From Rhodosorus marinus CCMP1338 (taxonomy: Eukaryota > Plantae > Rhodophyta), in contig JAMWBK010000011.1 of NCBI GenBank assembly GCA_029953675.1, positions 62,001 to 126,000 on the forward strand: 64,000 nt of DNA, given 5' to 3'. The notes under the pieces were generated by a model, which saw only the letters and a list, made by a program, of their open reading frames with translations, did not search any database and was not told the origin of the DNA. Below are positions 1 through 64,000 of the stretch, piece by piece. A program made the position numbers and the translations under genes. Position 1 is the stretch's first letter; each line of letters opens with the position of its first letter.

Positions 1-2
1 GC

Positions 3-131
3 CGAAAGAGAATTAGAAGGGAGGAGCCGGGAGACCTGTCATAGCAGCGGGCGAGCAAGAAAACGCACAAGTTTAAGTGCTACAATTGTGGTCAGCGGGG
101 GCACTTCAAGAACGAATGTAAGAACGATTAA
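3..131 (+). mobile_element. Retroelement gag remnant with CCHC zinc knuckle
   Basis: Frame 3 (not in the ORF track) reads HKFK-CYNCGQRGHFKNEC-KND*, a perfect CX2CX4HX4C knuckle at 78-119, flanked by stops at 42-44 (TAG) and 129-131 (TAA). The frame continues with scattered stops to ~600. Confidence 0.65.
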
Positions 132-444
132 AACGGTCACCGAAGGAATCGAGGCCTGTACATATGACAGCTGCTTATCAAATTGCTTCTGGACGGAGAT
201 CTTGGAGCCAGTCGCCAGAGGACTGAACAAGACGCCGTAGTGTCTCCCTCGGAAGCACAAGCCCGCACGAGTACGCCCCTTGGAAGGAAGCCGAAACTGC
301 ACAGCTTGTACTTATTCGGGGCAGAAATCTCCTTCAAGAAAGAGTGAAACTCGCACTTAGGGCAATGCCGGGAGTCCTGATACACGTATGTGATTGTCCG
401 CGTGGCGAGGCTATACTTGCCAGTAGAAGACAAGTGTATCCATA

Positions 445-806
445 CGCGAAACTGGAACATACAGTAAGACAAACGCCCGGCGAAAACGCAAAAGATCCAC
501 AGGCCTGACCGCAAATGGCCTGAAGCGACGGAAGGATCCCGAACGACGCAACAGGAAGAAGAAGACACAGTAACCCCTGAATTCACTGCGAAAGTGAGAC
601 TCCCAATAGGACGTACTAGAGCCAACGACATGGACGGAATCAATCGCTGGACCATACGTGGATTCAGGGTTGCTGTGTCTTTGTCTTCCTGTTGCGTCCT
701 TTCCGACGTTTCCGTCGCTTCGGGTCATTTGCTGTCCGGCCTGTGGATCTTTTTGGCTTTCTTTTTTTCGCCCGGCGTTGTTTTTCGTGCACATTCCAGT
801 TTCACG
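445..806. repeat. Long imperfect inverted repeat (fold-back), arms ~445-582 and ~662-806, ~80 nt loop
   Basis: Left arm aaaagatccacaggcctgaccgcaaatggcctgaagcgacggaa...caacaggaagaagaagacacagtaacccctgaat matches the reverse complement of the right arm (aaaaagatccacaggccggacagcaaatgacccgaagcgacggaa...caacaggaagacaaagacacagcaaccctgaat). Confidence 0.9.
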
Positions 807-928
807 TTTCGCGAGTATCCTATAAATTGCTACGGTGGACAATTTTTCGGGGACTGCCTTCGGTTCCTATTTTTTTCCGCCAAAAACAGGCAAAAACCTT
901 CCTCGACGTGTGGTAGTACTAGTACAAA

Positions 929-3900
929 ATGATGATTGTTAAGGTGAATCCGGAGGGCATGGGACATTGGAGCGCCCCATTCAAGAGGCCAGCCCCAATA
1001 TGCCATAATGATAAAACTTCCATCGATCACCCTTGATTTTGGGGTATAAAATCTGGCCTGGCGCAATGCGGCAAGCCTCCTCTTAATTTTATTCAGCAAG
1101 TTCAAGAAAAAGTTGTCCCATTATTATATGCCTTAGTGCAGCTAGTGCGTGGGCGCTCTTTGTTCACGCGTAGTGAAGGAAAGAGGGTTTTTCTGTTGGT
1201 GGATGACAAAGCCAAAGATTTTGCTTTGAAGGTGGTCAGCAAGGAAGTTCGCGAGGGAGGTAATCGCCGATAACCCTTCCGTGTGCAGGCAAGGCACTGG
1301 TGTCGCCTTATAAGTGCTCTGCGCACTTCGATTTTGACCGTTTCTCGGGCAATTTCCTGTCTCCGGGAGAAACGGCAGGGCTCTCTGAGCATGAGAGCAG
1401 CGTGAAGGCGGCAGCGATCCATTGGCTACGGATTCAGCGCCTTGAGAGGATCTTGTTGGAGCGGTTCCGGTCGGGCCCTCGTCACCTGCGCATGGCGGTT
1501 TCCAGTTTCTTCGATCTGGAGAGGCGACTTGTGCTGACTTCGCGCTACAAGACAGAGCTGCAGCGGGTGGGTATTTTGGAGGGCTCTGCTTCCAGCACTA
1601 CTTCCAGCGAGAGTGGTGAGGAAGGGGAGCAGACTGAGGGCATGGCGGTGGAGGACGCCCAGGTTACTTTGCTGAAGCCCGCGGGATCCGTTCCGCGAGC
1701 CTCGCGGAGTGGGCGGCTCACGACTTTGGTGCGGATAGGAGGTAAGAGAGCGAGGACCGACTCCCCCGGGTCTAAGGGGGAGAAGCACGATTAGCGCTCC
1801 AGGCACGGCTGCGAGGTCGCAGCCTATGGATCTACAGTCTTATGTCCTGAAGGAGGGCGGAGACTGGGGCATTTGGCGTACGCGTTTTCGGAGTTGGCTC
1901 CGGCGGTGGATTTCTTTGGAAGGAGGCTCGCTTCCCTCCCTGGGGGCATTCCCCCAGTCGTCCTTCCTCGTGGAGACCTTCTAGTAGCTGGAACCATTCT
2001 CGATTTCATCTTCACGAGCCTGGCTCGCAACATTCGGGACACAGTCATTTGGGTTTTTCTGGGGGTCATGCCGCGCCTGATTCTGGCCCCCATTCACACA
2101 TCGGAGCGCAGATGGCGAGTACGAGACCGACTGGCCCTGTTCTTGAAGGGAGACTTCGAAGTACTACAGCGCAGCTATTTGGCGTCGTCAGCACCATCCG
2201 CCCGTCGGACTCGGCATGGCACAGTGTCGCCCGTGCCGGCTCGAGTACAGAAATTGGTAGCAGTGGGCGATTTAAGTCGAGCGGCGCGGGTTTTGGAGGG
2301 CCAGGCGCCTGTCCTCCCCTACGATGATAGTCTCGCCCAGACGGTGTCGTCTTTGTTCCCTGAGTCCGACGTGGATTTGTCCCCTGAATTCGAGGTATTC
2401 TTGGACCGTCCGGAGTTGGCCAGGTTTCGCATCGATCTGACCCTCAGTGAGTCTGACCTGGAGGATTTGCTTCGTACCTCGCGTCGGGGACGCTGTCCCG
2501 GACCCTCCGGACTAAGAACAGAGCTATTGCAGGCCCTGAGCCAGCCTGGCAAGAGCGCGCTTCTGAGGATCCTTAACAAGTTGTTCCAGGGCGTATCGGG
2601 TGCGTCTGCGCCATGGGAACATCTCCGGCAGGCACAGCTTTGCTTGCTCACGAAACCTGACCACCAGCCGGCCCACCCGCGTCTCCGGCCGATCGGGATG
2701 GTGGAGAGCCTACGGAAGTTAGCCGGGAGGTGGCTATGCCAGCGCCTTCGCCAGCGCGTCACAGCTTTTATGGCGCCCTTGCAAGTAGGGGTGGGATTCT
2801 CTGGGGGTTGTGAACTGATCACCCATGGGATCGAGCTAGAACGCGCCAGTAGGCCGGAGTGGGGAGTCTTGGTGGTTGATTTCCGGAACGCATTCAACAG
2901 CGTGTCGCGGACGCATGCGCTAGAGGTGCTCCGACGTGTGTTTCCGGAGGCGTGGCCGTTTCTATCGGGTATTTACGGAGGGGAGAGCCTCCCCTACTTG
3001 ACACCGGAGGGCACTGTTTTTCAAGCACATACTGGCGTCCAACAAGGCGACCCTTGCGGACCTCTTCTTCATGCCTGTGCCCTACAGCTCGTACTTTTAC
3101 GTCTTTCGACTGAGGTCTCGGATCTTCGAATCTGCGCGTACCACGATGACGTAACATTGCTGGGCACCCCTGACACCCTGGCTAGGGGACTGACCGCGAT
3201 CGAAGCGATTGCACGTCGCGTCGGTTTGACTGTGGAAACAGAAAAATGTCGCTTTCTCCCCCCGAGGGACGTGTCGCTGAACTCTCTGCCACCCACTCTG
3301 CGACTAATCAGCGAACGTGAAGGGTTCGAACACCACGGCGTCGGATTGGGGACTGACAACTTTGTCCAAGCATCCTGCGAGCGAGTTTTGGCACGGCACA
3401 AGCAACTCACCGACGCCATTGAGCACCTACCCGACAGCATGCTGCAATCGGCCTGCTTGCTTTCCCGCTTTTGTGCCGGTCCCAGACTCAACTACTGGTT
3501 GCGCAGCCTGCCTCCAGCTTGGGGCTCGTGGATCGCGGCTAAAGCCGACGAAATGACCCTGCAACACTGGGGAACGCTCTTGGATGAGCCCCTCGATCTT
3601 GAAGCTGCTCCCGACAGGGACTTTATCCGTGCACAGATCGCTCTACCGTTGCGATTAGGGGGATTCGGCGTCGCAGACCGTGGGCTGGTATGCTCGCCAG
3701 CGGCGGTTGCCTCCTGGGCTACCGCGCTGCGAACGTTGGTGACCTTCCAGATGCGAAGTGCCTGCCTCTTGGCTCGAGCTTTGACCAACGAGGATCCAGT
3801 GACCCTGCCGCCCCCGCTTTTGACAATTTATGATGGTCTTCAACACGCGTTCAGGAGGTGCAACGCCGTGCCGGACGCAAATCGGTCCCGCTTTCGTTCC

Positions 3901-4920
3901 TGGAGGGAGCTGTTATGGGGACGAGCTGAAGCGATTGAGGATTGTCCCCTCGACCGAGTTCTTGCCGATGACGGAGAGGTTAGCCCCGGGTCCCCTGTTG
4001 CAGACTACCCGGGTTTGAGCCGATTGTGGAGCTCCCGCACTGATGTGATTCAACATAGCCTCACCTGGGGCCAACACAGTGCCGCTCACACAGTCATGCT
4101 CAATTCTCCTCTCACGCCGCCTACCACTGCCGCTCGTCTCCGCGGCATGGGAGGCCACCTCTCGCACTTGTGGTTAACCACTCTACCGTCGTCATTGAGT
4201 CATCGTCTCGATGCTTTCCAGTTCCGTTCTGCCGCACGGATCTATCTCGGTTTGCCACAGGCTCCGTGGCACTCTAATCGGCCGTCTTTCTGTCACGGAT
4301 GTGAGAGCCGGATTGACGCTTGTGGCTACCACTTCCTGGGTTCCTGCGGACTGTAACGAGGTCTCCGTACGAGGCGTCACACTCGCCTCAAGTACATCCT
4401 CAGCGAACTTTTGACTCGGATAGGGCATACGGTTGAGGTTGAGTCGGAACTGCCCAGATCAATCTCGGACTCTGCACCGCCCCGTTGTATAGCCGATCTC
4501 CTCGTCTCTGACGCTGCTGCCAGACGCTCAACATATGTGGACCTTGCGATTACCTGCCCCGTGGCCAGCACCCACCTCACCGCAGCCGCCCGCCGCCGGG
4601 GGGCCGCGGCTTCAGCCCTTCGAAGAGTTAAGGAACGACGGTATGCTGAGAGCATGGTCAGTCTGCCTTGCGCTGAGGGTCGCTCTCACCGGTTCCAGCC
4701 ATTCATTGTGGAAAGCTTTGGTCACGTCGATAAGTCGGGTTTAGAGTGGTTGCGGAAATGTTTTGCTGAGCATCCTACTGAATATTTGGCGCTCTTGAGG
4801 CGTTTAAGTGTCTCCCTTTGGCGATATTCCAGCGACATGCTTTCCGAGAGGCGCGCCATCGGCGCCTGGGGTTGCATACTTCCCTCCGTAGTTATTAGTT
4901 CATCTTCACGCCTTGCGTAG
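929..4920 (+). mobile_element. CRE-clade (RLE) non-LTR retrotransposon, single long ORF inactivated by nonsense codons
   Basis: ORFs 1300-1794, 1873-4356 and 4411-4920 share one frame, separated only by TAG (1792) and TAA (4354). RT motifs: RLRPIGMVE, QVGVG..GGCE, VDFRNAFNSVSR, GVQQGDP.GPLL, AYHDDV, LPLRLGGFG. These are followed by the knuckle CHGC..D..GYHFLGSC, then R..RH, and the restriction-like endonuclease motifs ADL..D..VDLAI and FQPFIVESFG. The 5' limit (ATG 929, different frame) is tentative. Confidence 0.9.
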
Positions 4921-4929
4921 CGCTTCAGG

Positions 4930-5331
4930 CTATGCTAGTAAAGTCCTTAAGAGTTTTTCGTTGAAACGGAAAGACTTCTCTTCGACCTGTTTCTCTTCCA
5001 CCTTCGATGGAGCATTTCTTAGCTGGAAGTTACCGGCTACTGAAACTCGTGCTCCGGAGTCAACGATGATTCCCTTAAAAAAGGAACCCTGGTCTCTTTC
5101 GCTACTCAGCCAAACGTCTAGCAGGTAGAAATCTCGTCCGTCCATGCCATCGGCATCATTCTCGCCATCCGTCTCCGTGTACATTGAGTGCACCTCGTCC
5201 AGCCGGGATATAACCACTCTAAAAGGTCTCCAATGACAAAGATCGCGGGGATGAAACCCACTGAACTCTGTGCAAAAGGTAGTCCAGATCAGACGCGGGG
5301 ATGGAAACCCGCTATCATAACCCAAACCCAA
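4930..5331 (-). mobile_element. Ty1/copia-like gag-protease junction fragment
   Basis: FFKGIIVDSGARVSVAGNFQ (retropepsin D-S-G motif at ~5051-5061) followed by KSFRF, resembling the DTGA..S..G..Q...FRFG pattern of copia proteases. It is preceded by an acidic linker and a degenerate C..H..C motif, and is truncated at the CRE 3' end. Confidence 0.6.
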
Positions 5332-5918
5332 GCAAAGCTTGTACTTCTTCCTGTGTTCCCTATTTTTCTTTCTTTCTTCTCTTCTACTTCCCAGGTGAAC
5401 TCCAAACCCTTCAGCTCCCTAATATCCCTGATACTCTCTGTGGGGAAGGTCTGCTTCTAACATGGGCAGATCTACTTCTACCTAGTCCATGGTGATTGAT
5501 ACTAAGTCGGGTTAGTGTTTTTCTCTTGGATCTTCGCAACAAAACAATATATATCCCAGTTCATTCTTGTGATGAAAATAAAACGTATGCCCCATTGAAA
5601 AATGAAACTATTGAACTGAGGTTCATTGTAAAAATGGACAGGCTTCTTGAGGAGAAGAAGCTTTTCACGGCGCCCGCCAGACGAGCCGTTCACCTCCTAG
5701 AACAACCAAACCCACCACCACCAACCCGGATCAGCATTAGGGCAAGAATAAAGGCAAGTTTTGGGGCATCATAGTGGAAGAAAATTTCTGGACGTTAATA
5801 AATTAGAATTCTAGGAGGTAATGAGCGTTCGAATCTCCAGTGACATCGGGACATCGAGTTGAATAAAGACAAAAATTGTAAGATAATTCCCGTACAACCG
5901 GTGCGGAGAGGCACCGAT

Positions 5919-8063
5919 TCAGGGATCGGCAGGGCTTGTATGGCCAAACAGTTTCTCATTGTTGCTTATAGCCCACTCGCAAGCTTTCTCTGTTTCATGC
6001 TGACTCCCATCAAATATCGACTGAGCTGCACTTTCCATCCATCCTGTCCTGGATGTGGGAACAACCATGTCGTATCCGGCTCTCCTTATAGTCCAAATCT
6101 CCTCGAGAAACCGAAACGCAACCAAAACCGCGCCCAGCAAGCATACGGCCATGACAGTAAACAGACCAGCAACGTACTCAACTCGGATGATTGCGACCTC
6201 TACCCTCTCGTTTAGAAGGAAATCTCTTTCAGAGTCCACGAGCTGGGTCGATAGCAAGCTCATAACGGACACCATCGGATCGTGCACATAAGCCCCAAGG
6301 ACTCTACCGCGCATTGCGCCTCGGTTTGTGAACCAGTGAACGTCATCAAAACTCAAAGACATAGCATCCCGAATATTCTTGAATATCTCATCTGCGTCGG
6401 AATCTGCCCCGACCAGCTCCACTGAAACCCAGGATATCTCCGACTTCAACAAGATCGCTTTCAATCCGTCTAACGCATCGGAACCATCTGATACACTCAC
6501 AGATCTCCACGCCCCGTTCATCCGTGCCACCTTTCCTATTCCATAGACACAGTCAACAGTGCCGCTCCCGTCCTCGCCTTTTACACATGCTGTTTCAAAC
6601 TCTAGCCCCATCACAAACCCGCGCTTCAATCCAGACTTTGACGGCAACAGCTGATCAGCATATTTTTCTCTCACGGCTGCTCCACAGTCCTCCTCCCCTG
6701 ACAAGAAAGCCGCCAGAACGCCTTTCTGAACACCAAACTCCTCCGGCGTCCACCCCTCACCATCCACAAACGATTCACCAGCTACGACATCACACCGGCT
6801 CATAAAGGCCCTACCGAGTATTTTGCTTCCGCATGTCTTTCCATTGAACAGCAGCTGGACATCCACATTAAACTCATTGGGAATCAACGTCGCCGTTGAA
6901 ATGCGCTCCAGCTGACATATATTGCCAAGACGCTGCAGGCTACCTACGGAGATCGAGAATTCCGTGTCCGTGGACGAGCCTCCAAGTCGACGACCAAGGT
7001 CCGTGACGGTGAGCAGATGCTGACCCCCTTCGGCGTAGGCAATCTTGCTGTCTACTTTCACCTCCACAACTTTTGCTCCACTTTGAACTGCCCCACTAGG
7101 AGCTGAAACTGGCACGACGCTCATCGTACTGCGCAGCTGGCGGTCGTCCTTGGCGCTGACAAACCCCGTGTTTTGGAAAAGTCCATTTATGCCGAGCTTT
7201 TCAAAGATCTCACCCATAGCTGGCGAAGGAGGAACCAACAGATTGGCAGGTATGATCTTCACTCTCAAGTCGATGGTCAGGCTCCTGACGTATGTGGCTC
7301 CTTGTTCGCATAGATCATTGTCCTCGAAGTCGATGGTCCCACCAAAGTCCGTGGCAGAGAGCTGAGGCTTCATCACGCAGTAGTCAGGATCGTTAGATCC
7401 GTCCGTCCCAACGTAGAGCGGGATGTAGTCGAACTCCATGTGGTCGATCGCATCTATCTGTCCCAACGAGGTTGCCTGGAAGAGGACACTTGCAAGCCCC
7501 ATAGCTTCCCGAAGCGGCCTTTCAAGCGCATTATCTGCTGCCAGCGCGCGAATTCTGCACCCCGTATAAGACTTATTATAAAGCCGTCTTTCGCAGAAAT
7601 CGTCGCTTCTGTAGAGAGATCGGTACAGCTCCAGCTCCTTATTTAGATTAGGATTCGAGGCAAATCTCAGCACCTGATAGGAATCGGTCAATCCCTCGTT
7701 GCTTATACTCGTCCCGTATTCCAGTCCGTAATCAATTAACGCGTGCAAGGACACAATCCCTAAGGTGAACGCAAACCCGACCATAGAAAAGGCCGTGTGA
7801 AAATTGAAGTTCCGCACCTCCCGGCTCTCCAGCATACCCCGTTGATTCAAGTAGGTGAGCTTGTGCCTTCCTGTCATGAAATACTCGTAAGAGCCGATTC
7901 TTTCAAATGAAAAGATCTTGTTTCCCTTCCTCAGGTCACGTTTCAACTCTAACGTTGACAATGCCCGAGTGAGCCCGATCCATATCCCAGAAAGGATAAT
8001 CAGAAACACGTCCGTCACCACGTTGATAGTAATCGGACTTACGTTCAACGTCAAACTGGACAT
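5919..8063 (-). CDS. Unknown 3-TM, large-ectodomain membrane protein, paralogue 1 of 6 (714 aa, intronless)
   Basis: Long clean ORF. Hydrophobic segments at ~aa 12-35, 92-112 and 632-655. Shared family motifs FSFERIGSYEY, LHALIDYGL, KDDRQL, EF..AC..C.YG, RGR, EY.AGL, VPT...W. Confidence 0.9.
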   Translation of the reverse strand: MSSLTLNVSPITINVVTDVFLIILSGIWIGLTRALSTLELKRDLRKGNKIFSFERIGSYEYFMTGRHKLTYLNQRGMLESREVRNFNFHTAFSMVGFAFTLGIVSLHALIDYGLEYGTSISNEGLTDSYQVLRFASNPNLNKELELYRSLYRSDDFCERRLYNKSYTGCRIRALAADNALERPLREAMGLASVLFQATSLGQIDAIDHMEFDYIPLYVGTDGSNDPDYCVMKPQLSATDFGGTIDFEDNDLCEQGATYVRSLTIDLRVKIIPANLLVPPSPAMGEIFEKLGINGLFQNTGFVSAKDDRQLRSTMSVVPVSAPSGAVQSGAKVVEVKVDSKIAYAEGGQHLLTVTDLGRRLGGSSTDTEFSISVGSLQRLGNICQLERISTATLIPNEFNVDVQLLFNGKTCGSKILGRAFMSRCDVVAGESFVDGEGWTPEEFGVQKGVLAAFLSGEEDCGAAVREKYADQLLPSKSGLKRGFVMGLEFETACVKGEDGSGTVDCVYGIGKVARMNGAWRSVSVSDGSDALDGLKAILLKSEISWVSVELVGADSDADEIFKNIRDAMSLSFDDVHWFTNRGAMRGRVLGAYVHDPMVSVMSLLSTQLVDSERDFLLNERVEVAIIRVEYVAGLFTVMAVCLLGAVLVAFRFLEEIWTIRRAGYDMVVPTSRTGWMESAAQSIFDGSQHETEKACEWAISNNEKLFGHTSPADP

Positions 8064-8742
8064 CTCTATCTAGGAAGCCGAACGTAGGAACCTCTTCCTC
8101 GTCTGAAGAACTATTCCCTTCAAGCCACAGTTCAGCTATTCTCAGACATACTGCACACTGTAGAACGTCAGTTGACCTCACTCCACTTTCTGTATCCTTC
8201 GATACAAACTTCCACCCTACCGCACAACACTTGACACAGACCTAATGCCTCTATTGGCAATTCAAAATCCCCTTCGTCCTCCACCCCCGCCCACCTATCC
8301 CCGTCAATCAACCAAAATTTGCAAACAAGCTCATATCCATCCCACACCCCGCAAACATTCCATAACCTACTTCATATACCCCTCGAGGATCACGTATACC
8401 CAAACCCTCTCTCTCTCTTTTCTCTCCAACTGTGATACTTTTCCATAACCCCCCATCCACTTCTCCAAAGCGAACAACCTCTCTCTCCCCACCCTCCCAC
8501 CCACCTCACGCTATCTGTAGTGTCCATTTCAGCAAACCGTTGGACCTTTTTACCCATCAAAATCGACTCTTTTAGGGTTTCGGCGTCTATGAAACTGTTT
8601 TTTCTTTTCTCTTACTGTCAAAAGCAGAGCCATATCTTTGGGGTTTTTCTTTTTTTTTGCAGTCAAAAAGCGAGAATATCTGGGCACTGATCAGCAGCAC
8701 GGGCGTTTGAACCACCTAGCTTGACGATTCCACCGTAAGCCC

Positions 8743-8777
8743 AAAACCAGTCAACACGAACTGTGTTGACTGGTTTT
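8743..8777. repeat. Perfect hairpin/palindrome, 15-bp stem with 5-nt loop
   Basis: aaaaccagtcaacac-gaact-gtgttgactggtttt. Confidence 0.9.
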
Positions 8778-9004
8778 TGGAGTACGAGCATGAGCCTTTG
8801 TGCTGGGAACGACCGAGCACCGTCCACTCTTTGTCCTTGAGGAGCACGTTTTGGGAAATTCAGGCTGTAGGGTAGGTTGGACTCGACGTAAAATCTCTTC
8901 CCTCGTATTTTCCAGTGTAGGCCGACGAAAAGCGCCGCGCCCGGGGTGTATCTAATACCACCCTCAACACCCCCTCAGCATCGAACTAACTCAGGGCCAA
9001 AGAA

Positions 9005-9129
9005 CGTACTCAGATCCCCCAACCCAACCGATTAGCATATATATACTCCAAAGCAGCATATGCTGCTCCCAGATTCTCCCTAGCGTACTCAGATCCCCCA
9101 ACCCAACCCATTAGCATATACTCCAAAGC
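9005..9129. repeat. ~48-bp direct repeat (9005-9054, 9084-9129) bracketing a 14-bp palindrome
   Basis: cgtactcagatcccccaacccaaccSattagcatat(atat)actccaaagc occurs twice; gcagcatatgctgc lies at 9053-9066. Confidence 0.85.
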
Positions 9130-10098
9130 CGCTTGTTCTGCTATTAAGGCCGTCACCACCGCCTTTCGCATGGAACTGATATATGATCTGGGGTAAACTG
9201 CCGGTAAAACACCAGGTGTACGTGACGGGCGTGGAGAAATTTCTTCCCAACAGGTTCTTCCCCCTAGACATGACGGTACACAAAATAAACATAATATTAC
9301 ATTAAATTCCAGAAAACATATTAAACTACTCTATCGTTTACAGGAAACAGGGGTCATCTATTGGAGTCAAGCTATTCGCAATCAACGAAAAGCAATGTTC
9401 AATACCCCCACCACACACCTACCAAGCCACTTTCCAAATTACGGGCTTGGCTGGCGCATGGAATGAGTAAGTTTCGCCAAATACTCAATCAAAATATAAA
9501 TCAAAGATGGAAAAACGAGTAAAACAAGTGATAAAAAAAATGGCAATCAAAAATTGCACAACTGTCGCGAATTTACCGGCCAATCTAGAACCGTTTTTGT
9601 AATGGATACGCCTATTAATATATACTATATTGAATGAATTACGGTGTGCGCCTTTATAGAAATCTCACCACTTTTTGTCCGTCACCTCCCGAAAGACTCC
9701 CAAAGGTAAGACCCCCTGAACAAATCTGATCAAGTCTGATATCACGTGTACCCCGAATTCGTTGGTTTACTCTTCTTCCAGCTTCCCAAGTTCGGCCTAG
9801 AGCCGTCTAATATAGTCTTCCGCGCGATCCTAAAATGGTAGCAGAAATACTTCTGAGTACTGCAATGTATCCTTCAGCGCGATTCAAATCTAGCAACGGC
9901 TATTGCTAGTTGCCACTAACATTCACCCAACAAGGCCGACGAATGTACGACCCCGACGACTGTACAACAAAGCCTACAGTCGATCCGATCATACCCCTGG
10001 CCATCCTGGCTACCCCTGGCTATGCTGCAAAGGTTGGAAGAGGTGGGCCTCTTTGGTTGGATCTGGTCGTGTTGGTACATTGGATTGGGAAAGCCGGG

Positions 10099-11292
10099 AT
10101 GATGACCAAACGGGTGAGTATTGGCGTGGTGCTGCTAGCCTCGTTGGCAGCGACTGCAGATGCTCAAGTTAACTGCACGGATGACGCAGACTGCAAGGGA
10201 ATTTGCTACGAAGGCAAGGACTGCAAAAAAAGCAAAACTCTGGTGTTAGAAAATGCAAAGATTCTGAGATAGCGAGCTTGTGTGATCAGTGCTGCGATCC
10301 ACAGTGCGAGAAACCGATCACTTCGAACAAATGCATTGGCCCTCAATGCCAGCCTCAATGCTTCAGGCCAAGAACCGCCATTCTAGAAACTGGCATAACC
10401 TGCTACAAAGCCGGGCTTGCGATAATCTGTGTCATTTGCGAATATCCCGAGTGCTGGAACCGCTTCGTTCCGAAGAAGATCGTTCCGCAGCTGAGGGAAC
10501 AGCTCATAAATACGGACTGTTGCGATGACATTAAGGAGCTTAAGCTGATCTTCAAGTTGGACGGAACGCTGATGGAAGATACCAATGCCGCTATAGGTAT
10601 GAGGGCGTCAGCTACTGCATCAACAAGTGGTTCGACTTGTGAAGTTGAGGATCTACACCAGCTACCAATTGAAGCATAAGGAGGATATCTATTGCACAAG
10701 GAGCAGGATAGCTACTTCGGAGAACTGCCCCCAGTTCAAGCAGGACAACCACAAGTCTATATACAGTATGGCAAAAAGTTTCATATCCACTTTCATGTGC
10801 ATGACTGGAGAAAAAGCAAGCTGCAGGCCCTTCAAGCAGTTCAGGGTGCACATCCCAGACCAAGATTGCAGGCCGTGCAAAGCTGCCCCGTGGAAGCGAG
10901 GTGGTTGCAACAGGTCCGAGCGGATTCTATGAAACTCCTCCGCCCGCGTGCATTGGCAACGGCTTTTCTAGTTCGGCACTTGTGGCGCCTGCTTAGCTGC
11001 GCCTGAACAGTCGTACTTGACGCCATGGGGGATACTGCCATACGTGTATCGATGGTGTACACCGCACTGTCAGATGCGTGAGTCCTACTATTCTTCTTTC
11101 CAGTGTACTGGCATATCAGCAGTGGGCATTCTACATGGGTCCTGCCGATTGTGTTCGTGGAACTCTGTGAGCAGTACTATCGAACATGTTCATTCATCGA
11201 ATAAAAACCGATGGGTCAGATTACAGTCACCCCAGAATACTGCTTTGACATGTTCAAGGGAAATGAATCCGAAACCCTTGGCCATCGGGTGA
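10099..11292 (+). pseudogene. Cys-rich secreted protein gene broken by frameshifts
   Basis: Signal-peptide-like MMTKRVSIGVVLLASLAATADA-Q, then Cys-rich sequence. A frame change at the A7 run (10225-10231) joins it to KCKDSEIASLCDQCCDPQCEKP...CQPQCF...CYK...CVICEYPECW. Further Cys-rich segments follow in shifted frames to ~11290; the 3' extent is uncertain. Confidence 0.6.
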
Positions 11293-12245
11293 ACACTAAA
11301 TATCTGCATTTTATCGTCAATACTATTATAAAGCACGATATGGGTTGGTATTGATGGATTTGCTGGATAAAGTTATTGATATTTACTGTATAATTTATCG
11401 GTTACGGTCAGGTGGGCGACCTAAATCTTGCGGAGGTGGTGTTTTTTGTACAAGTTGTTTTAAGTGTGTGGACTATTATTGTTGAGGCCCCAATGTGAAT
11501 GGCATAGCCGGCTCCCAGTCTAGCATTCCGAAGGCTGCCTTCTGATTAGACCACGTGAGTCGAATCTAGTGCGAGGAAATTTAGAAGACAGAACAAAGGA
11601 ATCCCATTCGTGAACCCCTTGAGTTGAGCAACAACAAAATTGTGGAGACCGAGACTCTCAAGCGCCCCTGATAAGCCAAGCATTCACTACCCTAACGACG
11701 GATAAAAAGGCAGACAAAATGAATCTGATGACGAGGTAGTTTGTTCATCGTGATGCCTTTGTACATTCGTCCTCAATTCGGGGACACGGTCAGATCGTCG
11801 AGAGCTGGCAGCATGGAAACGCGTAGCTTTTCGCTCCTGTTCTCACGAAATGTTTGTTGACCGAAGACGCCTATATGACAACGAGTACATGCAATTCCTG
11901 AAAGCTCGTTGTGTGCGGAGCGGATGTGGTGCTGGTCTGAATATGCGACGCTTGTGATATTTCTTGCCAGTTTCCAAAAATGTGTTATATATAGTTCACC
12001 GCGTGCATCTCGTCCATCACGGCGAGTGCTTACAAAATTCTGTATGTTACAACAACAGCCAAGGCCTCCCGAAACCCAAAACTTCATGTCACCCTGAGAT
12101 AGTGCGACAAGCTCTCTCCTCTGGTGCCTCGGCGTCCCGAAAACATGTACACAAAAGCGCGGGCGAGCTTTCACTCCGGTTCTTAACTGTGAAGTGGGGC
12201 CCCTCGCTTTGCGTATGCACTGGTGCTCCAGTGCGATTGGCTTTC

Positions 12246-14327
12246 TCAGAAAAGCTCCTCGTTGTTTACCTTCGTCCATTCAAAATATTCGTCGTCCTGT
12301 TTTCCTTCACGCGCGCTTGGCGATAGGGCACTATTGATCCACTCCGTCGTTGTGGTGGGAACCCTCATCGTGTACCCAGCTCTCCTCATAATCCGCTTCT
12401 CCTGAAGAAACCGTAGCGCAACCAGCAGCGCGAATAATGCGCATATTGAGAACAGCGCGAGCAGGCCAGCGATGTACTCGACGCGGATAATGGCCACTTC
12501 GTCTTGGTTTGCTAGCAGCAAATCCCTCGAAGCGTGCTCCAGTTGGGTTGATACCAAGCCGAGAACAGACATGATCGGGAAGTGCACAAACGCGCCCAGG
12601 ACTCTACCTCGCATAGCGACTCGGTCCGTGTACCAATGCACATCGGGATAGTGCAAAGCGAGAGCTTCCTGGATATTGTTAAAGACCTCTTCGACGATCT
12701 CTGGATCCGATCCAATGGCCTCTACAGACACCCAAGATATCTCTGACTTTAGCGAGACCACCTGCAGTCCACTCAGCGACTCCTCATCGTCCGATACGCT
12801 CGCCGAGGTCCAACTTCCACGACGCCGCGTCGCAGTATCCAGCCCGTACACGCAGTCGACTTGATCGCTAGCGCCTTCCGACCTGACGCACGCAACTTCA
12901 AACTGCAACCCCATCACAAAAGCACCCTTCGATCCAGACTGCAGCTGATCACTGTACTTTTCTCTCACCACAGCACCACAACCTTCCCCCTCCGAAAACA
13001 GGAGCTCCATTTGTCCTCGGTGAAGACCAAACTCCGTCTTCACCCACCCACGTCCATCCACAAACGACTCACCCTGCACGACATCACATCGATCCAGGTG
13101 GGCGGTTCTGATTATCTCTCCGCACTCATCTCCACCAAACATCAGCTTGACGTCCATATCAAACCTCTCGTCATCTTGACACACCGCGCCATCCCTCTTG
13201 AAGGACTTGTGCGATATTGAGAATTCACTGTCGGCCGCAACACCACCGCGCCGACGCCCAAGGTCGGTGATCCTGAGTAGCCGTTGCCCTCCGGAAGCGT
13301 ATACAATACCGCTGTTAACCCTCACCTCAGCCACCTTGACCCCTTCCGGAGTGGATCCGGTTGGGGTGGAAACCGGCGTGACATCCACCAACGTCCTCAT
13401 TTGGAACTCGTCTTTCGTATTGGCAAATGTCCGATAAAGGATGACTCCGCTGATACGCAGCTGAGTCAGAATCTCTTCGAGATTCTGTGACTGGATTCCC
13501 AGTACGGCGTTCTCGATGCTCCTCACTCGTAGGTCGATGGTTAGGCTCCTAAGGTAGGTACCTTGCTGCTCGCACGCTTCGCCGTTCTCGAACTCAAACG
13601 TCCCGTCAAAATCCAATGCGGAGTACTGGGCCTTCATCTTACAAACATCCGAGTCCTTCGAAGCGTCTGAGCCCACATATATCGGGACGTAGTCGAACTC
13701 CATGTGGTCTATTGCATCAAATGTGGTCAATGTCGCCGCTTGGAAAAGGACGTGTCCAAAGTTCATAGTCTCTCTCAAGTTCCTTCTAAGGATATCGTCA
13801 ACAGTTATTCCCAGTCTTCTACAAATCACGCCCGTGTTCTCCGTGAGACCCTGGTAGCAGAACTCGTCGCTCCGAACCATCTTACCGTAATCTCGGAGCA
13901 GAGCATTCACCTCGGAGTTTGGAGCAAACCTCAAGACTTGGTAGGAAGCTACGGAGTCATCGAGGCTGGTGTTTGTTCCGAAATCTAGGCCGTAATCGAT
14001 CAACGCGTGCAAACTGACGAGCGCTAGAGTAAACCCAAACGCGACAACCGAAAACGCAGTGTGAATGTGAAACCGCCGGGCGTCGTTCTGCTCCAGCATA
14101 TCCCGAGCCTGCAAGTAGGTTATTTTGCTCCTCCCCTTCTCAAAATACTCGTAAGATCCGATTCTCTCAAACGAAAATACTTTCCTTCCCAACCTTAGGT
14201 CCCGTTTCACCTCTAGAGTAGATAAAGTTCGAGTCAGCCAGATCCAAGTCAACGCCAGCAGAATAAGAAGTACATCTGTCAGTACGTTAACAATGACCGG
14301 GCTGATGTTCAACGTCACAGTCGTCAT
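12246..14327 (-). CDS. Unknown 3-TM, large-ectodomain membrane protein, paralogue 2 of 6 (693 aa)
   Basis: Collinear with paralogue 1 over its whole length (FSFERIGSYEY, LHALIDYGL, DAIDHMEFDY, RSLTIDLR, AMRGRVLGA, EYIAGL, VPTTTTEW). Confidence 0.9.
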   Translation of the reverse strand: MTTVTLNISPVIVNVLTDVLLILLALTWIWLTRTLSTLEVKRDLRLGRKVFSFERIGSYEYFEKGRSKITYLQARDMLEQNDARRFHIHTAFSVVAFGFTLALVSLHALIDYGLDFGTNTSLDDSVASYQVLRFAPNSEVNALLRDYGKMVRSDEFCYQGLTENTGVICRRLGITVDDILRRNLRETMNFGHVLFQAATLTTFDAIDHMEFDYVPIYVGSDASKDSDVCKMKAQYSALDFDGTFEFENGEACEQQGTYLRSLTIDLRVRSIENAVLGIQSQNLEEILTQLRISGVILYRTFANTKDEFQMRTLVDVTPVSTPTGSTPEGVKVAEVRVNSGIVYASGGQRLLRITDLGRRRGGVAADSEFSISHKSFKRDGAVCQDDERFDMDVKLMFGGDECGEIIRTAHLDRCDVVQGESFVDGRGWVKTEFGLHRGQMELLFSEGEGCGAVVREKYSDQLQSGSKGAFVMGLQFEVACVRSEGASDQVDCVYGLDTATRRRGSWTSASVSDDEESLSGLQVVSLKSEISWVSVEAIGSDPEIVEEVFNNIQEALALHYPDVHWYTDRVAMRGRVLGAFVHFPIMSVLGLVSTQLEHASRDLLLANQDEVAIIRVEYIAGLLALFSICALFALLVALRFLQEKRIMRRAGYTMRVPTTTTEWINSALSPSAREGKQDDEYFEWTKVNNEELF

Positions 14328-14949
14328 TCTTCACTCAGTGAAATATTTGAAACTTCTTCCTCCCCGGGCTCCTGAAAGACTTCAGAGTCTTCCCGCCCCG
14401 CCGTAACCACAAACCACAGTCAACGACCTCATCATATCCCGCCTTCCAAACCTCGTTGAGCAATGAGCCAACGAGGAGGATAACTTAGCAAAAAAAAATA
14501 GACTCAAACGAAAACTTCCTTGTCGTCTTCAAACCAATACGCCCAAACCCCCTCCCCTTCCCATCCCATCTCCAAGCAGTTTCCCCAAACTATTTCAATC
14601 CCCAAGAAGCTCTTACACTCAAAAACAACTCGGAGCGGAGCGAACACAAAGGCAAATATTTTACCCATTCCTATTCCCCCCCTTCCCATAACACGATTTT
14701 GGCAATAAATAGGTAAATAAGTTTTCAAAACAAAATGTAATAGATTAGAGTTGTCAAACAAAGGGTGGTATATGAAATATATTATTCGGGTTCACTTTCC
14801 GTATCCGCTCTGGTGGGTTTACTCTGTTTAGGCCGCTCCGCCTTACTACCTTATGATATCAGAGGAAGAAAACGGCTTGCGGTGGGGTACTTTGGCTACA
14901 TCAGTGTGTGTGGTACCCCAGGCTGTTGTTCTTCCGCGGACTGTTTTGG

Positions 14950-15130
14950 AACAAGTGCGACTGCGGGAGATGGATTCATAAAGAACAGGTCTTCACGACC
15001 AAACCCATGCCTCCAAATCGCTTCGGAAATGTCGAAAAAGGTTTTTCTCGAAACTTTAGACCATATGAAATACAAAAAAAAGGGATCTATTGTTTTTTAG
15101 AATAAACTTCGACGGGTGAGCTTCAACGGT
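14950..15130 (-). mobile_element. Possible L1/Tx1-type LINE RT thumb relic
   Basis: Minus frame reads RSLFFCISYGLKFREKPFSTFPKRFGGMGL, resembling the LINE motif F.F.W.G......L..PK..GGLG. This is a short motif only. Confidence 0.3.
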
Positions 15131-16227
15131 TTGACAGGATGTGGACACTTGCCCACGAAGGGTGAGAACACAAACATGAGCGGTAGGTCATTGATTCACT
15201 TGAGGGTTGCTGGTTTTGAGAAGGAGAGAACGCGACGTGGGATGTTCTTCGTGTTCATGGTTATGTTTGTATTGTTGTAGTCTAGCTTGCTAAGAGCTTC
15301 CCTCTTGACCCAGAGGAAGAAGGCTTGAGAGGCGTTGGTCGGACTTCGCCTGGATTTAGCCGGCAAAGGGAATTCTGATTGACGGGAGAAGTGAAAGGGG
15401 GAAGCACGATGAAGATAATACCTTTGTTGTTCGTGCAGGCTATATATATAATAGAAATAGAATATTGCTCATAATTTAGTATTTATATCGTCCTGTTAAT
15501 ATTTAAGGAGGAGCTAATCTAGTTCCTGACAACAATAGACGTATATTTAGCACTGTACAAGATATGCTGTGTTTCACGGGGGTAGGAAATTCCTCTGTAA
15601 GTTTTTGATACGGCTGCCGACCTATTCAGTATCCATCGATTTTTTCTCGTATCTTCCCCCCCCACCCTCTCCATCGAAACAAGAAGATATATTGCTGTTT
15701 TTCAATGTTTAATCGATCCAGCAAAAAATCAAATCACAACCGTAACCCCCAATAAATGAGCGAAAGCTTCGTGGTGCTATCCACGAAAGCAGCAAAAATA
15801 CTCGATTTTTAGCGCTACTTTTCGCGTCTCAAGAAGCAATGTTGTTTTTCTTAATAAAAATCCATAGTATCGAGTTTTTGCTTGTTTAGAGGGTGTTGGG
15901 ATCTACATTCCAAAGGCAAAATGCTGTGAAACGTGCCCCCTATGGCGCCACTTTCTAGGAAGAAATCATATGGTTTCATCCGCGCAAAGTAGAGAATGTC
16001 TAATCCAGCAGGTTTTCATAGACCGCCCGATAGGCGACTATCGGACACGTCAAGTAAATTCTCTCGTCGGCAGACTATTGAAAGTCATTGGCAAATTTTG
16101 GTATATCGGGTTTAAACTATTCCAAACAACGAGCAGAAAGCTGTCACTCTCATGTATTGAATTAGGGTTACTGCTGAGTTCCACTCTCAAGAGGAGATCC
16201 TCCGGTCCTTACAGAGTTGTTCTTATC

Positions 16228-16269
16228 TCCTGGAACTCGACCGGAACTCGCCCAGGGCGAGTTCCAGGA
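16228..16269. repeat. Compound palindrome
   Basis: ggaactcgccc-a-gggcgagttcc (11-bp perfect arms, 16243-16265). tcctggaactcg (16228-16239) is also complementary to cgagttccagga (16258-16269). Confidence 0.85.
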
Positions 16270-17028
16270 CAAAGATCTCCGTTAACTATTCATGAATGCG
16301 GTCTTTTTCGGTCAAACCCCAGGCTATGATCGTCTCAAGTTCTCTATCTTCCAGCTACCGTCCTCTGCTATCTCTTAAAGATCTATTGTTGAGGAAGCCA
16401 GCCACTAAGACAAATCCACAAAGCTTTCTGGTGGGGATTACGAATTCATACGAATGATGTAGAAGCCTGAAGTTTTGTGCTTACCCTAAATCGAAAACTG
16501 AAGTCTCAACCTTTGTAGCTTACACACCAAGAGCTTGATTCTTAACCCAAGTTGGTGATTGAAGGTCTTTGCAACCAATCCCACTGGTGAAGAACGGCTG
16601 ACGAAGTTTGGTCAACAACTTCCATCCTTTGCGCTATAAGTACCTCTCCCACTGATGGTGCTCAAGCTCAAACAGCAAGCGATCAACAAACCTCACAACT
16701 TACAACTCTCTCTTAAGCCCCAAGAATTCTTTGTGTGTACATTTTTCAAACCAATTTTCCAAAAGTCTTCCCCCTTTTCCCTTCTCTAATTTTGGACTTC
16801 ATAGAAACATTAATGGTATCTTCTTCGTCAAGCACAAGGAGGGTGCCAACCATGAATTACCCGTAAACCTACTCATCAGCGATGTTTCATTATTAGATCA
16901 TTCAGTACAATGATCGAATTTCCCAAAGCCTGAATTATTCTCTGCTCCAAATTGCGAACGCCGAAGAGTTTGTCAATGTCCTCGCAGAGGAAGATTGAGA
17001 CTCACTCAATATTCTCATTGATTGAAGA

Positions 17029-17244
17029 ATATCGGACGTTAATCGGTCATTATCGGACAGTTATGAGTGAACCTTGCGTTTTTCTTTCTTAATAGGCTCC
17101 GATATACTAGTATCGGACGCAAACCAGAAGTCGATCTGCCTAATTATCATGTGATTGCAGATTGATTATCAGACCAGCGTCAGATAAACTTTTTACAGGA
17201 CAGTCGTTACATATCGGACACTATCGGACGATTTTTAATCGGAC
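17029..17244. repeat. Cluster of TATCGGAC motifs (transposon subterminal-like or protein-binding array)
   Basis: Five exact TATCGGAC (17030, 17051, 17111, 17212, 17222), variants AATCGGTC, TATCAGAC and AATCGGAC, and one inverted copy (17098) in ~215 bp. Confidence 0.8.
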
Positions 17245-18468
17245 AGAAATGACAACCCAAAATATATAGATAGATTCTGAAACTTCCAAAACAACCACCC
17301 ATCATAAAAAAACGGAAAACAGGTTCTCTGCGGTAGACAGAGTCGTTCGAATTTTGTTTTCTTATTATTAAAACGAATAGTTGATGAGATTGGTTCTTAA
17401 ATTGATTGCGTTTCATATATGAAATCGATTTTGTTGGCTCTGGCATTCGTTCGGTATTAGAAGATGGAAGGGATTCCTGTTTTTTAGAAATGTTTTGATG
17501 GTAGTTTGATATGGGCCTTGGCTTGGGTATTTGAAGGGTTGGCTTGATTTTTCGATCAGGATGGAGGTGTTTGGCTGGGTTGGTATTTGGCGTGTGAACT
17601 TGAGCCCTCTGGACACGACGAGGACGGAGGGGGCCATGTTTCCCGTCCGGGTGCTCGCTGCTGTCCAGATTTAGCAGCTCCATTTGAGTGGCCTTCCCTG
17701 CAGCAAGGTCACGATGTCAATCAGCTCGCGCTCTCTTCAGTTTCACTGCTTTTGAGAATCCAACGTGAAGGTTTAGAGGTTGAATAATGCAGTCAGGGTG
17801 GCACTGTTGAAGAGTATGCACGGTTCCGCGAGCAGAGTCCAGACTGGGTGGTCTTTGTGGGCAGAATAGGCTTCCCTTACTTTCATTTGGTACGCAAAAA
17901 CTATGAAAGGGAAGAGAATTGTATTAATAAAGCCATTTAAAAACGGCGGGTCCTGACCACTGAAAAGCATGATTTTTCGAAGCGCCACTTGGATATCGGA
18001 AGTCGCTGCACCCCGATTCTCTCAAGTGCAGTAGCACCTTAAAATCACCCCTCTACAGGTATCAAAAGGCCTTAGTTTAGGTACTACTGTTAAAACTCAG
18101 CCCGCTTTTTATATCTTCCCGACAAACAAATAAATACGTCTATATCAATCGCGGGGTTAATCGAACCGCGAGCAGTGCTAGCAATCTTCCTAGGCAAGCG
18201 GCGTCTGTTGGTCAGACCTGATCAACATAGTTGCCTTGACCAAAGCCACAGAGCTATGCTAGCACGTTGAGATCGCCTGATCACAGCCGCACGGCTCTTT
18301 CCGTAACCAGAGGAAATTTAAAGTAAAAATCCAAACTCAATAATTCCTGCCCAAAAATAACATTCGAACGGGCCCATGTCAACGGTCTCCTTTCAGATTC
18401 AGTTGGCCTCGGTAAAAAAAAAGTAGCTCCCTTGCTTCTAGATCCTTTTGGTCGTCCTTCCAGCCGCT

Positions 18469-20640
18469 TCACACCCCCAGCCCCGTGTACGGATCGGGAT
18501 TCAAGCCGCCGGTATTCGGAGCGTCTACTGGTGTTTGTGTTGGGAACAGCTGCTTGTTGCTCTTCTGCGCCCACTCGAAGTCTTTCATGTTAGAGTTTCC
18601 TTCTTCCCACTCCAGTGACAGGGTAACACATTCGATCCACTCGGTGACTGTGCGAGGAACAACCATCGCAACTCCAACCCTTTTCAGCGCTCTTCGCTCT
18701 TGCACGTATCGAACGAGCACGACGACTGAGATCAAGACGCAGAGGCCTACTAAAACGGACAGACCCGCAATGTATTCCACTGAGATCAACGAAATCTGTT
18801 CGTTGTCGTGCAGGAATATCGGTATCTCTCCAGGTATAAGCTGCGCCGAGATGAGTCCGAACAAAGTCAAAATCGGGAAATACGCGTGAGCTCCAAGCAC
18901 CCGCCCACGCATCGCCACACGATTTGTGAAGAGGTGCACGTCGGGAAAACTAGTATCAGACAGCAACGTCTTTAAGTTCGAGAATACAGGTCCTGCGATA
19001 TCCGTCGGAACCCTTGAAAGCTCAACGGAAACCCAGGACAGCTCGTGCCTCAGCGACAAAACTCGAAGACCACTAAATTCGTCCTCGTCCTGGCCTTGCT
19101 GCCATTCTCCGTTCACCCTGCTCACTCTTTCCATTCCGTAAACGCATTCGATTTCTCCCGCATCACCTTCAACAGCAACGCAGGCCACCTCAAACTCCAT
19201 TCCAATCGCAAACGATCTGTTCGAACTCGGCAGCTCACCATTCAGTTGGTCAGCATACTTTTCACGTACGATACGACCACATTCGTCATCTTCCGTAAAC
19301 AGCTGGACCAACAGCCCTCTCTGAATACCAAACGTGGTCGGCCTCCAACCCCTCTCATCTGAAAACGATTCCCCGGCTACCACGTCGCACCTACCAAAGC
19401 TAGCCCGTGCACGCAGGTCATGGCAAGCTTTTCCCTGGAAAAGAAGTCCAGTGTCTACGTCAAAGCTATCAGTGATCTCACACACCTTCCCCGTCCTCCG
19501 CGTTGTCTGCTTTTCCAGAAAAAACTCCCCATCGACTGAGACACCGTACGCCCGACGAGAGAGATCGACTACTTTCACCATGCCAGGGGGTTCTTCTACA
19601 TAAACCATCCCACTCCTACCCCTAACCTCCGCGACCTTAACCCCCAGCGGATTCTGTCCACTAGGCGACGGTATCGGGTTCACGTCCACCTTCGTGAGAG
19701 GCTGCCGGTCGTCTTTGATGTTTGTGAAGTACGTGTAGTGGAAAGCACCATCGATCCCGAGCTTCTTGAAGACCTTATCCATGTTTTCTGAGAACGGACC
19801 TAGCACGAAATTGTCCTTCCTCTCCGTTCGGAGCTCGACAGTCAGGCTCCTCAAGTGCGTCCTACCCTGTTCACAGCTGCCATCTTCATTGCTCTCGAAC
19901 TCTAGGTTTCCACTGAAGTCCGAACCGGATTCAATAGACTGAACGGTGCACGAGCTCTCCGTCGCAGACCCCTCCGTCCTCGTTCGCGTGGAAACATAGT
20001 CTATTTCCATATGCTCAATGGTATCAAATTGAGTCAAGGTTGGCGCTTGAAACAGAAAATTGGCAAACAGCATGTTCTCGCGAATATTCCGGAGCAAAGT
20101 GTCGTCCAAAGTTATGCCCCGTATCCTGCAGGCGAGGGACCCCGACGTATCCTGGGCAAGATTTCGAGAGCAAAAATTCGTGGACCTACTGAAAACCTGG
20201 TGCACATTCATTTCGTTGAACAGCCTCGTACTCGCATTCAACTGCACCCCCGGATAGACCGCGCTCGTGTCCAGTTGCTTTCCGCTCGTTCCGAAACCCA
20301 GACCATAGTCAACCAGCGCATGCAAACCTACAAACCCAAGAGTGAATGAGAAGCACAGCACCGAAAAAAAGGTTTGAACGTTGAATTGCCTGGTCGTGCG
20401 ATCATCCAAGAGGTCCCTCGACTTCAGATAGTTGAACTTTTCGCGACCCAGAGAAAAGTACTCGTAAGAGCCGATCCTCTCATACGAAAACACTCTTTTG
20501 TGAGTCATTAAGTCGCGCTTTAACTCCAGAGCCGTCAGCGCCCGTGTCAACCAAAGCCATATCAGTCCAAGAATGATCAGCAGCACATCCGTGAGCACAT
20601 TCAAAGTGACCGGACTCACTGCCAGTTCTATCTCAGTCAT
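18469..20640 (-). CDS. Unknown 3-TM, large-ectodomain membrane protein, paralogue 3 of 6 (723 aa)
   Basis: Same motifs as paralogues 1-2 (FSYERIGSYEY, LHALVDYGL, KDDRQP, ACV..ECVYG, AMRGRVLGA, EYIAGL, VPRTVTEWI). Confidence 0.9.
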   Translation of the reverse strand: MTEIELAVSPVTLNVLTDVLLIILGLIWLWLTRALTALELKRDLMTHKRVFSYERIGSYEYFSLGREKFNYLKSRDLLDDRTTRQFNVQTFFSVLCFSFTLGFVGLHALVDYGLGFGTSGKQLDTSAVYPGVQLNASTRLFNEMNVHQVFSRSTNFCSRNLAQDTSGSLACRIRGITLDDTLLRNIRENMLFANFLFQAPTLTQFDTIEHMEIDYVSTRTRTEGSATESSCTVQSIESGSDFSGNLEFESNEDGSCEQGRTHLRSLTVELRTERKDNFVLGPFSENMDKVFKKLGIDGAFHYTYFTNIKDDRQPLTKVDVNPIPSPSGQNPLGVKVAEVRGRSGMVYVEEPPGMVKVVDLSRRAYGVSVDGEFFLEKQTTRRTGKVCEITDSFDVDTGLLFQGKACHDLRARASFGRCDVVAGESFSDERGWRPTTFGIQRGLLVQLFTEDDECGRIVREKYADQLNGELPSSNRSFAIGMEFEVACVAVEGDAGEIECVYGMERVSRVNGEWQQGQDEDEFSGLRVLSLRHELSWVSVELSRVPTDIAGPVFSNLKTLLSDTSFPDVHLFTNRVAMRGRVLGAHAYFPILTLFGLISAQLIPGEIPIFLHDNEQISLISVEYIAGLSVLVGLCVLISVVVLVRYVQERRALKRVGVAMVVPRTVTEWIECVTLSLEWEEGNSNMKDFEWAQKSNKQLFPTQTPVDAPNTGGLNPDPYTGLGV

Positions 20641-23019
20641 GGCGCTCTCCTAGAAAACCTGTACCACCACCCACTCACCGTTTCTCTAACAAAGCTCTAA
20701 GCAATCCAAAAACCCACCCGAAATAGACCAGCTATTCCTACAGTCAACAACCCTACATCTTCCAAGAACGGAAATACCGACCATCTCCACAAGCCTCAGC
20801 CTCGATTATCGCTCATTGCAAAATCTGCATTCTTCAACATCCCACTTCCACACCGAATCTCCCCGGCCACCATTGGTTTTCAGGCACAACATACCTCGTC
20901 TCACGCTCTCTTCAAAGCCCAACACCGCCCCCCACCCACGACACGCTCACTCCGATAAAACCGGATATGCGAGACGCACACGGCCCGTCCTTCCCGACAT
21001 CTAACACCCAGACCTTTCTCGTTACGCTCTAATCTAGATCAACCGTTATCCGGCGCTTCAGAGAAACCTTTGACACTGCAAGCTCTCCCAACTCTCTCCT
21101 CCACACCAGCCTCCATACAGTCACTCTTCTAAACCCTTTCCAAATACCACAACGAACCACTTTCCTCCCAATCCCCCCCAAAAAACCCCCAAAAACCTAT
21201 TTCAGGAACAGCGCCGCTTATTAAATAACAAACGCCAAATTTTCTATCTACCCAAGAAACAAACAAAAAACAAAACAAAAGCTGGCCAGGCGAATTCCAA
21301 GTTTTTGTCGTCTACTTCTTGGCTGTCTGCTCACAAATATATTTCGGAAAAAAACCAGGATCTTTTTTGTTCAATTGAAAAGAACTATATACCCACACTA
21401 ATCAGTTCCTTTATTCCTTATTGCGACATGAGAACATGGGGTTTTGCGTTACGTCCCAAAAAACAGATTTAAGTATAAAGAAGATATATCAATGATTAGT
21501 AATCCGGACGTACTTTTTTTTCAACCCCTTTGTCGTTTTGAAAATACCAACTACTTTTGCCATACCCCCTTAGATCTTGCTGAGTAGCTTAAATTGTTCA
21601 AAGGAGATATAATATCTAATGCAGTCTTAGTTTAATATTTTCGATGGTGGGTGTTTCCTACGCTCGTCCATGGTTAAAATTATATAGAAAGGAATAGAGT
21701 GGATTACCTCCATATAAATTCTGTGAAAGAAAATTTCCGGTGGATCGTTGCACTTTTTCGCGACAGCTTTAAAATATATGAAATTAGATACCGAAAAACA
21801 AGACTTAGTACGAGCACCCAGACGCAAATTAAACAAAAACTAAAAAAGGAGGGGGGTGACCAACAAGCCCACCTCTGTCGAAGAGCTTCAATTATTTTTC
21901 CATCATAAACCATAACCGAGTCACCTCGGTTTTTTTGTCCGAATCACAAGCGGGGGAATCGAGATATGATCCCGAAAAAAAAAAAAACGATCGCCAATGC
22001 AAAAGGATTGAAATTCGTATACTTTAAAATTATTCAATCACGGTAGGTTCCCCATATTGATTGATATTTCCCAAAATGGTCGTCATTTTGCACTGCACGG
22101 AGGGCTTTCTATTCCAAAAGGTGTAATGAATTTTTCGTTGTCGAAAAATGTCGCTAAAATGGCGCTGTATCAAATCCTCAACGAGAAGAAACTAGTAAAA
22201 TATTTCATATTATGATAATTAATAGATGAAGAAGGGGTAGAGAAAATGCTTTTTTGGTGGTATGCAACTGCGTGATGAGGAGGGCGAACTGCTTTTAACG
22301 GAATAAAGTTAATAAGCTGTGAGTTATACGTATAGGATAGGATTGACATTTGCGGCCGAGGTAGAGAATCCCTTTGTAGAGTTTCGTCGTCATTGTTGAA
22401 GATATTGCGTTTTTCTGTTTTGTTGTGCAAGATCAGTGTACGCACCTAATCCCGCACATCAGTCAGGAGCTTCGGGGCCCTAGCAGCATGGTAAGTCGTG
22501 AAGAAAGCTTACACCGCAGCCGATTGGATCCACCTTAAAACTCCAGGCCTGTGCGGTCAAAAAAGCACGTCATAAAATATGGAATTCCGTTTATTCCGAA
22601 GATGCAAGCTACAGGTCCACGGAGCTTCCTCTCCCGCTTCAATGAATGAATGATGAATGGGTTTATGCTCATTCGATTCACAGACCACAGCCCTGCTAGG
22701 CTAAGCTAAGATTCTCATCAGCGCCTGGTTTCCACGCTGCTCAGGGTAGGTAGACTCTGAAGAGGCGGTTGTTCTTTTCCCGGAAAGCGATCCCCTTCGA
22801 CGAAATGATATCACAGGAAATGTGAGCAGTCACTGAAACCAGCTACAACACATTCCGGCTGGCGGGTTGCTATTGACGAGCACAAATTTGGGTTTGCGGG
22901 GGAGCACATATTGAGCTTCACAAGCCTTGGTATTTTGAGAAAGAGTAGAGAATGGGGAGACGGAAAAGGATGCCGAACACAAAGCGTGATGCCGAGGAGG
23001 AGTAAGTATGGTAAGGGTT

Positions 23020-23340
23020 CACGATGACCGTGGAGAAGGTGGAGGGAAAGAAAACAAAGGCACGATTCCTAGAGGTCCTGGTGAGCCCCACTACCGCACT
23101 GAGCTTTGTGGACCACAACTTATCTGAGTTTGAGAAGCAACAGTTTGAAGAGTGACTCGTGCGTTTCACGAAGAACCAGAACGAGCCGCTCTCGTAGATC
23201 GAGGACCTGGTGGCGAACGAGCTCTTCAGTCGCATGCGGCCACGGTTGCGGGGAGTCAGTTGCCCGGCAGGCGACGACTGAGCACTAGGCTTCTAGCAGG
23301 ATCATTTTCTTCTCCCTCTACCTTCTCGACGGTCCTCGTG
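23020..23340. repeat. 36-bp imperfect inverted repeat (23020-23054 / 23305-23340) around a stop-riddled coding-like relic
   Basis: cacgatgaccgtggagaaggtggagggaaagaaaa versus the reverse complement cacgaggaccgtcgagaaggtagagggagaagaaaa. The ORF track shows PSTFSTV on both strands. Confidence 0.75.
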
Positions 23341-23586
23341 TAGGATGCTTTCTGAAAAGTCATGCGGAAGAGGGGTTCTCAGACACCCCAAGCTGGGATT
23401 TTCGGAATGGGCCAGGTTGCGAACGTCCATTTCCCTATATTTACAAATGACCCACTTAAATATAGCTAAAAAGCATAGCACCTCCCTACCCATCTCACGA
23501 TGCATCTCATGTCGCAACCTGCGGAGCGGTCAGCAAAATGGTCAACGTGACCTTGGCTTGTGCGCAAAGTAGAGCCTAATCAAAAG

Positions 23587-25737
23587 TCAATTCGGTTCCA
23601 TAGGTTGAATTGATCCAGTGACGACCTTGCGTCCGTTCTTCTCTTGGGGAGGGTTTACCACGAACTCGTAGCTATGCGCGTACCCCTGCCCCAGCACGTT
23701 CGGGTAGGTTTTCGAACTTGCCAAGACTGAATGAATCCACTCCGTCGCGGTCACCGGTACGGTAACAGATACGTCCAGTTTTCTGTACATCCAGTACTCT
23801 ATAACAAACCGCACCACTGCCATGAACACGGCGACGACGGATATGGATAAAACCGTTATTAAACCGATAATGTACTCGTCCAATAGAACGGACACCGATC
23901 TCATCTCATATCCCATCACGACTCTAGTCTGGGACGAAACTTGAGTGGACAGCGCGAAGATGACATCTCTCATAGAGCGATGGGGTTTTCCGGAAAATAT
24001 TCGTCCCCGCGTGGAGGCACGAGATGAGAAGCGCGCGAGCTCTGGGTAGTTGTTCTTAAAGATCCTCTCCACGTTTCTGAGCGCAGCGTTGACCACTCCT
24101 GGGTCTCCTCCTTGCACCTCAACTCTCATGAAGGCCACTTCGCTCTCGAGCTTTATTTCGGTCAACCCCTCCTCTGCCTCTGGCGTGAACTTGTTTCCGT
24201 TGTAATGGAGTTTGCTGTTTCCGTACACGCAACTGAAACGTCCGTCACTCTGCTTAAAACACGCAATCTCAAATCGCAGGGCGACAAACAGAGCAGTCTG
24301 CTCCAATGGAATGCTTCGATCGATGTACCTCTTGTACCTCTCCAGCACCGTCCGACCACACCGGCTCTTCTGATCAACACCGACGACCATATTGACCATC
24401 TCGAACCCAAATTCCGCCCGCTCTTCCACCCCACTCACAATCCGGAAGGTCTCCATTGTCCGTTGCCTCTTCACCGATTTCATCGACGCTGTGAACCTGT
24501 TGCACGGAATCCCATCAAGTAAGACCTCCAGTGTAGGCCTGTAAGAACCTAACCCAGTCTCATCAAACGCCAAATACATGTAGTCATCCTCGTCTGTTGG
24601 GTTTGGCACGTCGTTGACTTCGACAGGGTTGATTTTGAACTTTCCGTCCGAAGACTCTCCTTTCTTCATTCTCGAGAGATCCACAACCTTCACGGTCTGC
24701 TGCTCGCCCGGTACGTAGTCCACCCTACTGTCCACCACAACCTCCGCATACCTGTGATTTTCCCTCAAGCTTCCAATCGCCTCCGGAGTGAGGGTTGAGA
24801 CTTGGGAAGCAAGCTGCCTGTCATCCTTGAAGCTGCTGAAAGATGCAAACTCAACGGTATGATCGAGATCCATGCCGATGTCAGTATCTCCAGATAAACC
24901 CCGGGGAACTCCATTTTCAAACCCGACTGGAGCCTTTCTAACTGTCCGTTGCGCCCTCATATCCAGTGTCACCTCCCGGAAGAAGAATTTTTGCAACAGG
25001 CACGTCTCGTCATTCAGCTGGAAGATCCCGTCGAAGTCCTCCGCGTTTTTCTCCTCCACGATTTTGCAATCCGGACGCTTCACTTCATGGTCGTATCTAT
25101 CAATACACACGTAATCCAAGGTCAAGCTTTCAATAAAGTCCAACGAGCTAACGCTCGGTGCATGGTAGAGTGATCGAGCGAAGCTCATGCCCTCACGCAG
25201 CTCCTCGAAAATGACCTTCTCCTCTTCATCTATTCTCAACCTACACTTGTCTATATGTCTTTCCTCCGAGATGCACCGGTTGAGCTTTTCAATGGAATCC
25301 ACTTGGCCCATGATGTTCACAATCTCCGCGTTGTCCGACAGGCCTACCATGTCATAAGGAATCGTCTCGTTCGTCGGATCGCTGACTGTTTCGTAGTCAA
25401 GTCCGTAGTCGATCAGGATGTGCAACAGGATCAGCGAGATCGTGAAAAGCAGCGAGATGACGGAGGCGCTCAGGTACAGTTGGAATCGGAACGCTTCACT
25501 CGGAGTTAATAGATCCTTCCTCTTCAGTCTGCGAAATTTTTTCAATCCGTTGGTTAGGTATGATAGAGAGCCGATGGTCTCAAAAGAGAACACTCTCAGA
25601 CCTTTCCGAATGTTTCTCCTCATATCCAGCTCTGTCAGAATCACCATCATCCTTATCCAGATCACTTGAAGCACCAACAGTAGAACGTCCGTCAGAATGT
25701 TTATTGTAGTCGGATCCACATCGATTACAAGCGCCAT
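23587..25737 (-). CDS. Unknown 3-TM, large-ectodomain membrane protein, paralogue 4 of 6
   Basis: Likely start MALVIDVDPTT at 25737 by alignment with the other paralogues. Motifs FSFETIGSLSY, LHILIDYGL, LREGMSFARSLY, KDDRQL, IAC..SCVYG, RGRIF, EYIIGL, VPVTATEWI. Confidence 0.9.
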   Translation of the reverse strand: MALVIDVDPTTINILTDVLLLVLQVIWIRMMVILTELDMRRNIRKGLRVFSFETIGSLSYLTNGLKKFRRLKRKDLLTPSEAFRFQLYLSASVISLLFTISLILLHILIDYGLDYETVSDPTNETIPYDMVGLSDNAEIVNIMGQVDSIEKLNRCISEERHIDKCRLRIDEEEKVIFEELREGMSFARSLYHAPSVSSLDFIESLTLDYVCIDRYDHEVKRPDCKIVEEKNAEDFDGIFQLNDETCLLQKFFFREVTLDMRAQRTVRKAPVGFENGVPRGLSGDTDIGMDLDHTVEFASFSSFKDDRQLASQVSTLTPEAIGSLRENHRYAEVVVDSRVDYVPGEQQTVKVVDLSRMKKGESSDGKFKINPVEVNDVPNPTDEDDYMYLAFDETGLGSYRPTLEVLLDGIPCNRFTASMKSVKRQRTMETFRIVSGVEERAEFGFEMVNMVVGVDQKSRCGRTVLERYKRYIDRSIPLEQTALFVALRFEIACFKQSDGRFSCVYGNSKLHYNGNKFTPEAEEGLTEIKLESEVAFMRVEVQGGDPGVVNAALRNVERIFKNNYPELARFSSRASTRGRIFSGKPHRSMRDVIFALSTQVSSQTRVVMGYEMRSVSVLLDEYIIGLITVLSISVVAVFMAVVRFVIEYWMYRKLDVSVTVPVTATEWIHSVLASSKTYPNVLGQGYAHSYEFVVNPPQEKNGRKVVTGSIQPMEPN

Positions 25738-26151
25738 GGTCCAAAGCAAGCCCTCCTTCTCTACCTCGAATAATATGAAAAAAATCAAACTGAAATTCCT
25801 TTCCAGCTATGTCTCAAGTGTCAACAAACATTGCCAACATAGATCTTGAACCGCCCTGCATTGTCCATCAGACTTTCAGAACCCACGGAACCAAGCCTGG
25901 ATACTCTACAAACAGCAAATAGGAAACAGAAACCTCCCCTCACCCCCACCTCACAACACATAAAACATTCCCGGACAAAACGTCTTTCAACCTACAAAAA
26001 GAACCCCTCCAAGACCACGTTCGAAAACCCAGCGCAATCGAGCAAACAGCACATCAAAACACAACAAACGAAAACGTCCATCCAGCCGAATAATAAAAAG
26101 AAAACACAGCAGGGAACCACAGGCCCCTCCTTCACCCCCACGCACACAAAA

Positions 26152-26325
26152 GTCCCCCGACGCCCAACCCAACTCTCCTCAACTTCAACAAATCACCAAC
26201 AAAGCCCCACCCCCCGACGCCCAACCCAACTCTGCTCAACTTCACACATCCCCAACTAAAGCCCTACCCCCCGAAAGCCCAACACAACTCTCCTCAACTC
26301 CAACAAAGCCCCCAACAAAGAATCT
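26152..26325. repeat. C/A-rich minisatellite, ~3 copies of ~58 bp
   Basis: cccccgacgcccaacccaactctSctcaacttc...aaagccc repeated, ~420-590 bp upstream of paralogue 4. Confidence 0.85.
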
Positions 26326-27829
26326 AGAACAGATCCAACTCTCGAATCCCACGGAGCCGCTCGCTCACTTTCGCGCTCCTCCAACGGGACGTCAGAAGAT
26401 TTGCGCACGAGTAGTGTACACAAAAAAATTTACCATTGCCTCACAAATATTGGAAAAACACATACACAGGAAGCGCCTCAAAATCAATAGCAAAAAAAAA
26501 CGGGTCAACAATTTTTATTTATTTTTTTAGCCCTTGCATTGGGGGTGTAATGTTTTGTCCGATAAACATAATCCTAGGGGTTTAGTACGTAGTTCTAGTA
26601 CGAGTACTATAGGCGTTTCGAGTGTGGCCCTTGAAAGCCGTGAAGAAAAGGTGTCAGATAGAATCCAAGCATGTTTGAAAACCTATATTGATGCAACTGC
26701 GTACGAATTTGTTCTGTTTAGTATATATTATTTGTCCATCGGCAGGTTATCGGCGTTTTATGGCGACAAGAATGTACAGGTTTGCTAATTTGTTTTGGTC
26801 TACTTTTCGCGGTTTCTATGGAATGGATGGTTTTTATATAAATTTAAGAAAACGGATGTTTCTTGGCATCAGGGTTGTGTCCCATCGGTATGTATGAAGA
26901 AAAATAAATACAGAGTCAAGATTAATGGAAAACAATCACAATTTCCCTGTATTTATTTTTGTAATCTGTATTTATTTGTATTTATTCTCAAAACCGTTCC
27001 TCACGATACTAAAAACGGCGAAAATTAATACCGATCACATTGTAAACTATGATCACTATGATCCACGCTCAGCCGGGAGTAAAAGTCCACTTTTCGCTTA
27101 GCAGCTCGATTCCGTTGCTGAATAGTAGATAGATTTATCTTCTGACCCTCGATTTCGCACAGAACAGAAGAAGTATTTGTTGGTGTGCAATCCTCGACTT
27201 GGTTTCAGTATTTAAGAAACTCGGTAGGGAAAACAAATAATTACCGCGATTCCAGCTCGTTTCCTCCGGTATTTTTTCTCAGGATAATCCCAGTGTATTG
27301 AAAATACTTGCAGGTATTCATTGCGCCGTCGGGTTTTTACTATAGATGCAGTTACGTTCAGACCTCTCGATCATGCACCCGATCCTATCTCAAAATTCGA
27401 AAGTTATGCTCGAACGGGCCTGGAGAGTACTGAGGTCAGCGATGACTCGCGAACGCCAGGGGACGTACCTTTTCGCCCTGATCTTCCCTCCTCGTCGTTT
27501 ACCTGTTTACGTTTCTGGCTGTGGCGGATGAGCGCTGCTTTGCCGTTGGAGGCACGCGATCTTCGCCGCGCACAGTCTTCTTTTCCCTCGGTTGTTTTTT
27601 GTTTCATTCCAGGATCAAACAAATTCATTCAGTAGCAGCATGACATGATGTACAATGTACTGCTAATAAAAATTTTGCACGATACCAAAATTTGTACTTC
27701 CCACCCAGAGCCTGAGTGGAGTTGCCCCCTAAAAGTGTTCCGTGCGCACATGGGGAGGCGAGATGAGAGCCGCGCTGAGCTCTGAGTATATATAAGGTGG
27801 CAATTGGGCACGCCTTATGGGATGTGGGA

Positions 27830-28068
27830 GTATAGGGAGTGCCCTATCCGCCCTATGAGTAACGCGGGGGGGGGGCCAGTTGCTGAGGCCCTATGATGCC
27901 CTATCGCCCCATTTCAAGGTGCTTCGTTGGGAACCTCATAAAGCGGCTGAGGGATTGTGATATAGATGGGATAGGGTTCGACTGCTGGATCGTTGGGGTA
28001 GATAGAACACTGCATAGGGTCGAGCATGGATGCTCACGCCCGGAACGACTACTGAGGAATTCCTCAGT
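27830..28068. repeat. GCCCTAT/ATAGGG motif cluster with short hairpins and an 18-bp perfect palindrome
   Basis: Four GCCCTAT, three ATAGGG, hairpin ataggg-agtg-ccctat, and actgaggaattcctcagt at 28051-28068. Confidence 0.65.
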
Positions 28069-29306
28069 CTGACGGTTTTCACTTCCTTGACGTCATGGCA
28101 AGTTCAAAGATTTCCCGAATCTCATCCGCTTGTCTTTCTTCCCCTCCACCCAAAGCTACATTGAATTATGCCAATTATAGTTCGCTGAGGCTAAGCGCTC
28201 ACTCTTCAGATGAGAGTCAAATACTGTGCCAAATCTTGGGGTATGAATAGGCTTGCTTTGACTGGGAGATGATGGAGCCAAGTAAATGGAAGTCGCGGAG
28301 AAAAGTGTTAGGATCTAGGCCGGAAGTGTCGCACTGGAGTGTTGCAAGGTATTAACCGGAGCAATTTTCTCAATGTGACTGCGTCTTTTGCTTTTTTTTG
28401 CGTTTTGCGCATGGAGGGATAGATATCATTATTGTCTGTGATCGGAGCGAAGTCAATAGTCCCTTGATCAATTACATACGCTCATCGCACTGGTACCAGT
28501 ACGGCTGATCGAGTACTGGACTGGATGTACAGAAAACTGGATGCCAACGCTGGTGTCGACAGATTGCGGACGAGAGTGCCTTTTCTTAGCTATACAATTG
28601 TACCACATCATGTTTTCCTCCATATGAGATGGACAATCGAGAATTCACAACAAACCTCCCGAATAAACCACTTCGATAATCAAACCGGAACAAAAGCCGA
28701 AACGCTCCGAGCAAACAATGCCGATGAATCCGCTGCGAGGTGGGTGATCAGGATCGACACGACGACACGTCACTGAGCACCCCTGGAGGTCAACTGTCGA
28801 ATTGCATCAACTGGTCTAGATGACTAGGATAACTGTCATGGTAGTCTCCACCAACTTCAGAGAAGAGCAACCCCTGACTGCACCAATCCAGCGCCCGGAT
28901 CCACCGTTGCCAAGAAAATTCCGCTACAGCGCTTTCGGAACGGGCTCTTGAAACATAAAACACTGCCCAAAAAAAAGTGATGGCTGACACTCGCGTTTTT
29001 CCTTGCAAGAACCTGCGCACTGGGGTGGCGGGTCACGATTCTTTCATGCCTCTATAGGCAACCACAGACGGAATTCTTTCCTTACACGCGTGAGGCGCCA
29101 GCGCTCTGCGCGAGGGGGTTTGGATCGGTTGTGATCAGTTGGTTGCGACCATCGGCTTTCGAGCTCGTATAAATCATTAATTTTGTTAATAAAAAGTCAA
29201 AGTTAGATCATCCCTAACTATATCCTGATACATATTTTGTCCCAGCGAACATGGGGAACACCAACAAGTCAACGTGGTCTAGGCTTGCGCATGGTGTCCG
29301 CTCAAG

Positions 29307-31484
29307 TTAATTCGGTTCCATCGGCTGAATTGATCCAGTAATGACTTTTCGTCCGTCCACCTCTCGGTGAGGGTTTACCACGAACTCGTAAGTATGTGCG
29401 TACCCCGACCCGAGGACTTTCGGGTAGTTTCTCGAGCTCGCCAAGACTGAGTGAATCCACTCTGTCGCGTTCACTGGTACCGTCACAGAAACGTTCTGCT
29501 TTCTGTACATCCAGTACTCGACAATGAACCGCACAAGTGCGATGAGCATAGCGACTACGACTATGGATAAGACCGTAATTAGACCGATGATGTACTCGTC
29601 CAAGAGTACCGACACAGACCTCGTCTCATATCCCATCACGACTCTGGTCTGCGACTTGACTTGAGTGGAGAGCGCAAAGATCAAGTCCCGCACAGAACGA
29701 TGTGGTCTTCCGGCAAATATTCGTCCTCGTGTGGATGCACGAGATGAGAAGCGTGCGAGCTCTGGGTAGTAGTTCTTGAAGATCCTCTCCACGTTTCTCA
29801 GAGCGGCGTTGACCACTCGTGGGTCCCCTCCTTGCACTTCAACTCTCATGAACGCCACTTCGCTCTTGACGTCTATGGATATCAAACCTTTCCGGGCCGG
29901 TGGCTTGAACTTGTTTATCCAATTCTTCCCGTTGAAATAGAGTTTGTTGCTTGCGTTGCTGTTTCCGTAAACGCAACTGAGACGTCCGTCTCTCTGTTTG
30001 AAGCACACAATCTCAAATTCTAGGGAAACAAACAGAGCGGTCTTCTCCGATATAATGGTTCGATTGGCGAAGCTCCGGTATCTCTTCAGCACCGCCTTGC
30101 CACACTTGCTCTCCTGATCAACTCCGACGATCATGTTGACCGTCTCAAACCCAAATTTTGCCCTCTGTTCCTCTCCATCCAGACTTCGGTATGTCTCAGT
30201 GCTCGTTTGCCTCTTCACCGACACCCACGACGCGCTGAACTGGTCGCACTTCTTCCCGTCAATCAGAACGTCCAATGTAAGATTGTAAGCATTTGACTCA
30301 GTTACATCAAACGGGGTCAAGTACATGTAGTCCGGCTGGTCTGCTGGACTAGGCACGTTATCTTCTCGGACAGATTTCACCCTAAACTTTATGTCTGCAA
30401 AGGTTCCTTGTCTAGTCCTCGACAAGTTCAGAACCCTTACTGTTTGCTTTTCTCTGGGTACGTACCGCACCCTACTGTTCACGTCCACCTCTGCATAGCT
30501 AGAGTCTTTACTCAGCTTTCCAATCTTTTCCGGAGCGAGGATTGAAACTTGAGAAGCAAGCTGTCTGTCATCCTTGAAGCTACTGAAAGATGCATACTCA
30601 ACGGGCCGATCGATGTCCGTCATAATCTCCGCACTCCCTAGCAAACCCTCAGGAAACCCATTTTCTAACCCGACCGGAGTCTTTCTAACGGTCCGTTGTG
30701 CCCTCATATCCAGCGTCAACTCCCGGATGAAGAATTTTTGCAACAGACAGGTCTCATTGTTCAGTTGGAAGATTCCGTCGAAGTCCGTCGCGTTTTTCTG
30801 CTCCACGATCTTGCAATCCGGACGCTTCACTTCATGGTTGTCTCTGTCAATACACTTATAATCCAACTTCACGTTTTCAACGATGTCCAACGAGCGAACG
30901 CTCGGCGCATGGTAGAGTGATCGAGCGAAGCTCATCCCCTCACGCAGCTCCTCGAAAATGATCTTCTCCTCTTCATCTATTCTCAACCTACATTTGTCAA
31001 TGTGTTTTTCCTCCGTGATGCACCGGCTGAGCTTTTCTACGGAATCCACTTGGCCCATACTGTTTACAATCTCCGAGTTGTCCGACAGGCCTACCATGTA
31101 ATAAGGAATCGTCTCGTTGGTTGGATCGACGACCGTGACATAGTCAAGTCCGTAATCTATCAGAATGTGCATCAGGACCAGCGATATCGTAAAAAGCAAG
31201 GAGACGATCGAGATTCCCAGGTATAACCGGAACTGGAACGCTTCATTCGGACTTAATATATTCTTCCTTTTCAGTCTCCGAGATTTTTTCCACCCGTGCG
31301 TTAGGTATGACAGAGAGCCCATCGTTTCAAACGAGAACACCCTCCGACCTTTCCGAATGTTCCTCTTCATATCCAGCTCTGTTAGAATCACCATCATCCT
31401 TATCCAGATCACTTGAAGCACCAACAGCAGAATATCCGTGAGGATGTTCACTGTGGTGGGATCCATATCGAGTCGAAACGCCAT
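29307..31484 (-). CDS. Unknown 3-TM, large-ectodomain membrane protein, paralogue 5 of 6
   Basis: Likely start MAFRLDMDPTT at 31484. Closest to paralogue 4, with long identical stretches such as LRIDEEEK.IFEELREGMSFARSLYHAPSV and ARFSSRASTRGRIF. Confidence 0.9.
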   Translation of the reverse strand: MAFRLDMDPTTVNILTDILLLVLQVIWIRMMVILTELDMKRNIRKGRRVFSFETMGSLSYLTHGWKKSRRLKRKNILSPNEAFQFRLYLGISIVSLLFTISLVLMHILIDYGLDYVTVVDPTNETIPYYMVGLSDNSEIVNSMGQVDSVEKLSRCITEEKHIDKCRLRIDEEEKIIFEELREGMSFARSLYHAPSVRSLDIVENVKLDYKCIDRDNHEVKRPDCKIVEQKNATDFDGIFQLNNETCLLQKFFIRELTLDMRAQRTVRKTPVGLENGFPEGLLGSAEIMTDIDRPVEYASFSSFKDDRQLASQVSILAPEKIGKLSKDSSYAEVDVNSRVRYVPREKQTVRVLNLSRTRQGTFADIKFRVKSVREDNVPSPADQPDYMYLTPFDVTESNAYNLTLDVLIDGKKCDQFSASWVSVKRQTSTETYRSLDGEEQRAKFGFETVNMIVGVDQESKCGKAVLKRYRSFANRTIISEKTALFVSLEFEIVCFKQRDGRLSCVYGNSNASNKLYFNGKNWINKFKPPARKGLISIDVKSEVAFMRVEVQGGDPRVVNAALRNVERIFKNYYPELARFSSRASTRGRIFAGRPHRSVRDLIFALSTQVKSQTRVVMGYETRSVSVLLDEYIIGLITVLSIVVVAMLIALVRFIVEYWMYRKQNVSVTVPVNATEWIHSVLASSRNYPKVLGSGYAHTYEFVVNPHREVDGRKVITGSIQPMEPN

Positions 31485-32543
31485 CGCACAACAACCCCGC
31501 TCCCCTCTTCCGCACAAAGCAAAGTCAAATAAGTAGTTTATCATTCACCTTGACCTGCAAACATAGACCTTGAACCGCTCTACATCATCTATCAGAATAA
31601 ATAGACTCCATATCCACCCCTGCTCACTCTATAAAGGGGCAAAAAAATAGAGCCAGCGAGCTCCTCTCATAGCGCACCAAATATTCCCAAACCAAACCGT
31701 CTATCCAGACAAACACCCAAGAAAACACAGCAACCCCCAATTCCCTCCCAATCAAGTCCAGAACGCAAACAAGAAGACAGATCACGCTCTCCAAAAGATC
31801 CCTTACGCAGAACGCTTCCCTTCCTCCACTAAACCAAGCCTTCAATCTACAGAGCCAAGCCCTCGCCGTTCACAAACTGGACTTTACTAGCAAACTAAGC
31901 CGCCAAACACCCCGTCCTCCTCAACCACCCCCCTCCCTAGCAAAGACTCCAGAACTAAAGGTAAATACTTACAACAAGGAGACACACACATACGTTCTTA
32001 CATACAAAATCTGTAGGGAAGCTACCCTTCCTCCTCCTCCTTCCCCAGACAGCAAGTCTACATCATCCCCATAAGAACTTTCTCCTCAAAGCCTACCTCA
32101 GCTCTCGTGAAATGAAAAAAATAGAACAGTTCTCTACATTTGAGTAAAAATACTCAAATTATGATCAGCTTTAGCCATAAAAATAAAAATAAAACCGAAT
32201 ATCAAAGTCCGCTTTCTACATCTGTAATCTTACATCATAATCTTGGTGAATTTCGCCAGAGAGCTTCAGCTGCCAACATCAACTTTTTTTCACCATTAAA
32301 CTGAATAGAACTTTAAATATCGAGCTCCTCACGGGTTGTGCATATTTTGTAGTTAAAAAAGAATTGTAGAGAAAACGGCTGCCGGAAAAAGTAACTTTCT
32401 GCTGGGATCTTCGTTTCAATTTATTTCAACAAATGATGAAATTGTAGCCTAAATTTATCCAGTTAAACGATATAATATATATAGCAATCATATGTCGCCA
32501 CGTGTCCAAGAAAGTGCAGAATTTGATTGTGTCTTTTTTAGTT

Positions 32544-32586
32544 TCACAACTGGCGCTAATCAAGTGTCACAACTGGCGCTAATCAA
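32544..32586. repeat. Short tandem duplication (23-bp period)
   Basis: tcacaactggcgctaatcaa-gtg-tcacaactggcgctaatcaa. Confidence 0.8.
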
Positions 32587-34252
32587 CCATTCAATCAAGT
32601 GAACGAATTTGTTTAATAGGTTAAGGTTGGCGGTTGTGTTGTGAGTCTTCGTGAATGGCGAGACAAAGTATCTGTGACCGAAGACATGGGAAGCCCATAG
32701 ATTACGTGGGAAGGTTTTGGGGGTGTATGAAGTGATGGAGAAGTGATCTGTCGTGTCAATCCGGATCCATGGGTGTCAATAGACCGGGTAAGGTATTGCG
32801 TGCAAATGAGTCTTCCGGCGGCTTTTTTTTGTTTTTTTTGGACCCGATGTGTGTTCAACCCCAGAAATTCCTGTTCCAGAAACAAGAAAGCGCTTCAGCT
32901 CTCCCGTCTGACCGCCCATACGGCCGTACATCATTTTCAAGGACAGAAGAGGAAGCGACTTTCTTTGCTTTCCCAATTGTTCCACATGATGGATTCTTCC
33001 GCATGAGATCGAGTGCTATTATTTATGAGAAGAACCTGTCGAATGCACCACTTCCCATAATCATCCTGGAACGAGAGCCGAAGCACTACGAACAAACTCT
33101 CCCAAGGAATCCCCTGCCTTTTCAAGAGATCACCGCAAGTACAGCGTCGTCTCATGCGAGGTGAAACAACCGAGAAGAATAGCTAAGATATCTTCCATGC
33201 TAGCCCTACAAGGATCCTACAACGGCAAGGAGATCCAGTACTTTCCAAGCACCAACCCCACCGTGGCGGCTATAGAAGACAGCTGAACCGCTTTCGAAAC
33301 ACCTCCCAAAAATATAAAAACAAAGTGAAATAAAAATATTGACTGACATTCCCTTTTTCTCAGGAAAACATATTTATACGCGTTTCATTCATAGGGGTAG
33401 GGGTAATTGTGAAGTTCATATTACTTTTTTTTAACCTCATAAATTAAACAGTAGCGAATTCGTTTCCGGGTGGAAAGGGTATTTCAAAACACAAGCTTTT
33501 TTATTGATTGATCTAGCGTTTTTTTTGCAAAACCGCGAAAACCGTTGCACGGTTTTTTAAACTATATTTCTAACGTTCTCCAGCATGAAAGATGTCGTGA
33601 ACCGCCAGCGATGAAGATATTCGCGATTCTTGGGCGGACAGCGTCTGCGGGATGAGGTTCCAACGATAAGCGGCTGATGTAGATCGAAGGATGTTCGAAA
33701 TGTGTAAAGGTGACATTTTCAGCTAACAGCTCTCCCATGCTTGTTGACCGCTTATGAGCGAGTGACTCTCTTGCGCAGTTTAGCGGCCTCCCTGGCAGGA
33801 TTGCCCTCGGACAAAGAGAAGGTACACGTCCTGCAAATCAGTTTGAAAATCGGACGGAAGCCGTGGTCTTCCGTTTCAGGTTGTGGAATAGGACGTGCCA
33901 AGCGAGGTCTCGTCGGCTGCGGTTAGGAGGTTAAGGCCGCTCGGTGGTTTCTCTTTTTTCCGATGCTCTGGTCTGAAGTGGCGGTGAAGAGTGGTCGGTG
34001 AAGGGAATTCCCGTACTCCTGAATACCGGCTTAACTTTATACGTACAAGCTCCGAAGATATGATGAGGAAACGAAAACGTCTTGGAAAGACTGTTGCCTC
34101 ACCCACAATGGTCAAGTCGACTCGCTTGCGTTGGATCCCAAGGATAATGTTTTCATAATTTAATAATAGCCCTCCTTCCCTCCCTCTCGCAGCATCACAA
34201 GCTCGCAAAGACATATCCAATCTATATACCATTGCTCACTGCTTCTTTCTTC

Positions 34253-36466
34253 CTATGCCGGTGGCTGTATCTGCTGAAATGACCCTGTAACGACTTCTCT
34301 CCCGCCCTCCTCTCTTGGCGGATCCATGAGAAACTCGTATGTGTACGCGTATCCTAGTCCAAGCTCGCTCGGGAAGGTACTGGAGCTCGCGAGTACAGAG
34401 TGAATCCACTCCGTTGTCGTCATCGGCACCTTCACAGATACATTCAGCTTTCGATAGATCCAGTACTCGCTAAGGAACCGCACTAGCGCAACCAGCATCG
34501 CAGCAACGGTAACAGATAGCACGGTAATCAGGCCAATGATGTATTCGGGCAAAAGCACAGCCACGGTTCTCCTCTCCCCAGTCTTCACAGCTCTTGTTTG
34601 GGAGGACACCTGGGTCGAGATCCCAAATATTAATTCCCTCATCGCGGTGTTCAGTCGGCCAGCAAAGATTCGACCTCGCATGCTACCCCTGTGTGAGAAC
34701 CGGTTAAGTTCTGGATAGTAGAGTTTGAAGATCTCCTCGACATTCCGAAGGGCAGCGTCAACTACGCTCGGCTCGCCGCCTTCTACTTCCACTCGCAAGA
34801 AAGACACATCGTTTCTAGTCTTAATTTTTGTCAAACCCTCATTCTTAACTTTCGTTGCATCTGCAACCCAACTCTCTCCGTCGTAGTACAGATTCTTTGG
34901 TCCGTATTGACACCAAAGCTTATCATTCACGTTGTTCCTCGGAACGCACGCAATCTCAAGTGAAAAACCAACAAACAAAGCAGTGCTCTCGCTAGGGATG
35001 CTCTTGTCTATAAACTCATCATATCTCTCCAATAATTTCTTACCACACTCGCTCTGCTGGTCAACCGGTGCGATCATGTTCACAATCTCAAACCCGAATT
35101 CTCGGGTTTCTGCCTGGCCATCTTCTGTTTCCTTGAAGACCTCTTCGGAGCGCTGCCGTTTTACCGACACCCAAGACGCACTGAAACGGTCACAAAACAC
35201 CTCGATCACTTCCTCTTCGTCCTCTTCGTTTTCTGCTGCTACCTTCTCCAGCAAGTGGAGCTCGAGGTCGAGATCGTACGCGTTTGACTCCTCCACGTCG
35301 AAGGGACTGAGGTAAAGATAACTCCTATCCGCTGGGCGATGCACATTCCTCTCTTCTCGCAGAGAAAGCGTAGTTTTCGTGTCGGCAAAAATGCCCCTCT
35401 TCATTCTTCCCAGGTCCACGATCTTGACAGTTTGCTTTGCTCCCGGATCGTAGTTCACGTGGCTGTCGACAATGAGTTCCGCATAACTATAATTTGCGCT
35501 CAGCTTTCCCACCGCCTTTTCCGGAGTCAGTAAGGATACCGTCGATGCTTCCTGATTTTCATCCTTAAAGCTCTTAAATGATGAGTATTCAACCTGCGAC
35601 TCCGCACGCCTCTCGGCATCGACGTCCCTCTCAAGGCTCGCGTTCTCAAGCCCAACTGCCGTAGTCCTAACAGTCCGCTGCGCTCGCATGTCTATCTTCA
35701 CCTCCCGAACAAAGAACTTCTCCAGCACACAATTGTCCTTCGTCAGATTGAAGTTTCCGTCAAAGTCCCCTGCATTATCAAATGCTTGAAACTTGCAGTC
35801 GGGGCGAACTATTGTGTTGTCATCTCGATCAATGCACTTGTAATCCAGCTTCAGCCCCTCCAGAAAGTCAACTTGTGACACGGAAGGCGAGTGGTACAGC
35901 ACGCGTGCAAAGCTCATGCCCTCCCGAAGACGCTCAAAGCTCACGCTTTCCTGTGCATCGACCGAATCCCTGCACCTATCAATCGACTGTTCTCGCTCAA
36001 TGCAATCATTCAGCTGCTCCGTAAAGTTTAGACGACCCATAAGGGCCACAATTTCTGAATTGTCGGATAGCCCAGTCATATCGAACTCAGCCGTAGTGTT
36101 CGTGGACTCTATCACTTCCTTGTAGTCGAGACCATAGTCAATCAGCACATGCATGAGAATCAGCGAGATCGTAAAGAGCAAGGAAATCACGGAGATTCCT
36201 ATGTAGATGCGGAACTGCAACTGCTCATCTCTGGTTAACACGTTTCTCCTCCTGAGCTTTCGGAATTTTCTCCACCCGTGGGTCAGGTAAGATATAGAGC
36301 CAATGTTCTCGAATGAAAAAACCCGCCGTCCATTCCGTATATTCCTTTTCATGTCCAGTTCCGTCAAAACCACCATAACCCTTATCCAAATCACCTGAAG
36401 CACCAACAGAACAATATCCGTCAGGATATTCACTGTGGTGGGATCCATATTGAGTACAACCGCCAT
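34253..36466 (-). CDS. Unknown 3-TM, large-ectodomain membrane protein, paralogue 6 of 6 (737 aa)
   Basis: Subfamily of paralogues 4-5 (MDPTTVNILTD, FSFENIGSISY, LREGMSFARVLY, RGRIF, EYIIGL, VPMTTTEWI), with an acidic insertion ENEEDEEE. Confidence 0.9.
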   Translation of the reverse strand: MAVVLNMDPTTVNILTDIVLLVLQVIWIRVMVVLTELDMKRNIRNGRRVFSFENIGSISYLTHGWRKFRKLRRRNVLTRDEQLQFRIYIGISVISLLFTISLILMHVLIDYGLDYKEVIESTNTTAEFDMTGLSDNSEIVALMGRLNFTEQLNDCIEREQSIDRCRDSVDAQESVSFERLREGMSFARVLYHSPSVSQVDFLEGLKLDYKCIDRDDNTIVRPDCKFQAFDNAGDFDGNFNLTKDNCVLEKFFVREVKIDMRAQRTVRTTAVGLENASLERDVDAERRAESQVEYSSFKSFKDENQEASTVSLLTPEKAVGKLSANYSYAELIVDSHVNYDPGAKQTVKIVDLGRMKRGIFADTKTTLSLREERNVHRPADRSYLYLSPFDVEESNAYDLDLELHLLEKVAAENEEDEEEVIEVFCDRFSASWVSVKRQRSEEVFKETEDGQAETREFGFEIVNMIAPVDQQSECGKKLLERYDEFIDKSIPSESTALFVGFSLEIACVPRNNVNDKLWCQYGPKNLYYDGESWVADATKVKNEGLTKIKTRNDVSFLRVEVEGGEPSVVDAALRNVEEIFKLYYPELNRFSHRGSMRGRIFAGRLNTAMRELIFGISTQVSSQTRAVKTGERRTVAVLLPEYIIGLITVLSVTVAAMLVALVRFLSEYWIYRKLNVSVKVPMTTTEWIHSVLASSSTFPSELGLGYAYTYEFLMDPPREEGGREVVTGSFQQIQPPA

Positions 36467-36869
36467 CTTTCAACAGCACACCAGCTCAACAGAATGCAGT
36501 GCCCTTGTCTTGTTCACCCCGTTGCGTCGTGCTGAAACCGCACACAACCAAAACAAAACTCCGGGAAAAATCAAACCCTCACGCGCACTAACGGGAGGAA
36601 CAGAAACAGAACGACATAACCCACGCAAGGAACTAACATTCCATTTTTCCTCCCTCGGAACCAACAGGAACAGTCCAAAGCAACCCCACGCTATCCACTC
36701 GTCCCCGCTCCCCCGGGGACAAAAGCAAAGACACAACTCAAAAGGCACTCCAGCCTTTCACCATCATTTCAAGTTTTCCTTTCAATCCAGCACTTCCCAT
36801 AGCCCAAGAAAAGGAAAAACTCAATACCAACTCCCTGTAACCATCCTCCTCCAAGTCCTTAGACTCTCC

Positions 36870-36923
36870 CCCTCCAAACCCTCCAAACCCTCCAAACCCT
36901 CCAAACCCTTCAAAACCCCCAAA
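36870..36923. repeat. (CCCTCCAAA)4 plus degenerate copies
   Basis: Four exact 9-mers at 36870-36905, followed by cccttcaaa and acccccaaa. Confidence 0.85.
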
Positions 36924-38316
36924 GCAACTTTTCCACCTTCAAACTCCTAACCCCTAACTCCAAAAGTCTGTGTACCCTGTCAGAAAAGCAACGCCCATTC
37001 CCGTTACCAATATTATGAGTCCTCGAATCGTAAAAAACCATAACAAGATCGATACTTAATTTTCATTATACATATATAGGCACCAGTATGAACGATATAT
37101 TCGCTCAAAAGTTGCTACGATGTTTGAAAATTATTTGATTTTCATACACGAGGTCGGAGCGCGTCCGGTCCAGTTGACTCGTAATCAGGTGTTGACGATA
37201 TCGTATTTCTAGATCGTGGGAATATAGTACTTTCCATATTTTACTACTAAAAGATATCTAGTAGGGTTTATTACGACTCGAAGACCAGATATTGGCTTAG
37301 GTACTAGATAGGGGCTGACCAAGCTGGGGTTTTGTTTATTTCGAAAATGATTGAAGAGGTTAGATGCTTACATTAATTTGGCAGGTCATATCTGCGTACA
37401 GTACGATTTCGCCAGGATACATTCTTAATTTGGAATTAACTCTTAACTTGTGGAATAACTCGGAAGAGAAGCTGCTTTTTTCTTAGCTTTTTCCTCCAAT
37501 GCATAAGCGATCATATTTTAGAATTTTTGCGCTAGAAGTTTTGCTAAACTTAAAATTTATAATAATCTTGTCCCCAGGAGTTTGAGGATTGGGCTATATT
37601 TTGTTGTTACTTTAAATTTCTTGATACAATCATTGCCCGCCAACAGAATGCGGAGTCAGCAGCAACTCCGCAGGGTCTTCCTTTCCTAGCAATGACGGCA
37701 GTGCTAGCAGTCTCTGGCTCTCCTAGCTAAACATATTCTAGGGGGTTACCTCAGTAAATACTGAGCTGCAGTCATGGGTGTAACTAGTATGAGTGGAGGG
37801 ACAGAATGTTTGTTCGCTTCACAGTACGAGTCTGCGCAACTGAGAGAAACTATATCTCAAGGATCTCCATTGTGCCATATTCCCGGAGTAAGGCCTCAAC
37901 TCGAGTTAGGCTTCAGAAGGAGAGGGCGGCTACGGTGTCTCTGGTTGGGCCACCCACCAAAACCAGGGATCCATCTCCCTCCCCAATACCTGCTTTTCCA
38001 ACCCCTTTCACAGATAACTGCTTGGAGCACCTCAATTCAACGAGAATGCTCGTCTCTAACGTCTAGTTACCAAGGTCCTGTGACGCGCACATGCACAATT
38101 AGCAGAGGCCGAGTCAATCCCTCTGGTTTCTCCTCAGACCGCAAGACAGTCAGCCCAAAGATCCACGTTGGAAACAGCCTGTCTCGTTTCTACCTATAAG
38201 CGGGAGCAGCCTGAGGAGGATGCTTGTGGCGTTGTCTTGTGATGAACTGAGCAGCGAAGGGGAGGTTTGTTTGTTTTTCCTCAGGAAGTTTTGATGATCT
38301 TTCAGTACTTGATAGA

Positions 38317-39566
38317 ATGTCTACCACGCCATCAGCTCTTCCTCTGGGAGGAACTGCGCCGCGCTCATCTGGACGATGGTTGAAGGTAAGGGAATGCGGA
38401 CGACGGGCTTTGAAAGCGATATCTATTGTGGCAGACTGGTTTTGAACTTTCGTCTTATTATATACTCTAAAGGCTGCGAATTGTACTGATCTGTTTGTTT
38501 CCGATTCCTAGAATATGCCAGAGTATATAAGAAGAGCAATAAACTATCCACAGATGGACGTGGACTATACAGTCTGGCAGATGGTCTACCTGTGCTTGGC
38601 ACCTGCAAAGGTCTACAGGACTACAAAGTATCACCGTCAGACAAAGAACCAGTGGGCTAGAGATGGTAAGAGATTCCCCCGAAAATGCTCACATCATGGG
38701 GACGTCTCCTATGTGGAGCGAGGAAAGAAACTACTCGCTGAAAACCGCTGAGCCTCGTATTGTCTTGGTGATTCCCTTAGATCCCGCGTTTGTGGCAATT
38801 ATTGTTCTTCTCATGGCGATTTCCTCGCTCGCGTATGCGATCGCCTTTCATCGGAACTTTTTCGGATTCCTCAAGGCAGTGTTCTTCTCTGTGGTCATCG
38901 ATTTCCTCCTCGCCGGAGTTGTTCTTTCCACCATCATGTGGTGGGTCGCAAACACATACCTGAGAATCGACAGTACAGTAAGGTTACTACATCATGAAGA
39001 CGCTTCACAGCGTGTTCTCCTCCAAAGCATTCGCTAATGACCAACGAAAAAAACCCTTTAGGGCACACACGCGACTGAACAATATGTGGAATGGATGTAC
39101 TCCTTCGACGTCCACTGCAACTCCTATTTCCCTTTCTTCATGATCGTAAATGTCGGGCAATATTTTCTTCTGCCTCTCTTCCTTCGAAAAGGTGAGAAGG
39201 AAAACGTTTGCCTTTCCAGTGGGCGATATCGTGATCACTAATATATTCCCAACCGAACAGGAATGCTCTGGGCGATCTTTGCAAACCTTCTCTACTGCTG
39301 TGCAGGCGCGTATTATACCTTTGTAACTTTCCTGGGATACGATATTCTCCCTTTCCTACAACATACGACAGTATTTCTGTATCCGATACCTGCTGTGAGT
39401 AGTCCGACATTGACCAAGTGCTGCCAGACGGGAACCAGTCTGAATTCGGGCCTCTGACGATTTAATTCTTGTTTTTGTAACGACGCAGTGCGGCTTCTTC
39501 TTCATCATCACGACCGCAATGAGAATCAATATCTGTAGAGCAGTCATGGCCTTTTACTTTACCTGA
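38317..39566 (+). CDS. UNC50: UNC-50/GMH1 Golgi/ER membrane protein (about 6 exons)
   Basis: Spliced reading gives EYIRRAINYPQMDVDYTVWQMVYLC..P.KVYR..YHRQTKNQWARDDPAF, EQYVEWMYSFDVHCNSYFP and FLGYDILPFL. All introns are GT-AG. Confidence 0.93.
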
Positions 39567-40309
39567 ATATCTAACCCATCCCTTCATCAGCGAACGCGGC
39601 CGCAGAGCAGTACTTGCTAGACCAGGTCGCAAACTATACGACCGGTAGGGACTTACGGGAGCACCCAGCTTCGGGCAGAGCTCAAGCAAACATGTACAGT
39701 GCAATCGGAGCTCATCGGCTGCGCCGAAGAAACTCGCAAACCCGGAAACGAGGTCTTTCCCCCCCTGTTATGCCGCGAACCAATATCAATAGACGCAGTT
39801 CGGATGGGCCTCTGTGATTGTTCAAATGTATCTTCTACTAAACACCTGCTAATGTCATTGCTCAGAGATCCTTTAACTGAGGCATAGCAGCGGTAATGGC
39901 GTGCATGATTTTGCCAATCCGTTCCATTAGATCCTATTAGAGACTACAAAGGGACTGCCTAGTTCCGTCCATTGATGTCAACTTGCGTTCCGGACCCAAA
40001 AGGATGGTTACGATCTGGCTGAATTGGTCCTGACCCTTCACGCACAAGCTAGGCGAGGTTTGGGAGACTCGTTTTTGTGCTTCCGAAATTGTTGACGAGG
40101 TCAGACGAACATACCAGACCAGGGCAGAAGTTTCGTTAATACAAATCCGAGATCAGTATCATCCGGACTTGCAACGAGAAGCAGCGGGGCAGACCCTGAC
40201 TAGTCCTACCTGGTCAATCTCGGGCGATACAATCGGGCGCATGGTGGAGCATCAGTTGAGTTGAGTGTCGAACCGATCCGTGGTAAGGCCTGGACGTCGT
40301 TTACTAAGT

Positions 40310-40874
40310 ATGAGGAGAATGGCTGGGTTCGTAAACTCTGGGAATCTGTTTCGAACAGGTTTTGAGAAAGGTAGATCTCAAATCTGTCCGAGGTCTTCGA
40401 ATTTGGCAAGAGTTTCCATGGCGGAGGAGATCGGCGACGTGTTTGCGGTTGAGATAGGAACTGGTACAGACCTTCATGGACAGGTGAGCGTGACTTGTGA
40501 TTCAGATGCTGCGCAAACAGTGATTCTGACAAATCGTTTGTCTGAAACGCCCCCCTCAGGATGTTACCAAGGCTGCTGTCCGAGCTTGCAGGGATGCTAT
40601 TGCCTTCAACTCCCTCCCCGGTTTGATAAAGGTGCTCCCGAACGGCGACCTCAATAAGATGGTCGTGAAGGTGACGTTAGGCGTGCCAGACGAGTATAGA
40701 GAAAAGGTCGACTTAGATCAAGTCCGGGCTGTATTCCCGTACGGTTCAGTCCTCGTGGACTTGAAACCCGGGGGCCTCGCAATAAGCGCAGGCGTATTCC
40801 TCCCGGACCGAGGAGACACCGATGGAGATGATTCTGTCATCATAGTCAACGCAGCCGTGGAGGTCGGCTCATAG
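40310..40874 (+). CDS. Lin0512-family protein, copy A, with transit-peptide-like N-terminus (1 intron)
   Basis: EIGTGTDLHGQ|DVTKAAVRACRDAIAFNSLPG...VKVTLGVP...VDLDQVRAVFPYG...GGL...IIVNAAVEVG matches the Lin0512 family pattern. N-terminus MRRMAGFVNS... is R/S-rich. Confidence 0.85.
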
Positions 40875-41546
40875 CTCCGGGGTGGATGAAAACGATGAGA
40901 CGCTGAATGACGTGAACGAGAGCTTCACCCAGTCAAACAGCCTCTGGGAGAAAGAGCGATGCTTACAACCGAGTTGCACTTACACAGCTTTAGGGGGGAG
41001 ACAGCTTCGTTCGGTTTGTTTCATGTGGATGGCCGCCTAACGGCTGCCCTCTCACGTGAGATGTCGAATTCAATCAATAAATGATATTGATTCGTAGTCA
41101 ATCATCTGAAACCGACAGTCTGTCCTACAAACGGATACATTGATTGAACATCTGTAATTGATTTGTTTTCAATCATTTTCTAGAATTATGGCATAATTCT
41201 TGAGTTTGCCATTTTCGGAGTGTCAGCATTGTAGCCCACAACATCTCTTCGCGTGCGCTCAACTTGTTCGCTGATATATCTGTCTGGTTCTCCTCTATAT
41301 AAACACGAGCTGTCCATGCAATGTGGTTCTACTCTTTGAAAGTAAGAGAATGGTGAGAAGTGGGTGGGAGCGAAAGATAAGAAAAGTAGATAGCGTAGTC
41401 GTAGCGAACCCTCGACGAAGCAAAATCGGTGCAGACTGCTGGTTCGCAGAAAAGTCCAACTCAGCCAGGGAAGACTGTTGGTTCGTAGGTGGATACTTGG
41501 TGTCTGTGTTGAACAGCCTAGGAAGTCCGACTCTCTCTGGTTTCGA

Positions 41547-42052
41547 ATGAGGCGGATACCTGATCTGAGTAGGGACGTTCGTACAGATCAATCCGCTATG
41601 GTTGTGGATATCAAAGACGTTTTTTTGGTCGAGATTGGAACCGGTACTGACCTTCATGGACAGGTAATCACAGCTCTCCCTTCTCGACCTTTATGGAACG
41701 CTTCTCCTAATCTACTCTCTTTAAATCTTTCCTCCAGAATGTTAGCAAGGCTGCCGTCAGAGCTTGCAAAGATGCGATCGGGTTCAACTCGGTTGTGGGC
41801 TTGAAGAAGTTTCTCCCTAACGAAGACCTCACCAAGATGGTCGTGAAAGTGACTCTTGGCTTACCAGCCGAGTATGTGGGCAAAGTCGATTTAGATCAAG
41901 TGCGGGCGGTCTTTCCATTCGGAACCGTGCTTATCAACGTCAAACCCGGCGGTCTTGCAATAAGAGCTGGTGTTTCCCTTGCGGAACAAGGAGACGCCGA
42001 TGAAGATGAATCTATCATCATAGTCAACGCAGCCGTGCAGGTTGGCTCATAA
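41547..42052 (+). CDS. Lin0512-family protein, copy B (1 intron at the same position)
   Basis: EIGTGTDLHGQ|NVSKAAVRACKDAIGFNSVVG...IIVNAAVQVGS*. The first in-frame ATG is 41547 (in-frame TAG upstream at 41391); the start is uncertain. Confidence 0.8.
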
Positions 42053-42405
42053 CCAAGCACCGCCGTCTCATGGTTGGGCGCTGAATGAAAAACGACAAGA
42101 CGACGCAACGAGAGCTTCAAGAGGCCAAAACAGCCACTGGGAGGGAGTGCGATACCGGACAATTGTATATGGGAACGAGTAGGTCCTGCATAGCTTCTTG
42201 GAGACAACTTTGCTTGCTTAACATAGATACCGATGAGCAAATTGATTGAACAAATGGAATAGATTTATTTTCAATTATTTTTGTTCTATGACAGTCTGTC
42301 CCTTAAGTTTTCCGGAAGTAGCTTCATTGTGCCTCCGGCCGTCAGACCACAAGCTTTCGGGAAGCGGGCCTGTTTCTGGTTTCCTCTGATGCAGTTTGTT
42401 TTACT

Positions 42406-43155
42406 CTAGAAAGATTCTCCTTGTGGTTCTGGTTCTTCGATTTCGATCATAGATTTGGAATAGGCGAACGCAACTTCCCCGAGGCACTGGACCTGATCCT
42501 TATCCGCCTCGTCCTCCAGGTATCCGAGCTTGAGACCTTCGGAAGTATTGTAGAGGTAGACGCTAGACAGGTCATTGTCGAAGGCGCCCTCGTTACGTTC
42601 GATGATAGCAATAGAGTCCTGAGCGTCCTCCGTTGCAATATCGACGTCGGGTGGAGAGAACGGTACTGAGATAGCGATGGGGTCGGAGAGATTGAGTGAC
42701 GCCACTGATCCAGGGAGACCGATCAAACCGTTGGAGAAGGAGCCTTCCTCGCTAATAGTGATGGACCCCTGCTTTTGCTTCTTCACAAACGGACCCGCCG
42801 CGATCACACTTTCTGCGTTCGTATCTTCCAACTTCCCGAGGTACGGAACCACTCTCGGCGTGTGATCCGTCAGTTCAACCTTGACAAACGGCATAAACCG
42901 GGATCCCTGACCATGTTTCTTTATCAGGTCGTCCAAACTCAATTCAATCTTCTCCTCAACTGCGCCCTTCAGATTCAAGTTCTCCTGCTTCAGCTTCTCC
43001 AACTCCTGACGCATCCTCTCGACTTCATCCTCCGCTCTGACCCTCACTCCACCCCGACGAACTAACCTAGCCAACCCACCCGTCCTATCCGAGCAACCAC
43101 GACTCACCTTTAACCCAGGTCCAGAAACTCCAAAACAAAACGCTGCCAAATCCAT
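42406..43155 (-). CDS. Unknown protein with probable plastid transit peptide and short coiled coil (249 aa, intronless)
   Basis: MDLAAFCFGVS...RRGGVRVRA| transit-like leader, EDEVERMRQELEKLKQEN coiled coil, then an acidic beta-rich domain. Confidence 0.75.
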   Translation of the reverse strand: MDLAAFCFGVSGPGLKVSRGCSDRTGGLARLVRRGGVRVRAEDEVERMRQELEKLKQENLNLKGAVEEKIELSLDDLIKKHGQGSRFMPFVKVELTDHTPRVVPYLGKLEDTNAESVIAAGPFVKKQKQGSITISEEGSFSNGLIGLPGSVASLNLSDPIAISVPFSPPDVDIATEDAQDSIAIIERNEGAFDNDLSSVYLYNTSEGLKLGYLEDEADKDQVQCLGEVAFAYSKSMIEIEEPEPQGESF

Positions 43156-44339
43156 TTCTTCCCAACTCTGGATCAGACTCTCAAAGCCGTCTTTGCACTA
43201 TACCAAAGCTCTTACAGAAGAAGAACACCCTCAGACTACCAAAACGAGATCCACCGCCCTCTCCTGCCTCAAAACCCTAGCCCAACTTCACGCCCGACCT
43301 TGGACAATGATCACCGGCGCCAGCAATGAAGCAGCTTGCCGCCGATTTTGGTCCTCTTAGGACAATGCTTCGCCTCCGGCGAAGCTGGAGTCGCAGTGTC
43401 GGTTATCGAGTAGTTGGGAGAGCCTGACGATTTGCTGTCTAATACTTTCAGGTGATGAAAGGGCTTGTGGAGATTTTGGATAGATCTTAACTGTCTGCTG
43501 CTGCTTCATGGGAAAGACAAACTTCGCCGAAGGCGAGGCTTGACGCGCAGCTCGCGCGGATAGCATGGTGAGGCTTTGCAAAGCTTTACCTTAGCGTTAA
43601 AAAAAGTTTTTTGGGAGTAGATGGTGAAGCAAGGAGGTTTCTTTGAGAGAATATCGATCTGTTCGCAGCGACCGGAAGTCGTATACTATGTCGTTGCGAA
43701 GTAGCAAATTAAGATGAGTGCATGGTTAAGAATTGTTATTGAAAATGTTTAGAGTTGTGGATAAGCAAGACTTACCAGTTGAGTTTCTTGTATGTTCTAA
43801 GATCATAAATATTACAACATGCGTGCAAGCGCTACCACCTACCATATGAAAATTAACTCAAACAGGCTTCTGTTGGTGAAGCAGCACAGTCCTGTTCTTT
43901 GGGGACGATTTTTTCTGATTCAAGCGGGCCGTAGAGGTTTTCAGTCGACTGATCTTCTGTCCGTTCTCACCCACATTTCTCGCTCCCTCGAAGCGCAACT
44001 GTTCAACCTCCTTCGCGCTACCTTCAGCAATCTCAGGTGAATCTCGTCCGCCGAGATAGTCCCTATTTTCTAAAGAAACCTTACGTCCATTCTCCAATCT
44101 ATTTTATCTCATAATAGGATAACAATACTCTCTCTAAAACATATGTATTCAAATATGGTACGTGAATTTACAAATAACAGCAACCCGGGTTTTTTATAAG
44201 AAGAAACAGATACATCTCAATCTAATTTATCCCCAAATAGACGGATATAATCTCATAAATATTTCAAAATAATTTGTTATTTTAATTGAATCACTATATT
44301 ATTAGATGACATGAACAATTACGTGCCTCCATTGGTGGC

Positions 44340-45162
44340 TTATGATGTGAAGGTGACGGTAGCAATGTGTGGGTTGAAGGATTGGCGGAACTGGTCAATG
44401 TCGATGCACCATTTGAGGTCTGTCTCACCAGCACCCAACCAGAAGTGTGCTGGTTTAAGGTTAAGAATGTTATCAGAAAGTAGAATCGGGATCGAGGTCT
44501 TGGATCCCAGTGGGGTCACAGAGTTATGGGTAAAGCCAGTGAGTTTCTCGACATCGTCCGCGAGTCGAAAGTTGTACTAAACAAATTTAGAGAGAGCAAA
44601 TTGAGAACGGAGTTATTGTGGAGAAGGACATCTGGAGAAGCGATAACAAACTTACATGTTTTGAGGAAATCCCACGACCAGAGTTCAGAACGTCCCTTAC
44701 GTATCTCAGAACATTCTGAGGGTTGAGCCTTCTGGTGTATTGTAAGACCACCATGTAGTATCGATTGTACCTCAAGTCATCCTCGGGAAACCCAAGCTCG
44801 GAGGAGTACTGCTTGTTCTCCATAACTATGCTCTTGCAGAGATGCTCGACGCTCACTAGAAATTTTCATTCCCAAGAAGCATTCGATCTTAGCCTTTCTG
44901 GATTAAAAAATCGGGATTAGACACGCATCCACTCACCAGCTGAGAGGCAATGCCGCCGATAATCAAGATCCCGATCGTAATAGTCCGCACCCACTCTTAC
45001 AAATACACTCGACGAAAGTCCCCTCGACAGAGCGAGTACCCAGATCCGAGCTGCCGACTCATCCAAGCCTTGCTCATCCTCCCGCAGCTTCACTCGAAAC
45101 CTCTCAGCGATCGCTAAACAGCGGCCTTCCAGCTCAGAAAACGATTTCTCGGATACCTCCAT
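44340..45162 (-). CDS. YbaK/ProX-like aminoacyl-tRNA deacylase-domain protein (2 introns)
   Basis: Spliced reading FVRVGADYYDRDLDYRRHCL..SVEHLCKSIVMEN...YYMVVLQYT...YNFRLA...LTGFTHNSVTPLG...IPILL...FWLGAGETDLK matches the plant/algal YbaK-like family. Confidence 0.85.
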
Positions 45163-45879
45163 CGTCTTAAGGAGCACAAAGACTTGTCAAGACCGCAAAA
45201 TAGTTTCCACGAGACCACTAGAAGAAATTAACTCCGTCGAACCCTTCTCAGTGGATTGTTGTCACCATCTCCAACACACGATGAAGATGATGGATCCCCT
45301 ATCGCAAATGCAACCTCAACAGGACTTTTTGAATGGAAGTCGACCGCGAAAACAGAGGAAGACGACCTAATGACTCTTTCCCAATCTACAAAAGAATGGA
45401 GCGAACGATGCTCCGAAGGATTCCAGATCGAGGAGGTCCTTGGTTTGCACCGTAGCGTCCGGGAGTACGAACTGCTTTCAAGTGGTCGTCACGCACACGT
45501 CCACTTAAGTCCGTAAGCTCCTATCCTGATTGCAAAGTTTCAGGATATGAAAACTAGTCAAGGCTGCATGTACACGGATGAGATACCTGCATAGGTGCGG
45601 TGGAACACTTTCTTGGAAAGCTGTGGCGTACTGATCGATGCCGGAGAGGACAGCCACCGCGTATCTACACGACACCTTCAATATCACTGCGAAATACACA
45701 TGATTGTCATTTATGGTACACTACATACATGGTTTGCGTCCTTGGCTCTCCAATGCTTGCTTCTATGTCCATTGCAATGCGGATCGGTCGAGCCAATCCA
45801 GACTCCGATGTACGCCGAATCGAATTGCCTATTGAGCTGCAACATCCCGAGAATTTAGGGCTTCTCGAGCAACCCATTC

Positions 45880-48800
45880 CTATGTTCTTGAGCCTCCCCT
45901 CCGTCCTCGTCTCGACCTCTGTACACCCCGGGATGTCCTTCCACGTCCGGCCCTCACCGCGGAATGTACGCCTTCTATATCGCGAGCGGTAGCTGTCCTC
46001 CTTGGTCGAGGCTCTCCAGTGAGTTCCAGGACGGTATGGTAGGCTTGATCGCACCAGATACAGACTAACAGGCATTGAGGTGTTCCCGGGGGAAGCATAG
46101 TCCGCAAGAAGGTCATCTCAAGTTTCTTCGCCGCGCAGTTCGTGCAAGTGGTATCCGTCACCACGACGCCCTCCACAAACCTCGGGAAAAAGTAGGCAAA
46201 GTTGCAACGGGAGCTGCTGCAGGAAACCCTGAACAGGTTGGTCTTCCTCACATTGCACGGGCTTGAACACCAAGGGCATACACAACAAACCGTATCGGAA
46301 CCACCGACCACCGCCGTGGCAAGAGGACATCCTGCTTGGGAACAGTTGAAACATCGAAAAGCGCCCCTTGGCTGTCCGCTCGCATTCACTTCCCTCGCCG
46401 AAGGCGGATCATTGTAGCACTTGGGACAAATCTTGTATTCTGTATTCCTCTCCGAATTCTCAATCCGCACGACCTGTTCAGTCGTGAAACTTCAGCAAAG
46501 CAGTTGGCGTTCGAACAAGGAGAGAAAGTCCAGGCGGTCTCTACCTCAAATCCACAAATAGGACAAGTAGCCCCAAACGCATGAAGAGTTCCGAAGGGAG
46601 GCATCACGAGGTTTAGTTGGCAGCTGCTACAAGTGAGCGCCCGTCGTACAGGTTCGGTGGTCCGAGCATTTCCACGACGTCGTGCAGTCGGTTTGTTTAG
46701 CTGCTTCAGAGCGAGCCGGTTGGTGCAGGCACCACATCGAGTAACTTCCGGCTGTAGGATTCTCCAAGAATCCTATTTTTTTGCGGGAGGTTTTAGAGGG
46801 TGGGAGTTTTAGATCGGTTTAAAACGTGTTCGAGGACGGAAGAAGAAAGCTCTTTCGGGGTTTGTCGTTACCGTCGCATTGGGCTGGACGAATATCCGCC
46901 GAAACACTTCGTCTAAAGACCTCGCGTTGTTCTCCAAGAGCTCGTACATGCTGCCAAAGGACGAGAGAGCGCTCTCGAGCATCTCGTTTTTCCCAATACT
47001 ATTGGTCGAAATCTGTTTCAGGCTTTGTTCCTGAAAAAGCACAAGGGGAGGAGTAGTATCTCAGCCCACTAGGTCGAACGGTCTCCGGGTTTAAACGCTC
47101 ATGAGCAACGAGCTTGGCGGAGGCTCCGACTCACCTGCTGCGCGCGCATATAAGGCCTTGCAAGAGAAACCTGGCAGCTTTCGTAACTCTCGACGAGAGC
47201 GAGGCCCAGGAGCTCCGGTTGGAATCGCTTCAAGTGGTTTTTCGACACGTAACCTCTTTCAAGAATCTTCTGTATATGCTGGGCGATCGTCGCGTCTGTA
47301 CCGATGCCATGTCTGTTCAGCACGAGAGCAAGAAGCTGTGTGTGAGGACTAACGAGCCCTTCATCCAATCTTGGTGTAGGGCACAGCAAGGGATGATAGA
47401 TACTTGTCCATGAGCGATATTAAGTCGCTCTCACTGAGCAGGGGAGGTGGTTCCGTCTTTCCGGTACGCAGTTCAAGGGCTTCAATCGGGGCCCGATCAC
47501 CCGTCGCCACAGGTGGCAAGTCCTTGTCCACCCAACGATCGTAGATGAACACCTCGTAAAACCCCTGGCGCTCAACGATCATTCCCTTGGCGTTGAACAG
47601 TTCGGCACCCACCTGAGCGACAATCACCGTCTCCGAGCCCTTGGCATCCACCGAGCAGCACGCTAGGAATCGCCTTGCGATGTACTCATACAAACGATCC
47701 ATATCGCGGCTCTCAAAGCCGTTTGGAGGAGCTGGTCTCGTCGGATGTATGGGTGGATGCGCCTCATCGTTGTTCCTAAGCGTCAATAGACCGGACATGT
47801 GAGCACAGAGTATTCAACCCAGGCCAGTACTCTATTTGTCTCGGAACTCACTTTCCCGCGCGAGGCCATTGGAACTGAATGGGGTCGTCCTGTGATGGGT
47901 TTAGCAGCCTCGTCGCGAACGAACCCCACCTTCTGTCGGAGGCCTGGTTCTGAACAAGCTCGGTGAGGTTGAGGTTTCGATTAAATACGTCAGTCTCCGT
48001 CCTCGGATACGAGATGAAACCTTGGGTGTACAGCTTTTCGGCCACCTGCATGGTGACCTCTGAGGACATGCCGAGCTTTCTCGAAACCTGCTTTTGCATT
48101 TCCACTGTTGCCAATGGAAGCGGTTTCCAACGAGTCCTCTGGCTCTTCTGCACCGCCACTACCAGCGCCTGCTCCTGGTCTGGCCCGATCGAGGACTCGT
48201 AGCACATCTCAAAGACTGCCGACGCGATGAACCTGCGACAACGGAGCAGGAGAAAGTCCCAGGTGGTTTCAGTCGACTGATACAGGGGGCCGGTGGTTTG
48301 CGAATGCCTATGGTCCTACCTATCGAACAATCTCGATCGGTTCCAGTCGAACTTGAGGCTGACATTACGGCCAGCATTAGCAAACCTCAGCGTAAGGTCG
48401 ATGACAAAGAAGTCTTGAGGAACGAACGATTGAATTGTAAGAAATCTGTCAACGACGAGGGCCAGCGTTGGAAACTGGCAAGGTCCTGATCGTTTATACA
48501 AAACGAGCTGTTTGAGACGCTGGGAAGACAATCAGGAAGTTGGATGGAGAGGAGCGTGAGCTCAATACCGTAACTGACGACTTGCTTCAGTTCCGAGACC
48601 AGAAACTCGTCACGGACGCGAGTCGTAAGGAAACGAGTAAACGCCGCGCCCGCTCGCAAATCGAGCTCCTGACGAGCTTCGACCATGGCGTTGAGCGGAG
48701 CATTGAGGCTGCCGAGATTGTCGAGAGCCTGCCGCATGTCTTGGGTGGTGATGGCAGAAAACCTGGCTCGTTTCACGAGCAGACGAGGATTTTTGGAAAG

Positions 48801-49365
48801 ACAGACGCTCATGACTTCGTAGGCAATGTTTTCCCCTTCCGAATCGCCGTCCAACCATAAGATCAGTACCGTGCATGCCCGCGCCTCTCGATGTAACGTG
48901 TTTTCGATCGGCTTCATCTCTGAGGGTACGTATGACACCAGATTCGAGGTCGATCGAGACAGGAGCGCCCTCTGAAAGCACAACCAATGCACGTTTATGA
49001 GCAGAGTATAAGGAAGCTTGAGAAAACCAGAGTCTGACTTACCGGCGAACATGATCCCCATTTTCGACACCGATCCTCAAAGTCCAAGACCTTCAAATGC
49101 CCAGATACGCTGGTGAAAACAAAGGGGACCCTCTGCCTATCAAGGTCACACTCAAACTCGAATACTTTGTTGTACGGAGAGAACCCAGCTCGTCTGAGAA
49201 CGGACACAAAAAAAACAAAAAAAAAGGAAAAGTCAGAACTCTACAAAACAGCACTTTCCTGATCCTAAAAACTCACGTCTGATAGCCACGACCTCCAGAT
49301 AACAGACCAGAAATCTCCTTCGCAGCGGAGGGCTTCTCCGCCACATTCAAAACCCTCACCACCAT
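45880..49365 (-). CDS. TOP3A: DNA topoisomerase III alpha (multi-exon)
   Basis: VLNVAEKPS, TSVSGHL, LWLDGDSEGENI, RQELDLR.GAAFTRF, SYGPCQFPTL, active-site GFISYPRTET, AHPPIHPT, GIGTDAT, followed by a Zn-rich C-terminus. QFPTL and PIHPT are alpha-type rather than beta-type. Confidence 0.9.
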
Positions 49366-50756
49366 CTAAATCCCCATTTCCATCACCAACCCTCCTAAGG
49401 GCGGGTGATGGATCTACTCGGTCTCCCACTCCTCACCCAAAAATTTCAATCTGACTACATTCTACTCCACGTTATCAAATCTAAACAAGTCCAAAGTCCT
49501 CTCCCAGCAGCTCCTTCCCCTTCAACTTAACACATCTAACACCGGATGTGATTGTCCCACTACGTGGGACGAACTGTCCCAGTTGAGATATGTTGCCTGT
49601 CCCTAGCTAAGGTGGAAGACAAGATGTGCGAAAAGCAGACATCTACTGCGGAAGGCCAGATGAGGTATGGTAGATAGAGCTCGGTAAATTTGAAGATCCG
49701 TATTGGAATTTCATAGACCGGCCTCGGTGGGGTGGAGAGTTTCGTCCTGCATCGACCGGGTGCCCGAGGCCTAATCGATTGGGATGTTTGAGTATTGGAA
49801 GCTTCAGGAGGAGGTTGCGAAGGGAGGGTAACTACACTCGAAAAACAGGGTGGAGGTATGACATTTTTGTTTGGATTCTTTTCACAGAACTGCGCGATCG
49901 GGTCCGGATACGGGTAATCAAACCCGGGTGAACTTGTTCTCGGTGTTTCTTGAAATGCAGTCGGAATTTACCCCTTTGTTTCTAGAAAGGTTCAGCATGG
50001 AGAGATGACGGCTATGGCCCTGGAATTTTCCATCCAGAAACATTTTCTCAACTAGGGAGCCTCTATTTCGACTGCGTGATCTGAGAATTCATCTCGGGAT
50101 CGGCACAACCCTGGAACACACAGGTGTACCTTGTAAACAGAGTAAGACGCCTCCCTCAAAGTCACCTCTCGCTTCACCACCGGCATGAGACGCTACAATA
50201 TTGTCGCGGAGTACCCAATTTCCCTTCCTATTACAGCTGATCTCCCTCAACTCGTTGACCTCTCCTTTCCCTGGGGTTCTAGTAGCGAGCAACAGGGGTC
50301 ATTTCTTAGGATACCTTTAAGGGCAATCCATCGACATCAAAAGGCAGAGTCGCACTCAAAGTACACCAAGAAATGACCACTGGTATCCATAGCTCGGTCA
50401 TCCAACATCGAAAGGAAAGGTGGTCGCCCAGTAGAGACCGAAGAAGAAGCACCTTGTCAAACTAAGGGAAATCCACATTTGACAGGCTGTCCCTAACCAC
50501 TGTCCCAATGAATGGGACACTTGGGACAGTCGAGATGAGCGTATGGTGACAGGGATTGAGAGAGAGGATGGGGATCGATTTTATGTTTGGGAGGTATCGA
50601 AGCTGTTCGGTGCGGGATAGTTGACAATGGTCTTTAGGGTTTTCAAGGGGTGTGCAGAGTGATCGGGCATAGTTGGAGTTTGTATCTGTATTTCTATAAC
50701 ATTAACCGATTGGCGGCGTGGTGAAGTATTTTCGTTTTCTTTTGTTACGATTCGTT

Positions 50757-51864
50757 ATGTTGGAGTATCGACAGTCGAGTGTGGTTGAGGAAGCGCATCG
50801 GGATGGGGGTTGGTGTATTGTTCCAGTGGATGGGGGGGAGGGGGAGGTTTCGCTGGTTTCTGGTGGGATGGAGGGCTCGATAAAGGGGTGGCGTAGCGGA
50901 TCTGGTGAGCTGAGGGAGGGATTTAGAGTGGATGGGCATTCGCTGGGTGTAGTGTCTCTTGCGAGGTCGCGGGATGGTGCGAGGCTGGCGACGATGTCAT
51001 TGGATGGGTACTTGAAGCTCTGGAAGTGGGAGGATGGTGAGGTGGTTGAGGAGGGTAAGGTTGATGCAAACGTTGCCGAGGCGTGGGGCCTTTGTTTCAA
51101 CCCAGATGGTACGCAAATCGCGAGCGGGAGCCATAGCTTTCGGGTGAACATCTGGTCGTGCGGCGAGGAGCCGACGCGGGAGTCTTCGTTGAAATCAGAG
51201 AGGGGGAGCATGGTTATGAACGTTGCGTATTCACCAGACGGAAGGTTGATTGCAGCGGGTTCCAGCGACGGATCGATCCAGCTATTTGACGTCGAGAGCG
51301 GATCAGTCAGTACGAAACTCCCTGGGCATGCTCTGACAGTTCGATCGCTCAAGTTTTCAACGACGGAGCCTGATATTCTCATCACCTCCGCCGACGACCA
51401 GATGATTAACATCTACGACACCAGAAACTCTCAGCTGACCTCCAACCTCCAAGGTCATAACGGCTTCGTCTTTTCCGTCGACCTTCACGACGACAACGTG
51501 AGAATTGCTTCCGCAAGTGCTGACAAGACCGTTAAGGTAAGGCCCTCCAGTCCTCAGCCTCTCCACACCATCTTCGTGCGCCATGCTGGAGAAAGTGTCT
51601 TCTTCGCGGAGAGCGTCGAGTCGCCATCAACATCCGTCTTCGTGAAGTGTACTAGAGATCTGTGCTCGCCAGGACGCTGAATACTGTGTGTGTCTCCTTG
51701 TTTTGAAAAAGGTATGGGACAGACGAGCAAAGGAGTGCAACTTCACATCCAAAGCACACGACGACTTGGTATGGGGAGCGTGCTTCTTCGACAATGGATC
51801 AAAGCTTGCATCCATCTCAGACGACAAGAGAATCTGCGTCGTAGACTGCACCAATACCGCTTAA
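50757..51864 (+). CDS. WDR61: WD40 protein WDR61/Ski8 (1 intron)
   Basis: AH.DG.W, GHSLGVVSL, AEAWGLCFNPDG..IASGS, VAYSPDG..IAAGS.DG.I.LFD, GHALTVRSL.FS; exon 2 VWD...HDDLVWG...LASISDDK. Confidence 0.85.
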
Positions 51865-52849
51865 TGTAAATATGTGCATAGAAACCTATGAGAGTCCAAG
51901 TGTGGTGTCACAGGCAAACAAAGACGGTTCGAGCGTCTTTCAAAAAGTGTTTAACCAGGGTGGAAAGGGCCAAGTTTTACCGCCGGTAGACAGATCCGAC
52001 CAGAGCGCCGTTCACTGTGCTGCAGACCAGAGCGAAGGGAGAGACGTTGCGATTCCACTGTCAACGTTCCCCGGGGACCCCTGAACGGGAGATTTTGGTC
52101 TGTTTAGAACTTCTGTCGAGAGCGTTAGCGTTGTAATACAGTAGGTAGCTGCCCAAGAAAGGCCAAGGAGTTGAGGACTCGACCCTGAAGTGCACCGTAC
52201 AAACCTCGACTGGCTGAAAAACAACTGTAAAAGAAGCTGAGCAGTTCATGAGGAAAAGTGTAAACTTTTTGAACAAAAAAATCAGAGACCCCAAAAGACA
52301 GGCTGTCCGTCAGTTTTACATTTTGATTGACCTAGCCACTAATTGATTGTCGGGGTAAGTCCCTCCCTCCGAGTGACTATCGAATGGACAGTTTTGGAAA
52401 GCTTAGCTACGGATTCCGCGGATTACAATTTCATCTTCGAATCCATGTGAGCATCTTTGAAAGGCAACGATTCAGTTTGCTGGCAGTTTATGTTACTGAA
52501 TGGAGGAGTGAATGGTTTCTATTCCCGCATGTGAATTTGCTCAATTGAGTGGTCTTCTCGGTTCTACAAACCCGCAAGACCCATTCCCCTGAGAGCTGGC
52601 AGTGCTTAGGATGTGATTTTTGTCAATGTGCTGCTAATGTAGGCGCCAGAGAACACAAGCCTGATTGAATGTCAACGAAGGATCGTGATCTTCTGTACTT
52701 AGCGGCTCGGCCTCGGAGACCAAGAAGGCAGTCAATCCGTCGATCTGTGAGTTTCGATACGAAGTGACTGCGGATTTCGGTCTTTCCAGGGCGGTCATTC
52801 TAACAGGGAGTTGAGGAGCAGCAAACGCAATTAGTCTAGTGGACTTTAC

Positions 52850-53520
52850 CCTGCAAACTGTTCATCACCATTCATCGAATCAACTTAATACCCCACACCC
52901 TCCTTCACAGCAGTTCGCTCGCTGTTGTCGTTTTGATCGGTTTGCCTCAATAGTCCACTCTGACCACTGACCGAAGACGGTGCCACCAACCCTCCACTGC
53001 AAACTGCTCATCAGCGCGGTCCGGCTTTACACGTGCTTGTTTCTCTGGAGGGAAACCACGGGGCTGGGGGGTTTCAACTCAACCTTGTTCAAAGCCAAAT
53101 GCTCGTTATCCTCGAAATGTCCTCGAAGGAAGTCGCTGTCGATCTGCTTCCCTTTTGGTTCTCCTCACCCAATGCCGAATTCAGTGCCACCAGCTGTCAC
53201 CGCTAACTGTTCATCACCACATTCGGGAGTGCACTTGCGTCTGCTTCGGGAGGAAACCGGCTGACGGGTTTCAACTGAACCCTTCCTGTTCAAAGCCACA
53301 ACCTCGTCGTGCTTTACGAACGTCGTCGATCTGTTTGCCTTATGGATCGCTCTGACCACAAGCGAATTCTGCGAACACCAACTTCCGCTAAACTGTTCAT
53401 CATTGCCTTCGGCGCTACATTGGAGTCTCCCGCTTTAGGAAGGAAACTGGAGGGGGGTTTCAACTGAACCCTTCCTGTTCCACAAACCACTAGGTCGGCG
53501 TGCTTGAGGGACGTCGTCGT
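52850..53520. repeat. Degenerate tandem repeat, 3 clear units plus a partial one, periods 198 and 189 nt
   Basis: Anchors gggtttcaact at ~53068, 53266 and 53455; aactgYtcatca recurs four times. Confidence 0.85.
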
Positions 53521-53667
53521 CGAGGGCAGAGCAAACCCTGAGTGAAGCTGCTTGACTTTTGCATCTCTAGTACATTGAGGAGGGATTAGCTATGGATCTG
53601 AATACTGACTTTATGAGTTGCTATTGTAATCGTGGGTGAGAGATGTGAAGATTTGACGCGCCAAAGG

Positions 53668-55305
53668 ATGTTGAGAGGAGGGGTTTTGGTAGGCAGGAGA
53701 TGTCTTGCTGAGGTTAGATCTGGTGGGAGTGGATTGAGATTGTATCGATCGAGCGGTCAGTTACTGTCTGCTAAGGTGAAGGAAGTTGCTGTGAGGAAGG
53801 ATGAGGAGGAGGAGGATGAGCTGGAGAGGGAGAAGAAGAGCGCTGTGGGTGGGTTTATGAGGGGTTTGATCGGAGGTAGGGAGGCTGCTGCTGAGGATGA
53901 GTACGTTTCTGAGGCGAAGAAGGCGGGAATTGATGTACCACCGCCGCCGCCGCCGCCAAGAAGAAAAGACCTGCAGGTGGTGAAAGTAAAGAGGAAAAAA
54001 GGGGATGACGAAGAAGAGCATACGATTAGGGACAGGCTGTTTTCTAGGTTCGCTGGGAGCACGTTTTTGAGGGGGGCGATGGAAGCGAGAGAGAGGATCT
54101 CGGAGAGAATAGACGAGAGTGACAACCCTGTGATCAACTTCTTCCGGGACATGCACGCGCGGCTGTTCTCGGAGACTGAAATGGGCTCCGTGCTTCGGGA
54201 GATCCGCGAAAAGGACGAAGAGTTCCGAATCTACGATTTTATCAAGGAGATGGAGGAGGACTACATCCCGAAGATCCTCTCCGCCTACCTCTCCAGCGAT
54301 CTCGAGAAACTGAAAGAGCTCTGCACAGACGAGGCCGTCGAGGTCCTCACGGCATCGATTAAGGAACAGCAGAAAGAAGGCATCCAGGTAAAAACATGCC
54401 TCAAAAGCCCCTCCCAACCCAAGGGAGCACTCGCGAACTGACACCTCACAAACGTCTCGCTTCGTAGATGGACCCAAGCATACTAGACATCGGCGAAGTC
54501 GAGCTCACTACAGCAAAGTTCCTCCAGGACGACCCTGTCTTGATCATCTCCTTCTCCGCTCAACAGATCAACTGTGTCAGAAACAAGGCGGGTGATGTCA
54601 TAGAAGGAAGTGAAAACGATATCCGGTGAGTAGAAAGAAACAGAATGGAGTCTGACAGAATCAAACTTTTGTTGCCGGGAGCTTGGTCTTGGATCAACCA
54701 TCATTGGTTGAATATGGATCCCGTACCATACTCATCGCACGGGTATGGTCCCACCCCATACTGATCGCATTAGTATGGGTCCCGCACCATACTCACCGCG
54801 TGAGTGTGAGTCTCGATCATACTCATCGACTGAGGTTGGATCTAGGACCGTACTCATCGAACGAGTACGAGCCCAGCTACCTTGCCGTCTTCTTTCTGAT
54901 CGGCAGCTGCTAATCGATCTAGGCCCTTCAAAAGGCAATGGATTAATTCCCGACCCGCTTTCGACGGACTCATGAGCCATTCTGTTTCTATGCTGGCGTT
55001 TCTATAGAGCTGTGTACTATGTTTGGGCGCTTGTACGTGAGTATGATGACGATGACGAGGATCAGGTGCCGACCGGTGGAAGCGCGGAACAGGATGGGGA
55101 CGAGCGATCTGAGAAATCGGAGGAATCAGTGGAATCAGCTGAGAACGGAGGTGAGGAGAAGGCTAAGACGAAGAGAAAGAAAACCCAGAAGGCCGAGAGC
55201 AAGGATGATGATGACAAGGGCAACAGTCACGGCGACGGTGAGAAGAAGCTTCCACCTTGGAAGATGATGGAAATGGTTATTCGTGGCGCGCATTTAACGA
55301 TTTGA
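53668..55305 (+). CDS. TIM44: Mitochondrial import translocase subunit TIM44 (2 introns, second 382 nt)
   Basis: Presequence-like N-terminus, ESDNP...SETE...LREI..D..F...F..E....IP.IL.AYL, |MDPSILDIGEVEL..AK...PVLIISFSAQQINCVRN..G.VIEG..DIR|AVYYVWAL...PPWKMMEM. Confidence 0.88.
54688..54870 (+). repeat. Intronic tandem array of ~30-nt stem-loop units (5 clear, 1 degenerate)
   Basis: Cores: ccatactcat-cgc-acgggtatgg, ccatactgat-cgc-attagtatgg, ccatactcac-cgc-gtgagtgtga, tcatactcat-cga-ctgaggttgg, ccgtactcat-cga-acgagtacga, separated by 7-8 nt linkers, inside intron 54626-55007. Confidence 0.9.
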
Positions 55306-55729
55306 ATGATGTCTCACCAGTTGCTTGCCGGTGAGAAGACTGTGGTTGAGGCGTTTGGAGCGAGCACCGACATTACCGCAGCACGGACATACTTGCCGTT
55401 GGGACTATCATATCCATATTGACGGAGATCTTCTTCGACGCCACGGGGTTCTTGAACAGAGTCTTAAGGATCCTCGATACGCCTGTGGCGAGGGTGAGCA
55501 GGTGGGGTATACGCTTCCACAAAGGAAGGCGTTGGAGACCAGAACATTTGAAGGGCCAGGCGCAAGATCCAACTTATCTTCTTGTCCTCCGGGAGGTTTT
55601 CGTTTCGGTGTTTTTGAAGGAACTGTCCCATGTCCCAACTGCGGGCTTGGGATTTTGTACAAAAAGGAGCAGTAAAAAACAGGAGCAAATTCACGGCTTT
55701 TCTTTTTGTTTTCGTTTTGGTGGAAAAGT

Positions 55730-56644
55730 CTATGCACATTTTGAGAGGACCAAGCTGGCTCCCTTCTCCGCGTAGTCGGCCCTCGTGATGGCGAGGGTTG
55801 AGTACGATCCGAGGGAGCCGAGAATGGAGCCCCCTCTCCAGTTTTGTAACGTTCGATCGTGACCTTTTGCGGCGAGAAAGTGGACACCGCGCGCCTCAGA
55901 CTGTTCAAAGATCGCGTTTGGGACACCCCGAACCAGAGATGTCCCACCGCAGAGTAGGACATCTGCGTTCGATACGGTTTTCTCAAAGTCTCCGTGAATC
56001 TTGTTGATCGATGAGATGATCGTCCCTGGTAGCGGTTCAGAGACCCACGCAGCTGCATCCTCCACTGCCTCGGTGGGTACCTCGATAGTGGTGCCATCGG
56101 GCAGTTCATACTTTTTGTCCTCAGACGGCTTAAAGTTCTCGCTGAACAGAAACTGCTTTGCTTCATCCATGTTGAACTCCGACGGGGAAATAGCATCGCG
56201 GATCCTTTCCGACAGGGCCTTTCCGCCCCCGTCGACCTTGGACACAGCTCGCTTATGGACGTACCCATCGGTTACCGGCGATGCCACCGCCGCAAGCTCT
56301 CCCACATCCACGACTACCGCGCTCACTCTTCCCATCGCAAACGACGACGCCGCCGCTCCCCTCAGCAGGAAAATGGATCCAAGCTCTGGACATCCCTCCA
56401 TCACCGTCCCCACAAGGTCAAGCCTCTCCCGGCCATCGAGAAAAGTGGAAGACTCTACCAACAACAAGTCCTTGACCCCATCTAGCCTCGATACTAATCC
56501 TACTCCATCCCAGCCTCCTTCCTTCCGAAGCTCAACCCCGACTTCCTCATCAGGTATAGCTTCACTCGCTTGTCCACTTCTCACACACCATGATCCAAGC
56601 TCAATCACAAAAGGTCGACCTTCAGACCCCCCCGTCTCACCCAT
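55730..56644 (-). CDS. Divergent, shortened actin-related protein, ARP4-like (304 aa, intronless)
   Basis: VIELGSW, SSFAMGRVSAVVVDVG, PVTDGYV, YELPDG, LLCGGTS, WRGGSILGSLGSY, DY.EKG...KC. DGYV and SLGS favour ARP4/ACTL6 over actin. Confidence 0.75.
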   Translation of the reverse strand: MGETGGSEGRPFVIELGSWCVRSGQASEAIPDEEVGVELRKEGGWDGVGLVSRLDGVKDLLLVESSTFLDGRERLDLVGTVMEGCPELGSIFLLRGAAASSFAMGRVSAVVVDVGELAAVASPVTDGYVHKRAVSKVDGGGKALSERIRDAISPSEFNMDEAKQFLFSENFKPSEDKKYELPDGTTIEVPTEAVEDAAAWVSEPLPGTIISSINKIHGDFEKTVSNADVLLCGGTSLVRGVPNAIFEQSEARGVHFLAAKGHDRTLQNWRGGSILGSLGSYSTLAITRADYAEKGASLVLSKCA

Positions 56645-57911
56645 TCTTCCTCAAATATACTAGACTAACGTAGCCCAAACGAATCTCAACAAGGCTTGAG
56701 GAGACCGCAAGGCAAAAACCTTTCAATCCCAGTCAGACCTCATTCCACCCCCATTAACTTAGCCGAACACTAAGATCAACTATTCACTAGACGAGTCAAC
56801 TCCCACGCTAGCTTTGCCGAAGGCAAAGCCTAATCCCAGCTTGACAAATCCACCACCATCTTCCCCAACTTCAACGAAGGCAGGCGAAGTCCAAATGCTT
56901 AATAGACTAGCCTACTGTCTTTGCTGTGAAAGACGACGATTTGAGGGTTTGGTCAGGTGCAGGTATGGTTATGCTTTTGTTATGGCTTTGGTTTGGTGAG
57001 TCGTTAGAAACTCGTGGAAGCACTGCGGAAGGCAAAAGAGAGTTCGCGGTCTCAGAGCGGCAGCCCCCTTCCAACCCCGACTTCGCCAAGGGGAAATTTA
57101 ATAGACTAGTCTATGATGGGTGCAGTGCAGGATGAGCTGGGTGATTCATTACCGTGGGTTTTACGTCGCTATACTTTTTTGCATCGATCGGTTTGGTCAG
57201 GGCTTTGAAACTCTATGAAAGACCGCGGAGGTAACCGCAGGCTAACAAAAAACAGAATAGTCCGCAATCTCTAGGCAACCACGCTGACGTCGACTTCCGC
57301 CAAAGGAAAAACACCAGATGCCCACTCCGCTGGGAAAAGCGAATTGGGGTTTGGGTTGCTGGTAGGCTTAGTATCGTTAAGCTTTTGTCATGGTTTGGTT
57401 TGATCAGTCTTTAAAAAATCTTGGAAAACCCACCGAAGGCAAACACACGGTCCCCAATCTTACAGCAGCACCTTCCAACGGGACTGACCGCAAATCAACC
57501 CTGAAGCAAAAAACAAAAACTAGAACTTCGAAAAAATTAAGACATCCCAACCAATAAAAACATCCCGTAAAGACAGTTTGTCTCAATCAACTATGCATTG
57601 GAGGCAGGTGAAGCTTAACTGAAAATCACTTTTCAACCGAGACATAAATTGCTTGCTAATATAAATTATAATATGATAGTTGAGAATCTAGAAACAAAAA
57701 AAAAGGAGCGTAAAGTTATTATAAGTGTCCATTGGAATTAGTTTCAGTTGGCAAGCTATTGGGAACCACGGATAAAGGGCTCGGTGTGGAGAGGGTAACG
57801 GGCTTGGGGGTGGGAGGTTGGAGGAGTGTGGGTATGGTTAGGAAGGATTTGGAAGGTTTTTATTTTGGCGTTTGATCTTGTATAGTTGTCTTGGAGGGAT
57901 TAGCGAACAGG

Positions 57912-59722
<1,811 letters not shown>

Positions 59723-60706
59723 ATCTATGGATCAGTGGACTAACACAAAGTATAGCAGCAGAGACAGCGATGATCATTGCGGACGGTTCGAACCTGTACA
59801 CTGGAAAACGCGATGGCGCAGGAAATCTCCACAAAACGGTTTGTATTAGCGCGTTGCGGTGATTCTAGCTACTCAGTCCCTCCTATAACAATCGCTGCAA
59901 CGCACAACACTCGGAGAAACGAAAGGCGCTCGTGGTTGATGCTTGTTTGTAAGATTCTATCTTGCAAGCCTTCTGGACGCGCTGTGTTTCCAAAGTTTTT
60001 GAACACAGGAGTTGCCAAGTAAATACCCTCTGCACGCGCAGCTGCAGTGAGAAATTGGTACTCCTCGCAAAACTGTCGCTCGGAAACTGTCTGCACCAGT
60101 GAAACCAGATGTCGCCCAGCTGGCAGATCTGAGCCACGTCAATATCGCTCAACTTCACGGCACAGACTGCTGTACGGTGCGGACGGTCTAGTAACCAGTG
60201 ATACCCTTTGTTAGATATTAGGGGCTATAGGACGTAACTCTCATTTAAGCCGCAATGCCAAACCCAAAAGCAAACGTGATGCCACAACTAATCCAATTAC
60301 ACTTATCCATCTCATTTTACCCAAAGCCTCCTCGAGTACCCCTAAAATATTAATCAAACAATTAATACTAAGTGGACCTCGTCGCATTGCTTAACAGTCA
60401 CTTAGGTGACACTCATATTCACTCTCCGTTATCAAAAAGAACCTATGGAGTGGTTTGCCCATTATTTTGTCAACTCGACGGATCTTAATTTTATTATAAC
60501 TGTCACGTGAACCAACTGAAATCTCCGATTGTTTGTATTTCCTTAGTTTTTATAAGTTTGCTTTATTCTTTGAGATATGATGATGGTCGGGATGGCTAGG
60601 CCTTAGCTGGAAGACTGAATCCCTGGGGTACCTAGTTCTTCCTGGGCTTGGGAACGAAATGCCAGTACGGTAACCAGTGAAAATTCTGTCCTGGTTTGTA
60701 TTCAAG

Positions 60707-62519
<1,813 letters not shown>

Positions 62520-62809
62520 AGGCATAGAAGGGAATCAAGAATATCACCACGCCTCAGACTTTCTCCGACTACCAACCAAACAAGACGTCTCTGCAAACTT
62601 TGCATACGTGCAAGCCATCTTGGCAACCGCTAAGGAAAACATCAAACCAACTGTCTTTGGCACCAGACCTAAACCAACGTCACCTTCCTCCTCCATCATC
62701 CAGGATGTAACATCCATCTCAGCGACTACTCATCAAGACATTGTTCCCCCGAACTCTTCGAGATCTATTGGTTCCCTCCGACCACCGCTCCACGCGATGC
62801 CACCAACTT

Positions 62810-63305
62810 CCAAGGCAACTGTTCAGCAACCATCGAAGCAACTCTGTCACTCGGGACAGACTACCTTGACCTCTGCAGTACTTGATCTTTGCTTCAGGAC
62901 AGCCAGCATCTAGCATAGAACACCTTAACCGACCTTGACGATTCTCACCGAGATGGTAAATACTCCAGAGCCAACAAACGTCACCATCGACCAATCTGAG
63001 GACATCTTCTCACTCCCTCTTCATCTGCAACCAACAACCATACTTAAAATCTCCATCGCTGTTCATCGAAGCAACTTCGTCAGTCCGGACAGGCTATCTT
63101 GACCTTTGCAGTCCTTGACCTTTCCTTTTTGACAGTCAGCATCTAGTACATCTAGACCACCTTAACCGTCCTCAACCACTCTCACAGAAGTGGTAAAGTA
63201 TTGTGGAGCCCCAACAACGGGACTTGAGTCGAGTTCGGGATTGAGGGATTGCCGTTCACTATCGACCCATTCTGAAGAGATCTTCTTATTATCTCTTCAT
63301 CTGCG
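62810..63305. repeat. Diverged direct repeat, 233-bp period, 2 units
   Basis: aagcaact at 62836/63069, cagYcagcatctag at ~62900/63133, and atcgacc..tctga.ga.atcttct...ctcttcatctgc in both units. Confidence 0.8.
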
Positions 63306-63356
63306 AATTGGGCTTTTTGTGATTGCGATTTGAAGCTCCATCTTCTTCGTTAGAGG

Positions 63357-63776
63357 ATGATTGAGGTGGTCTGCAACGATCGTCTAGGTGAGTTGTTAGA
63401 TTGGTGAACGTGACTAGGGCGTTGGAAGGTTTATGTTTTCTGTATTTGCTGATGAAGCTGGTTTTTGGTTTTCGCGGGACAAAGGGAGAAAGATTCGGGT
63501 GAAATGTAACCCTGATGATACAATTGGAGATCTTAAGAAGTTGCTAGCAGCTCAGACGGGAACGAGACCGGAGAAGATTAGAATACAGAAGTGGTATACG
63601 GTCTACAAGGACCATATTACTCTTGAGTAAGTTTTAGAGAGCTTTGCTTCGAAGGCTTAGAATCTACGGGTTCGGGACTAGTTTTGACCCCTTCTTAAGT
63701 GAAAACTTTTTGCTGAATTTGTCGTAGGGACTATGAGATTCACGATGGTATGGGCCTTGAGCTGTACTACAACTAA
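63357..63776 (+). CDS. UBL5: Ubiquitin-like protein 5 / Hub1 (2 introns)
   Basis: [11 protein letters not shown]|[47 protein letters not shown]|[15 protein letters not shown]. Confidence 0.97.
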
Positions 63777-64000
63777 GCTTTCGACCGCAACGTCTTCTGC
63801 ATGGAGAGGTGAACAGAGACTATAATCCTTCGTACATGCGTACTAAGATTTGTGCTAGTCTCCAAGTTTTTTGCTTGGATGGAGCATGTTTTTAAGTAGA
63901 ACGTAGTCTGGGGTTACGTGGAGTCAGCAGACGAAGCAAAGTGACCAGAGCTTGCCTGGTGAAGGTGGAAGGAGAACTGCGAGTACAAGAGAAGTTGTGT

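Follow-up and report, generated by a model that had tools for sequence, protein, structure and literature searches.

A tandem family of predicted three-pass membrane proteins in the red algal genus Rhodosorus

An array of divergent but intact genes

A 64,000-nucleotide stretch of the Rhodosorus marinus CCMP1338 nuclear contig JAMWBK010000011.1 (62–126 kb, hereafter the window) carries a row of large, similar open reading frames (ORFs), raising the question of what kind of protein they encode and what such a protein might do. An earlier note on this DNA, made from the sequence alone, had described six intact, co-oriented ORFs, one per ~5–6.3 kb, and this description was borne out: all six lie on the minus strand, are uninterrupted, span 693–737 aa as mechanically called and align over their full length without a stop or frameshift, with start-to-start distances of 5.0–6.3 kb between neighbours. 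Copy 1 (5919–8063, 714 aa) is defined by its ORF, alignment, hydropathy and AlphaFold2 secondary structure, and is also present in the genome's gene calls. Copies 2 (12246–14327, 693 aa) and 3 (18469–20640, 723 aa) are supported by their ORFs together with an orthologue transcript and dN/dS for the former and an orthologue transcript fragment for the latter. Copies 4 (23587–25737, 716 aa) and 6 (34253–36466, 737 aa) are supported by ORF and alignment, and copy 5 (29307–31484, 725 aa) by ORF and orthologue transcript. The mechanical ORFs of copies 4 and 5 reach further upstream, to a TTG at 25788 (23587–25788) and an ATG at 31544 (29307–31544), respectively; translation most likely begins at the ATG at 25737 in copy 4 and at 31484 in copy 5, since the genome's gene calls and the orthologous transcript have the same starts.

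Pairwise amino acid identity among the copies is 25–74%, yet every one is intact. Copies 2–6 are 26–54% identical to copy 1, and the alignment resolves two subgroups, copies 1–3 and copies 4–6, with copies 4 and 5 the closest pair (74%). The count of six holds for the window, but the array is larger: a seventh intact member (716 aa, same strand) lies directly to its left, at ~56.8–58.9 kb of the contig, so that at least seven tandem copies is a lower bound. To the right of copy 6, tblastn found no family sequence between 36467 and 64000, making copy 6 the last on that side.

The spacers are 2.8–4.2 kb long, with a GC content of 44–47%. They had been called decayed, an interpretation that the sequence itself does not bear out: spacers show no similarity to one another by blastn or tblastx, and no family pseudogene fragments were found in them by tblastn. 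Comparison of nine 800-nt upstream regions revealed no excess of shared promoter words over shuffled sequence. An 827-aa ORF outside the family, with a Pfam reverse-transcriptase domain (RVT_1; 1873–4356, plus strand), lies in the ~9 kb that separate copy 1 from the seventh member, on the strand opposite to the array, and is probably a retroelement that inserted into it.

Expression and selection

Copies 2 and 5 each have a colinear orthologue transcript from another strain, indicating that the genes are intronless, as the earlier note had stated, and that their orthologues are expressed. The copy 2 orthologue transcript (strain MMETSP0315) matches window positions 11992–14497 without gaps at 86% nucleotide identity; the corresponding mRNA appears to be ~2.5 kb long and unspliced, with short UTRs. 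The copy 5 orthologue transcript (strain MMETSP0011) matches 29165–31735 at 84% nucleotide identity. Copy 3 has a 90% identical counterpart in MMETSP0315, a transcript fragment covering 384 aa (P0007), bringing to three the copies with transcribed orthologues.

All copies are maintained by purifying selection, including over the whole ectodomain, in agreement with the earlier view of a selected family. dS is saturated for most copy pairs; wherever measurable, dN/dS is ~0.2–0.33, far from 1 (0.21 for copy 2 against its MMETSP0315 orthologue, 0.26 for copy 5 against its MMETSP0011 orthologue and 0.30 for copy 4 against copy 5). Values are lowest in the block formed by the first two hydrophobic segments and the loop between them (0.12–0.23), and values in 60-codon windows stay at or below 0.67.

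A conserved membrane core and an orphan ectodomain

Hydropathy analysis shows three hydrophobic segments per protein, consistent with the membrane protein proposed earlier and predicted to be transmembrane helices (TM1–TM3). In copy 1 (minus strand), a short outside N-terminus is followed by predicted TM1 (aa 11–33, 7965–8033), a basic 55-aa cytosolic loop (aa 34–88), TM2 (aa 89–113, 7725–7799), a Cys-bearing alpha+beta ectodomain of ~510 aa (aa 114–627, 6183–7724), TM3 (aa 628–652, 6108–6182) and a short cytosolic tail (aa 653–714) with the motif VPxxxT[EG]W. The segment between TM2 and TM3 contains 9–12 Cys, versus 0–5 elsewhere, and most of the N-glycosylation sequons, of which some members have only 0–2. 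Four members have a sequon at N7, which fits an outside N-terminus. The predicted topology fits a lumenal large domain equally well.

Across 13 members, conservation is 49% in TM1, 45% in the loop, 51% in TM2 and 29% in the ectodomain, and the TM1–loop–TM2 block is the most conserved part of the protein. The invariant TM1 residues (P10, N14, T17, D18, L21 and W28) all lie on one helix face, and further invariant residues (H107, L109, D111, Y112, G113 and L114) mark the end of TM2. Invariant polar residues also occur across the ectodomain (R185/E186, D212/Y213, K305/D306/Q309, R358, R585 and S605/Q607). Eight Cys had been reported as common to the six copies, and all were recovered (C157, C169, C229, C252, C411, C460, C493 and C505 in copy 1 numbering), C157 aligning only in a 12-sequence alignment. 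The motifs TD..L, FS[FY]E..GS..Y, H.L[IV]DYGL, LRE.M, DF.G, KD, C.YG, RGR and EY..GL were likewise all found; the last motif listed, VP.T..[EG]W, is present, but its correct form is VPxxxT[EG]W. No internal duplication or repeat was detected in the ectodomain by hhalign of sub-alignments.

The better of two AlphaFold2 models (pLDDT 76, pTM 0.67; earlier model, pLDDT 64) places strands straight after TM2 (114–134) and straight before TM3 (608–627), with no linker, and a further strand at the N-terminus (residues 3–6). Which strands pair and how the polar residues cluster in space, as used below, are read from sequence position only.

Searches for relatives returned no match to a known family, full-length or otherwise. 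In Pfam-A, hmmscan of 6 and 12 members (E up to 1 and 10) gave scattered single-member noise, in line with the earlier failure to recognize a Pfam family, and NCBIfam and PHROGs gave noise only. A profile search of PDB sequences returned two chance matches at E 0.88, and a later one none. Foldseek searches of the PDB with both models found nothing at E <0.01, the best matches having E ≥0.07, probability ≤0.10 and query TM-score ≤0.10; the pLDDT-64 model had no match in the viral library BFVD. Aerolysin-type beta pore-forming proteins were rejected, as their Foldseek matches (E ≥0.15, probability ≤0.03, query TM-score ~0.04–0.05) are at noise level. HAP2/GCS1 and class II fusion proteins were also rejected, having no Pfam match and being absent among the PDB and BFVD Foldseek matches listed.

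Within the genus, the family extends beyond the array, supporting the claim that it is expanded: in addition to the tandem copies, at least two are dispersed, as solo copies on other contigs of the CCMP1338 assembly, and two further paralogue lineages are known from transcriptomes. A Pyr_redox_2 gene near one solo copy (P0011) has no tblastx similarity at 1e-8 to the Pyr_redox_2 pair in the window, and an old segmental duplication joining the two loci was therefore rejected. Common invariant residues unite 13 members (six copies in the window and one to its left, two solo copies in the genome and four transcriptome sequences), which share full-length alignment, N14/T17/D18, H-x-L-I/V-D-Y-G-L, seven invariant Cys, K-D-x-x-Q, Y630/G633 and P669/W675. 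Members are public as "uncharacterized protein" in UniProt (A0A7S0FZH4, A0A7S3EDB7, A0A7S0BQT2, A0A7S3A1P4, A0AAV8UXF8 and A0AAV8UYQ2), and KAJ8907279.1 and KAJ8905651.1 are NCBI entries of the same Rhodosorus family. We found no publication treating these entries as a family, and the sequences, though public, carry neither a name nor a description; the genome paper (PMC10250338) concerns mitochondrial minicircles.

An exhaustive search of 1.84 billion representative proteins with the family profile gave seven matches, all from Rhodosorus and all with E ≤1e-113, with no twilight-zone matches. A word-indexed search of 5.8 billion proteins also returned Rhodosorus only, but adds little, as it missed known family members. 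Scanning IMG/VR and JGI metagenome contigs with the family motifs yielded no confirmed relative. We regard the following joint description as very nearly certain: with no match to a known family or solved fold and no member found outside Rhodosorus, this is a genuine orphan family; its ORFs are intact, native, unspliced nuclear genes encoding a three-pass membrane protein with the order of segments given above; and it grew through tandem duplications older than the divergence of the sequenced strains.

Possible functions

We tentatively propose that the proteins act as subunits of oligomeric, channel-like sensors gated by their ectodomains. The fast-diverging ectodomain would sense an external cue, which would differ between paralogues, and the beta-strands leaving TM2 and entering TM3 would relay its movement to the membrane part. 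There, a cluster of polar residues, which sequence position would place at one depth in the outer leaflet (N14, T17 and D18 on the TM1 face, H107 and D111 at the outer end of TM2, and E629 and Y630 at the start of TM3), could act as a gate, or as a site or path for ions. Closure on the inner side, or the binding of a partner, may fall to the conserved cytosolic loop and the juxtamembrane motif. The proposal stems from the combination of a polar core, a rigid joint, a variable ectodomain and tandem expansion, as in DEG/ENaC, P2X and PAC channels. We infer from this combination a resemblance to ectodomain-gated channels and chemoreceptor channel families, not membership in them.

Animal DEG/ENaC, P2X and PAC-type families are often tandem-expanded, their membrane parts staying conserved as the ectodomains diverge. 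The trimeric DEG/ENaC/ASIC, P2X and PAC/TMEM206 channels share with the predicted architecture of the Rhodosorus proteins a large disulfide-bonded ectodomain between two TM helices, beta-strands that pass directly from the helices into the ectodomain, and short cytosolic ends with conserved motifs. Unlike these two-TM channels, the Rhodosorus proteins have an extra conserved N-terminal TM helix, giving three predicted TMs and an outside N-terminus. No signature motif of the DEG/ENaC, P2X or PAC families was noted in their sequences. With E values up to 10 allowed, hmmscan of 6 and 12 members gave no match to the DEG/ENaC/ASIC profile ASC (PF00858), and the fold was represented by FaNaC1 (8on7/8on9) at Foldseek E 0.5–1.2, probability 0.04–0.06 and query TM-score 0.09–0.10. 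P2X (PF00864) had no Pfam or PDB sequence match and is absent among the Foldseek matches listed. CD36/LIMP-2 is a further architectural likeness, with two TM helices around a 400–500-aa ectodomain, conserved Cys and both ends of the unit cytosolic, from which the Rhodosorus family differs by its additional TM1 and conserved polar membrane core; CD36 (PF01130) had no Pfam match, and CD36/LIMP-2 structures are absent among the Foldseek matches listed.

Several observations speak against a channel: searches by sequence and by fold revealed no resemblance to any channel, the polar TM residues could equally pack a three-helix bundle or assemble with a partner, and the invariant polar ectodomain residues could make up a catalytic or ligand-binding site. 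More far-reaching, and in our view rather improbable, is the idea that the family is a type of ion channel or chemosensory receptor-channel not seen before, whose ectodomain fold would be new. It would have been invented or radically remodelled in one unicellular red-algal lineage, the TM1/TM2/TM3 polar cluster would be its pore or ion site, and the tandem paralogues would together cover a range of ligand specificities.

The same features admit other readings. Charged TM residues are a known route for assembling receptor subunits with partners, and the proteins may, about as plausibly as channels, be non-conducting surface receptors or adhesion or matrix anchors, whose variable ectodomain would bind wall or mucilage polymers, other cells or environmental ligands, and whose conserved TM core would, with the cytosolic motifs, bring in a conserved partner inside the cell or in the membrane. 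Tandem expansion, a large ectodomain with Cys and sequons that diverges faster than the rest, the potential of the charged TM residues for assembly, and the cytosolic loop and VPxxxT[EG]W as possible docking sites are all consistent with this; however, neither Pfam nor Foldseek recognized a signalling, adhesion or lectin domain, the ectodomain has no repeats, several members have few sequons (0–2), and three TM helices with a conservation peak in the membrane part would be unusual for an adhesin. That peak, in the TM and cytosolic part and not in the large domain, also weakens the case for a membrane-anchored enzyme or processing factor with its large domain outside or in the lumen of the ER, Golgi or vacuole, acting for example on sulfated red-algal matrix polysaccharides with paralogues differing in substrate. 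We regard such an enzyme as unlikely: the invariant polar and charged residues spread across the large domain (from R185 and E186 to S605 and Q607), purifying selection along its entire length and a topology as compatible with a lumenal location favour it, but the proteins resemble no enzyme family or fold, and the top Foldseek matches have E ≥0.07, probability ≤0.10 and query TM-score ≤0.10.

Two further explanations concern the origin of the copies. Descent from a viral or transposon envelope or fusogen gene, domesticated and then multiplied in the genome, is disfavoured and very improbable. A beta-rich, Cys-bearing ectodomain followed by a C-terminal TM, the narrow taxonomic range and the reverse-transcriptase ORF adjoining copy 1 would suit it; against this, that ORF occurs once, on the other strand, and is missing from the other repeat units, and spacer comparison found no LTRs or element-like flanks around the copies. 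The GC3 of the copies (0.58–0.63) equals that of neighbouring host genes, BFVD, PHROGs and IMG/VR contigs gave no match, and HAP2 and class II fusion proteins are absent among the PDB matches listed. HAP2/GCS1 has a signal peptide and a single C-terminal TM, whereas the Rhodosorus proteins have two conserved N-terminal TM helices where the signal peptide would be. Non-functional repeated DNA or an annotation artefact, whether chance frames or very recent copies, has nothing in its favour but the absence of a known function, and is refuted by copies that are 25–74% identical and all intact, by saturated dS in most pairs with dN/dS of 0.2–0.3, and by transcription of orthologues in two other strains.

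To our knowledge, environmental sensing by free-living mesophilic red algae is poorly known. Expanded orphan membrane families are common among poorly sampled protists, and the value of the Rhodosorus family hinges on its eventual function, for which the channel-like reading is still a guess. Being intronless and ~2.2 kb long, the genes make the family directly testable by heterologous expression. One study reports that red algae have lost roughly a quarter of the ancestral gene repertoire (PMC6811547). Conserved, expanded and relative-less, with expressed orthologues, the Rhodosorus proteins are a concrete candidate for a role in sensing or surface biology peculiar to this lineage, and may represent a new membrane-protein fold.

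An array of at least seven intact genes

Six minus-strand open reading frames (ORFs), copies 1–6, lie at window positions 5919-8063, 12246-14327, 18469-20640, 23587-25788, 29307-31544 and 34253-36466. For copies 4 and 5 these are mechanical ORFs, and the true starts are likely the ATGs at 25737 and 31484, because the genome's gene calls and an orthologous transcript use them. Read as mechanical ORFs, the six encode products of 693-745 aa that can be aligned over their whole length with no stop or frameshift, confirming the earlier note's description of six intact, co-oriented ORFs. Identity to copy 1 is 54, 44, 28, 27 and 26% for copies 2, 3, 4, 5 and 6, and the alignment contains two subgroups, copies 1-3 and copies 4-6. 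The eight cysteines said to be common to all six copies are present, provided that C157 (copy-1 numbering throughout) is correctly aligned; so are the listed motifs, except that the last reads VPxxxT[EG]W and not VP.T..[EG]W.

The array is larger than the six members first reported, with at least seven intact ones. Gene calls and alignment place a seventh gene, of 716 residues and on the same strand as copy 1, at about 56.8-58.9 kb of contig JAMWBK010000011.1 (21142-22145 of L008, the stretch left of the window), with its start at contig position 58922, some 3 kb beyond the edge of the window. Over the first 334 residues it shares 38% identity with copy 1 and shows every N-terminal motif, and its NCBI model NDN08_007015 (573 aa), which starts at the internal Met144, can be aligned with copy 1 as far as the C-terminus, so the seventh copy is intact. 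The NCBI model is N-terminally truncated and has lost both N-terminal transmembrane segments (TM1 and TM2) and the loop between them. Two solo members, KAJ8907279.1 on contig 2 and KAJ8905651.1 on contig 4, have unrelated genes on both flanks, and two more paralogue lineages (P0008 and P0009) are known solely from the transcriptomes of other strains. No family fragments or pseudogenes were found in the spacers or anywhere else in the window.

The spacers are 2.8-4.2 kb long with a GC content of 44-47%; similarity among them was not detectable, and the upstream regions yielded no common words across copies. The sole annotated gene inside any spacer is small and Cys-rich (about 10099-10679, plus strand, 152 aa), and the ORF at 10203-10679 gave a sub-threshold match to the TIL domain (E 0.004; 17.6 bits vs. 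a cut-off of 24.5). Three copies have tandem repeats rich in C/A (in G on the coding strand), which may be promoter-associated, ahead of their start codons: for copy 4 a 57-nt unit x 2.9 (26154-26320) and for copy 6 CCCTCCAAA x 6 (36870-36923), both about 400-600 nt upstream, and for copy 1 a pair of repeats of about 60 nt each (9005-9142), about 940 nt upstream. The surroundings of the solo paralogues (loci L002 and L003) are unusually gene-poor, like the 3-4 kb array spacers: the nearest called gene upstream of each is about 4-7 kb off, and that downstream of one of them, P0010, about 9 kb, compared with about one gene per 3 kb elsewhere in the window.

Copy 1 and the seventh copy are separated by ~9 kb, where an intact 827-aa ORF with a reverse-transcriptase domain (RVT_1, E 2.6e-15) occupies 1873-4356 on the opposite (plus) strand; it is probably a retroelement insertion. 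This ORF is absent from the assembly's gene list, self-comparison revealed no LTR-like direct repeats around it, and close by is an inverted repeat of 99 nt (478-576 / 667-765).

Source genome, expression and selection

Homologues of the family carry the name Rhodosorus marinus, and copy 3 was located on JAMWBK010000011.1 of GCA_029953675.1, the 31.2-Mb nuclear genome of strain CCMP1338 (PMC10250338); window position w corresponds to contig position w + 62000. Elsewhere the window contains ordinary eukaryotic genes, including an UNC-50 exon (38663-39037), a Raf1-like Rubisco assembly factor (42406-43155), a Toprim domain, a WD40 protein, a Tim44-like protein, an actin-related protein and two tandem, spliced Pyr_redox_2 / Pyr_redox oxidoreductase genes on the plus strand (57996-59727 and 60782-62518). 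The latter tandem duplication shows 69% nucleotide identity over about 1.75 kb. A 317-nt direct repeat (40557-40873 / 41735-42051; 77% nucleotide identity, 73% amino acid identity in one frame) follows the UNC-50 exon, just before the Raf1-like gene. Third-position GC of the family (0.58-0.63) equals that of its window neighbours; the genes therefore look native rather than recently acquired.

Transcriptome contigs of two other R. marinus strains (MMETSP0315 and MMETSP0011) encode orthologues: P0004 (MMETSP0315) shares 86-87% identity with copy 2, P0012/P0006 (MMETSP0011) 82-83% with copy 5, and the fragment P0007 90% with copy 3. Two full-length transcript contigs each align to the window as one gapless block, at 11992-14497 (86% nucleotide identity) and 29165-31735 (84%). 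The genes are therefore unspliced, with mRNAs of about 2.5 kb and short UTRs, and the orthologues in the two other strains are expressed. Across these mRNAs, UTRs included, CCMP1338 differs from the MMETSP0011 and MMETSP0315 cultures at 14-16% of nucleotides (dS about 0.3-0.4), suggesting that the cultures, all labelled 'Rhodosorus marinus', are distinct species rather than strains.

For pairs with unsaturated synonymous sites, dN/dS was 0.21 (copy 2 vs. orthologue), 0.26 (copy 5 vs. orthologue) and 0.30 (copy 4 vs. copy 5). By region it was lowest in the TM1-loop-TM2 block (0.12-0.23) and highest in the ectodomain (0.24-0.33), with none of these values near 1. No 60-codon window exceeded 0.67, so at this resolution there is no sign of positive selection or decay. 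In the tree, every orthologue from another strain clusters with one single window copy, so the duplications are older than the strain divergence and no recent homogenisation has occurred. As far as it is testable by dN/dS, copy number and transcripts, the earlier note's reading of a selected, expanded family is upheld.

Topology, conservation and predicted structure

Hydropathy of copy 1 gives three TM segments (aa 11-33, 89-113 and 628-652). The predicted topology is N-out / TM1 / cytosolic loop / TM2 / ectodomain / TM3 / cytosolic tail, based on four lines of evidence: the alignment is Lys/Arg-rich in the loop (34-88) and after TM3; domain 114-627 contains 9-12 Cys (vs. 0-5 elsewhere) and the majority of N-x-S/T sequons; a sequon occurs at N7 in four members; and residues 3-6 form a strand in the AlphaFold2 model. 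Invariant P10, N14, T17, D18, L21 and W28 occupy one helical face of TM1, ruling out a cleaved signal peptide. An invariant H107-x-L-I/V-D111-Y-G-L closes TM2, and E629-Y630-x-x-G633 opens TM3; judging from helix positions, D18, H107, D111 and E629/Y630 would lie at similar depth in the outer leaflet.

The core formed by the membrane and cytosolic parts is polar and conserved; the ectodomain, which bears the cysteines, evolves faster. Mean pairwise identity across 13 members is 49% in TM1, 45% in the cytosolic loop, 51% in TM2, 29% in the ectodomain, 39% in TM3, 41% in the juxtamembrane motif and 21% in the distal tail.

The second AlphaFold2 model, built on a shallow alignment of 12 sequences from one genus, reached pLDDT 76 and pTM 0.67 (all five models 70-76). 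Its ectodomain is alpha+beta: a beta-hairpin (114-134) emerges straight from TM2, followed by a four-helix subdomain (139-196) containing C157, C169 and the LRE motif, about fifteen strands, two of them 19 residues long (415-433 and 437-455), helices 557-579 and 595-605, and a hairpin (608-627) leading straight into TM3. The ectodomain showed no internal repeat.

Relatives and possible function

Searches of Pfam, NCBIfam and PHROGs gave no family matches, bearing out the earlier note on Pfam, and PDB sequences gave none either. When 1.84 billion sequences representing about 15 billion proteins were searched exhaustively with the family profile, seven matched, all from Rhodosorus and all with E <= 1e-113, and nothing weaker appeared. 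IMG/VR and JGI metagenome contig scans revealed no relative. Foldseek (both models against PDB, the first against BFVD) gave nothing below E = 0.01, with query TM-scores <= 0.10; recurring names (YidC periplasmic domain, Ups1/PRELID, FaNaC1, aerolysin-type proteins and porins) were all at noise level and were discounted. The profile and Foldseek searches thus gave no full-length match to a characterised family. The family, and apparently its fold (compared with PDB and BFVD), lies outside every known kind compared.

These are native, expanded, selected, genus-restricted three-pass membrane proteins, with expression seen through orthologues. We tentatively prefer a model in which each protein is a subunit of an oligomer gated through its ectodomain, which would act as a channel-like sensor. 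This model is suggested by the highest constraint being in the membrane part, by invariant Asn, Thr, Asp and His within the bilayer or at its edge, by strands rather than linkers joining the ectodomain rigidly to the helices, and by diversification mainly in the ectodomain. Two-TM trimeric channels (DEG/ENaC/ASIC, P2X and PAC) are built on the same plan; the likeness concerns a possible working mode, and sequence and fold tests for membership of those families came out negative.

A non-conducting receptor or an adhesion/matrix protein is about as likely. A membrane-anchored lumenal or extracellular enzyme, which we consider somewhat less likely, finds support in polar residues that are invariant in the large domain, and domestication of a viral or transposon envelope protein is very improbable. 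That the array is non-functional DNA has a negligible chance, being refuted by the colinear orthologous transcripts and dN/dS.

Thinly sampled protists commonly contain expanded orphan membrane families, and sequences of this one are already public as 'uncharacterized protein'. The family is a well-defined and directly testable candidate for a new class of membrane proteins.
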